Translations under genes and position numbers: made by a program
Shown: positions 1 to 41,991 of the stretch, piece after piece
Layout: the number at the start of each line of letters is the position of its first letter
How positions within the stretch are numbered: position 1 is the first letter of the stretch
Notes under the pieces: model-generated
The model's input: the letters and a program-made list of their open reading frames with translations, nothing else
Told to the model about the DNA's origin: nothing
Database searches by the model: none
Assembly: GCA_937919035.1 (NCBI GenBank)
Contig: CALFPI010000042.1
Location: 1 to 41,991, forward strand
Direction of reading: 5' to 3'
Length of the DNA stretch: 41,991 nt
From: an uncultured Gemmatimonadaceae bacterium
Lineage (GTDB): Bacteria > Latescibacterota > UBA2968 > UBA8231

Positions 1-99
1 GCCATCCCGGCGACGGCCGATGCCGATCCCGGCTATCACACCTGCCTGAGTCTGTTGGACGCGATCGACGCGATCGATCAGCTGCAGAATCGCTCCTAG
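1..99 (+). CDS. 3' end of a gene entering from the left edge (unknown product)
   Basis: Frame 1 is open from base 1 (AIPATADADPGYHTCLSLLDAIDAIDQLQNRS) to TAG at 97-99, with GC-rich third positions. It converges on fabF. Too short to identify. Confidence 0.35.
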   Translation, partial: AIPATADADPGYHTCLSLLDAIDAIDQLQNRS

Positions 100-207
100 G
101 CGGGCAGGTGCTGGGAGAAGAAGCGGAGCCAGTTGCCGTGCATGAAACGCGAGACGTCGTCGTCACTGCAGCCCCGGGCCGAGAGCAGGGGCCCAACCGA
201 GGGCTTC

Positions 208-1446
208 CTATGGGGCGGGGCCCACGATCAGAACCACATTGTGTCCGCCGAAACCAAAGGAGTTGCTCAACGCGATCCTCACTGTTGTCTGTCGAGCCTC
301 GTTTGGCACATAGTCCAGGTCGCAGCGCGGATCGGGAGTATGGTAGTTGATGGTTGGCGGGATCCATCCACTCCGTATCGCCTCAATGCACGCAAGGAGT
401 TCCACTGCGCCAGCCGCCCCCAAAAGATGTCCCGTCATTGATTTTGTGGAACTGACTGCTACGTCGTGGGCATGCGATCCAAGCGCTTCATGCAAGGCCA
501 TGCTCTCCACGGCATCCCCCATCGGCGTCGACGTCCCATGTGCATTTACGTAACTCACCGCAGCCGCAGGGAGTCCAGCATCTTCCAGCGCCGATCGGAC
601 CGCCCTTGCACTGCCCTCACCAGCGGGATGCATGTCTGTCATGTGGTAGGCATCCGATGCCAGGCCATACCCCAGCAGTTCCGAGAAAATCTCCGCGCCT
701 CGGCGCTTGGCATGCTCGTACTCCTCGAGAACTACGGCACCGGCTCCTTCGCCTAACACGAAGCCGCTTCGATCTGCATCGAAAGGCCTGCACGCGGCGG
801 CGGGCTCGCCATCGGGTCGCGCCAGCACCCGAGCTCGTTTGAATCCGGCCAGGCAAAGTGGCGTGATGGCTGCCTCGCTGCCGCCGGCGACAACCACATC
901 CACATCGCCATGCTGGATCTTCCTCATCGCCTCGCCAATGGCCTGAGAACCAGATGCGCAGGCACTGACCGTCGCATGATTTGCTCCCCTGATTCCGTGT
1001 TTGATCGAAATCATGCCAGCTGACATATCAGCAAGGGACATGGGTATCAGGAAGGGGCTTACACGCTCTGGCCCCTTCTCTAACAGTACAGCATGCTCAC
1101 GTTCGAGGGTTGCGATTCCACCCATAGCAGTCCCGAAAATCACACACGTTCTTCCCGGCTCGATGCTGTCGATGTCCAGGCCTGAATCGTTGATCGCTTG
1201 CGTGGCCACCTCAACGGCGAACTGCACGGTGCGATCCGTCCTCCTGACCTCCTTGGGCGAAAGGCAGAGGAGGGGATCAAATCCCTTCACTTCTCCCGCC
1301 GCCTGCTTGGGGTCATCACTGTCAATTCGAGTCAACGGGCCAATTCCGCTGCGGCCGTTGATCAGCGCTTCCCAGAACGTTTCTATGGAGTTCCCATTGG
1401 GGGCCAGTACGCCCCTTCCGGTCACCACGACGCGTCGCCGCACCAA
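208..1446 (-). CDS. fabF: Beta-ketoacyl-ACP synthase II (FabF)
   Basis: RRVVVTG N-terminus; catalytic Cys in TVSACASG; His in YVNAHGTST; His in KSMTGHLLGAAG; C-terminal SNSFGFGGHN; RPFDADRSGFVLGEGAG. Start moved to TTG 1446 (or GTG 1443) because GGAGGAG lies at 1459-1453. Confidence 0.92.
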   Translation of the reverse strand: MVRRRVVVTGRGVLAPNGNSIETFWEALINGRSGIGPLTRIDSDDPKQAAGEVKGFDPLLCLSPKEVRRTDRTVQFAVEVATQAINDSGLDIDSIEPGRTCVIFGTAMGGIATLEREHAVLLEKGPERVSPFLIPMSLADMSAGMISIKHGIRGANHATVSACASGSQAIGEAMRKIQHGDVDVVVAGGSEAAITPLCLAGFKRARVLARPDGEPAAACRPFDADRSGFVLGEGAGAVVLEEYEHAKRRGAEIFSELLGYGLASDAYHMTDMHPAGEGSARAVRSALEDAGLPAAAVSYVNAHGTSTPMGDAVESMALHEALGSHAHDVAVSSTKSMTGHLLGAAGAVELLACIEAIRSGWIPPTINYHTPDPRCDLDYVPNEARQTTVRIALSNSFGFGGHNVVLIVGPAP

Positions 1447-1545
1447 ATCAGACTCCTCCAGCCTCAATTTGCCCCTTCGCGGAGCAATCGCATGAACGTG
1501 TAGGGTGAAAACTTAACGTGCGCTCTGGTGCTGCCACGCAGCAAT

Positions 1546-3120
1546 CTACGGTATCCCGATTTCGTAGATCGAGATCGGGGCGTCAATGCCCTTGACCGAG
1601 ATCTCATCGATGTGGCTGACGTCGCCAATGTGAGGGGCTTTGGCGAGTCGCTCATTGCAGATGATCCGGCCGGGCTGCGCATGGTTCTTGGCGATCCGGA
1701 AGAACTGGTTGACGCCATCGCCGATCACCGTGTAATCAGTCTGAGTATCTTCCGAGCCCAACTCACCGACGATCGCATCGACAAGGCCGAGGGTTACTTT
1801 GACCTCGAATGCCGCTTCATGGCTCTTGCTCAATTCATTCACAGCGGCGAGGATCTCACGAGCACATGCCACGGAAGTTTCGGCTGCCTTGACATCCTTG
1901 ATCGGCGCTCCGAAGAGCGCCATCACCTCATCGCCGATGAACTTGTCGAGGGTTCCGCCGTAACCATCCTTGATGATCTTCCCGATGAGTGCCAGATAGC
2001 AATTGATTGCAGCGAAAACTTTGAGGGGGTCTTCCTGTGCATGAGCGTATTTGGTTGAACCAACGAGATCTGCCGACAGGATCACGACCTCTTCCCGTCG
2101 TGGATCAAGCCATTTGGGCTGGTTGAGCAGTACATCAATCGCGCCGGTCCCGACGTGTTTCGTGAACCGGGAGACCATCACCCGGATGTGTCTCTCCTTG
2201 ATCAGGGCCGTGTCCAAAAGCTCACCGGCCGACTGTACAAGATCAACGTGAGCCGGCGTGTAGCGGCTGTCTGAAACGAGTACGATGACGCCCCCTTTCT
2301 CACCCGCTCTGGTGGTCAAGGGGACTGCGATGACGCCAGCAATTTCGTCACCCCCTACACGGATTGGGCCATCCCGTGGCCCCCGTGACACAGGCGTGTC
2401 CTTGTGATCGCAATCTTGCGCAGCTTCCACGATCTCAAGTCTCGCCTGGTCATAGTTCTCGAGGATGATGCCCCCGGTGCTGTCCGTTGCCTGGAGGGCG
2501 TAGTCTTCTTCCTCGCCATGAAAGACGAAGCCTGCCATACTCGCCGTATCCTCGACCAACCGGTGAATCGAGAGTTCCAGGCAGCGTTGGGTGTTGTTGC
2601 CATGCGTATCGACGATGCCATCGATCTCACGGACCAACGTCCTTTCCCGCCTGGCGACATCCTCCTTGCACTTTGAGTAGATCACGGAGTCGAGAACATA
2701 GCTCGCCTCGCTGAGCAGAAACGGAAAGCAGCCATCTGGGGCACCGGACTGGATTCCTATGATCCCCAGATATGTTTCCCCTTTGTAGAGTCCTTTTACC
2801 AGGTAGGGAGCCTCGAAGAGACTCACCACTTTGGCTTCGTCCGTCACGCCCTCGCGTTCCGTTGCGCGGCACATCTGGGCGATCTCTTCGTTCATCGTTC
2901 GCCGCAGCAGCCCGTTCCTGTCTACGGCGACGACGGTGTCCTTGCCGAAGAAATCGCGGTAGCCGATAAACGCAGTTTCGCACGCGAATTCGCGAACCAG
3001 CCCCCTGAGGCACTGACGCAGAATGTCATAGAGATTCTCGTGCTCGTCGGCGCTGTCGTCCATCATGTGGACGATACGAAGCGCGTGAGCCAACGTGTCA
3101 CGATCGGGGACTGGGTTCAT
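1546..3120 (-). CDS. Soluble class III adenylate/guanylate cyclase with N-terminal GAF-like domain(s); ATP-type specificity residues
   Basis: Metal-binding Asp in ILSADLVGST and KFIGDEVMALFGAP; substrate-specifying Lys (DKF) and Asp (DYTVIGD); catalytic N and R in VNQFFR; VKG motif near the C-terminus. GAF-like signature VIAVPLTT..GVIVL upstream. No TM segments. AAGGA precedes ATG 3120. Confidence 0.87.
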   Translation of the reverse strand: MNPVPDRDTLAHALRIVHMMDDSADEHENLYDILRQCLRGLVREFACETAFIGYRDFFGKDTVVAVDRNGLLRRTMNEEIAQMCRATEREGVTDEAKVVSLFEAPYLVKGLYKGETYLGIIGIQSGAPDGCFPFLLSEASYVLDSVIYSKCKEDVARRERTLVREIDGIVDTHGNNTQRCLELSIHRLVEDTASMAGFVFHGEEEDYALQATDSTGGIILENYDQARLEIVEAAQDCDHKDTPVSRGPRDGPIRVGGDEIAGVIAVPLTTRAGEKGGVIVLVSDSRYTPAHVDLVQSAGELLDTALIKERHIRVMVSRFTKHVGTGAIDVLLNQPKWLDPRREEVVILSADLVGSTKYAHAQEDPLKVFAAINCYLALIGKIIKDGYGGTLDKFIGDEVMALFGAPIKDVKAAETSVACAREILAAVNELSKSHEAAFEVKVTLGLVDAIVGELGSEDTQTDYTVIGDGVNQFFRIAKNHAQPGRIICNERLAKAPHIGDVSHIDEISVKGIDAPISIYEIGIP

Positions 3121-3130
3121 TCACGTTCCT

Positions 3131-3159
3131 TGGGCAGCCGATCTGGGCAGCCGATCTGG
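3131..3159. repeat. Perfect 13-bp tandem duplication (TGGGCAGCCGATC x2 + TGG)
   Basis: Read directly: 3131-3143 is identical to 3144-3156. It fills most of the 39-bp gap between the channel stop and the cyclase start. Confidence 0.9.
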
Positions 3160-5310
3160 TCAGTAGAATACGGTCTGCGTGATAATCAGCAGGGCTCCGA
3201 GGATGATGGGCCAGAACGCCATCTTGGTGATCAGATTGTCGCGAAAGTCCAGCATTCTCAGACCCTGAACGCGGGTGAACAGGATCGAGTTGATCGACAC
3301 GCCAAGGAGCATCATGTAGATCACGAAGTAGAAATAGTCCAGGTAGATGATTTCGGACACCTGCAGCGAGTCGCGGACCTCGATCTGAGCGATGATGACG
3401 ACGAAAAAGAACGCTGCGCAGACTTCGAGAACGCCAAAGCCGCTGAATCCCAGCAACTCACCCGCCTGTTTGCTGGAGGTCATGACAACGGTAAATACCA
3501 GGATGGTGACCACGATGAGGGGCACGATGGTGGTGATGAACGGACTCAGAAACTCACGCTGAATGGTAAGGTTGAAATAGAGTTCCGGGCGGGTCTCGGC
3601 GACGCTCTGCTGACGCACACCAAAATTCGTGTTGTAGTGGTTGAAGCGATAGTCGAAGTAACTGCCTTTCAGCGACCAGTTCGGCATCACCAGGTGCTCC
3701 TCGAGTCCCGGCAGAAACTCAGGATTGAGGATCTCGTAGGAGGCAACATCCGGTACGAGGATCACGGGCCGGTTGAAGTCCGTGTGCCACATGCGCAGCC
3801 ACACCGTCTGCTGATCGAAGGGGTAGTGTCGATAGTCGAATTCTTCCCGCACGGAAACGCGGAAGTACCAGCCCACGACCTGGCGATCGCCGAGATCGAC
3901 GCGGTAGGCCTCCTGTATGTCGAGAACTTCGGCGTTGGGCTCGGTCTCGGCGAAGATCACGCCCTCAGATACGGGCGTGCCATCGGCATAGGTCCGATTG
4001 CTCTTGTCGTAGACCTGCCAGATATAACCACTGAGCATGACGTTGTAGGCGTCGCTGTATTGCATGTGCTGGATGAAGACGCCCGTGGGCACGTACACGA
4101 CCTCTTCCTTCATCTGGGCGGCGCGGACGCTCAATTGCTCCATGAATTGCGTGAGAACGGCCTGACTCTCGATGCGTAGCACCTCGTTTTCTCCGGCGTG
4201 CTGTGGTGGCCGGTTGAGAGCGCGCTGCCAGACGAACCAGATCCCGCCGAGAAAAACCAGGGCCGTGACGATGGACACGACCCAGTAACTCCGCTCTCCG
4301 CCCCGGAAGAATTGCGTCGCCGTCAGCATGGCCAGGATGACGAGGGAGCAACCCCCAAGCAGGATCCACACGAGGCGACGACTCTCGAGCTGGTACCCCT
4401 GGGAGTCTTTCGAATCAAGGTAATAGAGTAGAACCGTCCAGCCGCTGCTTGGGACCGACGCGTGGAACACCCGGTCCTGCCGTCCGGAGGCATCGGTGAC
4501 CTCCACCCAGCCCGGCTCGCCACCTTGGATACGCTCCCGCGCGGCCACGGCCACGGTGTGACGCAGTCTGCCATCCTCGGCCAATTTCTTCAGATCCTGA
4601 AGCAGGTTCGCCTGGTTGAGCACCTTTTCGGCGACCGGGTGTGAGATATAGGTGTGCTGCCTGGACGTGATGTAGCCGAAACCCTCTTCCCCTTCTGGCA
4701 GCGAAGAAGAGATGATCTGCTTCAGTTCGACCGGGGAGAGATTGATGGCAACGATCCCCATGGGGGCGCCTTCTGCGTCAAAGAAGGGCACACCATACTG
4801 AATGATGACGGCACCGCTCTCGTTACCAAAGAACGGTTCCGCCCAACCAGCGCCTTTGGCGACAGTGTTGTAGTACCAGGGGTTTATCGTGTAGTCGTAC
4901 TCGAGAAACACAAGTTTGTGACCGGCGTCGCCCCGATTGAGAAACAGGGGCGCGAAGTATTGGTGATCGTCGGTGAAACGATGCGGCTCGTAGGCCACAA
5001 AGAGCCCGTCGATGTAGTCCAGTCGCTTGACGTCCGCGCGCAAGCGATCCATCAAGGCCGTCGAGTCGAGCCGCCCCTGACTCAGATCCTCGGCGATCGC
5101 GTCGGCGATGGCCATCAACCCGCCCAATCGGGCATCGATGTCCTGGGAGAATTTCCCGCTCTCAGCCTGGTGCTTGTTGATCGCCTCGGTCTGGCGCTCA
5201 CGGCTTCTGTTGATGTGCTGATAGGAATAGTACCCGAGCCACACCAGATTGGCCAAGGCCAGGATTGCGAGGGTGAAGAATCCCCTGGTGAATCGGTCCC
5301 TTACGTGCAT
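3160..5310 (-). CDS. dCache-domain-fused pentameric ligand-gated ion channel (Pro-loop receptor) subunit
   Basis: N-terminal TM, then a dCache-like region (YDYTINPWYY..GWAEPFF..YGVPFF..GIVAINL..GYITSRQHTYISHP..SGWTV), two more TMs, and a beta-rich ectodomain with the pLGIC Pro-loop FDYRHYPFDQQ (YPFD at 3825-3814). Pre-M1 IQRE with the M1 Pro (TTIVPL), and four C-terminal TMs. Start set at ATG 5310 (GGAG upstream), overlapping the stop of the previous gene. Confidence 0.8.
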   Translation of the reverse strand: MHVRDRFTRGFFTLAILALANLVWLGYYSYQHINRSRERQTEAINKHQAESGKFSQDIDARLGGLMAIADAIAEDLSQGRLDSTALMDRLRADVKRLDYIDGLFVAYEPHRFTDDHQYFAPLFLNRGDAGHKLVFLEYDYTINPWYYNTVAKGAGWAEPFFGNESGAVIIQYGVPFFDAEGAPMGIVAINLSPVELKQIISSSLPEGEEGFGYITSRQHTYISHPVAEKVLNQANLLQDLKKLAEDGRLRHTVAVAARERIQGGEPGWVEVTDASGRQDRVFHASVPSSGWTVLLYYLDSKDSQGYQLESRRLVWILLGGCSLVILAMLTATQFFRGGERSYWVVSIVTALVFLGGIWFVWQRALNRPPQHAGENEVLRIESQAVLTQFMEQLSVRAAQMKEEVVYVPTGVFIQHMQYSDAYNVMLSGYIWQVYDKSNRTYADGTPVSEGVIFAETEPNAEVLDIQEAYRVDLGDRQVVGWYFRVSVREEFDYRHYPFDQQTVWLRMWHTDFNRPVILVPDVASYEILNPEFLPGLEEHLVMPNWSLKGSYFDYRFNHYNTNFGVRQQSVAETRPELYFNLTIQREFLSPFITTIVPLIVVTILVFTVVMTSSKQAGELLGFSGFGVLEVCAAFFFVVIIAQIEVRDSLQVSEIIYLDYFYFVIYMMLLGVSINSILFTRVQGLRMLDFRDNLITKMAFWPIILGALLIITQTVFY

Positions 5311-8300
5311 TCTTTCAACTCCAGTAGTGTGCCGTCCACGGCCTGCTTCAAGTTGGCCGCCGCCTCCGGATGTTCCACAAGGAAGCCCGTCATTACGTCT
5401 CGACCCAGACACAGCAGCCGTGCGGGACTCGCAGCTACGATGGCGAGCGTCGCCTCGCCGCTGCTGCCCCAGACCATCTCTCCCAGGAGCGAGCCCGCCT
5501 CATCGACCCGCGCCTGCTCTCCGATCGTTACCGTGCCATCCACCAGAAGATAGACGAATTGTACCCGCTCCCCGACCTGCAGAAGGCTGGCGCCTGGCGA
5601 CAGCCTGACTTCACGACACAGCAGGGCCAGATCCACCAGGCTTCCCTCGTCGACGCGCGCCAGAAGGGGCGCCGCTTTCAACGCCGCGATCTTGCCGGCG
5701 ATGGAGAGTGCGCCCTCGCCGGCGGCCTGCAAAATGTGAAAGGTTTCGTCGCGCATGGGTTCGGGCAGCAGTTCTAGCGCTTGGGTAGAGGCGACGGGAT
5801 CCGCCCGCTGCATGCCGAGGGCGGCTGCCTCGCGCAGCATGGGATTGGGATGGTACAGCTGAGCAATCTGCTCGTCGCAGATTCGACCATCCAGCAGGTT
5901 TGCGAGCGCTTCGAGGGCACACACCCGGCCCCATGGACCGATGGCGGAGTATTCGGCCAAGACAACGTTCTTGAGACGGTCCACCGGTTTCAGGCGCCTT
6001 TGGGGGCAGCGGGGCTCCAGCCGCTTGAGACGTTGATTCAGGGTGAGATCTTCCAGCAAGGGAAAGATCAACTCTCTGGTGTTTGCATCGAGCAGAGCGT
6101 CGAGCAACTCCAGAGCATAGACGCGACCATCGGGATCGCCGCTGCGAAAGCTGTCTCGTACCAGTTCCACCTGTGGGGCCTCGTAGATTAACGTCAGCAA
6201 CAGGAAAATGCGTTCGCGTCGTTGATCGACGTCGGCACCCAGGGCCTTGAGCACGGCCTGTGTGCCATCGGTTTCCGACAGGTCGAGGATCGAGGCCATA
6301 CTCCACGCCGCCCGCGATGTCGTCTCCTCGATGCGCTGCCGGACATACGCCTGCTCTTCGCCACTGGCGGCCTGATAGCCATTGGCCCGCAATCCACCCA
6401 GGACTGCCAGTTCCACGCCTGCATCCACTGCGTTCATCCGTGGTGCCAGTAGGTCGATGGCCCCCTGGCCCCCGATGGCTGCACACGAGCGGACCACACG
6501 CGCCTGCACGGCGGGGCCCGTCGCTGAGTCTGCGAGCAGCCCGAGCAGGATGGGGAAGGAGGCGACGCCTTGTGCCAGCAGGACTTCGGCGGCAACCCAG
6601 TGCGTATCCGGCGCCTTCAACTGCTCCGCCATGACGCCGAGCAAGTGCTCCGAGTTGACGCGACCTGCAGCGAGCAGGGCAAAACGACGCACGCCCGCAT
6701 CTTCGTCCCGCAGAAGTTCCTTGAGCAACTGTTGCTCTTCGACCGCCAAGCCGTCTGCCCCGGCCCCTGTCCCCAACAATCGCGCCGCGAGGGAGCGGTC
6801 GTTTGTGTCGCGGGAACCAGCCAGAATTGCAACACCACGGCCTGGCCTCTCGAACATCGCTGTCTCGAGCCGTGCCAGCGTCTGCCGACCGGCCTGCTTC
6901 AGCTCAGGATCGGACACCCCATCGAGGCAGCGTCGCGTCTCCCCCTCCAGTTCCGTCCACCGCAGGCTACCTATGACACGCAGAGCAGCCAGCCGTGCCG
7001 CCGGCGCGGGATTGGCGAGGTAAGCCTTGAGCGCCGTACCAAGAGAGGCCGGCGCTGCCCGCGTGAGCCAGTCGAGGGCGGCCCCGACGCGGCCAGGATC
7101 GACGACGCGCAGATCAGCCTGAAGTAGAGCGACGCCCTGCGATGGTCGTACGTCCGTATCCCCGGATGCGCCCCGCGTCCGTGCTGTCAGACTGCCAAGC
7201 AGCGAGGCGCGATACTCCCGATGGAGGAGGACGGCGACGGCTGCCCAGGTACTGGCGATCAGAAACACGGCGACGAGCACCACCTCGGAGGATCCGAGCC
7301 AGCTGATCGGCCAGAGGATGAGACCCACGAAGGCCACTGCCTTCTGCTGCACGAGCCCCTCTATGCTGGTCTGAACCGCGAGTCGATCCTCAGCGGCGAG
7401 GGGTTGGTAGAGGACGTTGAAGGATGGGTCGTGAAAGGACTTCATGGCGACGCGTTCGATGATCTTGCTGAGCACGACGAGCAGAAATATGGCCTGGCTG
7501 CTGTCGGCAAGACTCAGGTCCGCCAACGCCACCAGGACCATGATCACGCAGAGCATCAGGGGCAGAGCCAACAGGCCGAGACGAATGCCGTACTCCTGCA
7601 GCAGGCGGCCGGATAGGACTGTCTTTACCAGAAGCTCCACGACACGGATGGTGCCGTACAGTGAACTGATGAAGCGCGCCAGGAAGGTGCGGTCCTCGAA
7701 GCGTATGCGCAGTTGCCCCAGGAAGGCGTAGTCGATGAAGTAAAAGCCGAAAACGACCAGAACCGCCAGCAGGCAGATGAGTCTCAGGTAGGGGTCGCTG
7801 AGCAAGTCCCGCAGGCCGACCTGGCGTCGCGCCTGGGACGGACTGGAGACAAGCCGCTGGGCGAAGGTCCGGTTGACGACGCACAGCAGCCAGCAGGCTC
7901 CCCCCAGAGCGGCAGCGGCAATCAACAGCAGATCGGTGACCCGCGGCAGCACGCCGACCACGAGCGGCACCGAGAAGAAACCGATGATCGAAGAGATGAC
8001 GTCCCCAGAACTGATCAGGCCGAAGAGACGCTTGCTCTGCTGCAGGTCGAGGAGGCGGCCGACGAGTGTCCGGAAAACGAAATAGACAAGGGCGATGAAG
8101 GGGCCTATGAAGGCGAACATGGCGAAGGTGAGCCAGCGCGCCGGGAGCATCAGGAAACCGAGCCAGAACAGAACCACCAGGACCAGGGGCAAGGCCAGGA
8201 CGCGAATGATGAGACTGGTGAAAGGAATTCGGCCCTGCATCCGCGCCAGCCAGGCGCCGATGAGATACCCAGCCAGTCCGGTGGCCATGTAGCCCTGCGG

Positions 8301-8459
8301 CAGGTAGTCGACACCGAACTCGGCGAGGAACGAAGCGTTTGCCAGGGAGATGTAATAGGCCTGGAAAATGCCGATGAGGAAGGAATAACCCGACAGCAGC
8401 GCCACAGTTCGGCCCTCGCCTGGCAGGATGCGGAGGGCGCCGGCGAGGGCACGGAGCAT
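5301..8459 (-). CDS. TLC/Npt-like nucleotide-transporter (MFS) domain fused to HEAT repeats and a C-terminal cyclic-nucleotide-binding-like domain
   Basis: About 420 aa of ~12 hydrophobic helices with the QSKRLFGLISSG motif and LYQPL. HEAT-like repeats follow (LLRDEDAGVRRFALLAAG, LYHPNPMLREAAALG). C-terminal cNMP fold (LSPGASLLQVGE..VYLLVDGTV..LLGEM). Likely start ATG 8459. Confidence 0.75.
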   Translation of the reverse strand: MLRALAGALRILPGEGRTVALLSGYSFLIGIFQAYYISLANASFLAEFGVDYLPQGYMATGLAGYLIGAWLARMQGRIPFTSLIIRVLALPLVLVVLFWLGFLMLPARWLTFAMFAFIGPFIALVYFVFRTLVGRLLDLQQSKRLFGLISSGDVISSIIGFFSVPLVVGVLPRVTDLLLIAAAALGGACWLLCVVNRTFAQRLVSSPSQARRQVGLRDLLSDPYLRLICLLAVLVVFGFYFIDYAFLGQLRIRFEDRTFLARFISSLYGTIRVVELLVKTVLSGRLLQEYGIRLGLLALPLMLCVIMVLVALADLSLADSSQAIFLLVVLSKIIERVAMKSFHDPSFNVLYQPLAAEDRLAVQTSIEGLVQQKAVAFVGLILWPISWLGSSEVVLVAVFLIASTWAAVAVLLHREYRASLLGSLTARTRGASGDTDVRPSQGVALLQADLRVVDPGRVGAALDWLTRAAPASLGTALKAYLANPAPAARLAALRVIGSLRWTELEGETRRCLDGVSDPELKQAGRQTLARLETAMFERPGRGVAILAGSRDTNDRSLAARLLGTGAGADGLAVEEQQLLKELLRDEDAGVRRFALLAAGRVNSEHLLGVMAEQLKAPDTHWVAAEVLLAQGVASFPILLGLLADSATGPAVQARVVRSCAAIGGQGAIDLLAPRMNAVDAGVELAVLGGLRANGYQAASGEEQAYVRQRIEETTSRAAWSMASILDLSETDGTQAVLKALGADVDQRRERIFLLLTLIYEAPQVELVRDSFRSGDPDGRVYALELLDALLDANTRELIFPLLEDLTLNQRLKRLEPRCPQRRLKPVDRLKNVVLAEYSAIGPWGRVCALEALANLLDGRICDEQIAQLYHPNPMLREAAALGMQRADPVASTQALELLPEPMRDETFHILQAAGEGALSIAGKIAALKAAPLLARVDEGSLVDLALLCREVRLSPGASLLQVGERVQFVYLLVDGTVTIGEQARVDEAGSLLGEMVWGSSGEATLAIVAASPARLLCLGRDVMTGFLVEHPEAAANLKQAVDGTLLELKECT

Positions 8460-8464
8460 GGACG

Positions 8465-11113
8465 CTACCAATCAGCATACAGGAGGCGCAACATGACCTC
8501 TCTGCCTTTCTGCGGCAGCCGGGATACGTGAATCTCACCCTCGGCACTGCGCACACCGGGGTGGTAGTAGTCAGTATCCAGAGCATTGTCGACATGGAGC
8601 TGGAGGGAGACCCCGGGGATGCCGCCGCGCACGGTCAGATTACCGCCGATGATTGTGTAGGCATCGATCTGGTCGAGGGGATTGTCGGGCACTGTCGTGC
8701 CGCTGCCGGTCCGGCGATCGCCGACATAGCGGAGATAGCAGGCAAGATCGAGACGGGAACTCAGATTGACGAAGCCACCAATATTGACCCGCTGGCTGGC
8801 GATGTCGCCGATGCGCCGACGAACGGGACGACCGCTTTCATCGAGCAGGATGTTCCCCGTCGCGTCCTTGACCTCCACATTCTGTGGATCGGTATACGAG
8901 TAGTTTGCATACAGGGAATGCCTGTCCGCCTTCAGCGACAGTCCGCCCTGCAGACCGCGGATCCGCAGTGCGCCGATCGGCAGATTCTGTGTCGTCGTTG
9001 TGCCATCTTCGAGTACCACGGCGGTGGCGCCGATGATATCGCTGTAATCGGCCCGGTAGCCGACGAGATCGACAAACAGATTGTCGGTGATCTGCCAACC
9101 CGCGCTCAGGTCGGCATTTTTCACTCGCTCCGGTTCCAGGTCGGGGCTCGTCACCTGACGACTGGGCGAGGTTGAGAAGCGGGCTGAGTTTGATGGGGCC
9201 TTGAAGGCCTCCGCGTAAATCACCTTGAAGATGAAATCACGCGGGTGGTAGACGGCAGCGACGCGGGGCGTGAACACGGTGCCGAAACCGAGAGTTTCGC
9301 GGACTCGATTGTTGTCGACTCGTCCGCCGAGTGTCAGGGAGAGATCGGCGCGTGGCGAGTACGTGCCTTGCGCATAGGCTCCGACATTGCGCTGGTCGTA
9401 ATTGTTCAGTTCTGCGAATGGAAACCCTGTCTCGGATGGGTTTGGCGCCACCGACACGTTGTACTGGCCCTGAATGTCACTGCTACGGAGCTCGACCCCA
9501 CCGAGGAGCCGAAGCTCGGCGGTAGGGGCGTAGAACATCTTGGCTTCGGAACGCATCTCCTTCGACTGACGGAAGAAGTAACGCGTCGACCAACCGGCGG
9601 GCGTATCAATGAGCAGATCCGCCAGACCGAGACGTCCCTCCCCGGAGTAACTTTGATGGCTGACGATCTGATTGTCGTTGTCGAGGGCGTGGATCTTGTA
9701 ACGGGTGAAAATTTCGACATCGACAGCTTCCGAGATGGCCATCTCGTACTTTGCGTAGAGAAACGTATGCCGCGGAATCCAGCTGCCGCCGTTGCGCGAA
9801 GAGCCTTCGCGGTCGTCCGGGAACCAGCCGATACTGCCTTCGTCGCGGCGCCAGGTCTGCATGCCCAGTTGCAGATCGCCCAGACGCAGCTTGCTTGACA
9901 CCGACCAGTCGTCGGTGTCGTTGGCAAAGCCGACGCTCCGCCCTTGCACCAACGCTTGCAGAGCCTCGGCGTCGTGGTCGGCGGCGCTCTGCGCGCCCAC
10001 GTCGCTGATTTCGATGGCAGTAGCCTGACCGGAGGCGTTCCGTACGACGAGGGTGTACGGATGATCGGTCCCCTGAGGGTTCTGTTCCAGGAATCGCTCC
10101 GCCCACGGCGCACCATCCGGGGCCAAACCCCGAATCGCTAACTTCTCTTGATAGAATTCGGCATCATGGGGCAGATAGTCCCAGTCCGGAAAGGCCGACA
10201 GGTCCGCCTCGTCAGAGTGGTAGACACGGACGCTGACGGAGATGGACACCTTCTTGTGGCGCGCCGCGCCTGTGACATCAACATAACGGCTCACATACGT
10301 GCCACTGCCTGACTGCACGCGCAGACCCAGGCGCCGGCCGGGTTCGATCAGGTCGTCGCCATTGGCTGTAATGACATTGATGACCCCGGCGTAGGCATTG
10401 GGCCCATACATCGTCGAAGCCGGGCCGTAAATGACCTCGATCCGCTTGATGTTACTTAGCGGGTACTGCCGCGAGATGTTGGCAAAATTGCTCCACAGGT
10501 CGTTTTCTTCCACATCGTCGTAGAGAAACAATGTGCGGTCCGTGCCGTTGGCCCGATATCCTCGTTGGTAAATATTGGAGTAGAGCACGCCGTTGCCGCG
10601 GGAGATATCGAACCCGGGCAGGTCGTGCAGCACCGCTTCCAGGTCCGCATACCCCCGCCGGCGGATCTCCTCATTCGACAACACGAGCACCGTCGCCGGA
10701 GTGAGTCGCACGTCCTCGCTATTCTTTGACACCGAGGTCACCTCGGTCGCCGATCGACGTCGGCGGACCTCGTCAATGATCCGTGCGAACCGAGGGGGAT
10801 CCCGCAAGGTGGCCTCGAAATCAGGTTTCAGCGCGAGCAACCCATCGACGGCGCCCAGCGCCCCCTGAGGGTCATCGCCGGCGATACCGGCCAGGGCCAG
10901 CAGGCGGTATGCCTCCACGCGCTCCCCTCTCCCGGTACCCGCCTCGTGCAGGCAGGGCTCCACTGCGTCCACAACGGCGTCAAAGTGACCCGTTCTGTAG
11001 AGCTTCTCGGCGTCGTCGAGGGCGATACTGCAGCCGCTCTGCGCATCAGCCACCGAGAGGAAAGGGATCTGTGCTGCCCACAGTAGACCAATCACTGCGG
11101 CAGGGCGCCTCAT
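8465..11113 (-). CDS. TonB-dependent outer-membrane receptor with N-terminal TPR-like extension
   Basis: Signal peptide ending ADA/Q; plug motifs TVLVLSNEEIRRRG..LHDLPG and IKRIEVIYGPASTMYGPNAYAGVINVIT; barrel motifs LEPERVKN and VDNALDTDYY; aromatic C-terminal residue (W). ATGA overlap with the upstream gene. Confidence 0.92.
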   Translation of the reverse strand: MRRPAAVIGLLWAAQIPFLSVADAQSGCSIALDDAEKLYRTGHFDAVVDAVEPCLHEAGTGRGERVEAYRLLALAGIAGDDPQGALGAVDGLLALKPDFEATLRDPPRFARIIDEVRRRRSATEVTSVSKNSEDVRLTPATVLVLSNEEIRRRGYADLEAVLHDLPGFDISRGNGVLYSNIYQRGYRANGTDRTLFLYDDVEENDLWSNFANISRQYPLSNIKRIEVIYGPASTMYGPNAYAGVINVITANGDDLIEPGRRLGLRVQSGSGTYVSRYVDVTGAARHKKVSISVSVRVYHSDEADLSAFPDWDYLPHDAEFYQEKLAIRGLAPDGAPWAERFLEQNPQGTDHPYTLVVRNASGQATAIEISDVGAQSAADHDAEALQALVQGRSVGFANDTDDWSVSSKLRLGDLQLGMQTWRRDEGSIGWFPDDREGSSRNGGSWIPRHTFLYAKYEMAISEAVDVEIFTRYKIHALDNDNQIVSHQSYSGEGRLGLADLLIDTPAGWSTRYFFRQSKEMRSEAKMFYAPTAELRLLGGVELRSSDIQGQYNVSVAPNPSETGFPFAELNNYDQRNVGAYAQGTYSPRADLSLTLGGRVDNNRVRETLGFGTVFTPRVAAVYHPRDFIFKVIYAEAFKAPSNSARFSTSPSRQVTSPDLEPERVKNADLSAGWQITDNLFVDLVGYRADYSDIIGATAVVLEDGTTTTQNLPIGALRIRGLQGGLSLKADRHSLYANYSYTDPQNVEVKDATGNILLDESGRPVRRRIGDIASQRVNIGGFVNLSSRLDLACYLRYVGDRRTGSGTTVPDNPLDQIDAYTIIGGNLTVRGGIPGVSLQLHVDNALDTDYYHPGVRSAEGEIHVSRLPQKGREVMLRLLYADW

Positions 11114-14100
11114 CGCGGACCGCCTTGATCGGGACCCGGAAGATCGGGCCGGATTTTTTCGTATGGGATGCCTTCACCGACGAATCGCTCCCACTCTCTC
11201 ATCGTCAGGTTGCGGACCACGCAGGGCAGCAGTGCTTCGGCAAGATCGGTGGTTTGCGTCGTCCACAGGTGGACGTTCCGATCCATCCCGCCGGAGGCGA
11301 TCCGCCGCCCATCGGAATTGATGGCGACGGACCACACCCAGTTGTCATGCCCCAACAGGACGGGCTCCTGCTCCGGCGCCTGCACATTCCACAGGCGCAC
11401 CGTTCCGTCAAGGCTGGCCGTCGTCAACAGCCGGCTGTCGGGAGCGAAGACGAGCGAGCGAACAGCTGATTGATGGCCAATCAGCACCTGGGGGGCAGCA
11501 GACAGGTCCTTCCGATCCCACAGCAGCAGATCACCGTTGGCCGCCCCCGCCACCAGCCAGCGGCCATCGGCGCTGAAGGCGAGGGAGCGAATCGCGGCCT
11601 GATAGGGGGAAGGACTCGGAGAAACCGGCGTGCCGTCGGGCCGCCACAAACGAATCGCACCATCCTGGCTGCCGGTAGCCAACAAGCCGTCATCGGCAGC
11701 GATCGCCACAGCGTCGACGCTGCTGCCCAGTCGCCAATTTGCCAGGGACGTCGCCGTATCCCCCTGCAGGTGCCAGCAGCTGATGCGACCGTCGAGCCAG
11801 GACGCGACGAGCTGATCCCCGGTGGCTGAGAAGTTGATCGATGTCACGGGGACCGGGGACGGATCGCCGGACGCCGTCACCAGTACGGGTGCGGAGTCCG
11901 AGTCGAGTCGAGCCAATTCCACGCGGCCCTGGTCGGTGCCCGTCGCCAACAGTCCGTCGGCACGGATCGCCAGGCTGCGCACAGCACCTTGTCGCCGCCA
12001 TACCGACGTCGCTTTGCCCAGCTGCAGATCCCAGGCTCGAATCGCTCCGTCGTCGCCGCCGGAGAGCAATTGGTCGCTGTCGGGCCGGAAGGCGACGGCA
12101 CGCACGGCGTCATCATGGCCGCGCAGGACTCGTCGGGAATCACTCTCGAAAGGCATGAGGGCAAGGCGTAACGCCTGGTGGATGTCGGGGTCCTGCGTGA
12201 TTGCGCTGTGTCTGTCATGGAGAAGGTACGCTTCCATGGCGAGCAATGCGGCGAGTTGGTCCTGGCCTTCGCGATCATGGATCTTGACCGCCTGGATGGC
12301 GAGGGTACGACTCACCGAAAGCAAGTGCAGTCGATTCGCCTGGCGCCGATGTTCCACCGCGATCTGGCGCTGCGCTTCAGCGCGCTCGCGTTCCTGGTCG
12401 GCGAGTTCCTGTTGCTCTTCGGCAATCTGGCGCTGTGCCTCTGCGCGCTCACGTTCCTGGTTGGCGAACTTCCTCTGCTCTTCGGCGAGCAGCCGCTGGC
12501 TGTCGGCGCGCTGGCGCTCCTCCACGGCCACTTCCTGCTGCTGCTGAGCCAGCAGTCGCTGCTCCTGCGCCCGTTCTCTTTCGGCCTCCGCCGCCTGTTT
12601 CTGCTCAACGGCGAGTTGTCGCTGAGTCTCGGCCTCCTTGCGCTCCTCGTCGGCCAGCTCCCGCTGGCTGAATGCATCCTTCTTGGATTCTTCGGCTTTG
12701 AAATAGAGATTCATTCCGATCACGAGGCCGGTGAGGAAGATGAGGGAAACACCGCCCATCAACAGCGCCAGCCGGCGGGTCCGCCGCAGGCGCCTCTGGC
12801 GCCGTTCCTCTTCCTTGGCGAGGCGAAAATCGCGCTCCTCCACGCTGTGATCGAGGAAGGTCATGGCACGCTCAAAAGCCGGGTCATGCCGACGCCCCCA
12901 GGCCGCCGTCGGACGATACTGCCGACGCCATTCCAGAGCCAGCTCGAGATCAGGATCCTGGTAGAGGCCCGCTCTGCCTTCCTGGTAGAGGGCGGCAGTA
13001 TTGGCGATGCGGGTATACAAGTGCGCGGATTGGGTCTCCTCCTCCATCCAGCTTCGTGCTCGCGGCCACTGACGAAGCAGACTCTCGTGGGGTATGTCGA
13101 GCACGGTGCCGCCCTGCAAGGGCACCTCGGGCGATGGCATGACAAACCACCGTCCCGCCATTCTGAAGTGCTCCACCACCGCCTTGACCGGGTCTGGCTC
13201 CAGCCCGGCTATCGCAGCAATCTCGTCGAGGTCTGTAGGTCGCCGGCCATCACGAAAGATGCCTGCCCCCCCGGCCAGTGATCTGAACAGGAGCCGGGCG
13301 ATCCGGCGGGACTCGTCGTCCGCCAATTCCGCATAGACTTCTTCGGCGTGCTGGGAGAGTGCCTCGGAGACCGTGCCGACAGCCTCGTAGTGATCGATGT
13401 CGAGGGGTTCGCCTCGCTGGTGGTTGGCAGCCCAGTAGTCCCAGGTCCGCATCAGCACGTGTTGCAGGAGGGGCAACCGGTCGGCGTCATCGCAGATGTC
13501 GGCCAACAGTCGTTCCACGAGTTGAGGGCTGATCGCCGACCCCCCCAGGACGGCGGGTTCTTCGATCGCCGCACGCAACTGGTCGCGCGTCATGCGCGGC
13601 ACGAGGTAGTCGACTTCGTTGATCGCTTCGGTCAGGCCGTCGAGGGCTGTGCAGTGGCCGATGAACTCGGCGCGCATGGTGAGGACCACGTAGATCGGGG
13701 CCTCCCGTTGACGCATGGCTGTCAGCAACGCGTCGACGAACCGTGCCGCCTCAGCCGCATCTGCCTCGTCCTTTCCCTGCAGCCGGAAGAGTTCTTCGAA
13801 CTGGTCGACGACGAGCAGCAGATTCGGCGTCCCCGCTCCGGCCTTGACCAGATCGGCGATCCCGGACGTGCCGGCACGCAGGCCTTCCACATCCCCGTTG
13901 CCTACGCCTGCATCTTTCAACGCCGCACCCAGGCTGTCGAACACCCGCTTTCCGGGGGTGAAGATGACGCGTTGCCAAGTGCTGCCGGCGGCGGCGAGGC
14001 GACCTTGGTAGAGGCAGGGGACCAGGCCGGCTCGCACCAGTGACGACTTGCCACTGCCGGAGGGGCCCAGGACCACGAGGAAGCGTTTCGCTTCCAGCAC

Positions 14101-14214
14101 TTCCAGCAGCTGGTCCACCTGCTCCTGGCGACCGAAGAACAGGTGATGCTGCTCGAAGTCGAAGGGACGCAGCCCGGGAAAGGGGTTCACGGGCGCTGTC
14201 TCCATGGGGATCAT
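11110..14214 (-). CDS. nSTAND1-type NTPase - TM - long coiled coil - 7-bladed WD40 protein
   Basis: NPFPGLRPF..FFGR start; Walker A GPSGSGKSS; Walker B LLVVDQFEELF; LPLLQHVL and HESLLRQW motifs. TM LALLMGGVSLIFLTGLVIGMNLYF after a basic RRQRRLRRTRR stretch; ~120 aa A/E/Q/R heptad region; seven WD40 repeats. Confidence 0.9.
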   Translation of the reverse strand: MIPMETAPVNPFPGLRPFDFEQHHLFFGRQEQVDQLLEVLEAKRFLVVLGPSGSGKSSLVRAGLVPCLYQGRLAAAGSTWQRVIFTPGKRVFDSLGAALKDAGVGNGDVEGLRAGTSGIADLVKAGAGTPNLLLVVDQFEELFRLQGKDEADAAEAARFVDALLTAMRQREAPIYVVLTMRAEFIGHCTALDGLTEAINEVDYLVPRMTRDQLRAAIEEPAVLGGSAISPQLVERLLADICDDADRLPLLQHVLMRTWDYWAANHQRGEPLDIDHYEAVGTVSEALSQHAEEVYAELADDESRRIARLLFRSLAGGAGIFRDGRRPTDLDEIAAIAGLEPDPVKAVVEHFRMAGRWFVMPSPEVPLQGGTVLDIPHESLLRQWPRARSWMEEETQSAHLYTRIANTAALYQEGRAGLYQDPDLELALEWRRQYRPTAAWGRRHDPAFERAMTFLDHSVEERDFRLAKEEERRQRRLRRTRRLALLMGGVSLIFLTGLVIGMNLYFKAEESKKDAFSQRELADEERKEAETQRQLAVEQKQAAEAERERAQEQRLLAQQQQEVAVEERQRADSQRLLAEEQRKFANQERERAEAQRQIAEEQQELADQERERAEAQRQIAVEHRRQANRLHLLSVSRTLAIQAVKIHDREGQDQLAALLAMEAYLLHDRHSAITQDPDIHQALRLALMPFESDSRRVLRGHDDAVRAVAFRPDSDQLLSGGDDGAIRAWDLQLGKATSVWRRQGAVRSLAIRADGLLATGTDQGRVELARLDSDSAPVLVTASGDPSPVPVTSINFSATGDQLVASWLDGRISCWHLQGDTATSLANWRLGSSVDAVAIAADDGLLATGSQDGAIRLWRPDGTPVSPSPSPYQAAIRSLAFSADGRWLVAGAANGDLLLWDRKDLSAAPQVLIGHQSAVRSLVFAPDSRLLTTASLDGTVRLWNVQAPEQEPVLLGHDNWVWSVAINSDGRRIASGGMDRNVHLWTTQTTDLAEALLPCVVRNLTMREWERFVGEGIPYEKIRPDLPGPDQGGPR
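12362..12487. repeat. Degenerate 63-bp (21-aa) tandem repeat within the coiled coil of the STAND-WD40 gene
   Basis: Units begin ATCTGGCGCTG at 12362 and 12425. They encode AEEQRKFANQERERAEAQRQI / AEEQQELADQERERAEAQRQI on the minus strand, with more degenerate units toward ~12700. Confidence 0.8.
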
Positions 14215-15836
14215 TCGTCTGACACGAAGCCGCCGAGCTCCATCTTGAGGACCCGGTCGGCATGATGGAAGTAACGGTCATCGTGGGAGACGGCGACGAC
14301 CGTTTTGCCGTTGCTCTTCAATTCGCCCAGCAGGTGCTCGTAGAAGTAGCTCCTGAACTCCGGATCCTGCTCGGCGGCCCACTCGTCGAACAGATAGATC
14401 TGCTTGTCTTCCATGAGGGCCACGGCGAGAGCCATCCTCTTGCGCTGGCCCGTCGACAGCTCCAGAGAAGTAAAGCACTCGTCGACGAAGGTGGTCTTAT
14501 TGCTCAGTTGCATGTGCCCGAGCAACTCGTTGACTGTCTCCGGCTGGACATGGCGCAGGCCATAGAGCTTCCTGAAGAGGTGGAAGTCGGAGAATATGAT
14601 GGAGAACATTTCCCTGTAGGCGTCGATGGCATTGTCGTCCACAGCCAGATCGTCGATCTTTATCGTGCCTTGTTGTGGCCGATACAAGGTGGACAGGACC
14701 TTGAGAAGAGTCGACTTCCCGCTGCCGTTGCCGCCGACGATGAACAGCACCTCGCCGGCATTGATCTCGAAGGAGAGCGGCCCGATTTTGAACTGCTCAC
14801 CCCCACTCTTGTTCTGGTAGGCGAATTCGATACCGGTCACGGTGATCTTGGAGAACGAGTCGATCCGCGAGACCGTATCTGGCGAGTCCACTCGCCGGAA
14901 TTCGTCCAGCCTCTGCTCCAGGTCGGATATGTGCTCAGCGGCAATATTCGCTTTGAAGTAGACTGGAATGGATGACACGACCACGCCCAGCGGCCCGATG
15001 ATGAAGACGATCGCCATCGTGACCTCGGTGATGGTGTCCACGTAGGTGGGAACCAGTTGCGGCAACAGGAAGACGATCGCAGCCAGATGGGAGTAGAAGA
15101 ACACCTGTGACAGGATGTAGTTGCTGTTGTAGAGCCGGGCGGTGTGCACCTTAGATTCTCTGACCTCGCCCGAGATTTCTACAGTGGCGGCATATAGATC
15201 ATCACTCCGCTGCCGGTTCAGTCTGACCTCCTGAAAGCCCTCGATCAGGTGGGTCACGTGTTCGTACAGCTCGATTTCCTTCAGCGAGGCACGTTCGATT
15301 TCGCTCTTGGCAAGCTTGTCAGCGCGCATATAGATCGCGACGCCGCCGATCATCAGCAGGAGCGTGAGGGCGAAGGCGTATTTGGACAGAGAGATGACGT
15401 AGAGCGAGATGAAAATCACCATGGCCAGAGACTGGATGGCTGCGGTGAGATAGCCCTCCATGGCCGACAGGACCGCCGTATCTTGCGTCAGGCGGTTATA
15501 GATCTGGGCTCGACCAATCTGATCCAGTACGGTCAGTTCGGACTTCCTGATTTTGTCCGAGATGCGCCGGCGGGTTGCGTCGAGGAGGGCCTCGAACGTG
15601 CGCGTGGTGCAGTCGAAGGTATAGCGGAGACAGTAGGCGTATGTGGCCATCGCGATGCCAAACATGACCAGGTAGCGAAAATTGAGATTGCCGTATTCGG
15701 CAGATCGCGAGGCGGCGTTGATGACGGCGAGGATGGCGGTGCTGGCGAGGCCCGACATCACTGCAGTGAACACGACGTTGCGCCGAAGCTGGGGCGTCGT
15801 TTCCCGCAGTAAGAGGTTGATCAATTTTGAATCCAT
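14211..15836 (-). CDS. Cyclic-peptide export ABC transporter, fused permease-ATPase (SyrD/PvdE/YojI family)
   Basis: About six TM helices, then Walker A GGNGSGKST, family motif IFSDFHLF, signature LSTGQRKRMAL, and family-typical LFDEWAAEQDPEFR and VSHDDRYF. Confidence 0.93.
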   Translation of the reverse strand: MDSKLINLLLRETTPQLRRNVVFTAVMSGLASTAILAVINAASRSAEYGNLNFRYLVMFGIAMATYAYCLRYTFDCTTRTFEALLDATRRRISDKIRKSELTVLDQIGRAQIYNRLTQDTAVLSAMEGYLTAAIQSLAMVIFISLYVISLSKYAFALTLLLMIGGVAIYMRADKLAKSEIERASLKEIELYEHVTHLIEGFQEVRLNRQRSDDLYAATVEISGEVRESKVHTARLYNSNYILSQVFFYSHLAAIVFLLPQLVPTYVDTITEVTMAIVFIIGPLGVVVSSIPVYFKANIAAEHISDLEQRLDEFRRVDSPDTVSRIDSFSKITVTGIEFAYQNKSGGEQFKIGPLSFEINAGEVLFIVGGNGSGKSTLLKVLSTLYRPQQGTIKIDDLAVDDNAIDAYREMFSIIFSDFHLFRKLYGLRHVQPETVNELLGHMQLSNKTTFVDECFTSLELSTGQRKRMALAVALMEDKQIYLFDEWAAEQDPEFRSYFYEHLLGELKSNGKTVVAVSHDDRYFHHADRVLKMELGGFVSDE

Positions 15837-15924
15837 AGCACCCGGATTGGACGGACATTCCTCCTGAATGGGGTAGAACCAGCTGAGCGGCGCCCTCTCT
15901 ACCCGAGCCTCACAACGCTGGCCT

Positions 15925-17385
15925 TCATTCCTTGGGTGTTCCGGCGCTGGTTGTGTCTGTCATGGCAGCCTGGCTGCCACCGTCCGTCACCATGGGTTTG
16001 GGAAAGTCCCACCCCTGATTGCCCAGAATGACAGGCAACCCGTCTTTGCCAGCGCCAATAATGACCATCTTCGCGTTCGGTGACCTTGCCAGTTCCAGAG
16101 TTGCCTCGATGGCCTTCCACTTGAGCAGACCTTCTTCGATCCCCGCAGCGACCATGTCCTGAAAATCTCTGATCCCTTTGCCTTCGATGAGCTTGCGTTC
16201 AGCCTCTTTTCTTTCGCGGTCGAGCCTGAAGTCGAACTCCTGAGCGACTTGCTCCTGCTCCAACTTCGACTGGATCGCCTCCTTGATCCTGTCGGGAAGC
16301 TCGATAACGCTGATCAGCACATCCTTCAGTTCGACGATCGAGAAGTAGGTGTCGTACGCCTCCTTCAGTTTTTCGAAATACTTATCGCCCTCTCTGAATT
16401 CCTTGTTCAGTTCGACCTTGCCGAAGTAGAGATCGGCATGGACCTTGTTCAGACTGTCAAGGCCCGCCGAATAGAATCCTGTCTGCGCCAAATCCCGCTT
16501 GGCCCCGGCCATCGAAATGTCCCGCTTGAGCGCCTCTATTTCATCGGCCACCCGATCGAGGTCCCGATTCATGTAGAGCATCGCCGCTTCGTAGTTTGAC
16601 TCTCCCTTGATGAACCGCTCGAACAGATGGATGAATCCGACGTTCCTGACGCTATTGGTCAGGGCTGTATCCGCGTCAGCTTCATCGTACAGGTATTTGA
16701 GCATCATCCGCACATTCGGGGTGTCGTCGCTGGGGTTGGCGACCTCTCCGTTGTAAAGCATGTCTGCGGTTGGTTCGGGCCAAAACCGTGTTTGGAAACT
16801 GTCGAACTGACGTAACTCGTGCTGCAGGTCCCGCTCAATCTCGTCCTCGATCAAGTTTCTCGACGTCGAGTACAGCTCCGAAGGCGTGCTCGTGCCAAGG
16901 ATATGGCGCGATGACGATTCGACTTCGGGAGCCAGGAACGTCTGTACGTAATTCGGCCCGTGCTCTTTGTGCAGGGTCCCCAACAGCCTCGACTTGGGCT
17001 GAAAACGCACCGTCACCGTCACTCTGATATTGAGCCCATCGGCTGTCAGTGCGTCCATCTCGACCGGAAAAACCTGCTCCCTCAGGTTGTATGGCGTTAC
17101 CGTGTCCCAGGGAAAGAAAATCCTGAGACCTTCCTGAAAGGCGCGGTCGACGTCTGTGCCACCCAGCATCCGGCGGAACACGACGGCTTCTTGGCCGGCG
17201 GGTATGGTGATGAAGATTCGGGGTGCCAGATAGGCCAGCATGAAAAGCACAAACAGAATCGAAATGACGATCCGGGGTGCTTTCTCGTCCAAGGACCGCT
17301 TGAATCTGGCCAGCATTGCTCCCAAATCTCTCGATGAATGGCGCAGGCCGAGCCCTGGTTCTGGGACATTCCCCAGGGGCAGCAT
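15925..17385 (-). CDS. Prohibitin/SPFH (band 7) family membrane protein with a large internal insertion
   Basis: N-terminal TM, then ITIPAGQEAVVF, EGLRIFFPW, LTADGLNIRV, DVLISVIELP..EAIQSK..EQ and EAERKLIEGKGI..LKWKAIEATLELARSPNAK. Alternative start ATG 17316. Confidence 0.87.
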   Translation of the reverse strand: MLPLGNVPEPGLGLRHSSRDLGAMLARFKRSLDEKAPRIVISILFVLFMLAYLAPRIFITIPAGQEAVVFRRMLGGTDVDRAFQEGLRIFFPWDTVTPYNLREQVFPVEMDALTADGLNIRVTVTVRFQPKSRLLGTLHKEHGPNYVQTFLAPEVESSSRHILGTSTPSELYSTSRNLIEDEIERDLQHELRQFDSFQTRFWPEPTADMLYNGEVANPSDDTPNVRMMLKYLYDEADADTALTNSVRNVGFIHLFERFIKGESNYEAAMLYMNRDLDRVADEIEALKRDISMAGAKRDLAQTGFYSAGLDSLNKVHADLYFGKVELNKEFREGDKYFEKLKEAYDTYFSIVELKDVLISVIELPDRIKEAIQSKLEQEQVAQEFDFRLDRERKEAERKLIEGKGIRDFQDMVAAGIEEGLLKWKAIEATLELARSPNAKMVIIGAGKDGLPVILGNQGWDFPKPMVTDGGSQAAMTDTTSAGTPKE

Positions 17386-17417
17386 CGCCTACAGGTGCTG
17401 TCGCGCGACAGAAGTGT

Positions 17418-17447
17418 ATTGTGCGCTATTGACGTGGGTGCTGTCAA
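17418..17447 (-). promoter_or_regulatory. Putative sigma70 promoter for the leftward operon (TTGACA-N18-CACAAT)
   Basis: Perfect -35 TTGACA at 17447-17442 and -10-like CACAAT at 17423-17418, about 30 bp upstream of the SPFH start. Confidence 0.5.
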
Positions 17448-17457
17448 ATGCTAGGCT
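17429..17457 (+). promoter_or_regulatory. Putative sigma70 promoter for the biosynthetic operon (TTGACG-N17-TAGGCT)
   Basis: -35 TTGACG at 17429-17434, exact 17-nt spacer, and -10 TAGGCT (TAnnnT) at 17452-17457, about 120 bp upstream of the FAAL ATG. Confidence 0.6.
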
Positions 17458-17578
17458 AACGGGGTGATTTCCTGTGCGCCGCCCGGGCCGGCGTAGACTG
17501 CGGCCCGCAGTTGCGCTCCTGCTTGTTCTCCTGCGAAGACCCCCGATTAGCCCATTCCGCCACGAGCGAAATCAAACG

Positions 17579-19756
17579 ATGTACGCACATGAGAAGGAGA
17601 ATCCGGCAGGGGGTGAGAATTCCTTCTCCTCTCTCGTTGAGGTGCTCCGTTATCGGGCAGCAACGCAGCCGCATGACACTGCCTACACCTTCCTGCTGAA
17701 CGGGGAAGAAGAGGCGGGAAGCCTGACGTTTGCCGAACTCGACACAAAAGCCAGAACGCTGGCAGTGCGGCTCCTTGCGGACGTCGCGCCAGGTGACCGA
17801 GCCCTGCTCCTGTATCCATCGTCGCTGGACTACATTGTTGGCTTTTTTGGCTGTCTGTATGCGGGCATCATACCGGTGCCCAATTATCCCCCGAAACGTA
17901 ACAAGGCGGACCGCCGGCTGCAGAGCATCGCGGCGGATGCGGACCCGGCTCTCCTGTTGTGCAATGGAGATACGCTCGGCGACGTCGAAGCGCGAGTCGC
18001 TGACACGCCGGCACTGAGCCGGATGCGCTGGATTGCGACCGATCAATTGGCCGGTGCCGATCCATCGGTCTGGCGCGAACCCGATGTGGATGCCGACTCC
18101 CTCGCGTTCCTCCAATACACCTCAGGCTCGACTTCCAGCCCCAAGGGGGTCATGGTCTCCCACGGAAACCTGCTTCAGGTCCTGGCGGAATGCGATGTGA
18201 GTTGGCGCTTCGCGCGCGGAAGCAGGATGGTATCCTGGCTCCCTATTTTCCACGATCTCGGTCTCATCTACGGTATTCTCCAACCGGCGTACAGCGGCAT
18301 CCCGAGCTATTTCATGGCCCCCGTAGCCTTCCTGCAGCAGCCGGTCCGCTGGCTCAAGGCGATCTCGACATACCAGGCGAGCCACACGGCGGCACCCAAC
18401 TTCGCCTACGACTTGTGTGTGGAAAGAATCAGCCAAGAGCAGCGCGGCGGCCTGGACCTGTCTCATCTGGTCGTGTCAATGAACGCCGCCGAGCCGGTGC
18501 GGGCGCAGACCATGCGCCGGTTTGCTGAAGCCTTCGCGCCGGCAGGATTCCGCACAACAGCGTTCTGCCCCGCCTTCGGGATGGCGGAAAGTACACTGAA
18601 AGCGACCGCGACCGGCCACAACGAAGAGAGCGTCTTGGCGGAGGTCTACGCTCTTGACCTGGGGCAGCATCGGGCCGTCACCCCGGGCAACGATGAGCGC
18701 AGCTCTGATGCGAAGGTCGACTCGCGCAAGACGCTCACGTTGGTCAGTTCCGGCCATGCCGTTGGAAAAACCAGAGTCGTCACAGTCGATCCAGAGACCC
18801 GCCAACAGTGCCCGGAGAATTGCGTCGGTGAGATCTGGATCTCGGGGCCGATCGTCGCCCAGGGCTACTGGAATCGACCCGAGCAGACTGCCGAGACCTT
18901 TGGGGGGCGCCTCGTGGGCTCCAACGAGGGTCCGTTTCTCCGAACCGGCGACCTCGGATTTATCCGGGATGGGGAGTGTTATGTCACGGGGCGTCGCAAG
19001 GATGTCATCATCATCCGTGGAATCAACCACTACCCGCAGGATATCGAGTTGACCGTGCAGCAGTCTCATCCCGCGCTCCGCCCGGACTGCGGCGCCGCGT
19101 TTGCCATCGACGTCGGTGACGAGGAACGGCTGGTTGTGGTACAGGAAGTCCGTCGGACATTTCTCAAAGACGTGGACCCGGCTGAGATCTTCGCCGCGGC
19201 GCGCAGAGCAATTCTCGATGTCCACGAGCTGCAAGTCCATGCCATCGCGCTGCTTCGTACGGCATCGATGCTGAAAACGAGCAGTGGAAAAGTCCAGCGA
19301 CAGGCGTGCAAGGCCCATTACCTCGAAAACCGGTTTCCCATCGTGGCGACCTGGAACGTGGCAGGCGAAGAGACTGCAGGGAGGCTGGCGGCGCTGCCGA
19401 CGGGGCAGACAGTCCATTCCGTTCAACGTTGGATGATGAAATGGGTCGCCCGAAGATCCGGCCTCGACCTGCATGGCATCAGGCTGGGCGAATCCTTCGA
19501 TGCCTTTGGGATGGACTCACTGGCGGCGGTGGAGTTCGCCCACGATCTGGGCGCCTGGCTTGGCACAGAGATTGAAGAGACGATCGTCTGGAATTACCCG
19601 ACGATCGAGGCTCTTTCGTTGTTTGTGGTGAATCAGATCCGGGGCATTTCCTCCGAATCCACGGGCCGCAACGACCGCCCCCTGGACGAACTGAGCGAAG
19701 TGGAACTGGTCGGCCTCCTGTATGAAGAAATCGAGAGAATCCATTCGGATGGATGA
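17579..19756 (+). CDS. Fatty acyl-AMP ligase fused to ACP (FAAL-ACP loading module)
   Basis: AFLQYTSGSTSSPKGVMVSHGNL, SWLPIFHDLGLI, FGMAESTL followed by the FAAL-type insertion, LRTGDLG, GRRKDVIIIRGINHYPQDIE, KTSSGKVQR; ACP FGMDSL. Start set at ATG 17579. Confidence 0.93.
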   Translation: MYAHEKENPAGGENSFSSLVEVLRYRAATQPHDTAYTFLLNGEEEAGSLTFAELDTKARTLAVRLLADVAPGDRALLLYPSSLDYIVGFFGCLYAGIIPVPNYPPKRNKADRRLQSIAADADPALLLCNGDTLGDVEARVADTPALSRMRWIATDQLAGADPSVWREPDVDADSLAFLQYTSGSTSSPKGVMVSHGNLLQVLAECDVSWRFARGSRMVSWLPIFHDLGLIYGILQPAYSGIPSYFMAPVAFLQQPVRWLKAISTYQASHTAAPNFAYDLCVERISQEQRGGLDLSHLVVSMNAAEPVRAQTMRRFAEAFAPAGFRTTAFCPAFGMAESTLKATATGHNEESVLAEVYALDLGQHRAVTPGNDERSSDAKVDSRKTLTLVSSGHAVGKTRVVTVDPETRQQCPENCVGEIWISGPIVAQGYWNRPEQTAETFGGRLVGSNEGPFLRTGDLGFIRDGECYVTGRRKDVIIIRGINHYPQDIELTVQQSHPALRPDCGAAFAIDVGDEERLVVVQEVRRTFLKDVDPAEIFAAARRAILDVHELQVHAIALLRTASMLKTSSGKVQRQACKAHYLENRFPIVATWNVAGEETAGRLAALPTGQTVHSVQRWMMKWVARRSGLDLHGIRLGESFDAFGMDSLAAVEFAHDLGAWLGTEIEETIVWNYPTIEALSLFVVNQIRGISSESTGRNDRPLDELSEVELVGLLYEEIERIHSDG

Positions 19757-22700
19757 GATGACCCTCCTTCCTGGTGACCCCGATAGCAAAAGCGCCCTCA
19801 GGGATGCCCTTGTCCACATCCGCAAGCTTCGATCCGAGCTTGATAAAGCGCGCAGTTCTCATGCCGAACCTGTTGCGGTGGTCGGCATGGCGTGTCGCTT
19901 CCCCGGAGGAGTTACGGATCCTGAGTCCTATTGGCGACTCTTGCGTGACGGGACGTGCGCCGTCGGGAAGCTCACCGATCGATGGGACGTCGATGCCTGG
20001 TTCGACCAGGATCCGGATGTCGCCGGCAAGCTCTATACGCAACACGGAGGATATCTCTCCGATGTGGATGCCTTTGACCCCGATGTCTTCGGCATTTCGC
20101 CGCGCGAGGCCAAGGGGCTGGATCCACAGCAGCGTATTCTTCTGGAGGTTACGTGGGAGGCGCTGGAGCGGGCCGGTCTGTCGGCCCGTACGCTGCGCGG
20201 CAGCAAGACCGGCGTCTACATCGGCTTAAGCACCGACGACTACGCCAACCTTAGTTCGCAGACCTACGAATCGATCGATGCCTGGAACGGGCTCGGTACC
20301 ATGCGCAGCGTGGCAGCGGGTCGAATTTCTTACACCTTCGGTCTGGAAGGGCCTGCCCTCCTCTTCGACACCTCTTGCTCCTCGTCGCTCACTGCCATCC
20401 ATCAGGCCTGTCGCGACCTGCAGACCGGTGACGCATCGACGGCTATTGCAGGGGGAGTCAACCTGATCCTCACGCCACGCATGACCATCACTCTGTGCAG
20501 ACTGAAGGCCCTGTCTCCGGATGGGATCTGCAGAACCTTCGATGCCGGCGCCAATGGCTACGTACGGGGTGAGGGATGCGGCGTCGTGATTCTCAAGACT
20601 CTGTCACAGGCCAGGAAGGACGGCGACTCGGTTCTGGCCGTGATTCGGGGGTCGGCGATCAGCCACGACGGTCGGAGCAACGGACTGACGGCACCCAACG
20701 GTCAGGCCCAGGAACGACTGATGCGCCAGGCTCTGGAGGCGGCCGGCGTGGGCCCTGACCAGGTCCAGTATGTCGAGACCCATGGCACGGGCACATCTCT
20801 GGGTGACCCGATCGAGGTGCACGCCCTCGGAGCGGTCTATGGTGGCGCCCACAGCAAGGAGAACCCGCTTCGGATCGGGTCGGTCAAAACAAATATCGGC
20901 CACCTGGAAGCAGCGGCGGGTGTTGCCGGCTTTATCAAGACGGTCCTCTCTCTGCAGAACCGCGAAATCCCTCCCCACCTGCATTTTGACACCCCGAATC
21001 CCCACATCGCCTGGGAACGGCTTCCTTTCACGGTTCCGGTGGCACTCGAAGCATGGGAGCCTCCTGCTGCAGGCGACAATCGGCGTGCGGCGGTCAGCGC
21101 CTTTGGCATGAGTGGTACCAACGTCCACGTGGTGCTGGAGGAGTATCACGCCGACGTGGCCGTCTCGCCGGCGTGCCAGCGGCCGTGGCATCTGCTCGCA
21201 TTGACGGCCCAATCGGATACCGCCCTGAAGGCGGTCGTCGAGACCTACCTGCAGCACCTGGAAACTGCCGAAAAGCCAGCGCTGGCGGATCTCTGCTACT
21301 CGGCCAACACGGGGCGCACGCCGCTCGACCGACGAGTCGTTTTCACGGCTTCGTCCCATGACGGACTGGTCGATGCCCTGCAGGCGTACTCGACCCGTCG
21401 AGATGACGCTGACACGGGGACTGCAGGCGGCCAGTTCCTCTGCTCTGCGGCTCATGTTCCACCCGTGCCGCAGGTCGCGTTTCTCTTCACGGGTCAAGGA
21501 TCTCAGTACCGGCGAATGGGGCGCGAGCTCTACGACACCCTACCGGTCTTTGCCGCGACGATCGACCGCTGCAATGAAATCCTGCAGCCCATTCTGGGTG
21601 TATCCCTGCATTCGCTCATCGACGACGACTCAGAGCTGCTGAACCAGACTCGATACACTCAGCCAGCTCTGTTCTCCCTGCAGTGTGCGCTGTACAGGCT
21701 GTGGGAATCATGGGGGGTCCGTCCCCAGGCGGTGATGGGCCACAGTGTCGGTGAGTACGCCGCGGCGTGGGCGGCAGGTGTGTTCGACCTGGAGCAGGGC
21801 CTTGTGCTGGTTGCAGAGAGAGCTCGACTGATGCAATCGATGCCAGGCCACGGCGCCATGGTTGCCGTCCTGGGACCGGCAGGCAAGGTTCACGACGTCC
21901 TGCCGCGACTCGAAGGCGATGTCGAAGTGGCGGCGTGGAACGGTCCGAACCACGTCGTGCTCACAGGCAATGGTGAATCCATCCGCCAGGCCGTGGCGAT
22001 CTTTGAAGGCGAAGGCCTCACGTGCCGGCCGCTGAAGGTCTCACATGCCTTCCATTCCTCGCATATGGACGGCATGCTCGCCGATCTCGCCGAATTCGCA
22101 GGACATATGGAATTCCGCGAGCCTGCCATTCCGCTGATCTCGAATCTCACCGGGCGCCCTCTGCGCCCCGGAGAAATCGGTCCCGAATACTGGTCCTCCC
22201 ACACGCGCCAGGCCGTCCGTTTCCAGGACGGCATCCAGTCGCTGGCAGAAGCCGGATGCGGGCTTTTTGTCGAGATCGGGCCGACGCCGGTCCTGGTGGG
22301 AATGGCCCGCGCTGTCCTGTCCGAGCCGGACATCGCCTGGCTTCCGAGCCTGCGTCCTGGTCTCTCTGACTGGAAGCAGTTGCTGCTTTCAGCGGGCGCG
22401 TTGTTCACGCGCAATGTTCCCATCGATTTCGAGGCAGTAGACCGGGCCTTTGCCGCCGAACGCTGTCCGCTTCCCACGTATCCGTTTCAGCGCAGACGCT
22501 TCTGGCTGGAAACGGCTCAGCCCATGTCGCCGGCGTCCGCGACGGTGGCACCGGGCGTCACGGCGTCGGCAGTCGAGGATTGCCTGTACACCTTCGAATG
22601 GGAGCCTGTCGGCGAGCTCCACGGGACGGGCCGCGCCAGTTTGCCGGCGCCTCACATCCTGGGCGACCAGCTCCGGCCTCGCGTCGGCGCTCTTTCCCTG

Positions 22701-25700
22701 GCGCGGGACGTGGACCGAATCAGGCCGCTGCAGGCATCTCTGGATCCCATGGGGCTGCGCTTCGTCGTCAACGCGTGGAAGGACTGCGGTCTTCCCATGG
22801 AATCCGGTGAACGGATCCAGCTCCATGAAGCGGCCACACGGGCCGGCGTCGCCGCCAACCGTCTCCCGGTCTTTGGTTCGATCATCAGCATTCTGGAACA
22901 GGAAGAGCTGGTCGCGGTCCACGGCGAGGAAATCGAGATCATCTGCGATATCCCCCGGTGGGAAATTCCCGAAAACACTCCAGCGGCGCCCCAGGAGATC
23001 GAGGCGGAAGCGGCCTTGCTGCACCGCTGCGGTGGTTCCCTGAAGGAGGTCCTCCAGGGACATGCCGACCCAGTCCAGCTGCTGTTTCCTGATGGTGACA
23101 TGAGTCTGGTTGAACGTCTCTACGAGGCATCCGCGGAGTCGACCCTCGTCAACGAGGTCTTGTCCCAGGCCGTGGCCGACATCGCCGGTTCGGTCGATTC
23201 CGGGCGTGTTCGAATTCTCGAAATCGGTGCCGGCACGGGCGGCACGACCTCACACGTGCTGCCGATGTTGGCCGATGTGGAATGCGAGTATGTCTACTCC
23301 GACCTGTCTCCGGCCTTTTTCGCCCGGGCCAAGGAAAAATTCTCAGCCTACCGGTTCGTTGAGTACCGAACCCTCGATATCGAAGCCGAGCCGCGGGTGC
23401 AGGGCTTGCAGAGAGGGTCCTTTGACATCGTGCTGGCGTCCAATGTCCTGCATGCCGCCGCTGATCTGCGCGCCGCGCTTGCCCATGCCAAGCAGCTTCT
23501 TGCGCCGGGAGGATTGCTGATCCTCATCGAGGTGACGGGACGAGCCCGATGGCTGGAATTGACCTTCGGTCTCACCGACGGCTGGTGGAACTTCCGGGAC
23601 GGTGATCTGCGCTCCTGGGGCCCTCTGCTGACTTGCGCCGCCTGGGAATCGCTCCTCGACGATTGCGGCTTCGAGCAAGCCTCCTCGTTGACGGGTGGCA
23701 CGTCTGCGACCCCGCACCAGTTTCAGCAGTCTGTGATTCTGTCACGCAACAGCGACATCCTTGCCTCCCACCCGGAGGATGCGTGGCTGCTGTTCACAGA
23801 CGAATCCCCGCTTGCGCGCGACCTGGTCCAGGGACTGGAGAGACAGGGACGCCCGTGTATTGAGGTCTATGCCGGGACACAGTTCGAGAGGCTCTCGAAC
23901 ACCGCATTCCGGGTGAACCCCCTCGACCCGAACCATATCGATCTGGTCTTCGGTGAGATCTCCGGACGAAGCCTGCAGGGGATCCTGCACTTGTGGAATC
24001 TCCAGACGACTCCCATCGAATCGTGCGACGCGCAGGACTTGCGCGACGCCGCGATGCTCGGGTGCGCCAGTGTTCTGCATCTGGCTCAGTCACTGCTGGA
24101 GGCCGACGTCGCGCCCGCGCCCGTCTGGATCCTGACCCGCCAGGCCCAGGCCCTGTCCGACGACAGGTCGGTAAACCCCGTGCAGTCGATCGCCTTGGGA
24201 CTGGGCAAGGTGATCGGCCAGGAGCATCCGGAGTTGGCCTTCCGTTTCCTGGATCTGGAGCCGCCCGGAACCACGGACCGCACGGCGGAATTGGTTGGCT
24301 ACCTTCTCGAGCAGGGCACTGCTGGCGAGGCCGAAACCGCGTTCCAGGGAACAAGCGTGCTGGCGCCGCGACTTCGACGGCTCAACAGCGGCGGCCAGGA
24401 GCCCATCACCGTCAGAGGAGATGCGGCCTATGTCATTACCGGGGGGCTTGGCGGCGTCGGACTGGAGGTGACGGAATGGCTGGTGAGACGGGGAGCCACT
24501 TCGATCGTTCTCATGTCCAGGTCTGCCGCTGACCACAGCGTCGCCGAACGTCTCGATTCACTGCGGCGGCGAGGGGCACGCATTGAGGTGTTTCAGGGGG
24601 ATGTCGCCGAGGCGGCTGATGTCGCCCGGTTGATGGACTTCATTCGGTCGGAGGTAGGGCCGCTGAGGGGTGTGATCCACTCGGCGGGCGTCTACGATGA
24701 TCGCCTGCTGGCGGACCATCGTTGGGAGCTGTTCGAGAAAGTCTTCGAGGCGAAGGTGATCGGCACCTGGAACCTGCATCGATCCACGGCCGAAGAGCAG
24801 TTGGACTTCTTTATCTGCTTCTCCTCCATCGCTTCCATGGTCGGTGCTCCCGGCCTGGCCAACTACGTGGCTGCCAACGCCTTTCTGGATTCCTTTGCCG
24901 TCTTTCGCCGCAGCCAGGGGTTGCCGGCTCTGTCCGTGTGCTGGGGGCCGTGGGACCATGTCGGTATGGCCCGGACAGTCGGGGCGCGACGCCAGGCACA
25001 GTGGCAGACGTCTGGCGTGTCCCCGTTGAGCACCGGCGACAACTGCAGGGCTCTCGAGATCGCCCTGGGCTCGAATGTCGCCCGCCTCGGTGTTCTGGAT
25101 GTTGACTGGGACAGGTTCCTTGGACGCCTCAATGATGCCGGCCGTGCCGCCCAGTTCCACGATCTGCGCGGGGCACCGTCCGACGGTGCCATCGAAGCGG
25201 AGGATTTTCTGGCACAGCTCCGGGCGACGGGGGCCGTGGACCGAGTGGCTGTCGTGGTCCGACAACTCCGCACGGTCGTAGCTGCCGTACTCGACGTCGA
25301 CGTTGTCGAACAGTTGCCGGTGGACAAGGGACTGTTTGATCTCGGCATGGACTCTCTCATGGCTCTTGAACTTGTCAAAGGGATCAACGGCAAGTACGGG
25401 TGCGCGTTTACCGGAACGGCTGTTTTCCGCCACCCGACGATCACCGAAATCGCCCATCAGGTCCTCGAGGAGATTCCGGCGGACCGCCTCGCCGGCGCGA
25501 ACCGGGCGGCCTCGTCCGAGGCTGGCTCGCAGGTGGTGACGGGAGCAATGGCACTCTCTGTCCCACCCCGGTTGACCTCAGGCGACGACGGTATTGCCAT
25601 TGTCGCCATGGCCTGTCGTTTCCCGGGGGGCGCAGATACACCAGAGTTGTTTGGTGATCTGCTGTTCGACGGTGTTGACGCCGTTGTCCCCTACCCCAAG

Positions 25701-28700
25701 GCACGCTGGGATATCGATGCACTGTACGACCCCGATCCCGGTAGGGCCGGCAAGATCGCCGCACGCCAGGGGGGGTTTCTCGACGAGATCGACGGTTTCG
25801 ATCCGGCGTTTTTCGGCATCTCTCCGAAGGAGGCGGTCAGCCTGGATCCCCAGCAGCGTCTCCTTCTCGAGATCTGCTGGGAGGCCATGGAGCGGGCAGG
25901 AATCCCGCCCTCGTCCGTGCGCGGTTCGGCCACCGGCGTCTTTGTCGGCATCGGCCAGAGCGACTACGCCAGCTGGAAGCTGAATGCGGGAGACCTTGAG
26001 GCCATCAACGCCTATGACGGAACAGGAACAGGTCTCTGTTTCTCCGCGGGCAGGATCTCGTATACGCTGGGACTGCAGGGGCCGAGCCTGGCGGTGGATA
26101 CGGCCTGCTCGTCGTCGCTGGTCGCCATCCATCTGGCATGTCAGAGCCTTCGTATCGGCGAGTGTTCCGCTGCTCTGGCCGGTGGCGTCCACCTCAATCT
26201 GTCGCCTGAAGTGGGCGTATTCCTGTCGCGGACCGGTGCGCTGGCGCCAGACGGTCGATGCAAGGCGTTCGACGCCAGCGCCGATGGCTTTGGTCGAGGA
26301 GAGGGTGGTGGTGTGGTCCTGCTGAAGCGCCTCTCGGACGCTCGCGCCAACGGTGATCCCGTCCTGGCGATCATCCGTGGCAGTGCGACAAACCACGATG
26401 GGGCCAGCAGCGGCCTCACTGTTCCCAACCAGAAGGCCCAGGACGACCTGCTCCGCAGCGCGCTGCGACAGGCACAGGTGGAGCCCATCGAGGTGGGATA
26501 TGTTGAAGCCCACGGTACTGGCACCATACTCGGTGACCCCATCGAGGTCGAGAGTCTGGCGAAAGTCTTCGGCGAAGATCGCCCGGCGGATCGGCCGCTT
26601 TATATCGGCTCGGTAAAATCCAATATCGGCCATCTGGAGGCGGCGGCAGGCATCGCGGGACTGATGAAGACCGTATTGGCGCTGCAGCACCGCACGATCC
26701 CTCGTCACCTCCATTTCAAGAGCCCGAATCCGCACATCGCCTGGGACAAGATTCCCGTCAAGGTAGCAAGTGAAAACATCCTCTGGGAGGACGCCGGCAG
26801 CGGCAGAATCGCAGGCGTCAGTGCCTTTGGCATGAGTGGCACGAACGCCCACGTGATTGTGCAGGCGGCGGCGGGGATCACGCCTGCGGTATTCGCACCG
26901 GACTCAGAGGCGCTTCTGGTGCTGTCGGCAAAGACGGAGCCGGCGCTGAGGGATCTGGCCGAACAGTGTGCCACCGTATTGGAGCAGGACCCGCCGCCGG
27001 ACCTGATGGACTTCTGTGCCAGCGCTGCTGTCGGGAGGGATCATCATGCGTGCCGACTGGCCGTCCTCGGATCGTCGCCACGGGAGATTTGCCACAAGCT
27101 GCGATCTGCCTTCCTCCCCTCGCCGGAACATGATGTGTTCCGGTCTGATCTCACCACGGGTGGCACAGGACAGGACACCCGCCGAAGTCAGGCACGCAGC
27201 TATGTGGAAGGCGCCGACGTCGACTGGCAAGCGGTCATAGCTACACGCCCTGTTCACCCCAGCCTTGTGCCCACCTATCCGTTTCAACGTCAACGCTACT
27301 GGGTCGACGGGTCTCCGTTTCCCAGCTCTGGCGGGCAGCCGGACGACATCTACTACGCTCTTGAATGGGACTCCCTGGACCTGTTGTCTCTCCCGCAACG
27401 GCAGCAACTCCCGGCGACCTGGGTCATTCTCGCGGACCAGGCCGGCGTGGGTGACCATCTCGCAGAGCAGATTCGTCAGGCGGGGCGGCAGGTATCCTGC
27501 TTTCCCGCCGATTCGTCGAGTGGCGCAACGCGCGCTGACCAGGCCAAAGAGATACTCTCACACGCTGTGTCGCGAGCACAGGGCGAGGTCGGGCTCATCT
27601 ATCTCTGGTCTCTCGATGGCCCGGCTTCCATGGACTGCCTGCCCGATGTGGTGCTCGAACAATGCGAGACGGTGCTCGCCATGGCCCACCATCTGCGCAC
27701 CGAAATGCATGTCGAGGTCCGACTTTGGCTCGGGAGCCGCGGTGCCCTCGCCATCCATGCGCAGGAACCGATCGCCGCTCTCTCCTCGGCCGCACTGTGG
27801 GGTCTTGGCCGTTGCTTGGCGCTGGAGCTCCCGGACCGCTGGGGCGGACTCATCGACTTCGATCCGCAGGACTCCACAGCGGACGACGCGAAGCATTTCT
27901 GGGGATTGCTCACCCGCCAGTGTGCGGAGAAACAGGTCGTGTTCCGGGGCAACGCCACATTTGTCCCGCGCGTCCTGTCGGTGCCGCCGCCGGTCCCGGG
28001 CCGGATCGCTGTCCGCCCGGATGCGACCTACGTTGTCAGTGGCGGTCTGGGCGCCCTCGGACTGCGAACGGCTCGCTGGCTGGTCGAGAAGGGGGCCAGG
28101 AACCTGGTGCTATTCGGCCGGCGCGGTCCGCACGAGAACTCCGGGAAAGCCCTTGCAGATCTGGCCGAGCGGGGTGCCTTCATCCTGACTCTCGCCGCCG
28201 ACGTGACCGACCCACACGACATGCAGGTCCTTTTCCAGAGGATCGCAGCGGAACTGCCTCCCGTGAGAGGCATCTTCCATGCTGCCGGTCTCCCGGGTGT
28301 TTCGCCATTGGCCGAGCTCAGTGCTCAAATGCTGCGCACCGTGATGGCACCCAAGGTCGCGGGCGCTCTGAACCTGGATGAAATCGCCCGGCACCTGGAC
28401 TTGGATTTCTTCGTTCTCTACGCGTCCATCGCCTCTCTGTGGGGCTCCAGGGGGCAGGTTCATTACGCGGCGGCAAACAGCTTTCTCGATGCCCTTGCCT
28501 CGAAACGGCGCGCCGACCATCTGCCGGCAACCAGCGTTTCGTGGGGGCCGTGGGACGAAGGCGGCATGGTCACCGACGACGACAGGAAGGCGCTGGACAG
28601 AGTGGGAATCAGACCGATACTCGATGGCCAGATCGCCGCTGCCCTGGATCGAGTCGTTGGCTCTGAGCGACAACTGGCAGTGGTCGATGTCGACTGGTCC

Positions 28701-29243
28701 CGTCTGCAGCCGCTGTTTGCTGCGGCGGGGGTGGCCCACCTGTTACCCCGGGCTGCGGGCCATTCAGCGTTGGCGCCGCCTTCCCCGGACAGTGACGCGT
28801 TCCTTCCACGCTGGCAAGCCACCGGGGAATCAGCAAGGCCCGTACTGCTGCGCGCCGCAGTCGGCGGCCAGGTTGCCAGGGTTCTCGGCCTTGCTGACAA
28901 CGAGGTAGCCGATCCCGATCAGGGGTTCTTTGAACTGGGCATGGATTCGATCATGGCAGTAAGTCTGCGCAAGAACCTCGAAGATCTGCTGCAGCTCGAG
29001 CTTCCGGCAACCCTCGCCTTCGACTATCCATCGACCAGCCGACTCGCCGACCTGCTGGGCACCCTCCTTGCTCCCCCGGCCGCTGTGTCCCCGTCGGCTC
29101 CCTGGCGAGCGGCGTCTGCCGGCGACAACCCGGGCCTGGTGTCGGACGATCCGGACACGACAGATCCTGCGATGCGCGAGCGACTCCAGCGACTGGAAGG
29201 GCTGGTAAAGAGGTTTGACGGGGCTTTGGATGATTCTGTTTGA
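19749..29243 (+). CDS. Type I PKS, two modules: KS-AT-cMT-KR-ACP / KS-KR-ACP (second module lacks AT)
   Basis: KS1 DTSCSSS/HGTGT/NIGHLE; AT GHSVG + HAFH (malonyl-type); [10 protein letters not shown]; KR1 [22 protein letters not shown]; ACP GMDSL. KS2 DTACSSS/HGTGT/GHLE; no AT; KR2 [23 protein letters not shown]; ACP GMDSI. No DH motif seen. Start ATG 19749 overlaps the FAAL stop. Confidence 0.95.
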
Positions 29244-30156
29244 GGGACTGCCCGGCTCCGGAAAGTCGACTTCTTCCCAGGCGATCTATCTGGCGCTGCG
29301 CCGCGCAGGCCGGAATGTACTCTGGTTCGCCGAAGACCAGCGTCCTCATCCCCTGGTCGATGACACCCCTCTGGCAGAGATCGGTGATCCCCCCCAACTG
29401 GCTGCATACGCCCTGTCGCAGTGGCGCCGACTGGCCGCCGAGGCACGGGCATCGGACTCGAGGCTGGTTCTCGACGCGGCCCTGTTCGGCATGACTTTGG
29501 GGACGCTGTTGCGAGCCGACGCCGCCTTGGCAGTGATGACGGCGACGGTGCTGCAGATCGAGGCCGAAATCGCAGACCTCGATCCGGTTGTGGTATATCT
29601 CCTGCCAGCGGATGTCGATGCTGCTTTCGACGTCACCCTCGAACGGCGCGGGGACACGTGGGTGACGCATTTCGCCGGGGAGATCTCCCAATCGCCCTAC
29701 GCCCTGGCACGCGGCGGCACAGGCGTCGATCTGGTGCGCACGTACCTGAAAGAACTGGACGAGGTTTCCAACGTGGTCTTCGGCTCTCTTTCCTGTGCCA
29801 GGCACAGTGTGGATCCTGTCGACTGTGATGGGGATGGCCCAAATGGGCCAATTCAGCAGATCCTGGGGACGGCTACGTCCGCCGAATGGGTGCCTGCTGC
29901 CAACCCCATCGAGGGATTCGCGGGTAGCTACCGCTGCCTCGAAGCGGATGTGACGATTACACTGCGCGCGGACGGTCCTCATCTGGTTGTCGATCAGGAG
30001 CGGGGCGCCCGTCTGGTGCCCGTGGATGACGGCAGGTTTATGGTACAGGGAATGCCGGTGGACGTGTGGTTTGAGACAGGTAGCGATTGCCATCTCCTGT
30101 TCGAGGCCCGCACGGCCAACCCCGAGCAGTTTCCCGGACGTTGGGTCAGGATATGA
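29230..30156 (+). CDS. P-loop nucleoside-monophosphate-kinase-like protein with a small C-terminal beta domain
   Basis: [14 protein letters not shown] (thymidylate/NMP-kinase-style Walker A), LVLD, VVVYL. C-terminal FAGSY..LVPVDDGRF resembles DUF3471-type beta domains. Overlaps both flanking PKS genes. Confidence 0.7.
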   Translation: MILFEGLPGSGKSTSSQAIYLALRRAGRNVLWFAEDQRPHPLVDDTPLAEIGDPPQLAAYALSQWRRLAAEARASDSRLVLDAALFGMTLGTLLRADAALAVMTATVLQIEAEIADLDPVVVYLLPADVDAAFDVTLERRGDTWVTHFAGEISQSPYALARGGTGVDLVRTYLKELDEVSNVVFGSLSCARHSVDPVDCDGDGPNGPIQQILGTATSAEWVPAANPIEGFAGSYRCLEADVTITLRADGPHLVVDQERGARLVPVDDGRFMVQGMPVDVWFETGSDCHLLFEARTANPEQFPGRWVRI

Positions 30157-33100
30157 CGGTAGCAGACCTGGATTCGGCAAGAAGGGTCGCCCAGGCCCTC
30201 GATGCTGCGACGGCCAGCCTCGAGCTGGTCGAGCGGGGCGAGCGGGAAAGACGGGAGCCCATTGCCGTCGTGGGTCTGTCCTGTCGGTTGCCCCAGGCCG
30301 GGAGTCCCGAGGAATTCTGGCGTCTCCTCGAAGCTGGTGCAGACGCAGTCACTGAGATCCCTGCGGATCGTTGGGATCTCAGCCAATACTACGACCCGGA
30401 TCCTGCAAGTCCCGGGAAGATGTACTGTCGTCACGGTGGCTTTCTGGACGATGTTCGAGGGTTCGATGCCCCCTTTTTCCGTATTTCGCCGCGGGAAGCG
30501 GCGAGCATGGATCCGCAGCAGAGAATCCTGCTGGAAGTGGCATGGGAGGCGCTGGAACGGGCCGGCGTGAATCCCCGCTCGCTCACGGGATCACCCACTT
30601 CCGTGCACATCGGCGTGACCACGCGAGACTACACGGAACTGCTGCTGGCCGCCGCCGACGAGAGCCCCCTCGATACGTATTACGCGACAGGCAATGCGCC
30701 CAACGCTCTTGCCGGTCGGCTCTCGTACTTTCTCGGTCTCCAGGGCCCCTCGATGGTCGTTGACACCGCCTGCTCCTCGTCCCTTGTGGCCGTGCACCTT
30801 GCCTGCCAGGGGCTGCGGACCCGGGAAAGCAATCTGGCGATCGCCGGTGGTGTGAATCTCATACTTTCCCCGCAGCTTCAGGCAGCGATCTGCCGGGCGA
30901 ACATGCTCTCGGCGGCGGGGCGCTGCCGGACCTTCGCCGATGCCGATGGATATGTCCGCGGCGAAGGTTGCGGCATCCTCGTACTGAAGAGACTCGCCGA
31001 TGCCCGCCGCGACCACGATCCGGTCCTGGCTCTGATCCGGGGCAGCGCTGTGAATCAGGACGGCGCGAGCGCCGGCTTCACGGTTCCTCACGGTCCTTCG
31101 CAGCAGGCGCTGATCCGCCGGGCTCTCGAAGCGGCGAAGGTCGACCCACGGGACGTGAGTTATCTGGAGGCGCACGGAACGGGGACGCCATTGGGCGACC
31201 CGATCGAGGTCAATGCAGCCCTGGCCGTATACGGCCAGGGACGGAGCCCCGAGCGGCCACTGCTGATGGGGTCTGTCAAAACCAATATCGGGCACCTGGA
31301 AGCGGCCGCTGGCGTGGCGGGACTGATCAAAGTCGTGCTGGCATTACAGGCCCGGACCATACCCGCCCACCTGCACTTCTCCAGGCCGAACCCGAATATT
31401 GCCTGGGCAGATCTGCCTGTCGAAATCCCCACCCGAACCACCCCCTGGGGAGGCGAGCAACCACGGATCGCCGCGGTCAGTTCCTTTGGCGCGAGCGGCA
31501 CCAACGCCCATTGCATCGTCGAAGAGCCACCACGTCCCGCGCCCGCGGTGGACGTCGAAGCTGCCGCGGGCGACCGGGTCCTGGTACTGTCCGCCGACAC
31601 GCCCCAGGCATTGCGCGAACTGGCCCAGGCATACGACGGATTTCTCCGGGACCACCCGGCCCTGCCGTTGGCTGACCTCTGCTATACGGCGGCCATGTGC
31701 CGGGCACACTTGCATTGCCGCTGCGCGGTGACAGGGGCCTCGATCGCCTCGCTGCGACAGCAGCTGGCCACCGTCGTTGAGGGCGGAACGGGGACTGGAA
31801 TCTTCCGCGGACAAGTCCGTGGCGCCGCCCCGATCGATGCAGAGAAAGGCGGCGCCGAGCTGAATCACGCTGACATCGCCCGGCGCTTCGTCGAGGGTCT
31901 CTTCGTGCCGTGGAAAGACCTGTACCCGCGGCGCAGACCTGCGGCGCTGCCAACCTACCCGTTTCAGCACCGTCCGTATTGGGTCCCCCTTCGGCAACGG
32001 CATCTTCCCTCCAGCGATGCGGGCAATATCCTGTTCCGTTGTGCCTGGGACCGCGTCGAAACACCGCAGCCGATGTCGAATGACGGACCATGCCACTGGC
32101 TCTTGTTGGTCGACCAGGGCGGCCCGCCAGTCGGCATGGCCCAGGTGCTGGAAGAGCGGGGCCAGTCCTTCGCGCTGACCGATCACGCCTGCAATCGTGA
32201 CTCCGTCCGCCAGATTCTGCGTCAGGCCCCCGACGATCTGCCGCTCCGCATCCTGTATTGCTCGGGGCTCGACGGGACGTCTGCTGAGCCTGCAGAGGCC
32301 GAGACACTCATGCGTGACACGCTGGACGCGTGCCTGGGACTGGTTCATCTCGTGCAGCAGGTGAGCGAAATTCCAGCGTCGCAGGATGCACGCGTCTGGG
32401 TCGTGACCCGGGGCGCGCACCCGATCGGCTGGCCGGAGGGATCAAGCAAGAACCCGTCCGCGGGCCAACTTGCCTGCTCGGGCCTTTGGGGTCTGGGACG
32501 GACGATTGCGACAGAGCATCCCTCTTCGTTCGGTGGCCTGATCGACCTGGCACCCGAGGTCGACGACGACGAGGCGGAAGACCTCATTCTCATGGTGCGG
32601 CTGGGTCGAAACCAGCTGATCCTTCGCGGCGGCGAGATGCTCGCTCCAACAATCCAGCCCTACGTCAGGGACGCCGCCAGACAGTACCAGACCCCGGCGG
32701 TCAGGGCGGACGCCACCTATCTGGTGACGGGAGGTCTGGGTGCCCTGGGGCTGCTTGTCGCCCGTTGGCTCGTCGACTCCGGGGCCAGACATATCGTACT
32801 TGTCTCTCGCCGGGGGGAGACGTCGGCATCCGAGACCGAGTTGGTGCAACTGCGCGCGGGCGGGGCTCGCATCTGGGCGCCCCGGGCCGACGCTGCCAAC
32901 CTGGGACAACTGGACTCGGTCCTTGGAAACATTCGGGAGTGGCCCCCGCTGCGGGGCGTCTTCCATCTGGCGGGCGTAGTCGACGACCGTGTGGTGGCTC
33001 GTCTGGACGGCGAATCGATCGAACGCGCACTGCAGCCGAAAGTTGCAGGCGCCTGGAACCTGCACCTGCTGACCAGGGATCTGGCCCTCGACCACTTCGT

Positions 33101-33854
33101 CGTTTTCTCTTCCCTCGCCTCGTTGGTCGGGCCTGCCGGTCAAGGAAATTACGCGGCGGCGAATGCTTTCCTCGACGCCCTGGCCCACCATCGCCACGCC
33201 GCGGGGCTACCGGCACTCTGCTTGAACTGGGGGCCCTGGTCCGGGACCGGTATGGCGGAGTCCCTGGGCGCCGAGCACCTGGACCGACTGAAACGGGCTG
33301 GTGTCCGGCCTTTGCCTGCTCATGACGCGTTTGCGGCGATGGAACAGGTCATGCGCAGCGGCCTGCCTCAGGTGGTTGTGGCCGGTGTGAATTGGGAGGA
33401 GATGTTCCACGAGGAAAGACCGCCTTTTCTGCGGGAATGGGCGAGCCATCTTGCCATGGCCCCGTCTCGGCGGGGCGCGGCCTACAGCCCGCCAACCCCC
33501 GTCTCCTCGGTCCGCGAGCGGATCCTTGCCGGTGACTCTGGCGCGCTCGCAACGCGACTCACCGAGTTTGTCACAGATCTCATCGCCGAGATATTCCATG
33601 TCGACATGCCACGATCGCTCGACGTGAATCAGCCGCTGGACGAATACGGCATGGACTCGCTCACAGCCACGGAGCTGAAGAATCGCGTTGCCTCCAGGCT
33701 GGCAGTGGACCTTCCTGTAAGCCGTGTGATCGGGGGCGTCACCATCTCCGGACTGGTCCAGATGATCCAGCAACGACTCGCCGACGGGGATGTTGCGGCA
33801 GAGATCCCGCCCGTCGGGGAGGATGGCTCTGAGACGATGGAGATGGTGATATGA
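30153..33854 (+). CDS. Type I PKS, single AT-less module KS-KR-ACP
   Basis: KS DTACSSS/HGTGT/NIGHLE; the KS-AT linker runs directly into LPTYPFQHRPYW with no GHSxG. KR LVTGGLGALG, AGVVDD, GQGNYAAAN; ACP GMDSL. Start ATG 30153 (ATGA overlap). Confidence 0.94.
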   Translation: MTVADLDSARRVAQALDAATASLELVERGERERREPIAVVGLSCRLPQAGSPEEFWRLLEAGADAVTEIPADRWDLSQYYDPDPASPGKMYCRHGGFLDDVRGFDAPFFRISPREAASMDPQQRILLEVAWEALERAGVNPRSLTGSPTSVHIGVTTRDYTELLLAAADESPLDTYYATGNAPNALAGRLSYFLGLQGPSMVVDTACSSSLVAVHLACQGLRTRESNLAIAGGVNLILSPQLQAAICRANMLSAAGRCRTFADADGYVRGEGCGILVLKRLADARRDHDPVLALIRGSAVNQDGASAGFTVPHGPSQQALIRRALEAAKVDPRDVSYLEAHGTGTPLGDPIEVNAALAVYGQGRSPERPLLMGSVKTNIGHLEAAAGVAGLIKVVLALQARTIPAHLHFSRPNPNIAWADLPVEIPTRTTPWGGEQPRIAAVSSFGASGTNAHCIVEEPPRPAPAVDVEAAAGDRVLVLSADTPQALRELAQAYDGFLRDHPALPLADLCYTAAMCRAHLHCRCAVTGASIASLRQQLATVVEGGTGTGIFRGQVRGAAPIDAEKGGAELNHADIARRFVEGLFVPWKDLYPRRRPAALPTYPFQHRPYWVPLRQRHLPSSDAGNILFRCAWDRVETPQPMSNDGPCHWLLLVDQGGPPVGMAQVLEERGQSFALTDHACNRDSVRQILRQAPDDLPLRILYCSGLDGTSAEPAEAETLMRDTLDACLGLVHLVQQVSEIPASQDARVWVVTRGAHPIGWPEGSSKNPSAGQLACSGLWGLGRTIATEHPSSFGGLIDLAPEVDDDEAEDLILMVRLGRNQLILRGGEMLAPTIQPYVRDAARQYQTPAVRADATYLVTGGLGALGLLVARWLVDSGARHIVLVSRRGETSASETELVQLRAGGARIWAPRADAANLGQLDSVLGNIREWPPLRGVFHLAGVVDDRVVARLDGESIERALQPKVAGAWNLHLLTRDLALDHFVVFSSLASLVGPAGQGNYAAANAFLDALAHHRHAAGLPALCLNWGPWSGTGMAESLGAEHLDRLKRAGVRPLPAHDAFAAMEQVMRSGLPQVVVAGVNWEEMFHEERPPFLREWASHLAMAPSRRGAAYSPPTPVSSVRERILAGDSGALATRLTEFVTDLIAEIFHVDMPRSLDVNQPLDEYGMDSLTATELKNRVASRLAVDLPVSRVIGGVTISGLVQMIQQRLADGDVAAEIPPVGEDGSETMEMVI

Positions 33855-36800
33855 GCCTGGCGGACGAACTGCTGACGCTCTCCAACCAGGGACTGCGTCT
33901 GCAGGAGGATGCTGGCCAGCTTCGGGTGAGAGGCCCGAGGGATGTGCTCACGCCGGAGATACAAACCTTCCTGACGCAGAATAAGAGCCGGATCCTCGAA
34001 CTGCTGCGAGCAGCGTCGGGTCCGCGGGCGCCGGCTCTGGAGCCGATAACCCCCGTCTCGAGATCTGATGAGGACCATCCGCTGTCGTTTGCCCAGGGCC
34101 GATTCTGGCTGCTCCACAAACTCGACCCGGCTGCGTCCATCTACCACATCTCCGGGGCGTTGGAACTCCGAGGCCTGTTGCAGGTAGAGGCACTGGAACG
34201 GGCCCTGGCTGAGATCGTTCGTCGCCACGAAACTCTGCGGACGGTATTCCCGGACCGGGACGGCCACCCCTGCCAGCGAGTCTTGCCCGGCGAGCAACAG
34301 CCACTTGCCATCGAGGATCTGCGTCACCTGCACGCCGCTCAGCTGGATGCGCAGATCAGGCGACGCACGGATGAGGTACTGCACCAGCCCTTCGACCTGG
34401 AGAAAGGACCGCTGTTCCGGGCGCGGCTCCTGCTGGTGGACCCGCAGCGAAGCCTGCTTCTGGTCTGCATGCATCACATCGTTGCAGATGGGACCTCCGT
34501 GCCTGTCTTTGTGAGGGAATTGGGCCATCTGTATCGCCACGATTCGCAGGGGCTGAACGCCGACCTGCCGGAACTCACGATCCAGTACCGGGACTTTGCC
34601 AGATGGCAGCAGTCGGTTCTCACCACCGAACGGCTGCAGTCCCAGATCGCCTACTGGAAGGGCCGACTCGCGGGCTCCCTTCCCCTGACGACGTTTCCTG
34701 CCGACTTCTCGCGGCCACTGACGCAGTCGTATCACGGCGGCGTGGAGCGTTTCGAGGTGGACGCCGAACTCGTCGACCGCCTGCGACAGGTCGGTCGCCA
34801 GCAGGATTCGACCCTGTTCACAACGCTGCTTGCAGCCTACGCTGTGCTCATTTCGAAATACAGCCGCCAGCGGGATCTGGTCATTGGTTCGCCGGTGGGC
34901 AACCGGCCCCGGGAAGAGCTGCAACCGCTCATCGGCCTTTTCGCAAACACCGTGGCACTTCGTCTGGACCTGTCGGCGGACCCCACGTTCCTCCAGGTCC
35001 TGGCACAGACTCGCGACGTCGTGCAGGGCGCGCTGGAGAATCAGGATCTTCCCTTCGAGCAGTTGGTCACCGAGATCCGGCCCGACCGCGATCCGAGCTA
35101 CAGTCCGATCTTCCAGACGCTACTCGTGCTGGGCAAAGAACCACTCCACTTGCTGGATATGGGTGACATCGATGTCGTCCCGGCTGATACGGGACGTACG
35201 TCTGCCAAGTTCGATACGACTGTTGAACTACAGGAGACGGCCGACGGACTGTCCGGGGTCTGGGAATACGCCCAGGACCTGTACCGCCCCGAGACGGTGC
35301 GCGGGATCATTGCGCACTTCAAGACGCTGCTGCGGCAACTGGCCGACGACCCGGACCAGCCTCTCGGGACGATCCGGATGACGACGGCAGAAGAGCTGCA
35401 TCAGGTGGTCCATCGCTGGAACCAGACGGGAACCAAGTACCCTTCAGAGGCGACGATCCATCAGCTCTTCGAAGAGCAGGTCGAGCAGACGCCGAATTCG
35501 ATCGCCGTGACCCTGCAATCGACCGAATGGACATACGAGCGTCTGAATCGGGAGGCCGAGAGTGTGGCAGAGGCGCTGCGGGAGCACGGGATCCGTCCCG
35601 ATGAACTCGTCGCGATCTGCGCGCCCCGCTCGCTGCATCTGATTGCCGGCCTCATCGGTATCCTGAAAGCGGGCGGGGCCTACATCCCTCTGGATCCCGA
35701 GTACCCGGCGGACCGGCTCCGCTTCATGATCGGCGACACGGCGACCCGCGCGATCCTCGTGACAAGCGAGTTGATACCCCGACTGCAGGAACTGCTCAAC
35801 TCATCGGACCTGGCCAACCAACCGACGTTGATCTCGCTCGATCGTCCGCGGGTCAAGTCTGACAGGAAGGGCGACTCGCCCCCGTCCGTCGTCGGCCCAA
35901 TGAATCTGGCGTACTGCTTGTATACGTCCGGTTCAACCGGTCGACCGAAGGGGACGCTGATTCCGCACCGGGGCGTGGTCCGCCTCGTCCGCAACACGGA
36001 CTTCATTGACGTCTCCTCTGATCAGGTCTTCCTGCAGTTCGCTCCCATTTCATTCGACCTGTCGACACTGGAAATCTGGGGACCCCTGCTGAACGGGGGC
36101 CGACTGGTGCTCATGCCGCCGGGCATGCCGTCGCTGGAGGAACTCGGCGCCGCAATCCGCGACAACGGCATCACCACCCTCTGGCTCATCGCCGGGATGT
36201 TCCGTCTGATGGTGGACGAACGGATCGATGATCTCGGAGGCCTCAAGCAACTGATCGCCGGCGGCGACGTGCTGTCGGTGCCGCATGTATGCAAGATGAA
36301 GCAGCGCCATCCCCACTGCCGCATGATCAACGGCTACGGTCCGACGGAGAATACCACGTTCACCTGCTGCTATGAGGTCCCCGCCGACGATCTGCCGCAG
36401 AAATCAGTTCTCATCGGACGTCCCATCGCCAACACCCGCGTTTACATCGTCGATGAGAGCATGCAGGCCGTGCCCGTGGGGATTCCCGGCGAGCTCCTGG
36501 CAGCAGGAGACGGCGTGGCCCGCGGCTATCTGAATCGGCCGGACCTGACCAGCGAGAGATTCATCCCCAACCCGGTGACCGGTGATTCGAGCGATATGGT
36601 CTATCGAACCGGCGACCTGGCGCGCTATCTGCCGGATGGCAACATCGAATTCTTCGGCCGACTCGATCAGCAGGCCAAGGTGCGCGGATTCCGCGTCGAA
36701 CCGGGTGAGCTCGAAAGCGTACTCGACGATCACGATCTGGTGAGGGAGGCAGTCGCCGTCGTCCGCCTGTCGGAGGACGGTCGAAACGAACTGGCGGCCT

Positions 36801-39800
36801 ATGTCGTTTGCCATGGCAACAGGGTCATCGACGAGGACAAGGAAGAGGCCCTGGGACAGCTGCGTGCCTATCTGAAAGACCGACTCCCGGAATACATGGT
36901 CCCCTCGACCGTCACGATCCTCGACGAGTTCCCGCTCAATGCTAACGGCAAGGTGGATCGCGCCGCCCTGCCGGAACCGACTGCCACGGCGAACCGGGTG
37001 AAATTCGAGGCGCCGCGCGACCAGACAGAGGCCGTGCTGTGCGACATCTGGTCGCAGATTCTTGGTGTGTCAGCAATCGGCATACGTGACAATTTCTTCG
37101 AATCGGGGGGGGATTCGATCCAGAGCATCCAGATCGTGTCTCGTGCCCGGCAGAAAGGAATTGACCTCTCACCACGCATGATGCTGCGCTACCAGACGAT
37201 CGCCGAACTTGCATCTGCGGCAGCATCTGAGCCGGTGGCAGATCAGAGGCCATCTCGCGCCAGCGATAGCGCCGCCGAATGGACCCCTGTGCAGAGGTGG
37301 TTTCAGGAGCTGGATCTGCCCCAGCCTCATCACTTCAACCAGTCTGTTTTGCTCGAACTCGATGCGGCTCTGGACCTGGAGCATGTGCGCTTGGCCATGG
37401 AGGCTCTGGTCCATCAGCATGCTGTTCTCAGGACATGTTTCCGGAAGGAAGCGAAGGGGTGGAAGAAACAGCCGTGTCCCCCCTCCCAGTGGACGGCCAT
37501 CGAGGTTGTGGATCTGCGCGGGAAAGATGCCGGCGCCGCCGCCGCGATGACGGAAGGGGTGGCGGACAGAGTTCAGGCGAGCCTGGATCTGACGTCCGGC
37601 GTTGTTGTCCGGGCGGTGTATTTCGATACCGATCCCGGGATGGCCACCAGGCTCCTGCTCGTGATACACCACCTTGCGGTCGATGGCGTGTCCTGGCGGA
37701 TCCTGCTGGACGACCTGGCGACGGCGTGCAGACTGTTGCTTGCGGGCGAGGCCATCCTGCTGGCGCCGGCCTCTTCGGCGCCGGAGGCGTGGGCCTCTCG
37801 TCTGGCCCGTTACGCGCGGCAAGAAACGCTGGCCGGCGAAGCGGAGTTCTGGCACACCCTCCGTGCTGCACCCCCGATCTGGCGGGATCTCGAGGGCACG
37901 TCGCCTGGCACTGTCGGCTCGGAGGACTGTGTTTCGGCCGAACTGGACGCCCCGTACACCAGCATCCTTCTACGCGACGCAGCGCGCACCTACCAGACGA
38001 GCGCGTTTGAGCTTCTCGTTGCAGCACTGCCAGGCTCCTTGGCGCGGTGCACGGGTGCGACCCAGTTGTATCTCCTGCTGGAAGGGCACGGCCGGGAAGA
38101 CTTGTTCCCCGAAATCGACTTGAGCCGCACGGTGGGCTGGTTCACGAGCCTCTATCCCGTCCTGCTGGATATCCGCACCACCGGCGCAGAACCGGCGCCG
38201 ATGATCACTGGCATCAAGGAGACGCTCCGGGCTGTTCCGAACAAGGGGCTCGGCTTTGGCCTTCTCCGCTATCTCGGGACGCCGGCCCAGCGCTCTCGAC
38301 TGGCCCAGATTCCGGAACCCCAGATCTCGTTCAACTACCTCGGCCAGACCGACCAGATCCTGCCCGCGGACGCCCTGGTCGGGCTCGCCGATGGCCCGCA
38401 GGGCCGCACTCGTTCGCCCGAGAATCCGCGCACCCATCTTATCGAGATCAACGCCCTGGTCCGGGATGGGCGTCTGCGGGTCGACTGGACGTTCAGTACG
38501 GATTGCCACCACCGCGACACGATCCAGCATCTGGCGTCGACCTACCTGGATGTGCTACGCGAGTTCCTCGATCACTGTATCGAGCAAGAGAGCACGTTCT
38601 ATTCACCATCGGACTTTCCGCTCGCCGACGTCGACCCGTCTGCGATCGACGCCATCCTCCGGGCCGTGCCGACCGGGAGCCTGGACGAAATCCTCCCACT
38701 CTCGTCGACCCAGCAGGGCATCCTCTTCCACCGCGAAGCGGCTCCGGATTCCGATGCCTACATCATGCAGCTACGCATGAAAATCGAAAATCCACTCGAT
38801 GAAGCCGCTTTCCGGCAGGCGTGGTCCTTGATCGCGGCACGCCACTCGGCCTTGCGCGCCGGCTTTGTCGAGGACGGTGACCAGAATCTCCATCAAGTGC
38901 TGCTCAAGTCCGTCGTCCTGCCGTGGACCCGGCTGGACTGGCGTGGTGTGGGTGGCGACCGACAGAAGGAACGCCTCGAAAAACACTGTCGCGAGCAGCG
39001 GCGGGCTGGTTTCGATCTTGCCTCTCCCCCCCTCTTCCGCATCAGCCTCATCGACACAGGAATGGGAGACTTCGAATTCGTCTGGACCTGTCATCACGCT
39101 CTCATCGACGGATGGAGCATGGCCAACATCCTCGACGAGGTCACTCGCACCTATGCGCAACTGACGAGTGGCACCGCCCCCGTGCTGCCACCCGTTCCCG
39201 GGTATGAAGCGTATCTGACCTGGTTGACCGGAAGACGCATGGGCCCGGCGCGCGAATTCTGGGTGGAAGAACTCCATGGATTTTCGTCGCCAACGGCACT
39301 GGGTGTGGAACTGCCGTCCCAGCATCAACTGGCGCAGGCCGACAGTTCCTGCGAGCTGTCCTGGGAATTGGACAAAAAGACCACAGCCCGGCTGGACCGT
39401 TGCGCACGCAGTCACCACATCACCCTCAATACTCTGTTTCAGGCCGCCTGGTCCCTGCTCTTGCGCCAATTCAGCCATGCCGATGACATCCTGTTCGGGA
39501 CGGCCGTCTCGGGCAGGAATCTCGATCTGCCCGGCGCCGAAGCGATGGTGGGGCTTTTCATTGCCTCGCTGCCCGTGCGGGTACGAATCGACCCTGATCA
39601 GGGCGTCGGCGCTTGGCTGCTGAATCTCCAGGAGCGCCAGCTGGAACGCGACCAGTACGCGTTCATGCCCCTCGTCGATCTTGCCCAGCTGGCAGATCTC
39701 CCCGGCGGCGCCGCTCTGTTCGACCACCTGCTCGTCTTCGAGAACTATCCGATCGACGCGTCGCTGCGCTCTGGGACGACGTCACTCCGGATCTCGGAGA

Positions 39801-41991
39801 TTGCCGTTTTTGATCAGACGAACTATCCGCTGACGGTGACGATCAATCCCGCAGAGGCGATCCGCATAAAGATCTCCTACCAGTCCTGCGTCTATGACGG
39901 GGCCTCGATTGAGACGATCGGGCGACAGCTGGAACATTTCCTGGACCAGGTCGTTCGCCATATCGATGGCCAGATCAACCAGATCACCGCACTGCCGGCG
40001 GCGGAGCAACACAAGATCCTGGCGACGTGGAATGACACTCGGCGAGACTACCCGCTCGAGAAGACACTGATGGATCTTTTCGAGCAACAGGCGCAGCGTA
40101 GTCCGGATGCTACGGCGCTGATCTTCGAAGGGGAACGGCTCACATACGGGCAGCTGGATCAGAGATCCAACCAGCTCGCCCATCGCCTGCGATCGATGGG
40201 TGCCCGGCGGGACACACTCATCGGCATTTCGATGGAACGTTCCATCGAAATGGTCATCGGGCTCTATGGAATCCTCAAGGCGGATGCGGCCTACGTGCCC
40301 ATCGATCCGGACTATCCGGACGAACGGGTGCAGTTCATGTTGGCCGACTCTGGCGTGTCCCTCGTGCTGACGCAGACGACCTTCCTGCCGCGGTTCACTT
40401 CCGGGCCGTATCGTTGTCTGGCCCTGGATGCCGAATCTCTGGGGAACGAGCCGGTCCATGCACTCGTGAGAATGGCGCGTCCGGAGCATCTGGCCTACAT
40501 GATCTATACCTCAGGTTCCACGGGCAAACCCAAAGGCGTGCTCAACAACCATGTCGGAATCTGCAACCGGCTGCACTGGATGCAGGAGGCTTTTCCTCTG
40601 GGCCCTGCCGACCGCGTCATGCAGAAGACGCCCTTCAGCTTTGACGTGTCGGTCTGGGAATTCTTCTGGCCTCTTCAGGTCGGCGCCGCACTGGTTGTCG
40701 CCAAACCGAAGGGGCACCTCGACAGCCGCTATCTGGCCCGTCGTATCCGGGAGGAAGGCGTAACGACGATTCACTTCGTCCCGTCGATGTTGCAGATCTT
40801 TCTCGGTGAAGAGTCCGTCGAGGACTGCACCTCCTTGCAGCGCGTCATCTGCAGTGGGGAGGCGCTGTCCGTGGAACTTGCCAACCAGTGTGGCCAGACC
40901 CTCCCGGCGGAGCTGCACAACCTGTATGGCCCAACCGAGGCTGCTGTGGATGTGAGCTGGTGGGCGTGTCCGACCGAGATTCGCCGCCACAGCGTCCCGA
41001 TCGGCCGTCCCATTGCCAATACATCGCTCTACATCCTCGACCCGGCCATGAACCCGGTGCCCGTCGGCGTGTCCGGCGAGTTGCATATCGGCGGCATCTG
41101 CCTGGCTCGGGGCTACCACAACCGTCCGGAACTGACCGCCTCGAAGTTCATTGACCATCCTTTGCACCCGGACGCCCAAACGCGGCTCTACAAGACCGGG
41201 GATCTGGCCCGCTACCTGCCGGATGGAAACATCGAATACCTCGGTCGGATGGACCATCAGGTCAAGATCCGTGGATTCCGCATCGAACTTGGCGAGATCG
41301 AGAGTTGCCTGCGCGGACAACCGGGCATTGGCGACTGCGTCGTACACGTGATCGAGGCTGGAGCCGGAGAAAAGGGACTGGCTGCCTACTACGTCAGGGC
41401 AGAGCCAGCAGGGCCACCGAACATGGGAGCGCTGAAGAGCAGCATGAGGCAAGCACTCCCCGACTATATGGTGCCCTCGTGGTTTGTGGAACTGGCCGCC
41501 CTGCCCCTGTCCCCCAATGGCAAGGTCGACCGCCAGGCTCTACCCCGCCCGGGAGAAGCAGCCGAAGGCGGTGACTTGGTCGGGCCCACGGGCGAGGCGG
41601 AAGAGCAAGTCGCGGCAATCTGGAGCGCTGTCCTGGGGGTGGGGGACGTTGGCAGGGACGACAGCTTCTTTGACCTCGGCGGCCATTCCCTGCGCCTGAT
41701 GCGAGTGCACCGAAAACTCGAAGAACGCTACGGCGATTGTGTCCCCGAGTTGATCGAAATGTTTCAACTGCCCACGGTTCGCGCGCAAGCCAGGGCGATC
41801 GTTAGCCGACGTCAGGGGACACCGGCGCCGGTGCCGTCCGTTGACCAACGCAGGGACCGCAGGTCAACGCGCACGACCCGGTCCCGGGACGTCGCCGTCG
41901 TCGGTATGGCCTGCAGGTTTCCAGGTGCGCCGAGCCATGATGCCTTCTGGCGGAATCTTTGCGATGGCGTGGAGTCGGTCACATTCTTCTC
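33851..41991 (+). CDS. Hybrid NRPS/PKS, partial (runs off the window): TubC-type docking - C - A(Val-like) - PCP - E - C - A(Ser) - PCP - KS...
   Basis: Not in the ORF track, consistent with no stop inside the window. Frame spot-checked by hand from ATG 33851: C MHHIVADG (34469); A1 YTSGSTGRPKG (35921) and NGYGPTE; PCP GGDSI (~37106); E HHLAVDGVSW (37667), EGHGRE (38081), RTVGWFT, FNYLGQ; C HHALIDGWS (39092); A2 YTSGSTGKPKG (40505), code DVWHISLVDK; PCP GGHSL (~41678); KS start [14 protein letters not shown] (~41888). All lie in the same frame. Confidence 0.94.
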   Translation, partial: MSLADELLTLSNQGLRLQEDAGQLRVRGPRDVLTPEIQTFLTQNKSRILELLRAASGPRAPALEPITPVSRSDEDHPLSFAQGRFWLLHKLDPAASIYHISGALELRGLLQVEALERALAEIVRRHETLRTVFPDRDGHPCQRVLPGEQQPLAIEDLRHLHAAQLDAQIRRRTDEVLHQPFDLEKGPLFRARLLLVDPQRSLLLVCMHHIVADGTSVPVFVRELGHLYRHDSQGLNADLPELTIQYRDFARWQQSVLTTERLQSQIAYWKGRLAGSLPLTTFPADFSRPLTQSYHGGVERFEVDAELVDRLRQVGRQQDSTLFTTLLAAYAVLISKYSRQRDLVIGSPVGNRPREELQPLIGLFANTVALRLDLSADPTFLQVLAQTRDVVQGALENQDLPFEQLVTEIRPDRDPSYSPIFQTLLVLGKEPLHLLDMGDIDVVPADTGRTSAKFDTTVELQETADGLSGVWEYAQDLYRPETVRGIIAHFKTLLRQLADDPDQPLGTIRMTTAEELHQVVHRWNQTGTKYPSEATIHQLFEEQVEQTPNSIAVTLQSTEWTYERLNREAESVAEALREHGIRPDELVAICAPRSLHLIAGLIGILKAGGAYIPLDPEYPADRLRFMIGDTATRAILVTSELIPRLQELLNSSDLANQPTLISLDRPRVKSDRKGDSPPSVVGPMNLAYCLYTSGSTGRPKGTLIPHRGVVRLVRNTDFIDVSSDQVFLQFAPISFDLSTLEIWGPLLNGGRLVLMPPGMPSLEELGAAIRDNGITTLWLIAGMFRLMVDERIDDLGGLKQLIAGGDVLSVPHVCKMKQRHPHCRMINGYGPTENTTFTCCYEVPADDLPQKSVLIGRPIANTRVYIVDESMQAVPVGIPGELLAAGDGVARGYLNRPDLTSERFIPNPVTGDSSDMVYRTGDLARYLPDGNIEFFGRLDQQAKVRGFRVEPGELESVLDDHDLVREAVAVVRLSEDGRNELAAYVVCHGNRVIDEDKEEALGQLRAYLKDRLPEYMVPSTVTILDEFPLNANGKVDRAALPEPTATANRVKFEAPRDQTEAVLCDIWSQILGVSAIGIRDNFFESGGDSIQSIQIVSRARQKGIDLSPRMMLRYQTIAELASAAASEPVADQRPSRASDSAAEWTPVQRWFQELDLPQPHHFNQSVLLELDAALDLEHVRLAMEALVHQHAVLRTCFRKEAKGWKKQPCPPSQWTAIEVVDLRGKDAGAAAAMTEGVADRVQASLDLTSGVVVRAVYFDTDPGMATRLLLVIHHLAVDGVSWRILLDDLATACRLLLAGEAILLAPASSAPEAWASRLARYARQETLAGEAEFWHTLRAAPPIWRDLEGTSPGTVGSEDCVSAELDAPYTSILLRDAARTYQTSAFELLVAALPGSLARCTGATQLYLLLEGHGREDLFPEIDLSRTVGWFTSLYPVLLDIRTTGAEPAPMITGIKETLRAVPNKGLGFGLLRYLGTPAQRSRLAQIPEPQISFNYLGQTDQILPADALVGLADGPQGRTRSPENPRTHLIEINALVRDGRLRVDWTFSTDCHHRDTIQHLASTYLDVLREFLDHCIEQESTFYSPSDFPLADVDPSAIDAILRAVPTGSLDEILPLSSTQQGILFHREAAPDSDAYIMQLRMKIENPLDEAAFRQAWSLIAARHSALRAGFVEDGDQNLHQVLLKSVVLPWTRLDWRGVGGDRQKERLEKHCREQRRAGFDLASPPLFRISLIDTGMGDFEFVWTCHHALIDGWSMANILDEVTRTYAQLTSGTAPVLPPVPGYEAYLTWLTGRRMGPAREFWVEELHGFSSPTALGVELPSQHQLAQADSSCELSWELDKKTTARLDRCARSHHITLNTLFQAAWSLLLRQFSHADDILFGTAVSGRNLDLPGAEAMVGLFIASLPVRVRIDPDQGVGAWLLNLQERQLERDQYAFMPLVDLAQLADLPGGAALFDHLLVFENYPIDASLRSGTTSLRISEIAVFDQTNYPLTVTINPAEAIRIKISYQSCVYDGASIETIGRQLEHFLDQVVRHIDGQINQITALPAAEQHKILATWNDTRRDYPLEKTLMDLFEQQAQRSPDATALIFEGERLTYGQLDQRSNQLAHRLRSMGARRDTLIGISMERSIEMVIGLYGILKADAAYVPIDPDYPDERVQFMLADSGVSLVLTQTTFLPRFTSGPYRCLALDAESLGNEPVHALVRMARPEHLAYMIYTSGSTGKPKGVLNNHVGICNRLHWMQEAFPLGPADRVMQKTPFSFDVSVWEFFWPLQVGAALVVAKPKGHLDSRYLARRIREEGVTTIHFVPSMLQIFLGEESVEDCTSLQRVICSGEALSVELANQCGQTLPAELHNLYGPTEAAVDVSWWACPTEIRRHSVPIGRPIANTSLYILDPAMNPVPVGVSGELHIGGICLARGYHNRPELTASKFIDHPLHPDAQTRLYKTGDLARYLPDGNIEYLGRMDHQVKIRGFRIELGEIESCLRGQPGIGDCVVHVIEAGAGEKGLAAYYVRAEPAGPPNMGALKSSMRQALPDYMVPSWFVELAALPLSPNGKVDRQALPRPGEAAEGGDLVGPTGEAEEQVAAIWSAVLGVGDVGRDDSFFDLGGHSLRLMRVHRKLEERYGDCVPELIEMFQLPTVRAQARAIVSRRQGTPAPVPSVDQRRDRRSTRTTRSRDVAVVGMACRFPGAPSHDAFWRNLCDGVESVTFF

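What the first reader, a model, noticed from the sequence alone, without database searches (positions are those of the whole stretch)
1546..17385. Candidate undescribed system: a lipopeptide-linked trans-envelope signalling operon (exporter, STAND-WD40, TonB receptor, transporter-HEAT-cNMP, Cache-pLGIC, adenylate cyclase, SPFH)
Seen: seven co-oriented genes, five of them tightly packed (ATGA overlaps at 14211-14214 and 11110-11113, a 5-bp gap at 8460-8464, a 10-bp overlap at 5301-5310), transcribed back-to-back with the FAAL/PKS/NRPS operon. Established: SyrD/PvdE exporters move acylated NRPS peptides, and TonB receptors with N-terminal extensions (FecA, FpvA) signal across the envelope. Inference: the product is exported, received at the outer membrane and sensed in the periplasm by WD40/Cache domains. 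Output would go through a STAND ATPase, an ion channel and cAMP instead of the usual ECF sigma/anti-sigma pair, possibly organised by the SPFH scaffold. I do not recognise this combination from any characterised cluster, but I cannot search to confirm it is new.
Basis: partly seen in the sequence, partly recalled or inferred. Interest (0 to 1): 0.88.

Follow-up and report, generated by a model that had tools for sequence, protein, structure and literature searches.

The report
Envelope-spanning STAND sensor module beside lipopeptide cluster
Seven co-oriented genes sit beside a lipopeptide gene cluster, but only three or four recur together in other bacteria, as an apparently undescribed sensor that seems to link an outer-membrane receptor to an ATPase switch inside the cell.

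Summary
All seven minus-strand genes, their domain calls and the four tight junctions are as described.

The seven genes are not one conserved cassette. The recurring core is:
- a membrane-anchored nSTAND1 NTPase with a helical stalk and WD40 propeller predicted to be periplasmic;
- directly downstream, an outer-membrane protein with a previously unannotated TPR-like N-terminal domain (here a TonB-dependent receptor, elsewhere a small beta-barrel);
- an NTT/MFS-HEAT-cNBD membrane protein.

This core occurs in 6 of 168 Latescibacterota genomes, in many metagenome contigs and on a plasmid of cultured Runella rosea.

The Cache-pLGIC gene, confirmed as a pLGIC by fold, joins the core in only 3 Latescibacterota genomes. 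Close homologues of the SPFH gene and the FAAL were found in 0 of 5 module-bearing relatives. The cyclase gave only catalytic-domain-level hits away from the module. The ABC exporter was found in 1 of 5, on another contig.

NRPS/PKS genes flank the module in the window. In one relative, the contig holding the STAND N-terminal half opens with a PCP-thioesterase end and a PPTase. They flank 0 of 30 metagenomic modules. The exporter is a SyrD/PvdE-type cyclic-peptide exporter and most likely serves the biosynthetic cluster.

Verdict: an apparently undescribed trans-envelope STAND module is real. Its link to the lipopeptide is unproven.

The parts
15925..17385 (-). SPFH/Band_7 membrane protein (486 aa, one N-terminal TM segment). 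It is the first gene of the co-oriented block and is not conserved with the module.
   Evidence: Pfam Band_7 84.4 bits against a cut-off of 23.6. TM at residues 39-57. No homologue at E<=1e-10 in 0 of 5 module-bearing relatives. It forms a singleton cluster among 630 neighbourhood proteins.
14211..15836 (-). SyrD/PvdE-type cyclic-peptide ABC exporter (fused permease and ATPase). It most likely serves the FAAL-PKS-NRPS cluster.
   Evidence: NCBIfam TIGR01194 329.2 bits against 286.2. Its stop overlaps the STAND start as ATGA. An orthologue was found in 1 of 5 module-bearing relatives, on a separate contig. In many other loci a TIR/DUF4062 gene occupies this position.
11110..14214 (-). Core 1: nSTAND1 NTPase (residues 1-~480, cytoplasmic), one TM helix (residues 482-500, DNA 12715-12771), a ~129-residue charged helical stalk, and a helical linker plus WD40 propeller (residues ~630-1034, DNA 11113-12327) predicted to be periplasmic.
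   Evidence: Pfam nSTAND1 E 1.4e-98 and WD40 E 1.7e-45. Walker A GPSGSGKSS and DQFEE are invariant in alignment A2. TM position, the positive-inside charge pattern and stalk lengths were measured in 29 relatives. The gene is conserved next to an outer-membrane partner.
8465..11113 (-). Core 2: TonB-dependent receptor (Plug plus barrel) with a signal peptide and a module-specific TPR-like N-terminal domain (residues 28-121, DNA 10751-11032) carrying two conserved Cys.
   Evidence: Pfam Plug and TonB_dep_Rec_b-barrel. No Pfam family matches the first 129 residues at E<=0.1. An HMM of this domain hits 11 receptors and 24 small barrels, and nothing else among 630 proteins. The AF2 model has pLDDT 94.1 and five helices. 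The best Foldseek matches are TPR domains, and they are weak. A profile search found 3232 cluster representatives.
5301..8459 (-). Core 3: NTT/MFS-like transporter domain (residues ~1-440), HEAT repeats and a divergent C-terminal cNMP-binding-like domain (the NTT-HEAT-cNBD family).
   Evidence: Pfam HEAT_2, cNMP_binding at 23.1-24.5 bits (below the 27.5 cut-off), and weak MFS_1. The G136 orthologue matches TLC. ESM Atlas clusters are named TLC/HEAT/cNMP. The family is described in PMC5381601. It was found in 19 of 30 WD40-type STAND loci and 0 of 50 other loci.
3160..5310 (-). Lineage-specific add-on: a dCache sensor fused to a pentameric ligand-gated ion channel subunit (7 TM segments). The Cache domain and the channel's ligand-binding domain are both predicted to be periplasmic.
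   Evidence: Pfam dCache_1. TM map. The AF2 model of the C-terminal 346 residues has pLDDT 87.2 and pTM 0.82. Foldseek top hits are GLIC, ELIC and DeCLIC at E 1e-13 and TM 0.62-0.76. It is adjacent to the module in G136 and G013 only. This fusion type is described in PMC549065.
1546..3120 (-). GAF-like N-terminus plus a class III nucleotidyl cyclase. It is the last gene of the block and is not conserved with the module.
   Evidence: Pfam Guanylate_cyc 31.6 bits against 21.9. GAF_2 at E 4e-5, below cut-off. PADLOC PycC models at E 1.3e-16. Relatives show only catalytic-domain matches at 29-33% identity, on other contigs. In G136 the gene downstream of Cache-pLGIC is a family-B DNA polymerase.
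3134..3159 (-). A 13-bp tandem duplication in the spacer between Cache-pLGIC and the cyclase. It is polymorphic in environmental DNA.
   Evidence: Read directly from the sequence. Contigs of DNA runs X1 and X2 lack 13 bases here (table 4).
17386..17578 (.). Divergent intergenic region between the SPFH gene and the FAAL gene, with one sigma-70-like match (TTGACA, 18 nt, CACAAT) at 17447-17418 on the minus strand.
   Evidence: The number of promoter-like sites in 1-18000 (4) equals the shuffled mean (4.0), so this is a lead only.
17579..41989 (+). Divergent biosynthetic cluster: FAAL-ACP (to 19756), PKS with KS-AT-MT-KR-ACP-KS... (19722-29243), PKS with KS-KR-ACP (30087-33854), and NRPS with C-A-PCP-C-A... 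(33851-41989, running off the contig).
   Evidence: Pfam domains. The FAAL start was read.

Best explanation
The block is a composite.

The core is genes 11110-14214, 8465-11113 and 5301-8459, with 3160-5310 as a Latescibacterota add-on. It is a conserved envelope-spanning STAND module.

Proposed mechanism:
1. An outer-membrane protein carries a small TPR-like domain on its periplasmic N-terminus. Here that protein is a TonB-dependent receptor. In most other bacteria it is a ~350-aa beta-barrel.
2. The gene just upstream encodes an nSTAND1 NTPase anchored in the inner membrane by one helix. A ~120-residue helical stalk, about 18 nm if alpha-helical, holds a WD40 propeller out in the periplasm.
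3. I infer that the state of the outer-membrane protein (ligand, phage or bacteriocin engagement) is read by the propeller through the TPR-like domain.
4. I infer that this signal passes through the single helix and switches or oligomerises the cytoplasmic NTPase.
5. I infer that the NTPase then acts on cytoplasmic partners. The always-linked NTT-HEAT-cNBD membrane protein would be contacted through its HEAT/cNBD arm. Variable outputs encoded nearby are TIR+DUF4062 NADase-like proteins, PP2C/STAS partner-switching parts or sensor kinases. In Latescibacterota the add-on is a Cache-gated pentameric ion channel.

Shown: the gene linkage, the domain folds, the predicted topology and the shared N-domain. 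Inferred: the contact, the direction of signalling and the outputs.

The ABC exporter is the biosynthetic cluster's SyrD/PvdE-type product exporter. In this genome it has landed in front of the STAND gene and is translationally coupled to it.

The SPFH gene and the GAF-cyclase are lineage-specific neighbours. Whether the module's biological role is signalling or defence is open. I lean slightly to signalling for the receptor-type layout.
For: Conservation in the phylum:
- A receptor orthologue at E<=1e-60 occurs in 6 of 168 genomes, G000 included.
- STAND lies directly upstream of the receptor in all 6.
- NTT-HEAT-cNBD is adjacent in 5 of the 5 where the contig continues. The order is the same as the window in G136, G055 and G116, and rearranged in G013.

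Conservation beyond the phylum (80 metagenome loci):

| Feature | WD40-type STAND loci | other nSTAND1 loci |
|---|---|---|
| Outer-membrane partner | 26 of 30 (25 of 27 with >=600 bp visible downstream) | 1 of 50 |
| NTT-HEAT-cNBD | 19 of 30 | 0 of 50 |

- L056 adds a receptor match by tblastn.
- Of the 8 partner-bearing loci without NTT-HEAT-cNBD, 7 have less than 2.2 kb visible upstream.

Shared N-domain:
- An HMM built from 11 receptor N-termini hits all 24 small-barrel partners at their N-termini and nothing else among 630 proteins.
- The fold has pLDDT 94.1 and resembles TPR domains.
- Cys residues are conserved in 27 and 30 of 34 sequences.
- The family has 3232 cluster representatives.

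Topology:
- 29 of 29 partnered STANDs have one TM helix at residues ~481-519.
- Mean K/R count is 6.1 in the 15 residues before the helix and 2.5 in the 15 after.
- Stalk length is 82-147 residues, median 119.

Other support:
- Partner type follows the NTPase tree. A quick tree needs 5 label changes against a shuffled mean of 24.9, and 22 of 23 small-barrel cases form one clade.
- The same layout occurs on a plasmid of a cultured organism, Runella rosea.
- The exporter matches TIGR01194 above its cut-off.
- Close homologues of the non-core genes (SPFH, FAAL, full-length cyclase) were not found in module-bearing relatives; the exporter was found in 1 of 5, on another contig.
- Short contigs from two RNA libraries of one study match the Cache-pLGIC, NTT-HEAT, receptor, STAND, ABC, SPFH, FAAL and PKS genes at >=95% (15 of 17 pieces at >=99%). 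One bridges the SPFH/ABC gap. This is a weak hint of expression, because DNA carry-over is not excluded.
Against: - No direct evidence exists for a propeller-to-TPR contact or for any output.
- The window's version lacks the TIR/DUF4062 gene that precedes STAND in 13 of 30 WD40-type loci. No such gene was found anywhere in the 87%-complete genome, so its output is unclear.
- The cNMP-binding match is below Pfam's cut-off. By my own reading from recall, the phosphate-binding arginine is not evident in any family member.
- The ATGA overlap of exporter and STAND argues for real co-expression and so for some integration with the biosynthetic cluster.
- In G134 the contig holding the STAND N-terminal half shows PCP-TE, two unknown genes and a PPTase directly upstream of it. 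This contig was joined to the STAND-C/receptor contig only by an overlap in the stalk.
- All relatives' contigs break inside the STAND stalk, so the upstream context is visible in only 3 Latescibacterota genomes.
- My ORF calling in the loci was a simple greedy caller.
- Metagenome contigs are unnamed, and related contigs are not independent.
- The window's STAND sits on a long, unplaced branch.
Confidence: 0.55

Rival explanations
1. All seven genes form one lipopeptide-linked circuit. The FAAL-PKS-NRPS product is exported by the ABC pump, recaptured by the TonB-dependent receptor and sensed by the WD40 and Cache domains. The signal is passed on through STAND, the ion channel and cAMP, and the SPFH protein scaffolds the assembly.
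For: - The seven genes are co-oriented and tightly packed, with ATGA coupling of exporter to STAND.
- They are divergent from the biosynthetic cluster across a 193-bp spacer.
- No intergenic terminator-like site was found.
- RNA-library contigs touch six of the seven genes and the cluster.
- G134 shows PCP-TE and a PPTase directly upstream of the STAND N-terminal half.
- G013 has a different SPFH-family gene (FloA, with NfeD) upstream of STAND.
- The cyclase and a cNMP-binding-like domain occur in the same block.
Against: - SPFH was found in 0 of 5 module-bearing relatives, FAAL in 0 of 5 and the exporter in 1 of 5 on another contig. No full-length cyclase orthologue was found.
- In G136 the gene after Cache-pLGIC is a DNA polymerase.
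- NRPS/PKS genes flank 0 of 30 WD40-type metagenome loci.
- The receptor's orthologues in other phyla carry the same N-domain and always follow STAND without any biosynthetic cluster. The receptor therefore belongs to the module and not to the cluster.
- The cNBD scores below cut-off.
Confidence: 0.1
2. The module is an envelope-guarding, NLR-like defence system. The periplasmic propeller watches an outer-membrane protein that phages or bacteriocins use as a receptor. When triggered, the STAND NTPase oligomerises and activates NADase effectors (the TIR/DUF4062 protein) or membrane effectors (NTT-HEAT-cNBD, pLGIC), leading to growth arrest. The window carries a version without the NADase.
For: - A ~500-aa TIR_2+DUF4062 protein sits directly upstream of STAND in 13 of 30 WD40-type loci and 38 of 50 other nSTAND1 loci.
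- 2026 preprints report DUF4062 as a TIR-like NADase of anti-phage systems (abstracts; passages of one preprint).
- nSTAND1 was defined in predicted conflict systems (PMC8195603, passages).
- The distribution is patchy: 6 of 168 phylum genomes and 0 of 9 other genomes of the same genus.
- The module is plasmid-borne in Runella, and a serine recombinase lies beside it in G013.
- The cyclase matches Pycsar cyclase models.
Against: - PADLOC has no family for STAND beyond P-loop-level matches. It has none for the receptor, the NTT-HEAT protein, Cache-pLGIC or the TIR/DUF4062 protein.
- The receptor-type layout is surrounded by partner-switching and two-component parts: STAS, an RsbW-like protein, RR-PP2C, histidine kinases and Reg_prop/Y_Y_Y sensors. 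These look more like signalling than abortive infection.
- The window's genome has no TIR/DUF4062 gene.
- A large, strictly conserved transporter partner is unusual for known defence systems.
Confidence: 0.25
3. The receptor and the NTT-HEAT-cNBD protein are simply the two steps of an uptake route: the outer membrane, then the inner membrane. The substrate would be a nucleotide-like or siderophore-like compound, possibly the cluster's own lipopeptide. STAND-WD40 would be only a regulator or an unrelated neighbour.
For: - A TonB-dependent receptor plus an inner-membrane MFS/NTT-type transporter is the classical import pair (established knowledge, from recall).
- The NTT family carries nucleotides and NAD+ (PMC5381601, passages).
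- The receptor scores best, though below cut-off, against heme and siderophore receptor models.
- The exporter and biosynthetic cluster are adjacent.
Against: - In most loci the outer-membrane partner is a ~350-aa OMP_b-brl_2 barrel with the same N-domain and no Plug or 22-strand barrel. Active TonB-type import is therefore not the conserved feature.
- STAND is the most constant member, and the partner type follows its tree.
- The receptor reaches no NCBIfam subfamily cut-off.
Confidence: 0.1

Closest known systems
FecA/FecR/FecI and FpvA-type cell-surface signalling (TonB-dependent transducers)
   Same: A TonB-dependent receptor carries an extra periplasmic domain in front of the plug. The adjacent gene encodes a single-pass inner-membrane protein whose periplasmic part could reach that domain. 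The predicted logic is the same: an outer-membrane event leads to a cytoplasmic switch.
   Different: The extra domain is TPR-like and not the STN domain. No Pfam family matches the first 129 residues, and the fold resembles TPR. The partner is a STAND NTPase with a stalk and WD40 propeller, not a FecR-type anti-sigma factor. No ECF sigma factor is among the block's genes. The same N-domain is more often fused to a small barrel that cannot be a TonB transporter.
nSTAND1 / NLR-like STAND conflict systems (Kaur et al. 2020 and 2021; Avs-type defence proteins)
   Same: An nSTAND1 NTPase carries C-terminal WD40 repeats. In many relatives a TIR/DUF4062 (NADase-like) protein is encoded directly upstream. 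nSTAND1 is named in PMC8195603.
   Different: A TM helix places the sensor repeats in the periplasm. The module has a dedicated outer-membrane partner and an NTT-HEAT-cNBD partner. This genome has no effector domain. PADLOC has no model for the module. The passages I read of PMC7159879 mention neither TonB nor the outer membrane: both terms occur 0 times.
NTT-HEAT-cNBD fusion proteins (Major et al. 2017, PMC5381601)
   Same: The three-part architecture is the same. The family is widespread and uncharacterised.
   Different: The passages I read of that paper give no genomic partners. Here a subset of the family is tied to a membrane STAND NTPase and an outer-membrane protein. Other paralogues in Latescibacterota lack these neighbours.
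Prokaryotic pLGICs with N-terminal sensor domains (GLIC, ELIC, DeCLIC; MCP-N/Cache fusions of Tasneem et al. 2004, PMC549065)
   Same: The fold matches GLIC, ELIC and DeCLIC at E 1e-13. A Cache-type sensor is fused in front, as already predicted for Methanosarcina, Cytophaga and Microbulbifer. The closest homologue clusters include Methanosarcinaceae.
   Different: The sequence is too divergent for Pfam's pLGIC models. Two extra TM helices link the Cache domain to the channel. Operon linkage to a STAND module is seen in only 3 Latescibacterota genomes.
SyrD/PvdE cyclic-peptide ABC exporters (TIGR01194)
   Same: The protein matches the model over its full length and above cut-off, and it lies next to an NRPS/PKS cluster.
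   Different: It is translationally coupled to a STAND gene and not to a biosynthetic gene.
Pycsar (PycC cyclase plus a cNMP-binding membrane or TIR effector)
   Same: A class III cyclase that matches PycC models (E 1.3e-16) lies in one block with a membrane protein that ends in a cNMP-binding-like domain.
   Different: The cyclase is not conserved with the module. It has a GAF-like N-terminus. By my reading from recall it carries the Lys/Asp pair typical of adenylate cyclases. The cNBD is sub-threshold.
Tol-Pal / TonB trans-envelope couplers
   Same: An inner-membrane-anchored protein has a long helical periplasmic segment, as TolA and TonB do. A periplasmic beta-propeller, as in TolB, faces an outer-membrane protein. 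This is an analogy from recall.
   Different: No homology was tested or claimed. The cytoplasmic part here is an NTPase switch, not a proton-driven motor.

Membership tests
   Only STAND, the receptor and NTT-HEAT-cNBD recur together. Cache-pLGIC occurs in 3 genomes. In module-bearing relatives SPFH was found in 0 of 5, FAAL in 0 of 5 and ABC in 1 of 5 on another contig, and the cyclase gave domain-level matches only.
   NRPS/PKS matches lie within the fetched flanks of 0 of 30 WD40-type metagenome loci and 1 of 50 other nSTAND1 loci. There is none on the Runella stretch. Within Latescibacterota, NRPS/PKS parts are adjacent in 2 of the 3 genomes where the upstream side is visible.
nSTAND1 STAND NTPase (PF20703) | Match to the family model above cut-off, with intact Walker A and Walker B motifs | tested here: met
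   331.5 bits against a cut-off of 27.1. GPSGSGKSS and DQFEE are invariant in A2.
TonB-dependent receptor | Plug domain plus 22-strand barrel domain | tested here: met
   Plug 66.7 bits and barrel 109.3 bits, both above cut-off. No NCBIfam substrate subfamily reaches its cut-off.
TonB-dependent transducer (FecA/FpvA type) | N-terminal STN signalling domain, with an adjacent FecR-like anti-sigma factor and an ECF sigma factor | tested here: not met
   No Pfam family matches residues 1-129 at E<=0.1. The fold is TPR-like. None of the block's proteins matches a sigma or anti-sigma family.
Pentameric ligand-gated ion channel | Beta-sandwich ligand-binding domain followed by four TM helices, with a fold match to solved pLGICs | tested here: met
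   AF2 pLDDT 87.2. Foldseek hits GLIC, ELIC, DeCLIC and GABA-A at E 1e-13 and TM 0.6-0.76. A PDB profile search gave only nAChR chains at E 0.008-0.06. Pentamer formation and ion conduction are not testable here.
Cyclic nucleotide-binding domain (PF00027) | Family match above cut-off and a phosphate-binding cassette with its arginine | tested here: inconclusive
   23.1-24.5 bits against a cut-off of 27.5. The orthologue in L025 scores E 0.048. In my alignment of 25 C-termini, the Arg of the cassette is not evident. The motif was recalled, not taken from a tool.
Class III nucleotidyl cyclase | Family match above cut-off, with the catalytic metal-binding Asp pair, the substrate Lys/Asp pair, and the Asn and Arg | tested here: met
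   31.6 bits against 21.9. The residues were read by eye in the translation against motifs recalled from memory, so the catalytic-residue part is only a lead.
Cyclic peptide export ABC transporter (TIGR01194) | Full-length match above the curated cut-off | tested here: met
   329.2 bits against 286.2, covering residues 8-540 of 541.
Known anti-phage defence systems (PADLOC-DB v2) | Match of the module's proteins to any system model | tested here: not met
   Only P-loop-level matches to mad3 and mad8 (E ~1e-4) for STAND. Nothing for the receptor, NTT-HEAT, Cache-pLGIC, SPFH or a TIR/DUF4062 relative. The cyclase matches PycC.

The most novel reading that the evidence does not exclude
The core is a widespread, undescribed envelope-spanning NLR-like receptor. 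A periplasmic WD40 head on a ~18-nm stalk docks to a dedicated TPR-like domain of an outer-membrane protein. This converts an outer-membrane event into STAND NTPase switching, which controls a nucleotide-type (NTT) transporter and NADase or partner-switching outputs. In this Latescibacterota lineage the module has been wired to a lipopeptide exporter and a Cache-gated ion channel, so the cell would sense export or re-uptake of its own product.
Probability: 0.2. Interest if true: 0.85.

Novelty: new variant of a known kind. Interest (0 to 1): 0.64.

Why it matters
STAND/NLR-type NTPases are known mainly as cytoplasmic sensors, and TonB-dependent cell-surface signalling is known through the anti-sigma/ECF sigma route. 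This module suggests a third design, in which a STAND switch has its sensor propeller in the periplasm and is paired with an outer-membrane protein through a dedicated domain.

That domain defines a family of more than 3000 protein clusters with no annotation. The finding also gives a first genomic context to the widespread, uncharacterised NTT-HEAT-cNBD proteins. The presence of the module on a plasmid of a cultured Runella strain makes it testable.

For natural-product mining, the lesson is that only the exporter, and not the whole neighbouring block, should be counted as part of the lipopeptide cluster.

Tried and rejected
- **Complex prediction.** Complex prediction of the WD40 region (alignment A5) with the receptor N-domain (A4) gave no verdict, with scores of 0.18 and 0.14 against a mark of 0.32. 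I do not use it either way.
- **PADLOC scan.** Nothing useful for the core.
- **Composition.** Per-gene GC ranges from 0.56 to 0.655, but GC3 is 0.64-0.79 with no clear split between core and non-core genes. I dropped the idea of showing a mosaic by composition.
- **Promoter and terminator scan.** Counts equal the shuffled expectation. The one site upstream of SPFH is only a lead.
- **Homologue search with the STAND periplasmic half.** It was swamped by generic WD40 proteins. Only the first few full-coverage rows look orthologous.
- **Foldseek of the N-domain.** Weak TPR matches only (E 0.05-0.25).
- **Profile against PDB for the channel half.** Marginal (E 0.008). The fold search settled the question.
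- **RNA-library contigs.** No piece lay on the cyclase (bins 1634-3535).
- **Tree.** The careful tree did not finish in 300 s. Only the quick tree is reported.
- **STAND N-terminal halves** were not found in G136, G055 or G116. These genomes are 82-92% complete.
- **Supplements** of PMC7159879 and PMC5381601, which hold neighbourhood tables and trees, could not be seen. They may already list some of these neighbourhoods.
- **Second receptor copy.** I considered whether the copy on C666 marks a second module. Its contig ends at the gene's 5' end, and local tblastn at E<=1e-20 found no second STAND.

Full report
**What is there.** The window is the whole 41,991-bp contig C42 of a MAG (782 contigs, 87% complete). 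Named relatives place it in Candidatus Latescibacterota (record titles). DNA contigs at >=95% identity occur in seawater and aquatic metagenome runs of at least two studies.

Transcription would start near 17385 and run through these genes in order:
1. SPFH/Band_7 (15925-17385).
2. A TIGR01194 cyclic-peptide ABC exporter (14211-15836).
3. nSTAND1-WD40 (11110-14214).
4. A TonB-dependent receptor (8465-11113).
5. A transporter-HEAT-cNMP-like protein (5301-8459).
6. A Cache protein with seven hydrophobic segments (3160-5310).
7. A GAF-like class III cyclase (1546-3120).

A housekeeping-type FabF follows at 208-1467. On the other strand lie FAAL-ACP, two PKS proteins and an NRPS that runs off the contig.

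**The Cache protein is a Cache-pLGIC.** Pfam sees only dCache_1. A profile of the C-terminal 346 residues gave marginal hits to nicotinic receptor chains and little else. An AlphaFold2 model built on 32 homologues has pLDDT 87.2 and pTM 0.82 and shows a helix, a beta-sandwich and four TM helices. Foldseek's best matches are GLIC, ELIC, DeCLIC and GABA-A or glycine receptors at E about 1e-13 and TM 0.6-0.76.

The fusion of MCP-N/Cache sensors to prokaryotic pLGICs was predicted in 2004 (PMC549065, passages read). The family has 90 clusters in the large protein collection, some with and some without the Cache part, from Latescibacterota, Methanosarcinaceae, Streptomyces and others. This gene is therefore a new member of a known kind and is not specific to this locus.

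**Which genes travel together.** I searched 61 relatives with the transporter-HEAT protein and 168 genomes of the phylum with the receptor. Receptor orthologues at E<=1e-60 occur in 6 of 168 genomes, G000 included, and in 0 of 9 other genomes of the same genus.

In all six genomes the STAND-WD40 gene lies directly upstream of the receptor. The transporter-HEAT gene is adjacent in the five whose contig continues.

| Genome | Layout |
|---|---|
| G136 | STAND, receptor, transporter-HEAT and Cache-pLGIC in the window's order, then a family-B DNA polymerase |
| G013 | The same four genes, rearranged |
| G055 | The first three genes, then a beta-lactamase-family gene |
| G116 | The first three genes, then a Reg_prop/Y_Y_Y/TPR protein and a sulfatase |
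| G134 | STAND then receptor; contig ends |

Across the five relatives:
- The SPFH gene has no homologue at E<=1e-10 in 0 of 5.
- The FAAL has none at E<=1e-30 in 0 of 5.
- The exporter has one orthologue, in G013 at 48% identity, on a separate 5-kb contig.
- The cyclase gives only catalytic-domain matches of 29-33% identity on other contigs.
- Cache-pLGIC is present in G013 and G136 only, next to the module both times.

These MAGs are 82-92% complete, so "not found" is not "absent".

**The link to a biosynthetic cluster.** Every relative's contig breaks inside the STAND gene's stalk. In G013 the stalk contains perfect tandem repeats. The N-terminal halves were recovered for two genomes.

In G134 the half-gene is preceded by a PCP-thioesterase end, two unknown genes, a small ORF and an Sfp-type PPTase. 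In G013 it is preceded by a divergently oriented large serine recombinase, with FloA and NfeD beyond it.

NRPS/PKS parts therefore adjoin the module in 2 of the 3 Latescibacterota genomes where this side can be seen. The two clusters are not close orthologues. The best G000 match to the G134 thioesterase is 29% identical and lies on another contig.

Outside the phylum the link disappears. Among 80 metagenome loci fetched with the STAND N-terminus, NRPS/PKS matches occur in one locus. That locus has a different STAND C-terminus.

**A widespread module.** I called ORFs in 89 loci with a simple greedy caller and clustered 630 proteins. Thirty of the 80 metagenome loci have a STAND that aligns with the window's protein to its end.

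| Feature | WD40-type loci | other nSTAND1 loci |
|---|---|---|
| Downstream gene with the receptor's N-terminal domain | 26 of 30 (25 of 27 with >=600 bp visible) | 1 of 50 |
| Transporter-HEAT protein | 19 of 30 | 0 of 50 |

L056 adds a receptor match by tblastn. Of the eight partner-bearing loci without the transporter, seven show less than 2.2 kb upstream.

Two layouts exist:
- **Layout A:** STAND, then a TonB-dependent receptor, then the transporter. This is the window's layout. It also occurs in L056, L057, L061, L073, L074 and L091 where their contigs reach, and on a plasmid of cultured Runella rosea.
- **Layout B:** the transporter, an optional HAMP-PP2C, an optional TIR/DUF4062 protein, STAND, a ~350-aa OMP_b-brl_2 barrel, a ~430-aa unknown protein and a very large Ig/PKD-rich protein. 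This occurs in a Cyclobacteriaceae MAG, L037, and about 17 metagenome loci.

Neighbours of layout A include a histidine kinase, a response-regulator-PP2C, STAS and RsbW-like proteins, and Reg_prop/Y_Y_Y sensors.

**The shared outer-membrane domain.** The receptor's first ~120 residues match no Pfam family. An HMM built from the 11 receptor N-termini hits the N-termini of all 24 small barrels (E 1e-7 to 5e-19) and nothing else among the 630 proteins. In G000 it hits only the window's receptor and a second receptor on contig C666.

The domain folds with pLDDT 94.1 into five helices. Its best structural matches, though weak, are TPR domains. Two Cys are conserved in 27 and 30 of 34 sequences. A profile search of 1.84 billion representatives finds 3232 proteins at E<=1e-3 and 1654 at E<=1e-10. 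Most of the best 150 are about 340-390 residues long with the domain at residues ~20-125.

**Topology of STAND.** In 29 of 29 partnered STANDs there is one hydrophobic helix at residues ~481-519. The 15 residues before it hold on average 6.1 Lys/Arg and the 15 after it hold 2.5. This puts the NTPase inside the cell and the rest outside it.

Between the helix and the alignable C-terminal 405 residues lies a stalk of 82-147 residues (median 119) that is 60-81% E/K/R/Q/D/A. If helical, that is about 18 nm, close to the width of the periplasm (width from recall). On a quick tree of the NTPase domain, the partner type follows the tree: 5 label changes against a shuffled mean of 24.9, with 22 of 23 small-barrel cases in one clade (the careful tree did not finish).

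**The transporter partner.** The protein belongs to the NTT-HEAT-cNBD fusions described, but not characterised, by Major et al. (PMC5381601, passages read). ESM Atlas clusters carry the same three families.

Its cNMP-binding match is below Pfam's cut-off (23.1-24.5 against 27.5 bits). In my alignment of 25 C-termini I do not see the cassette arginine (motif from recall). The cyclase itself passes Pfam's cut-off and also matches Pycsar cyclase models.

**How it most likely works.** I read the core as a trans-envelope STAND module, and I separate what is shown from what is inferred.

Shown:
- The strict gene linkage.
- The shared N-domain on two kinds of outer-membrane protein.
- The predicted in-to-out topology and the stalk.
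- The intact NTPase motifs.

Inferred:
- The TPR-like domain contacts the propeller.
- Events at the outer-membrane protein switch the NTPase.
- The NTPase acts on the HEAT/cNBD arm of the transporter and on variable outputs.

In many relatives the variable output is a TIR_2+DUF4062 protein. 2026 preprints report DUF4062 as a TIR-like NADase of anti-phage systems (abstracts; passages of one). This keeps a defence role alive. The partner-switching and two-component neighbours of the receptor-type layout point more to signalling. The window's genome has no TIR/DUF4062 gene that my HMM can find, and its add-on is the Cache-pLGIC.

The exporter fits the biosynthetic cluster. Its ATGA coupling to STAND is the strongest remaining argument for local integration. 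Short contigs from two RNA libraries of one study match six of the seven genes and the cluster, and one bridges the SPFH/ABC gap. DNA carry-over cannot be excluded, and contigs cannot show a single transcript.

**Novelty and verdict.** The parts are known kinds: nSTAND1 NTPases, TonB-dependent receptors, NTT-HEAT-cNBD proteins, Cache-pLGICs and SyrD-type exporters.

I found no description of the following:
- The membrane-anchored, periplasm-facing nSTAND1-WD40.
- Its dedicated outer-membrane partner domain.
- Its linkage to NTT-HEAT-cNBD.

The searches were on nSTAND1 (6 papers), EACC1, DUF4062, STAND/periplasmic/WD40/TonB-dependent/NTPase, HEAT repeat/cNBD/nucleotide transporter/TLC and NTT-HEAT (3 papers). 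I also read passages of PMC7159879, PMC8195603, PMC10907252 and PMC5381601. Supplementary tables were closed and may hold relevant neighbourhoods.

I rate the core a new variant of a known kind.

Noticed in passing
window 3134-3159 (spacer 3121-3159): A 13-bp tandem duplication lies between the Cache-pLGIC stop and the cyclase start. Contigs of two environmental DNA runs (X1, X2) lack 13 bases here, so the spacer is polymorphic.
   Followed up: partly
G000:C666:5724-8438 (L047): A second TonB-dependent receptor, 51% identical and with the same TPR-like N-domain, is present in the same genome. Its contig ends at the gene's 5' end. The visible neighbours are a PAS-HK-receiver protein and a GH123-like protein, and no second STAND was found.
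   Followed up: partly
L053 (G013:C43) 2-1804; also L024, L025, L034, L045, L046: Every relative's contig breaks inside the STAND stalk. In G013 the stalk holds perfect ~21-residue tandem repeats, which probably cause the assembly breaks and hide the upstream context.
   Followed up: partly
L053 (G013:C43) 1893-7601: A large serine recombinase lies divergently next to the STAND start. Beyond it, FloA (flotillin-like SPFH family) and NfeD are co-oriented with STAND. This echoes the window's SPFH gene but involves a different SPFH subfamily.
   Followed up: no
L143 (Runella rosea plasmid NZ_CP030852.1, record 55783-72376): A cultured freshwater Bacteroidota strain carries the module on a plasmid, in this order: STAS, anti-sigma antagonist, RsbW-like protein, STAND, receptor with the N-domain, GNAT, NTT-HEAT 'MFS transporter' and a Reg_prop-type sensor kinase. 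This gives an experimental handle.
   Followed up: partly
window 29244-30086: A gap between the two PKS reading frames is covered by a 313-aa ORF (29215-30156) with no convincing Pfam domain. It could be a frameshift, a docking region or a small gene.
   Followed up: no
L037, L087, L092, L099, L068 downstream of the small barrel: In the small-barrel layout the module is followed by a ~430-aa unknown protein. One of these has a weak beta-propeller repeat match. After it comes a 1300-1950-aa protein with Big_5, Ig_7, fn3 or PKD domains.
   Followed up: partly
L052 (G134:C332) 1116-3438: Two genes without Pfam domains (330 and 408 aa) lie between a PCP-thioesterase and a PPTase, directly upstream of the STAND gene. 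The 408-aa protein has a 37%-identical relative on G000:C315.
   Followed up: no
window 208-1467: A FabF equivalog (TIGR03150, 576.9 bits) follows the cyclase on the same strand, 78 bp downstream. It looks like housekeeping fatty-acid synthesis and not part of either system.
   Followed up: no

Follow-up and report, generated by a model that had tools for sequence, protein, structure and literature searches.

MCP-N- and Cache-fused ART-LGICs were predicted by Tasneem, Iyer, Jakobsson and Aravind (Genome Biol 2004/2005; PMC549065), whose available text places a double sensor (MCP-N plus Cache, now dCache_1) N-terminal to the LBD and the four-TM channel. According to the same text, accessory domains were proposed to sense or concentrate ligands beforehand, with binding then taking place at the domain of the channel itself, and in pLGICs a basic residue before M1 pairs with the loop Asp (PMC549065). 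DeCLIC, another pLGIC from bacteria, carries a large N-terminal extension in the periplasm, which accounts for about half of its mass and changes gating kinetics only (PMC9897478, PMC12664993). A 2025 paper describes it as the sole pLGIC with a partly characterised N-terminal domain (PMC12664993). On the sensor side, dCache_1 chemoreceptors and sensor kinases, among them PctA and the Methanosarcina kinase sensors 3li8 and 3lib, carry a double-Cache fold between two membrane helices, and their output is a kinase or an MCP signalling domain.

Here we report on a gene for a dCache-fused pLGIC-like subunit of 716 aa, located at 3160..5310 on the minus strand of the window, that is, the whole stretch of 41,991 nucleotides analysed (contig CALFPI010000042.1). 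Judged by architecture, the predicted protein belongs to the kind foreseen in 2004, the MCP-N/Cache-fused LGICs, and its membership is new; the likeness of the window family to the Tasneem proteins of Methanosarcina, Cytophaga and Microbulbifer is one of architecture only. The sequence-only reading of this DNA had stated that Cache-fused forms were known bioinformatically, and the available text of the 2004 description agrees (PMC549065). As far as that text goes, the domain order is the same, an acidic Pro/Cys-loop residue and a basic pre-M1 residue are common to both, and the distribution is likewise sporadic and apparently shaped by lateral transfer. However, the extra domains of the earlier class are placed there after a signal peptide and before the channel module, and 'hairpin' has 0 occurrences in the available text, whereas here two membrane helices divide the sensor from the ectodomain, and the second of them is conserved. 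DeCLIC differs in another way, since its addition consists of two jelly-roll lobes continuous with the ectodomain and contains no membrane helices, whereas the addition in the window protein is a dCache fold between membrane helices. Finally, in contrast to the dCache_1 chemoreceptors and kinases, the output is here a channel module.

Gene, topology and sensor domain

The 716-aa frame runs from an ATG at 5310 to a stop codon at 3160-3162; in the ORF analysis a longer GTG frame reaches 5412. The ATG is the position where close homologues begin in the alignment, a GGAG lies 10-13 nt upstream of it, and the upstream gene ends within the channel frame, the two overlapping by 10 nt. Metatranscriptome contigs with pieces of the gene were found in three of three runs, a weak observation given that DNA carry-over is possible; stretches of the window left uncovered in these runs carry no meaning.

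Seven hydrophobic segments were detected at aa ~10-29, 314-335, 342-362, 589-611, 622-645, 654-678 and 695-715 (Kyte-Doolittle, 19-residue window). The resulting order is TM1, dCache, a TM2-TM3 hairpin, a periplasmic domain of ~225 aa with a YPFD motif, and four TMs. All parts lie on the minus strand. TM1 (aa 10-29, 5224..5283) is an N-terminal membrane anchor with three K/R among the nine preceding residues, and it is followed by the sensor (aa ~30-313, 4372..5223) and by the hairpin (aa 314-335 and 342-362, 4225..4371), which has a cytoplasmic turn of six residues. The pLGIC-type periplasmic ectodomain and its linker (aa 363-588, 3547..4224), assigned by the ectodomain-only hhalign comparison, contain the Pro-loop motif YPFD (aa 496-499, 3814..3825), which aligns with the FPFD/YPFD of canonical pLGICs and GLIC. 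The C-terminal membrane domain M1-M4 (aa 589-716, 3163..3546) has four helices by hydropathy and a 16-residue M3-M4 loop. Lys and Arg make up 3/9, 2/6, 1/8 and 3/16 of the residues in the short loops assigned to the cytoplasm, and 0/7 in the periplasmic M2-M3 loop. Because these loop charges fit, we place the N-terminus inside and the Cache domain, the ectodomain and the C-terminus outside. The seven segments and the loop charges thus bear out the topology proposed in the sequence-only reading (TM, dCache, TM, TM, YPFD ectodomain, four TMs), including a periplasmic location of both the Cache domain and the channel ectodomain. As predicted from its sequence, the protein is a seven-helix inner-membrane fusion of a chemoreceptor-type Cache sensor and a strongly diverged relative of ion channels of the neurotransmitter-receptor type.

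The Pfam model dCache_1 matches aa 137-294 with an E-value of 9.9e-10 and 38.8 bits, which is below the Pfam cut-off of 45 bits, and it is present in all 10 of 10 close homologues (best E 5.3e-20). Moreover, a family profile of 128 sequences matches solved dCache sensor domains with an E-value of 1.7e-29 (3li8). The domain is bracketed by the helices at aa 10-29 and 314-335 and is extracytoplasmic by charge distribution. In amino-acid-sensing dCache_1AA domains, the AA_motif consists of Y121, R126, W128, Y144 and D173 in PctA numbering, and the D173N change in PctA abolishes amino-acid binding (PMC8915833). The positions aligned to PctA are Y138, N143, W145, F160 and N190, so that the aromatic scaffold of the distal pocket is kept as Y138/W145, but the motif itself is broken, with N for R126, F for Y144 and N for D173.

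Relationship of the C-terminal half to pentameric channels

The Pfam models PF02931 and PF02932 matched 0/10 close members (E<=10), 0/41 representatives (E<=1e-3) and 0/72 precomputed entries, and no match to either was found across the whole genome at E<=1. Matches of the single sequence to solved pLGICs were weak (E 0.016). We then have the profile comparisons, for which 41 canonical bacterial pLGICs with PF02931 and PF02932 served as the comparison set; this set matches GLIC structures at 3.5e-70. With hhalign, the family profile aligned to it at 96.85% (E 2.1e-10) over 284 columns, from beta1 to M4, and a profile of the C-terminal part only at 97.87% (E 5.7e-13) over 285 columns. When the alignment was cut, the full length gave 97.4% and the ectodomain alone 96.0% (E 4.1e-9, 135 columns), against 0.3% for a reversed-template control; M1-M4 alone was not significant (2.2%, E 0.022; reversed control E 0.038). 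A search of the PDB with the C-terminal profile (hmmsearch) returned solely GLIC and GLIC chimeras among the 60 matches listed, with a best E-value of 2.5e-4, and the HMMER alignment to GLIC is collinear from the Pro-loop through the end of M4. Among language-model look-alikes of the C-terminal half of one homologue, PF02931/PF02932 were the sole Pfam families, which we take as a lead only. A FastTree tree of 178 rows gave just the trivial split of canonical pLGICs versus the Cache-channel family. Together, the hhalign values of 96.9-97.9% sustain the Cys-loop/pLGIC assignment made for this half from the letters alone, and the profile comparisons support its reading as a pLGIC-superfamily module.

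Like GLIC and ELIC, the family lacks Cys-loop cysteines and has a homologous ectodomain, the (F/Y)PFD Pro-loop, an Arg ahead of M1 and a Pro within it, and four suitably spaced C-terminal hydrophobic segments with a short M3-M4 loop. However, identity in the profile alignment is ~19%, the Pfam models fail on the family, and the window protein adds a sensor of 284 aa and three helices at its N-terminus. Divergence also affects M2 and the M2-M3 loop, whose register is uncertain: the placement of M2 differs by three residues between the hhalign and HMMER alignments, the canonical M2-M3 loop Pro finds no counterpart, hhalign sets an 8-residue insertion there, and small or acidic residues of the Cache-channel family align with the usual 9' Leu. 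A reading of pore residues and selectivity from M2 was dropped because of this three-residue difference between the two registers.

At E<=1e-3 the family numbers 1572 or more representative clusters, mostly of ~700 aa, and dCache was detected in 24 of the 41 representatives scanned. Across 128 aligned relatives, the Pro-loop has P in 128/128, D in 117/128 and a preceding Y/F in 128/128; the variants are YPFD (73), YPLD (18), FPFD (15), FPLD (9) and others (13). Because of this conservation, YPFD is not a chance tetrapeptide. The pre-M1 residue R585, the aligned counterpart of an Arg that is invariant before M1 in the canonical set, is R in 117/128 and K in 7/128, the M1 Pro is found in 121/128 and R646 in 127/128, and E/D658, Y665 and P701 are each present in 128/128. 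Information content is 2.3-2.5 bits in the channel part versus ~1.5 in the sensor (ectodomain 2.37, Cache 1.48), and conservation along the protein peaks in M2 (2.54 bits) and M3 (2.55 bits). It is worth noting that TM3 reaches 1.76 bits, versus 1.30 for TM1 and 1.36 for TM2. The pattern of 1+2+4 helices recurs among relatives, and Cache-less relatives exist as 5-TM and 7-TM short forms that retain the TM before the ectodomain. TM3 is a conserved pre-ectodomain helix, constant in the family including the relatives without Cache. Members are found in cultured Vibrio and Acaryochloris strains, including Vibrio sp. THAF191d and Acaryochloris marina (pREB2), and there is also one Cytophagaceae member. 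The source names of the relatives are only 'hypothetical' or 'cache domain-containing', much as had been forecast for automated annotation of this gene.

Gene neighbourhood and natural deletion in a sister genome

The channel gene lies within a tight run of genes on the same strand, with overlaps of 4-10 nt and gaps of 39-88 nt, which starts 89 bp from a divergent FAAL-ACP/PKS-NRPS operon and contains an ABC transporter of the cyclic-peptide exporter family TIGR01194 (329 bits, cut-off 286). The start of the channel gene is overlapped by a gene (5301..8471, minus strand) for a 1056-aa NTT(MFS/TLC-like)-HEAT-cNBD membrane transporter with HEAT_2 and cNMP_binding matches; it has 10-12 hydrophobic segments in aa 1-415, and its orthologues match MFS_1 and TLC. 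The NTT-HEAT-cNBD architecture has been described, and HEAT repeats are protein-interaction modules (PMC5381601). Upstream on the same strand are a TonB-dependent outer-membrane receptor with plug and barrel (8465..11113), whose nearest solved chains are BtuB, Cir and PhuR in a match confined to the plug region, and an nSTAND1 NTPase-WD40 protein (11110..14214; Pfam nSTAND1 1.4e-98 plus WD40). Downstream is a class III nucleotidyl cyclase (1546..3120, minus strand; Guanylate_cyc 1.6e-7).

Conservation of these neighbours was followed in five informative close loci. As the L019 and L002 peptides are identical over the compared stretch, the close loci represent about four lineages, several of them kin. 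The NTT-HEAT-cNBD gene adjoins the channel in four of the five (L002, L003, L019, L020), orthologues of the TonB-dependent receptor (51-61% identity) are beside it in three (L002, L003, L020), and the WD40 part of the STAND protein is present in L002 and L003. NTT-HEAT-cNBD paralogues in four kin genomes (25-28% identity) were not beside TonB-dependent receptor, STAND or channel homologues. Instead of clusters, more distant relatives of the channel adjoin genes for two-partner secretion, for a bestrophin-like protein or for a solute-binding protein. The cyclase is not conserved beside the relatives and is absent from L002 and L003; it matches solved bacterial adenylate cyclases at 7.4e-19 and PADLOC PycC at 1.3e-16. 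PADLOC returned nothing for the channel, the TonB-dependent receptor or the transporter, and the mad3/mad8 matches of the STAND protein are weak and limited to the P-loop region. A Pycsar-type defence role of the cyclase and the cNMP-binding membrane protein is possible but was not adopted, because relatives of the channel lack the cyclase as a conserved neighbour and the solved structures closest to this enzyme are those of ordinary class III adenylate cyclases. Rfam gave nothing within the window, hence no riboswitch hint at the substrate of the receptor. Neither the promoter nor the terminator scan exceeded the counts from shuffled sequence; the strongest promoter-like site, a consensus match only, is at 17447-17418 on the minus strand, upstream of the gene run.

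In the sister genome G159, a block of 12,054 bp (1795..13848) with the cyclase, channel, NTT-HEAT-cNBD, TonB-dependent receptor and STAND-WD40 genes is missing. By blastn, window positions 193-1794 match L045 9842-11464 and positions 13849-16412 match L045 11467-14029. The deletion leaves stumps of the cyclase (aa 441-523) and of the STAND protein (aa 4-122), and blastn and the junction alignment indicate that the five genes were lost as one unit. G159 retains the exporter (95% aa identity), FAAL-ACP (92%) and the PKS without the channel block. A neighbouring BGC had been pointed out from the sequence, and a hybrid PKS-NRPS cluster indeed begins at 17474 on the opposite strand, 12 kb from the channel gene. 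At a further locus (L018), a channel homologue of 58% identity is followed on its strand, after 865 bp, by an NRPS of 2814 aa; this NRPS is 35-38% identical to that of the window, a generic level. The further proposal that the BGC product or a fragment of it is the ligand is not established, given the 12-kb gap, the other conserved partners and the occurrence of the cluster without the channel in G159.

Proposed function and alternative explanations

We give a probability of roughly three in four to the reading of this protein as a Cache-sensor-coupled, divergent pentameric channel in a conserved uptake gene module, its conjectural steps included. In the order seen in the sequence, an N-terminal anchor helix precedes a periplasmic double-Cache sensor of small molecules, the tight TM2-TM3 hairpin brings the chain back to the periplasm, and the GLIC-type beta-rich ectodomain and four membrane helices come next. 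Five subunits would presumably form a ring with M2 lining the pore. A periplasmic small molecule, probably other than an amino acid, would bind the Cache domain, and the signal may be relayed to the channel through the hairpin, the conserved pre-ectodomain helix or ectodomain contacts, with altered ion flux or membrane potential as the expected outcome. In this lineage, the channel would work in a conserved module with the TonB-dependent receptor and the NTT-HEAT-cNBD transporter, and the likeliest ligand would therefore be the substrate of that uptake route, whichever compound it is. Among several candidate ligands is the PKS-NRPS product.

The role of the Cache domain could be more modest, with the ectodomain keeping its own inter-subunit ligand site as the real gate and the Cache being a modulatory or ligand-concentrating accessory. 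We regard this as possible, though on the unlikely side. It fits the ectodomain being the best conserved extracellular part (2.37 versus 1.48 bits), the short 5-TM and 7-TM relatives without Cache, the ligand-concentrating accessory domains proposed in the available text of Tasneem et al. (PMC549065) and the effect of the DeCLIC N-terminal domain on gating kinetics only (PMC9897478, PMC12664993). However, most of the 150 relatives are listed at ~700 aa and dCache occurs in 24/41 of those scanned, which points to a primary role, and the link by a membrane hairpin resembles classical transmembrane signalling of Cache receptors more than a loose tethered lobe. It seems to us doubtful that the adjacent PKS-NRPS cluster supplies the ligand, as its product or a fragment thereof, with the protein as a producer-side sensor of its own metabolite. 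The tight same-strand run starting 89 bp from the divergent operon, the cyclic-peptide exporter and TonB-dependent receptor within it, the L018 homologue (58%) 865 bp upstream of an NRPS and a position beside the cluster inherited from the ancestor of two or more species in the genus all speak for it. Against this, G159 holds the exporter, FAAL-ACP and PKS yet deleted the channel block, the L018 NRPS is just 35-38% identical to that of the window, no cluster gene is found in L002, L003, L019 and L020 (short contigs of 3.6-12 kb), and the distant relatives keep other company than clusters.

Equally doubtful in our view is a pLGIC-derived but non-conducting membrane receptor or scaffold that would control, through protein contacts, either the co-encoded NTT-HEAT-cNBD transporter or cNMP signalling. 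M2 and M3 are the most conserved segments and carry strictly conserved polar positions (R646, H/Q642, E/D658, N674), as expected of a working pore or gate, and relatives occur in many contexts without the transporter. Nevertheless, the membrane domain alone has diverged past significance in hhalign, the canonical M2-M3 loop Pro and 9' Leu were not recovered, M2 is Phe-rich, and the gene overlaps by 10 nt that of a transporter whose HEAT repeats are protein-interaction modules (PMC5381601). The pLGIC resemblance might also be due to chance or convergence, an unrelated periplasmic beta-rich domain and four helices with an incidental YPFD, for which the unmatched Pfam models and the weak single-sequence matches (E 0.016) could be adduced. 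We consider this highly improbable, since the profile-profile match runs collinearly through the entire module, persists when the membrane part is cut away and is lost on reversal, four separate hallmark positions are conserved, and 60/60 PDB matches listed for the C-terminal profile are of GLIC type.

A more specific version of the Cache-sensor-coupled channel is speculative and, on present evidence, improbable as a whole: the Cache-channel may be the periplasmic sensing arm of the conserved uptake module. The TonB-dependent receptor would admit a specific compound to the periplasm, the dCache would detect it and the seven-helix pentameric channel would open, and an ion or potential signal together with the cyclic nucleotide of the adjacent cyclase would tune the cNMP-binding NTT-HEAT transporter. 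The compound might be a nucleotide-like cofactor or a lipopeptide of the neighbouring PKS-NRPS. If true, the import of nutrients or metabolites would be wired to a bacterial 'ionotropic receptor', and the channel would be a pLGIC gated from within the membrane by a classical transmembrane sensor.

The Cache-channel family is large, with at least 1572 representative clusters, and is unrecognised by Pfam and by NCBI naming. The partnership with the TonB-dependent receptor and the NTT-HEAT-cNBD transporter, together with the natural 12-kb deletion in a sister species, narrows the search for the native ligand and cautions against presuming that it is the BGC product. The membrane hairpin and the conserved extra helix would provide an explicit physical link from a well-understood sensor type to a channel, and could reveal how a transmembrane sensor signal gates a pentameric channel, a question that is experimentally approachable because members occur in cultured Vibrio and Acaryochloris strains.

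A probable divergent pLGIC module fused to a dCache sensor

The channel is encoded at 3160-5310 (minus strand) by an ATG-initiated ORF of 716 codons. A longer ORF from a GTG at 5412 can be drawn; the ATG lies at the start position of ten close homologues (40-57% identity), has a GGAG 10-13 nt to its 5' side and shares 10 nt with the end of the upstream gene. The gene is single-copy in the genome (87% complete, 782 contigs), of which the window is the entire contig C42. Within the 39 nt that separate the channel stop codon from the cyclase gene lies a perfect 13-nt tandem duplication (3131-3156); one DNA run (X1) has a single copy of the unit.

A 19-residue hydropathy scan detected seven hydrophobic segments (aa 10-29, 314-335, 342-362, 589-611, 622-645, 654-678 and 695-715). 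The short loops that are cytoplasmic in the predicted topology are rich in K/R (3/9, 2/6, 1/8 and 3/16), and the M2-M3 loop has none (0/7). In this topology, aa 30-313 and aa 363-588 are periplasmic, and the segments and loop counts thus bear out the sequence-only reading, which had placed both the Cache domain and the channel ectodomain in the periplasm.

The assignment of the C-terminal half required profile comparisons. With Pfam, no family other than Cache-type ones was matched by 41 family representatives; PF02931 and PF02932 were detected in 0/10 close members with a threshold as loose as E<=10, and are missing from the precomputed domains of 72 relatives. NCBIfam gave no match, and a search with the single sequence yielded only weak similarity to beta subunits of nicotinic receptors (E 0.016, aa 573-674). 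Bona fide bacterial pLGICs were therefore sought with PF02931 in 168 genomes of the window's phylum, and two were found. One is a frameshifted gene in the kin genome G096, whose relatives in protein collections carry PF02931 and PF02932; this canonical GLIC-like gene lies in two overlapping frames (G096:C265, 1396-1914 and 1701-2438), an apparent frameshift or assembly error. An alignment of 41 relatives of this pLGIC, which matches GLIC structures at 3.5e-70, served as the canonical reference.

Against this reference, hhalign scored an alignment of 128 family sequences at 96.85% (E 2.1e-10); the 284 matched columns span the module from the first strand of the ectodomain through M4. The profile-profile score of a 26-sequence alignment of the C-terminal part only was 97.87% (E 5.7e-13, 285 columns). 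In separate cuts, the full module scored 97.4%, as against 0.3% for a reversed template, and the ectodomain alone scored 96.0% (E 4.1e-9, 135 columns). For the four helices by themselves the score was 2.2% (E 0.022), no better than the reversed control (E 0.038), so the evidence for homology lies in the ectodomain; the membrane part is collinear with that of pLGICs, its own homology not being demonstrable in isolation. A PDB search with the 26-sequence alignment returned 71 sequences at E<=1, and all 60 matches listed were GLIC or GLIC chimeras (best E 2.5e-4; GLIC itself 0.003, with an alignment that spans the Pro-loop through M4). As a lead only, the look-alikes that a language model retrieves for the C-terminal half of a homologue have no Pfam assignment apart from PF02931 or PF02932. 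The earlier proposal of a Cys-loop-family channel is supported by these profile matches, and a Cache-fused, very divergent subunit of the pLGIC superfamily is a well-supported reading of the protein. We infer that such subunits would form a gated pentameric pore.

The N-terminal periplasmic part is assigned by sequence to dCache_1. The Pfam model matches the channel protein at E 9.9e-10 (38.8 bits, below the 45-bit cut-off) and is detected in 10/10 close homologues; moreover, the 128-sequence family profile matches solved dCache sensor domains at E 1.7e-29. In PctA, the amino-acid-binding motif of dCache_1 is described as Y121, R126, W128, Y144 and D173, and the D173N change as abolishing amino-acid binding (PMC8915833, sections available). 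The aligned channel residues are Y138, N143, W145, F160 and N190. Tyrosine and tryptophan are thus kept, whereas N143 stands for R126, F160 for Y144 and N190 for D173. Because the motif is altered, including a change of the D173N type, the ligand of this Cache domain is probably not an amino acid.

Family conservation and distribution

The hallmarks of the superfamily are conserved among the 128 relatives. The Pro-loop proline and the Y/F preceding it are invariant (128/128 each) and the loop Asp is present in 117; the pre-M1 position is Arg in 117 and Lys in 7 more, and the M1 Pro is kept in 121. The pair of loop acid and pre-M1 base is a universal feature according to the available portions of Tasneem et al. 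(PMC549065). Identity to canonical pLGICs is ∼19% in the profile alignment, and hhalign places an 8-residue insertion at the M2-M3 loop site that holds a conserved Pro in canonical channels. M2 (2.54 bits) and M3 (2.55 bits) are the most conserved segments of the channel, and the membrane part has family-specific, strictly conserved polar residues (H/Q642 in 127, R646 in 127, E/D658 in 128 and Y665 in 128 of 128) together with P701 (128/128). The placement of M2 differs by three residues between HMMER and hhalign, and we therefore make no claim on pore-lining residues or selectivity.

By a crude hydropathy count, 54 of 87 relatives with a strict (Y/F/W)PFD have three helices on the N-terminal side of the motif and four on its C-terminal side, the others mostly being short or having one missed helix. 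Some short forms have seven helices without Cache, and some have five helices with a single pre-ectodomain helix. This helix (aa 342-362) is better conserved (1.76 bits) than TM1 (1.30) or TM2 (1.36), and it is a constant of the family, since the five-helix forms keep it.

When aa 391-716 were used in a full scan of 1.84 billion representatives, 1572 proteins matched at E<=1e-3, of which 928 reached E<=1e-30; among the 150 matches listed, most are ∼700 aa long with the matched region C-terminal. Named members come from Latescibacterota, Cytophagaceae, Nitrospinota-type, Chloroflexota, Acidobacteriota, Pseudomonadota, Thiomargarita, Desulfoluna and Thermomicrobiales records, and all are called 'hypothetical' or 'Cache domain-containing' in the databases. 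The family also occurs in cultured strains, among them Vibrio sp. THAF191d and its relatives (692-aa ORF, seven helices, FPFD); plasmid pREB2 of Acaryochloris marina encodes a 486-aa short form annotated as hypothetical. Matches were obtained in 7 of 168 genomes of the window's phylum (5 including the channel part), in none of 9 other genomes of the same genus and in 13 of 401 sampled genomes of another phylum, and the distribution is sporadic. At one locus (L026, 8914-9210), the match is limited to the last ∼96 residues of a homologue with a stop codon just inside, and this may be a gene remnant.

Seawater, marine and aquatic metagenomes contain nearly identical DNA (13 runs from five studies, each with at least 0.2 of the sampled words). 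Metatranscriptome contigs from three runs of two studies contain 149-291-nt pieces of the channel gene (4079-4369, 3229-3416 and 5063-5211) as well as pieces from other parts of the gene run; RNA libraries may contain DNA, so this is a weak hint of transcription.

Gene neighbourhood, a natural deletion and the ligand

The channel belongs to a tight minus-strand run that comprises genes for a Band 7 protein (15925-17385), an ABC exporter (14211-15836; TIGR01194 'cyclic peptide export ABC transporter', above cut-off), an nSTAND1 NTPase-WD40 protein (11110-14214), a TonB-dependent receptor (8465-11113), a 1056-aa membrane protein with HEAT repeats and a cNMP-binding domain (5301-8471), the channel, a class III cyclase (1546-3120) and FabF (208-1467). 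The 1056-aa protein is an NTT(MFS/TLC-like)-HEAT-cNBD fusion whose orthologues match MFS_1 and TLC. This architecture was described by Major et al. 2017 (PMC5381601); in the text available of that paper 'TonB' occurs 0 times and a pairing with a TonB-dependent receptor and a channel is not mentioned. In the nSTAND1-WD40 protein, a single membrane helix (aa 482-500) is predicted between NTPase and propeller. The cyclase, two genes from the cNMP-binding membrane protein, has a 340-aa N-terminal part without Pfam match; it scores higher with PADLOC Pycsar cyclase models (58.7 bits) than with Pfam Guanylate_cyc (31.6 bits). Among solved structures, the best matches to it are ordinary adenylate cyclases of bacteria. 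Divergent from the run and 89 bp away, a FAAL-ACP/PKS/NRPS hybrid cluster (17474-41989, plus strand) reaches the contig end; it encodes the FAAL-ACP, a 3173-aa PKS (KS-AT-MT-KR-ACP-KS-KR-ACP), a 1255-aa KS-KR-ACP protein and an NRPS of at least 2713 aa (C-A-PCP, C, A).

In the sister genome G159 (same genus, 96% complete), a single contig (G159:C79) carries the syntenic region, in the order FabF (86% amino-acid identity), last 83 cyclase codons, first ∼120 STAND codons, exporter (95%), Band 7 (73%), FAAL-ACP (92%) and PKS. Window positions 193-1794 and 13849-16412 abut in G159 DNA (aligned junction, 11464/11467 of its locus, L045). Thus, 12,054 bp (1795-13848) are deleted there, comprising most of the cyclase, the channel, the NTT-HEAT-cNBD transporter, the TonB-dependent receptor and most of the STAND gene. 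Gene stumps persist on both sides, which makes a loss in G159 a more parsimonious explanation than an insertion here. It follows that the five block genes behave as one dispensable unit and that the position of the block by the PKS-NRPS cluster is older than the divergence of the two species; in G159, cluster and exporter persist without the block.

This bears on the ligand, for which the sequence-only reading had nominated the cluster product or a fragment of it from the operon context. Such a ligand is possible and is not favoured over one tied to the receptor/transporter pair, since G159 keeps cluster and exporter without the channel. Among the five loci of >50% identity with usable flanks, an NTT-HEAT(-cNBD) gene adjoins the channel homologue in four (L002, L003, L019 and L020) and a TonB-dependent receptor in three (L002, L003 and L020); L019 and L002 are one lineage, their peptides being identical over the compared part. 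The WD40 protein is found beside the receptor in L002 and L003, gene order and strands in L003 not being the same as elsewhere, and the cyclase is not conserved beside the homologues at the five loci. All of these genes are absent from the fifth locus, L018 (58% identity); a 2814-aa NRPS gene (12926-21370, plus strand) lies 865 bp downstream of its channel homologue on the same strand, and this NRPS is only 35-38% identical to that of the window. It has an N-terminal TubC-type docking domain, an internal sulfotransferase and a terminal thioesterase.

Other partners accompany distant relatives. In a clade of another phylum (L067, L071 and L073; also L068, L070, L072 and L074), the Cache-channel is followed on the same strand by genes for a UPF0114 membrane protein, a ShlB/FhaC-type TpsB transporter and a giant TPS-domain exoprotein, the latter two a two-partner secretion pair, and one distant locus has a bestrophin-like gene. 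In Vibrio sp. THAF191d (L077, 2477-6728), the homologue overlaps a 207-aa gene, which overlaps a gene for a 518-aa SBP_bac_3 solute-binding protein, an arrangement that echoes the PBP-II/LGIC operons noted in 2004.

Relation to earlier predictions

Tasneem, Iyer, Jakobsson and Aravind described, in the parts of PMC549065 available, prokaryotic LGICs of Methanosarcina, Cytophaga and Microbulbifer fused to MCP-N and Cache, and proposed a chemoreceptor role for them; the word 'hairpin' is absent from the text. According to the accessible sections of a 2025 paper (PMC12664993), the N-terminal domains of such channels are little known and DeCLIC is the sole partly characterised case, with which those of PMC9897478 concur; the available portion of PMC4795631 holds no discussion of these domains that we could find. 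We found nothing further on point in the later literature on Cache-fused pLGICs. The channel is a further member of the kind predicted in 2004, matched to those proteins by their described architecture. To that prediction are added a topology of seven helices in which the pre-ectodomain helix is conserved, the conserved partnership with a receptor and a transporter, and a natural deletion.
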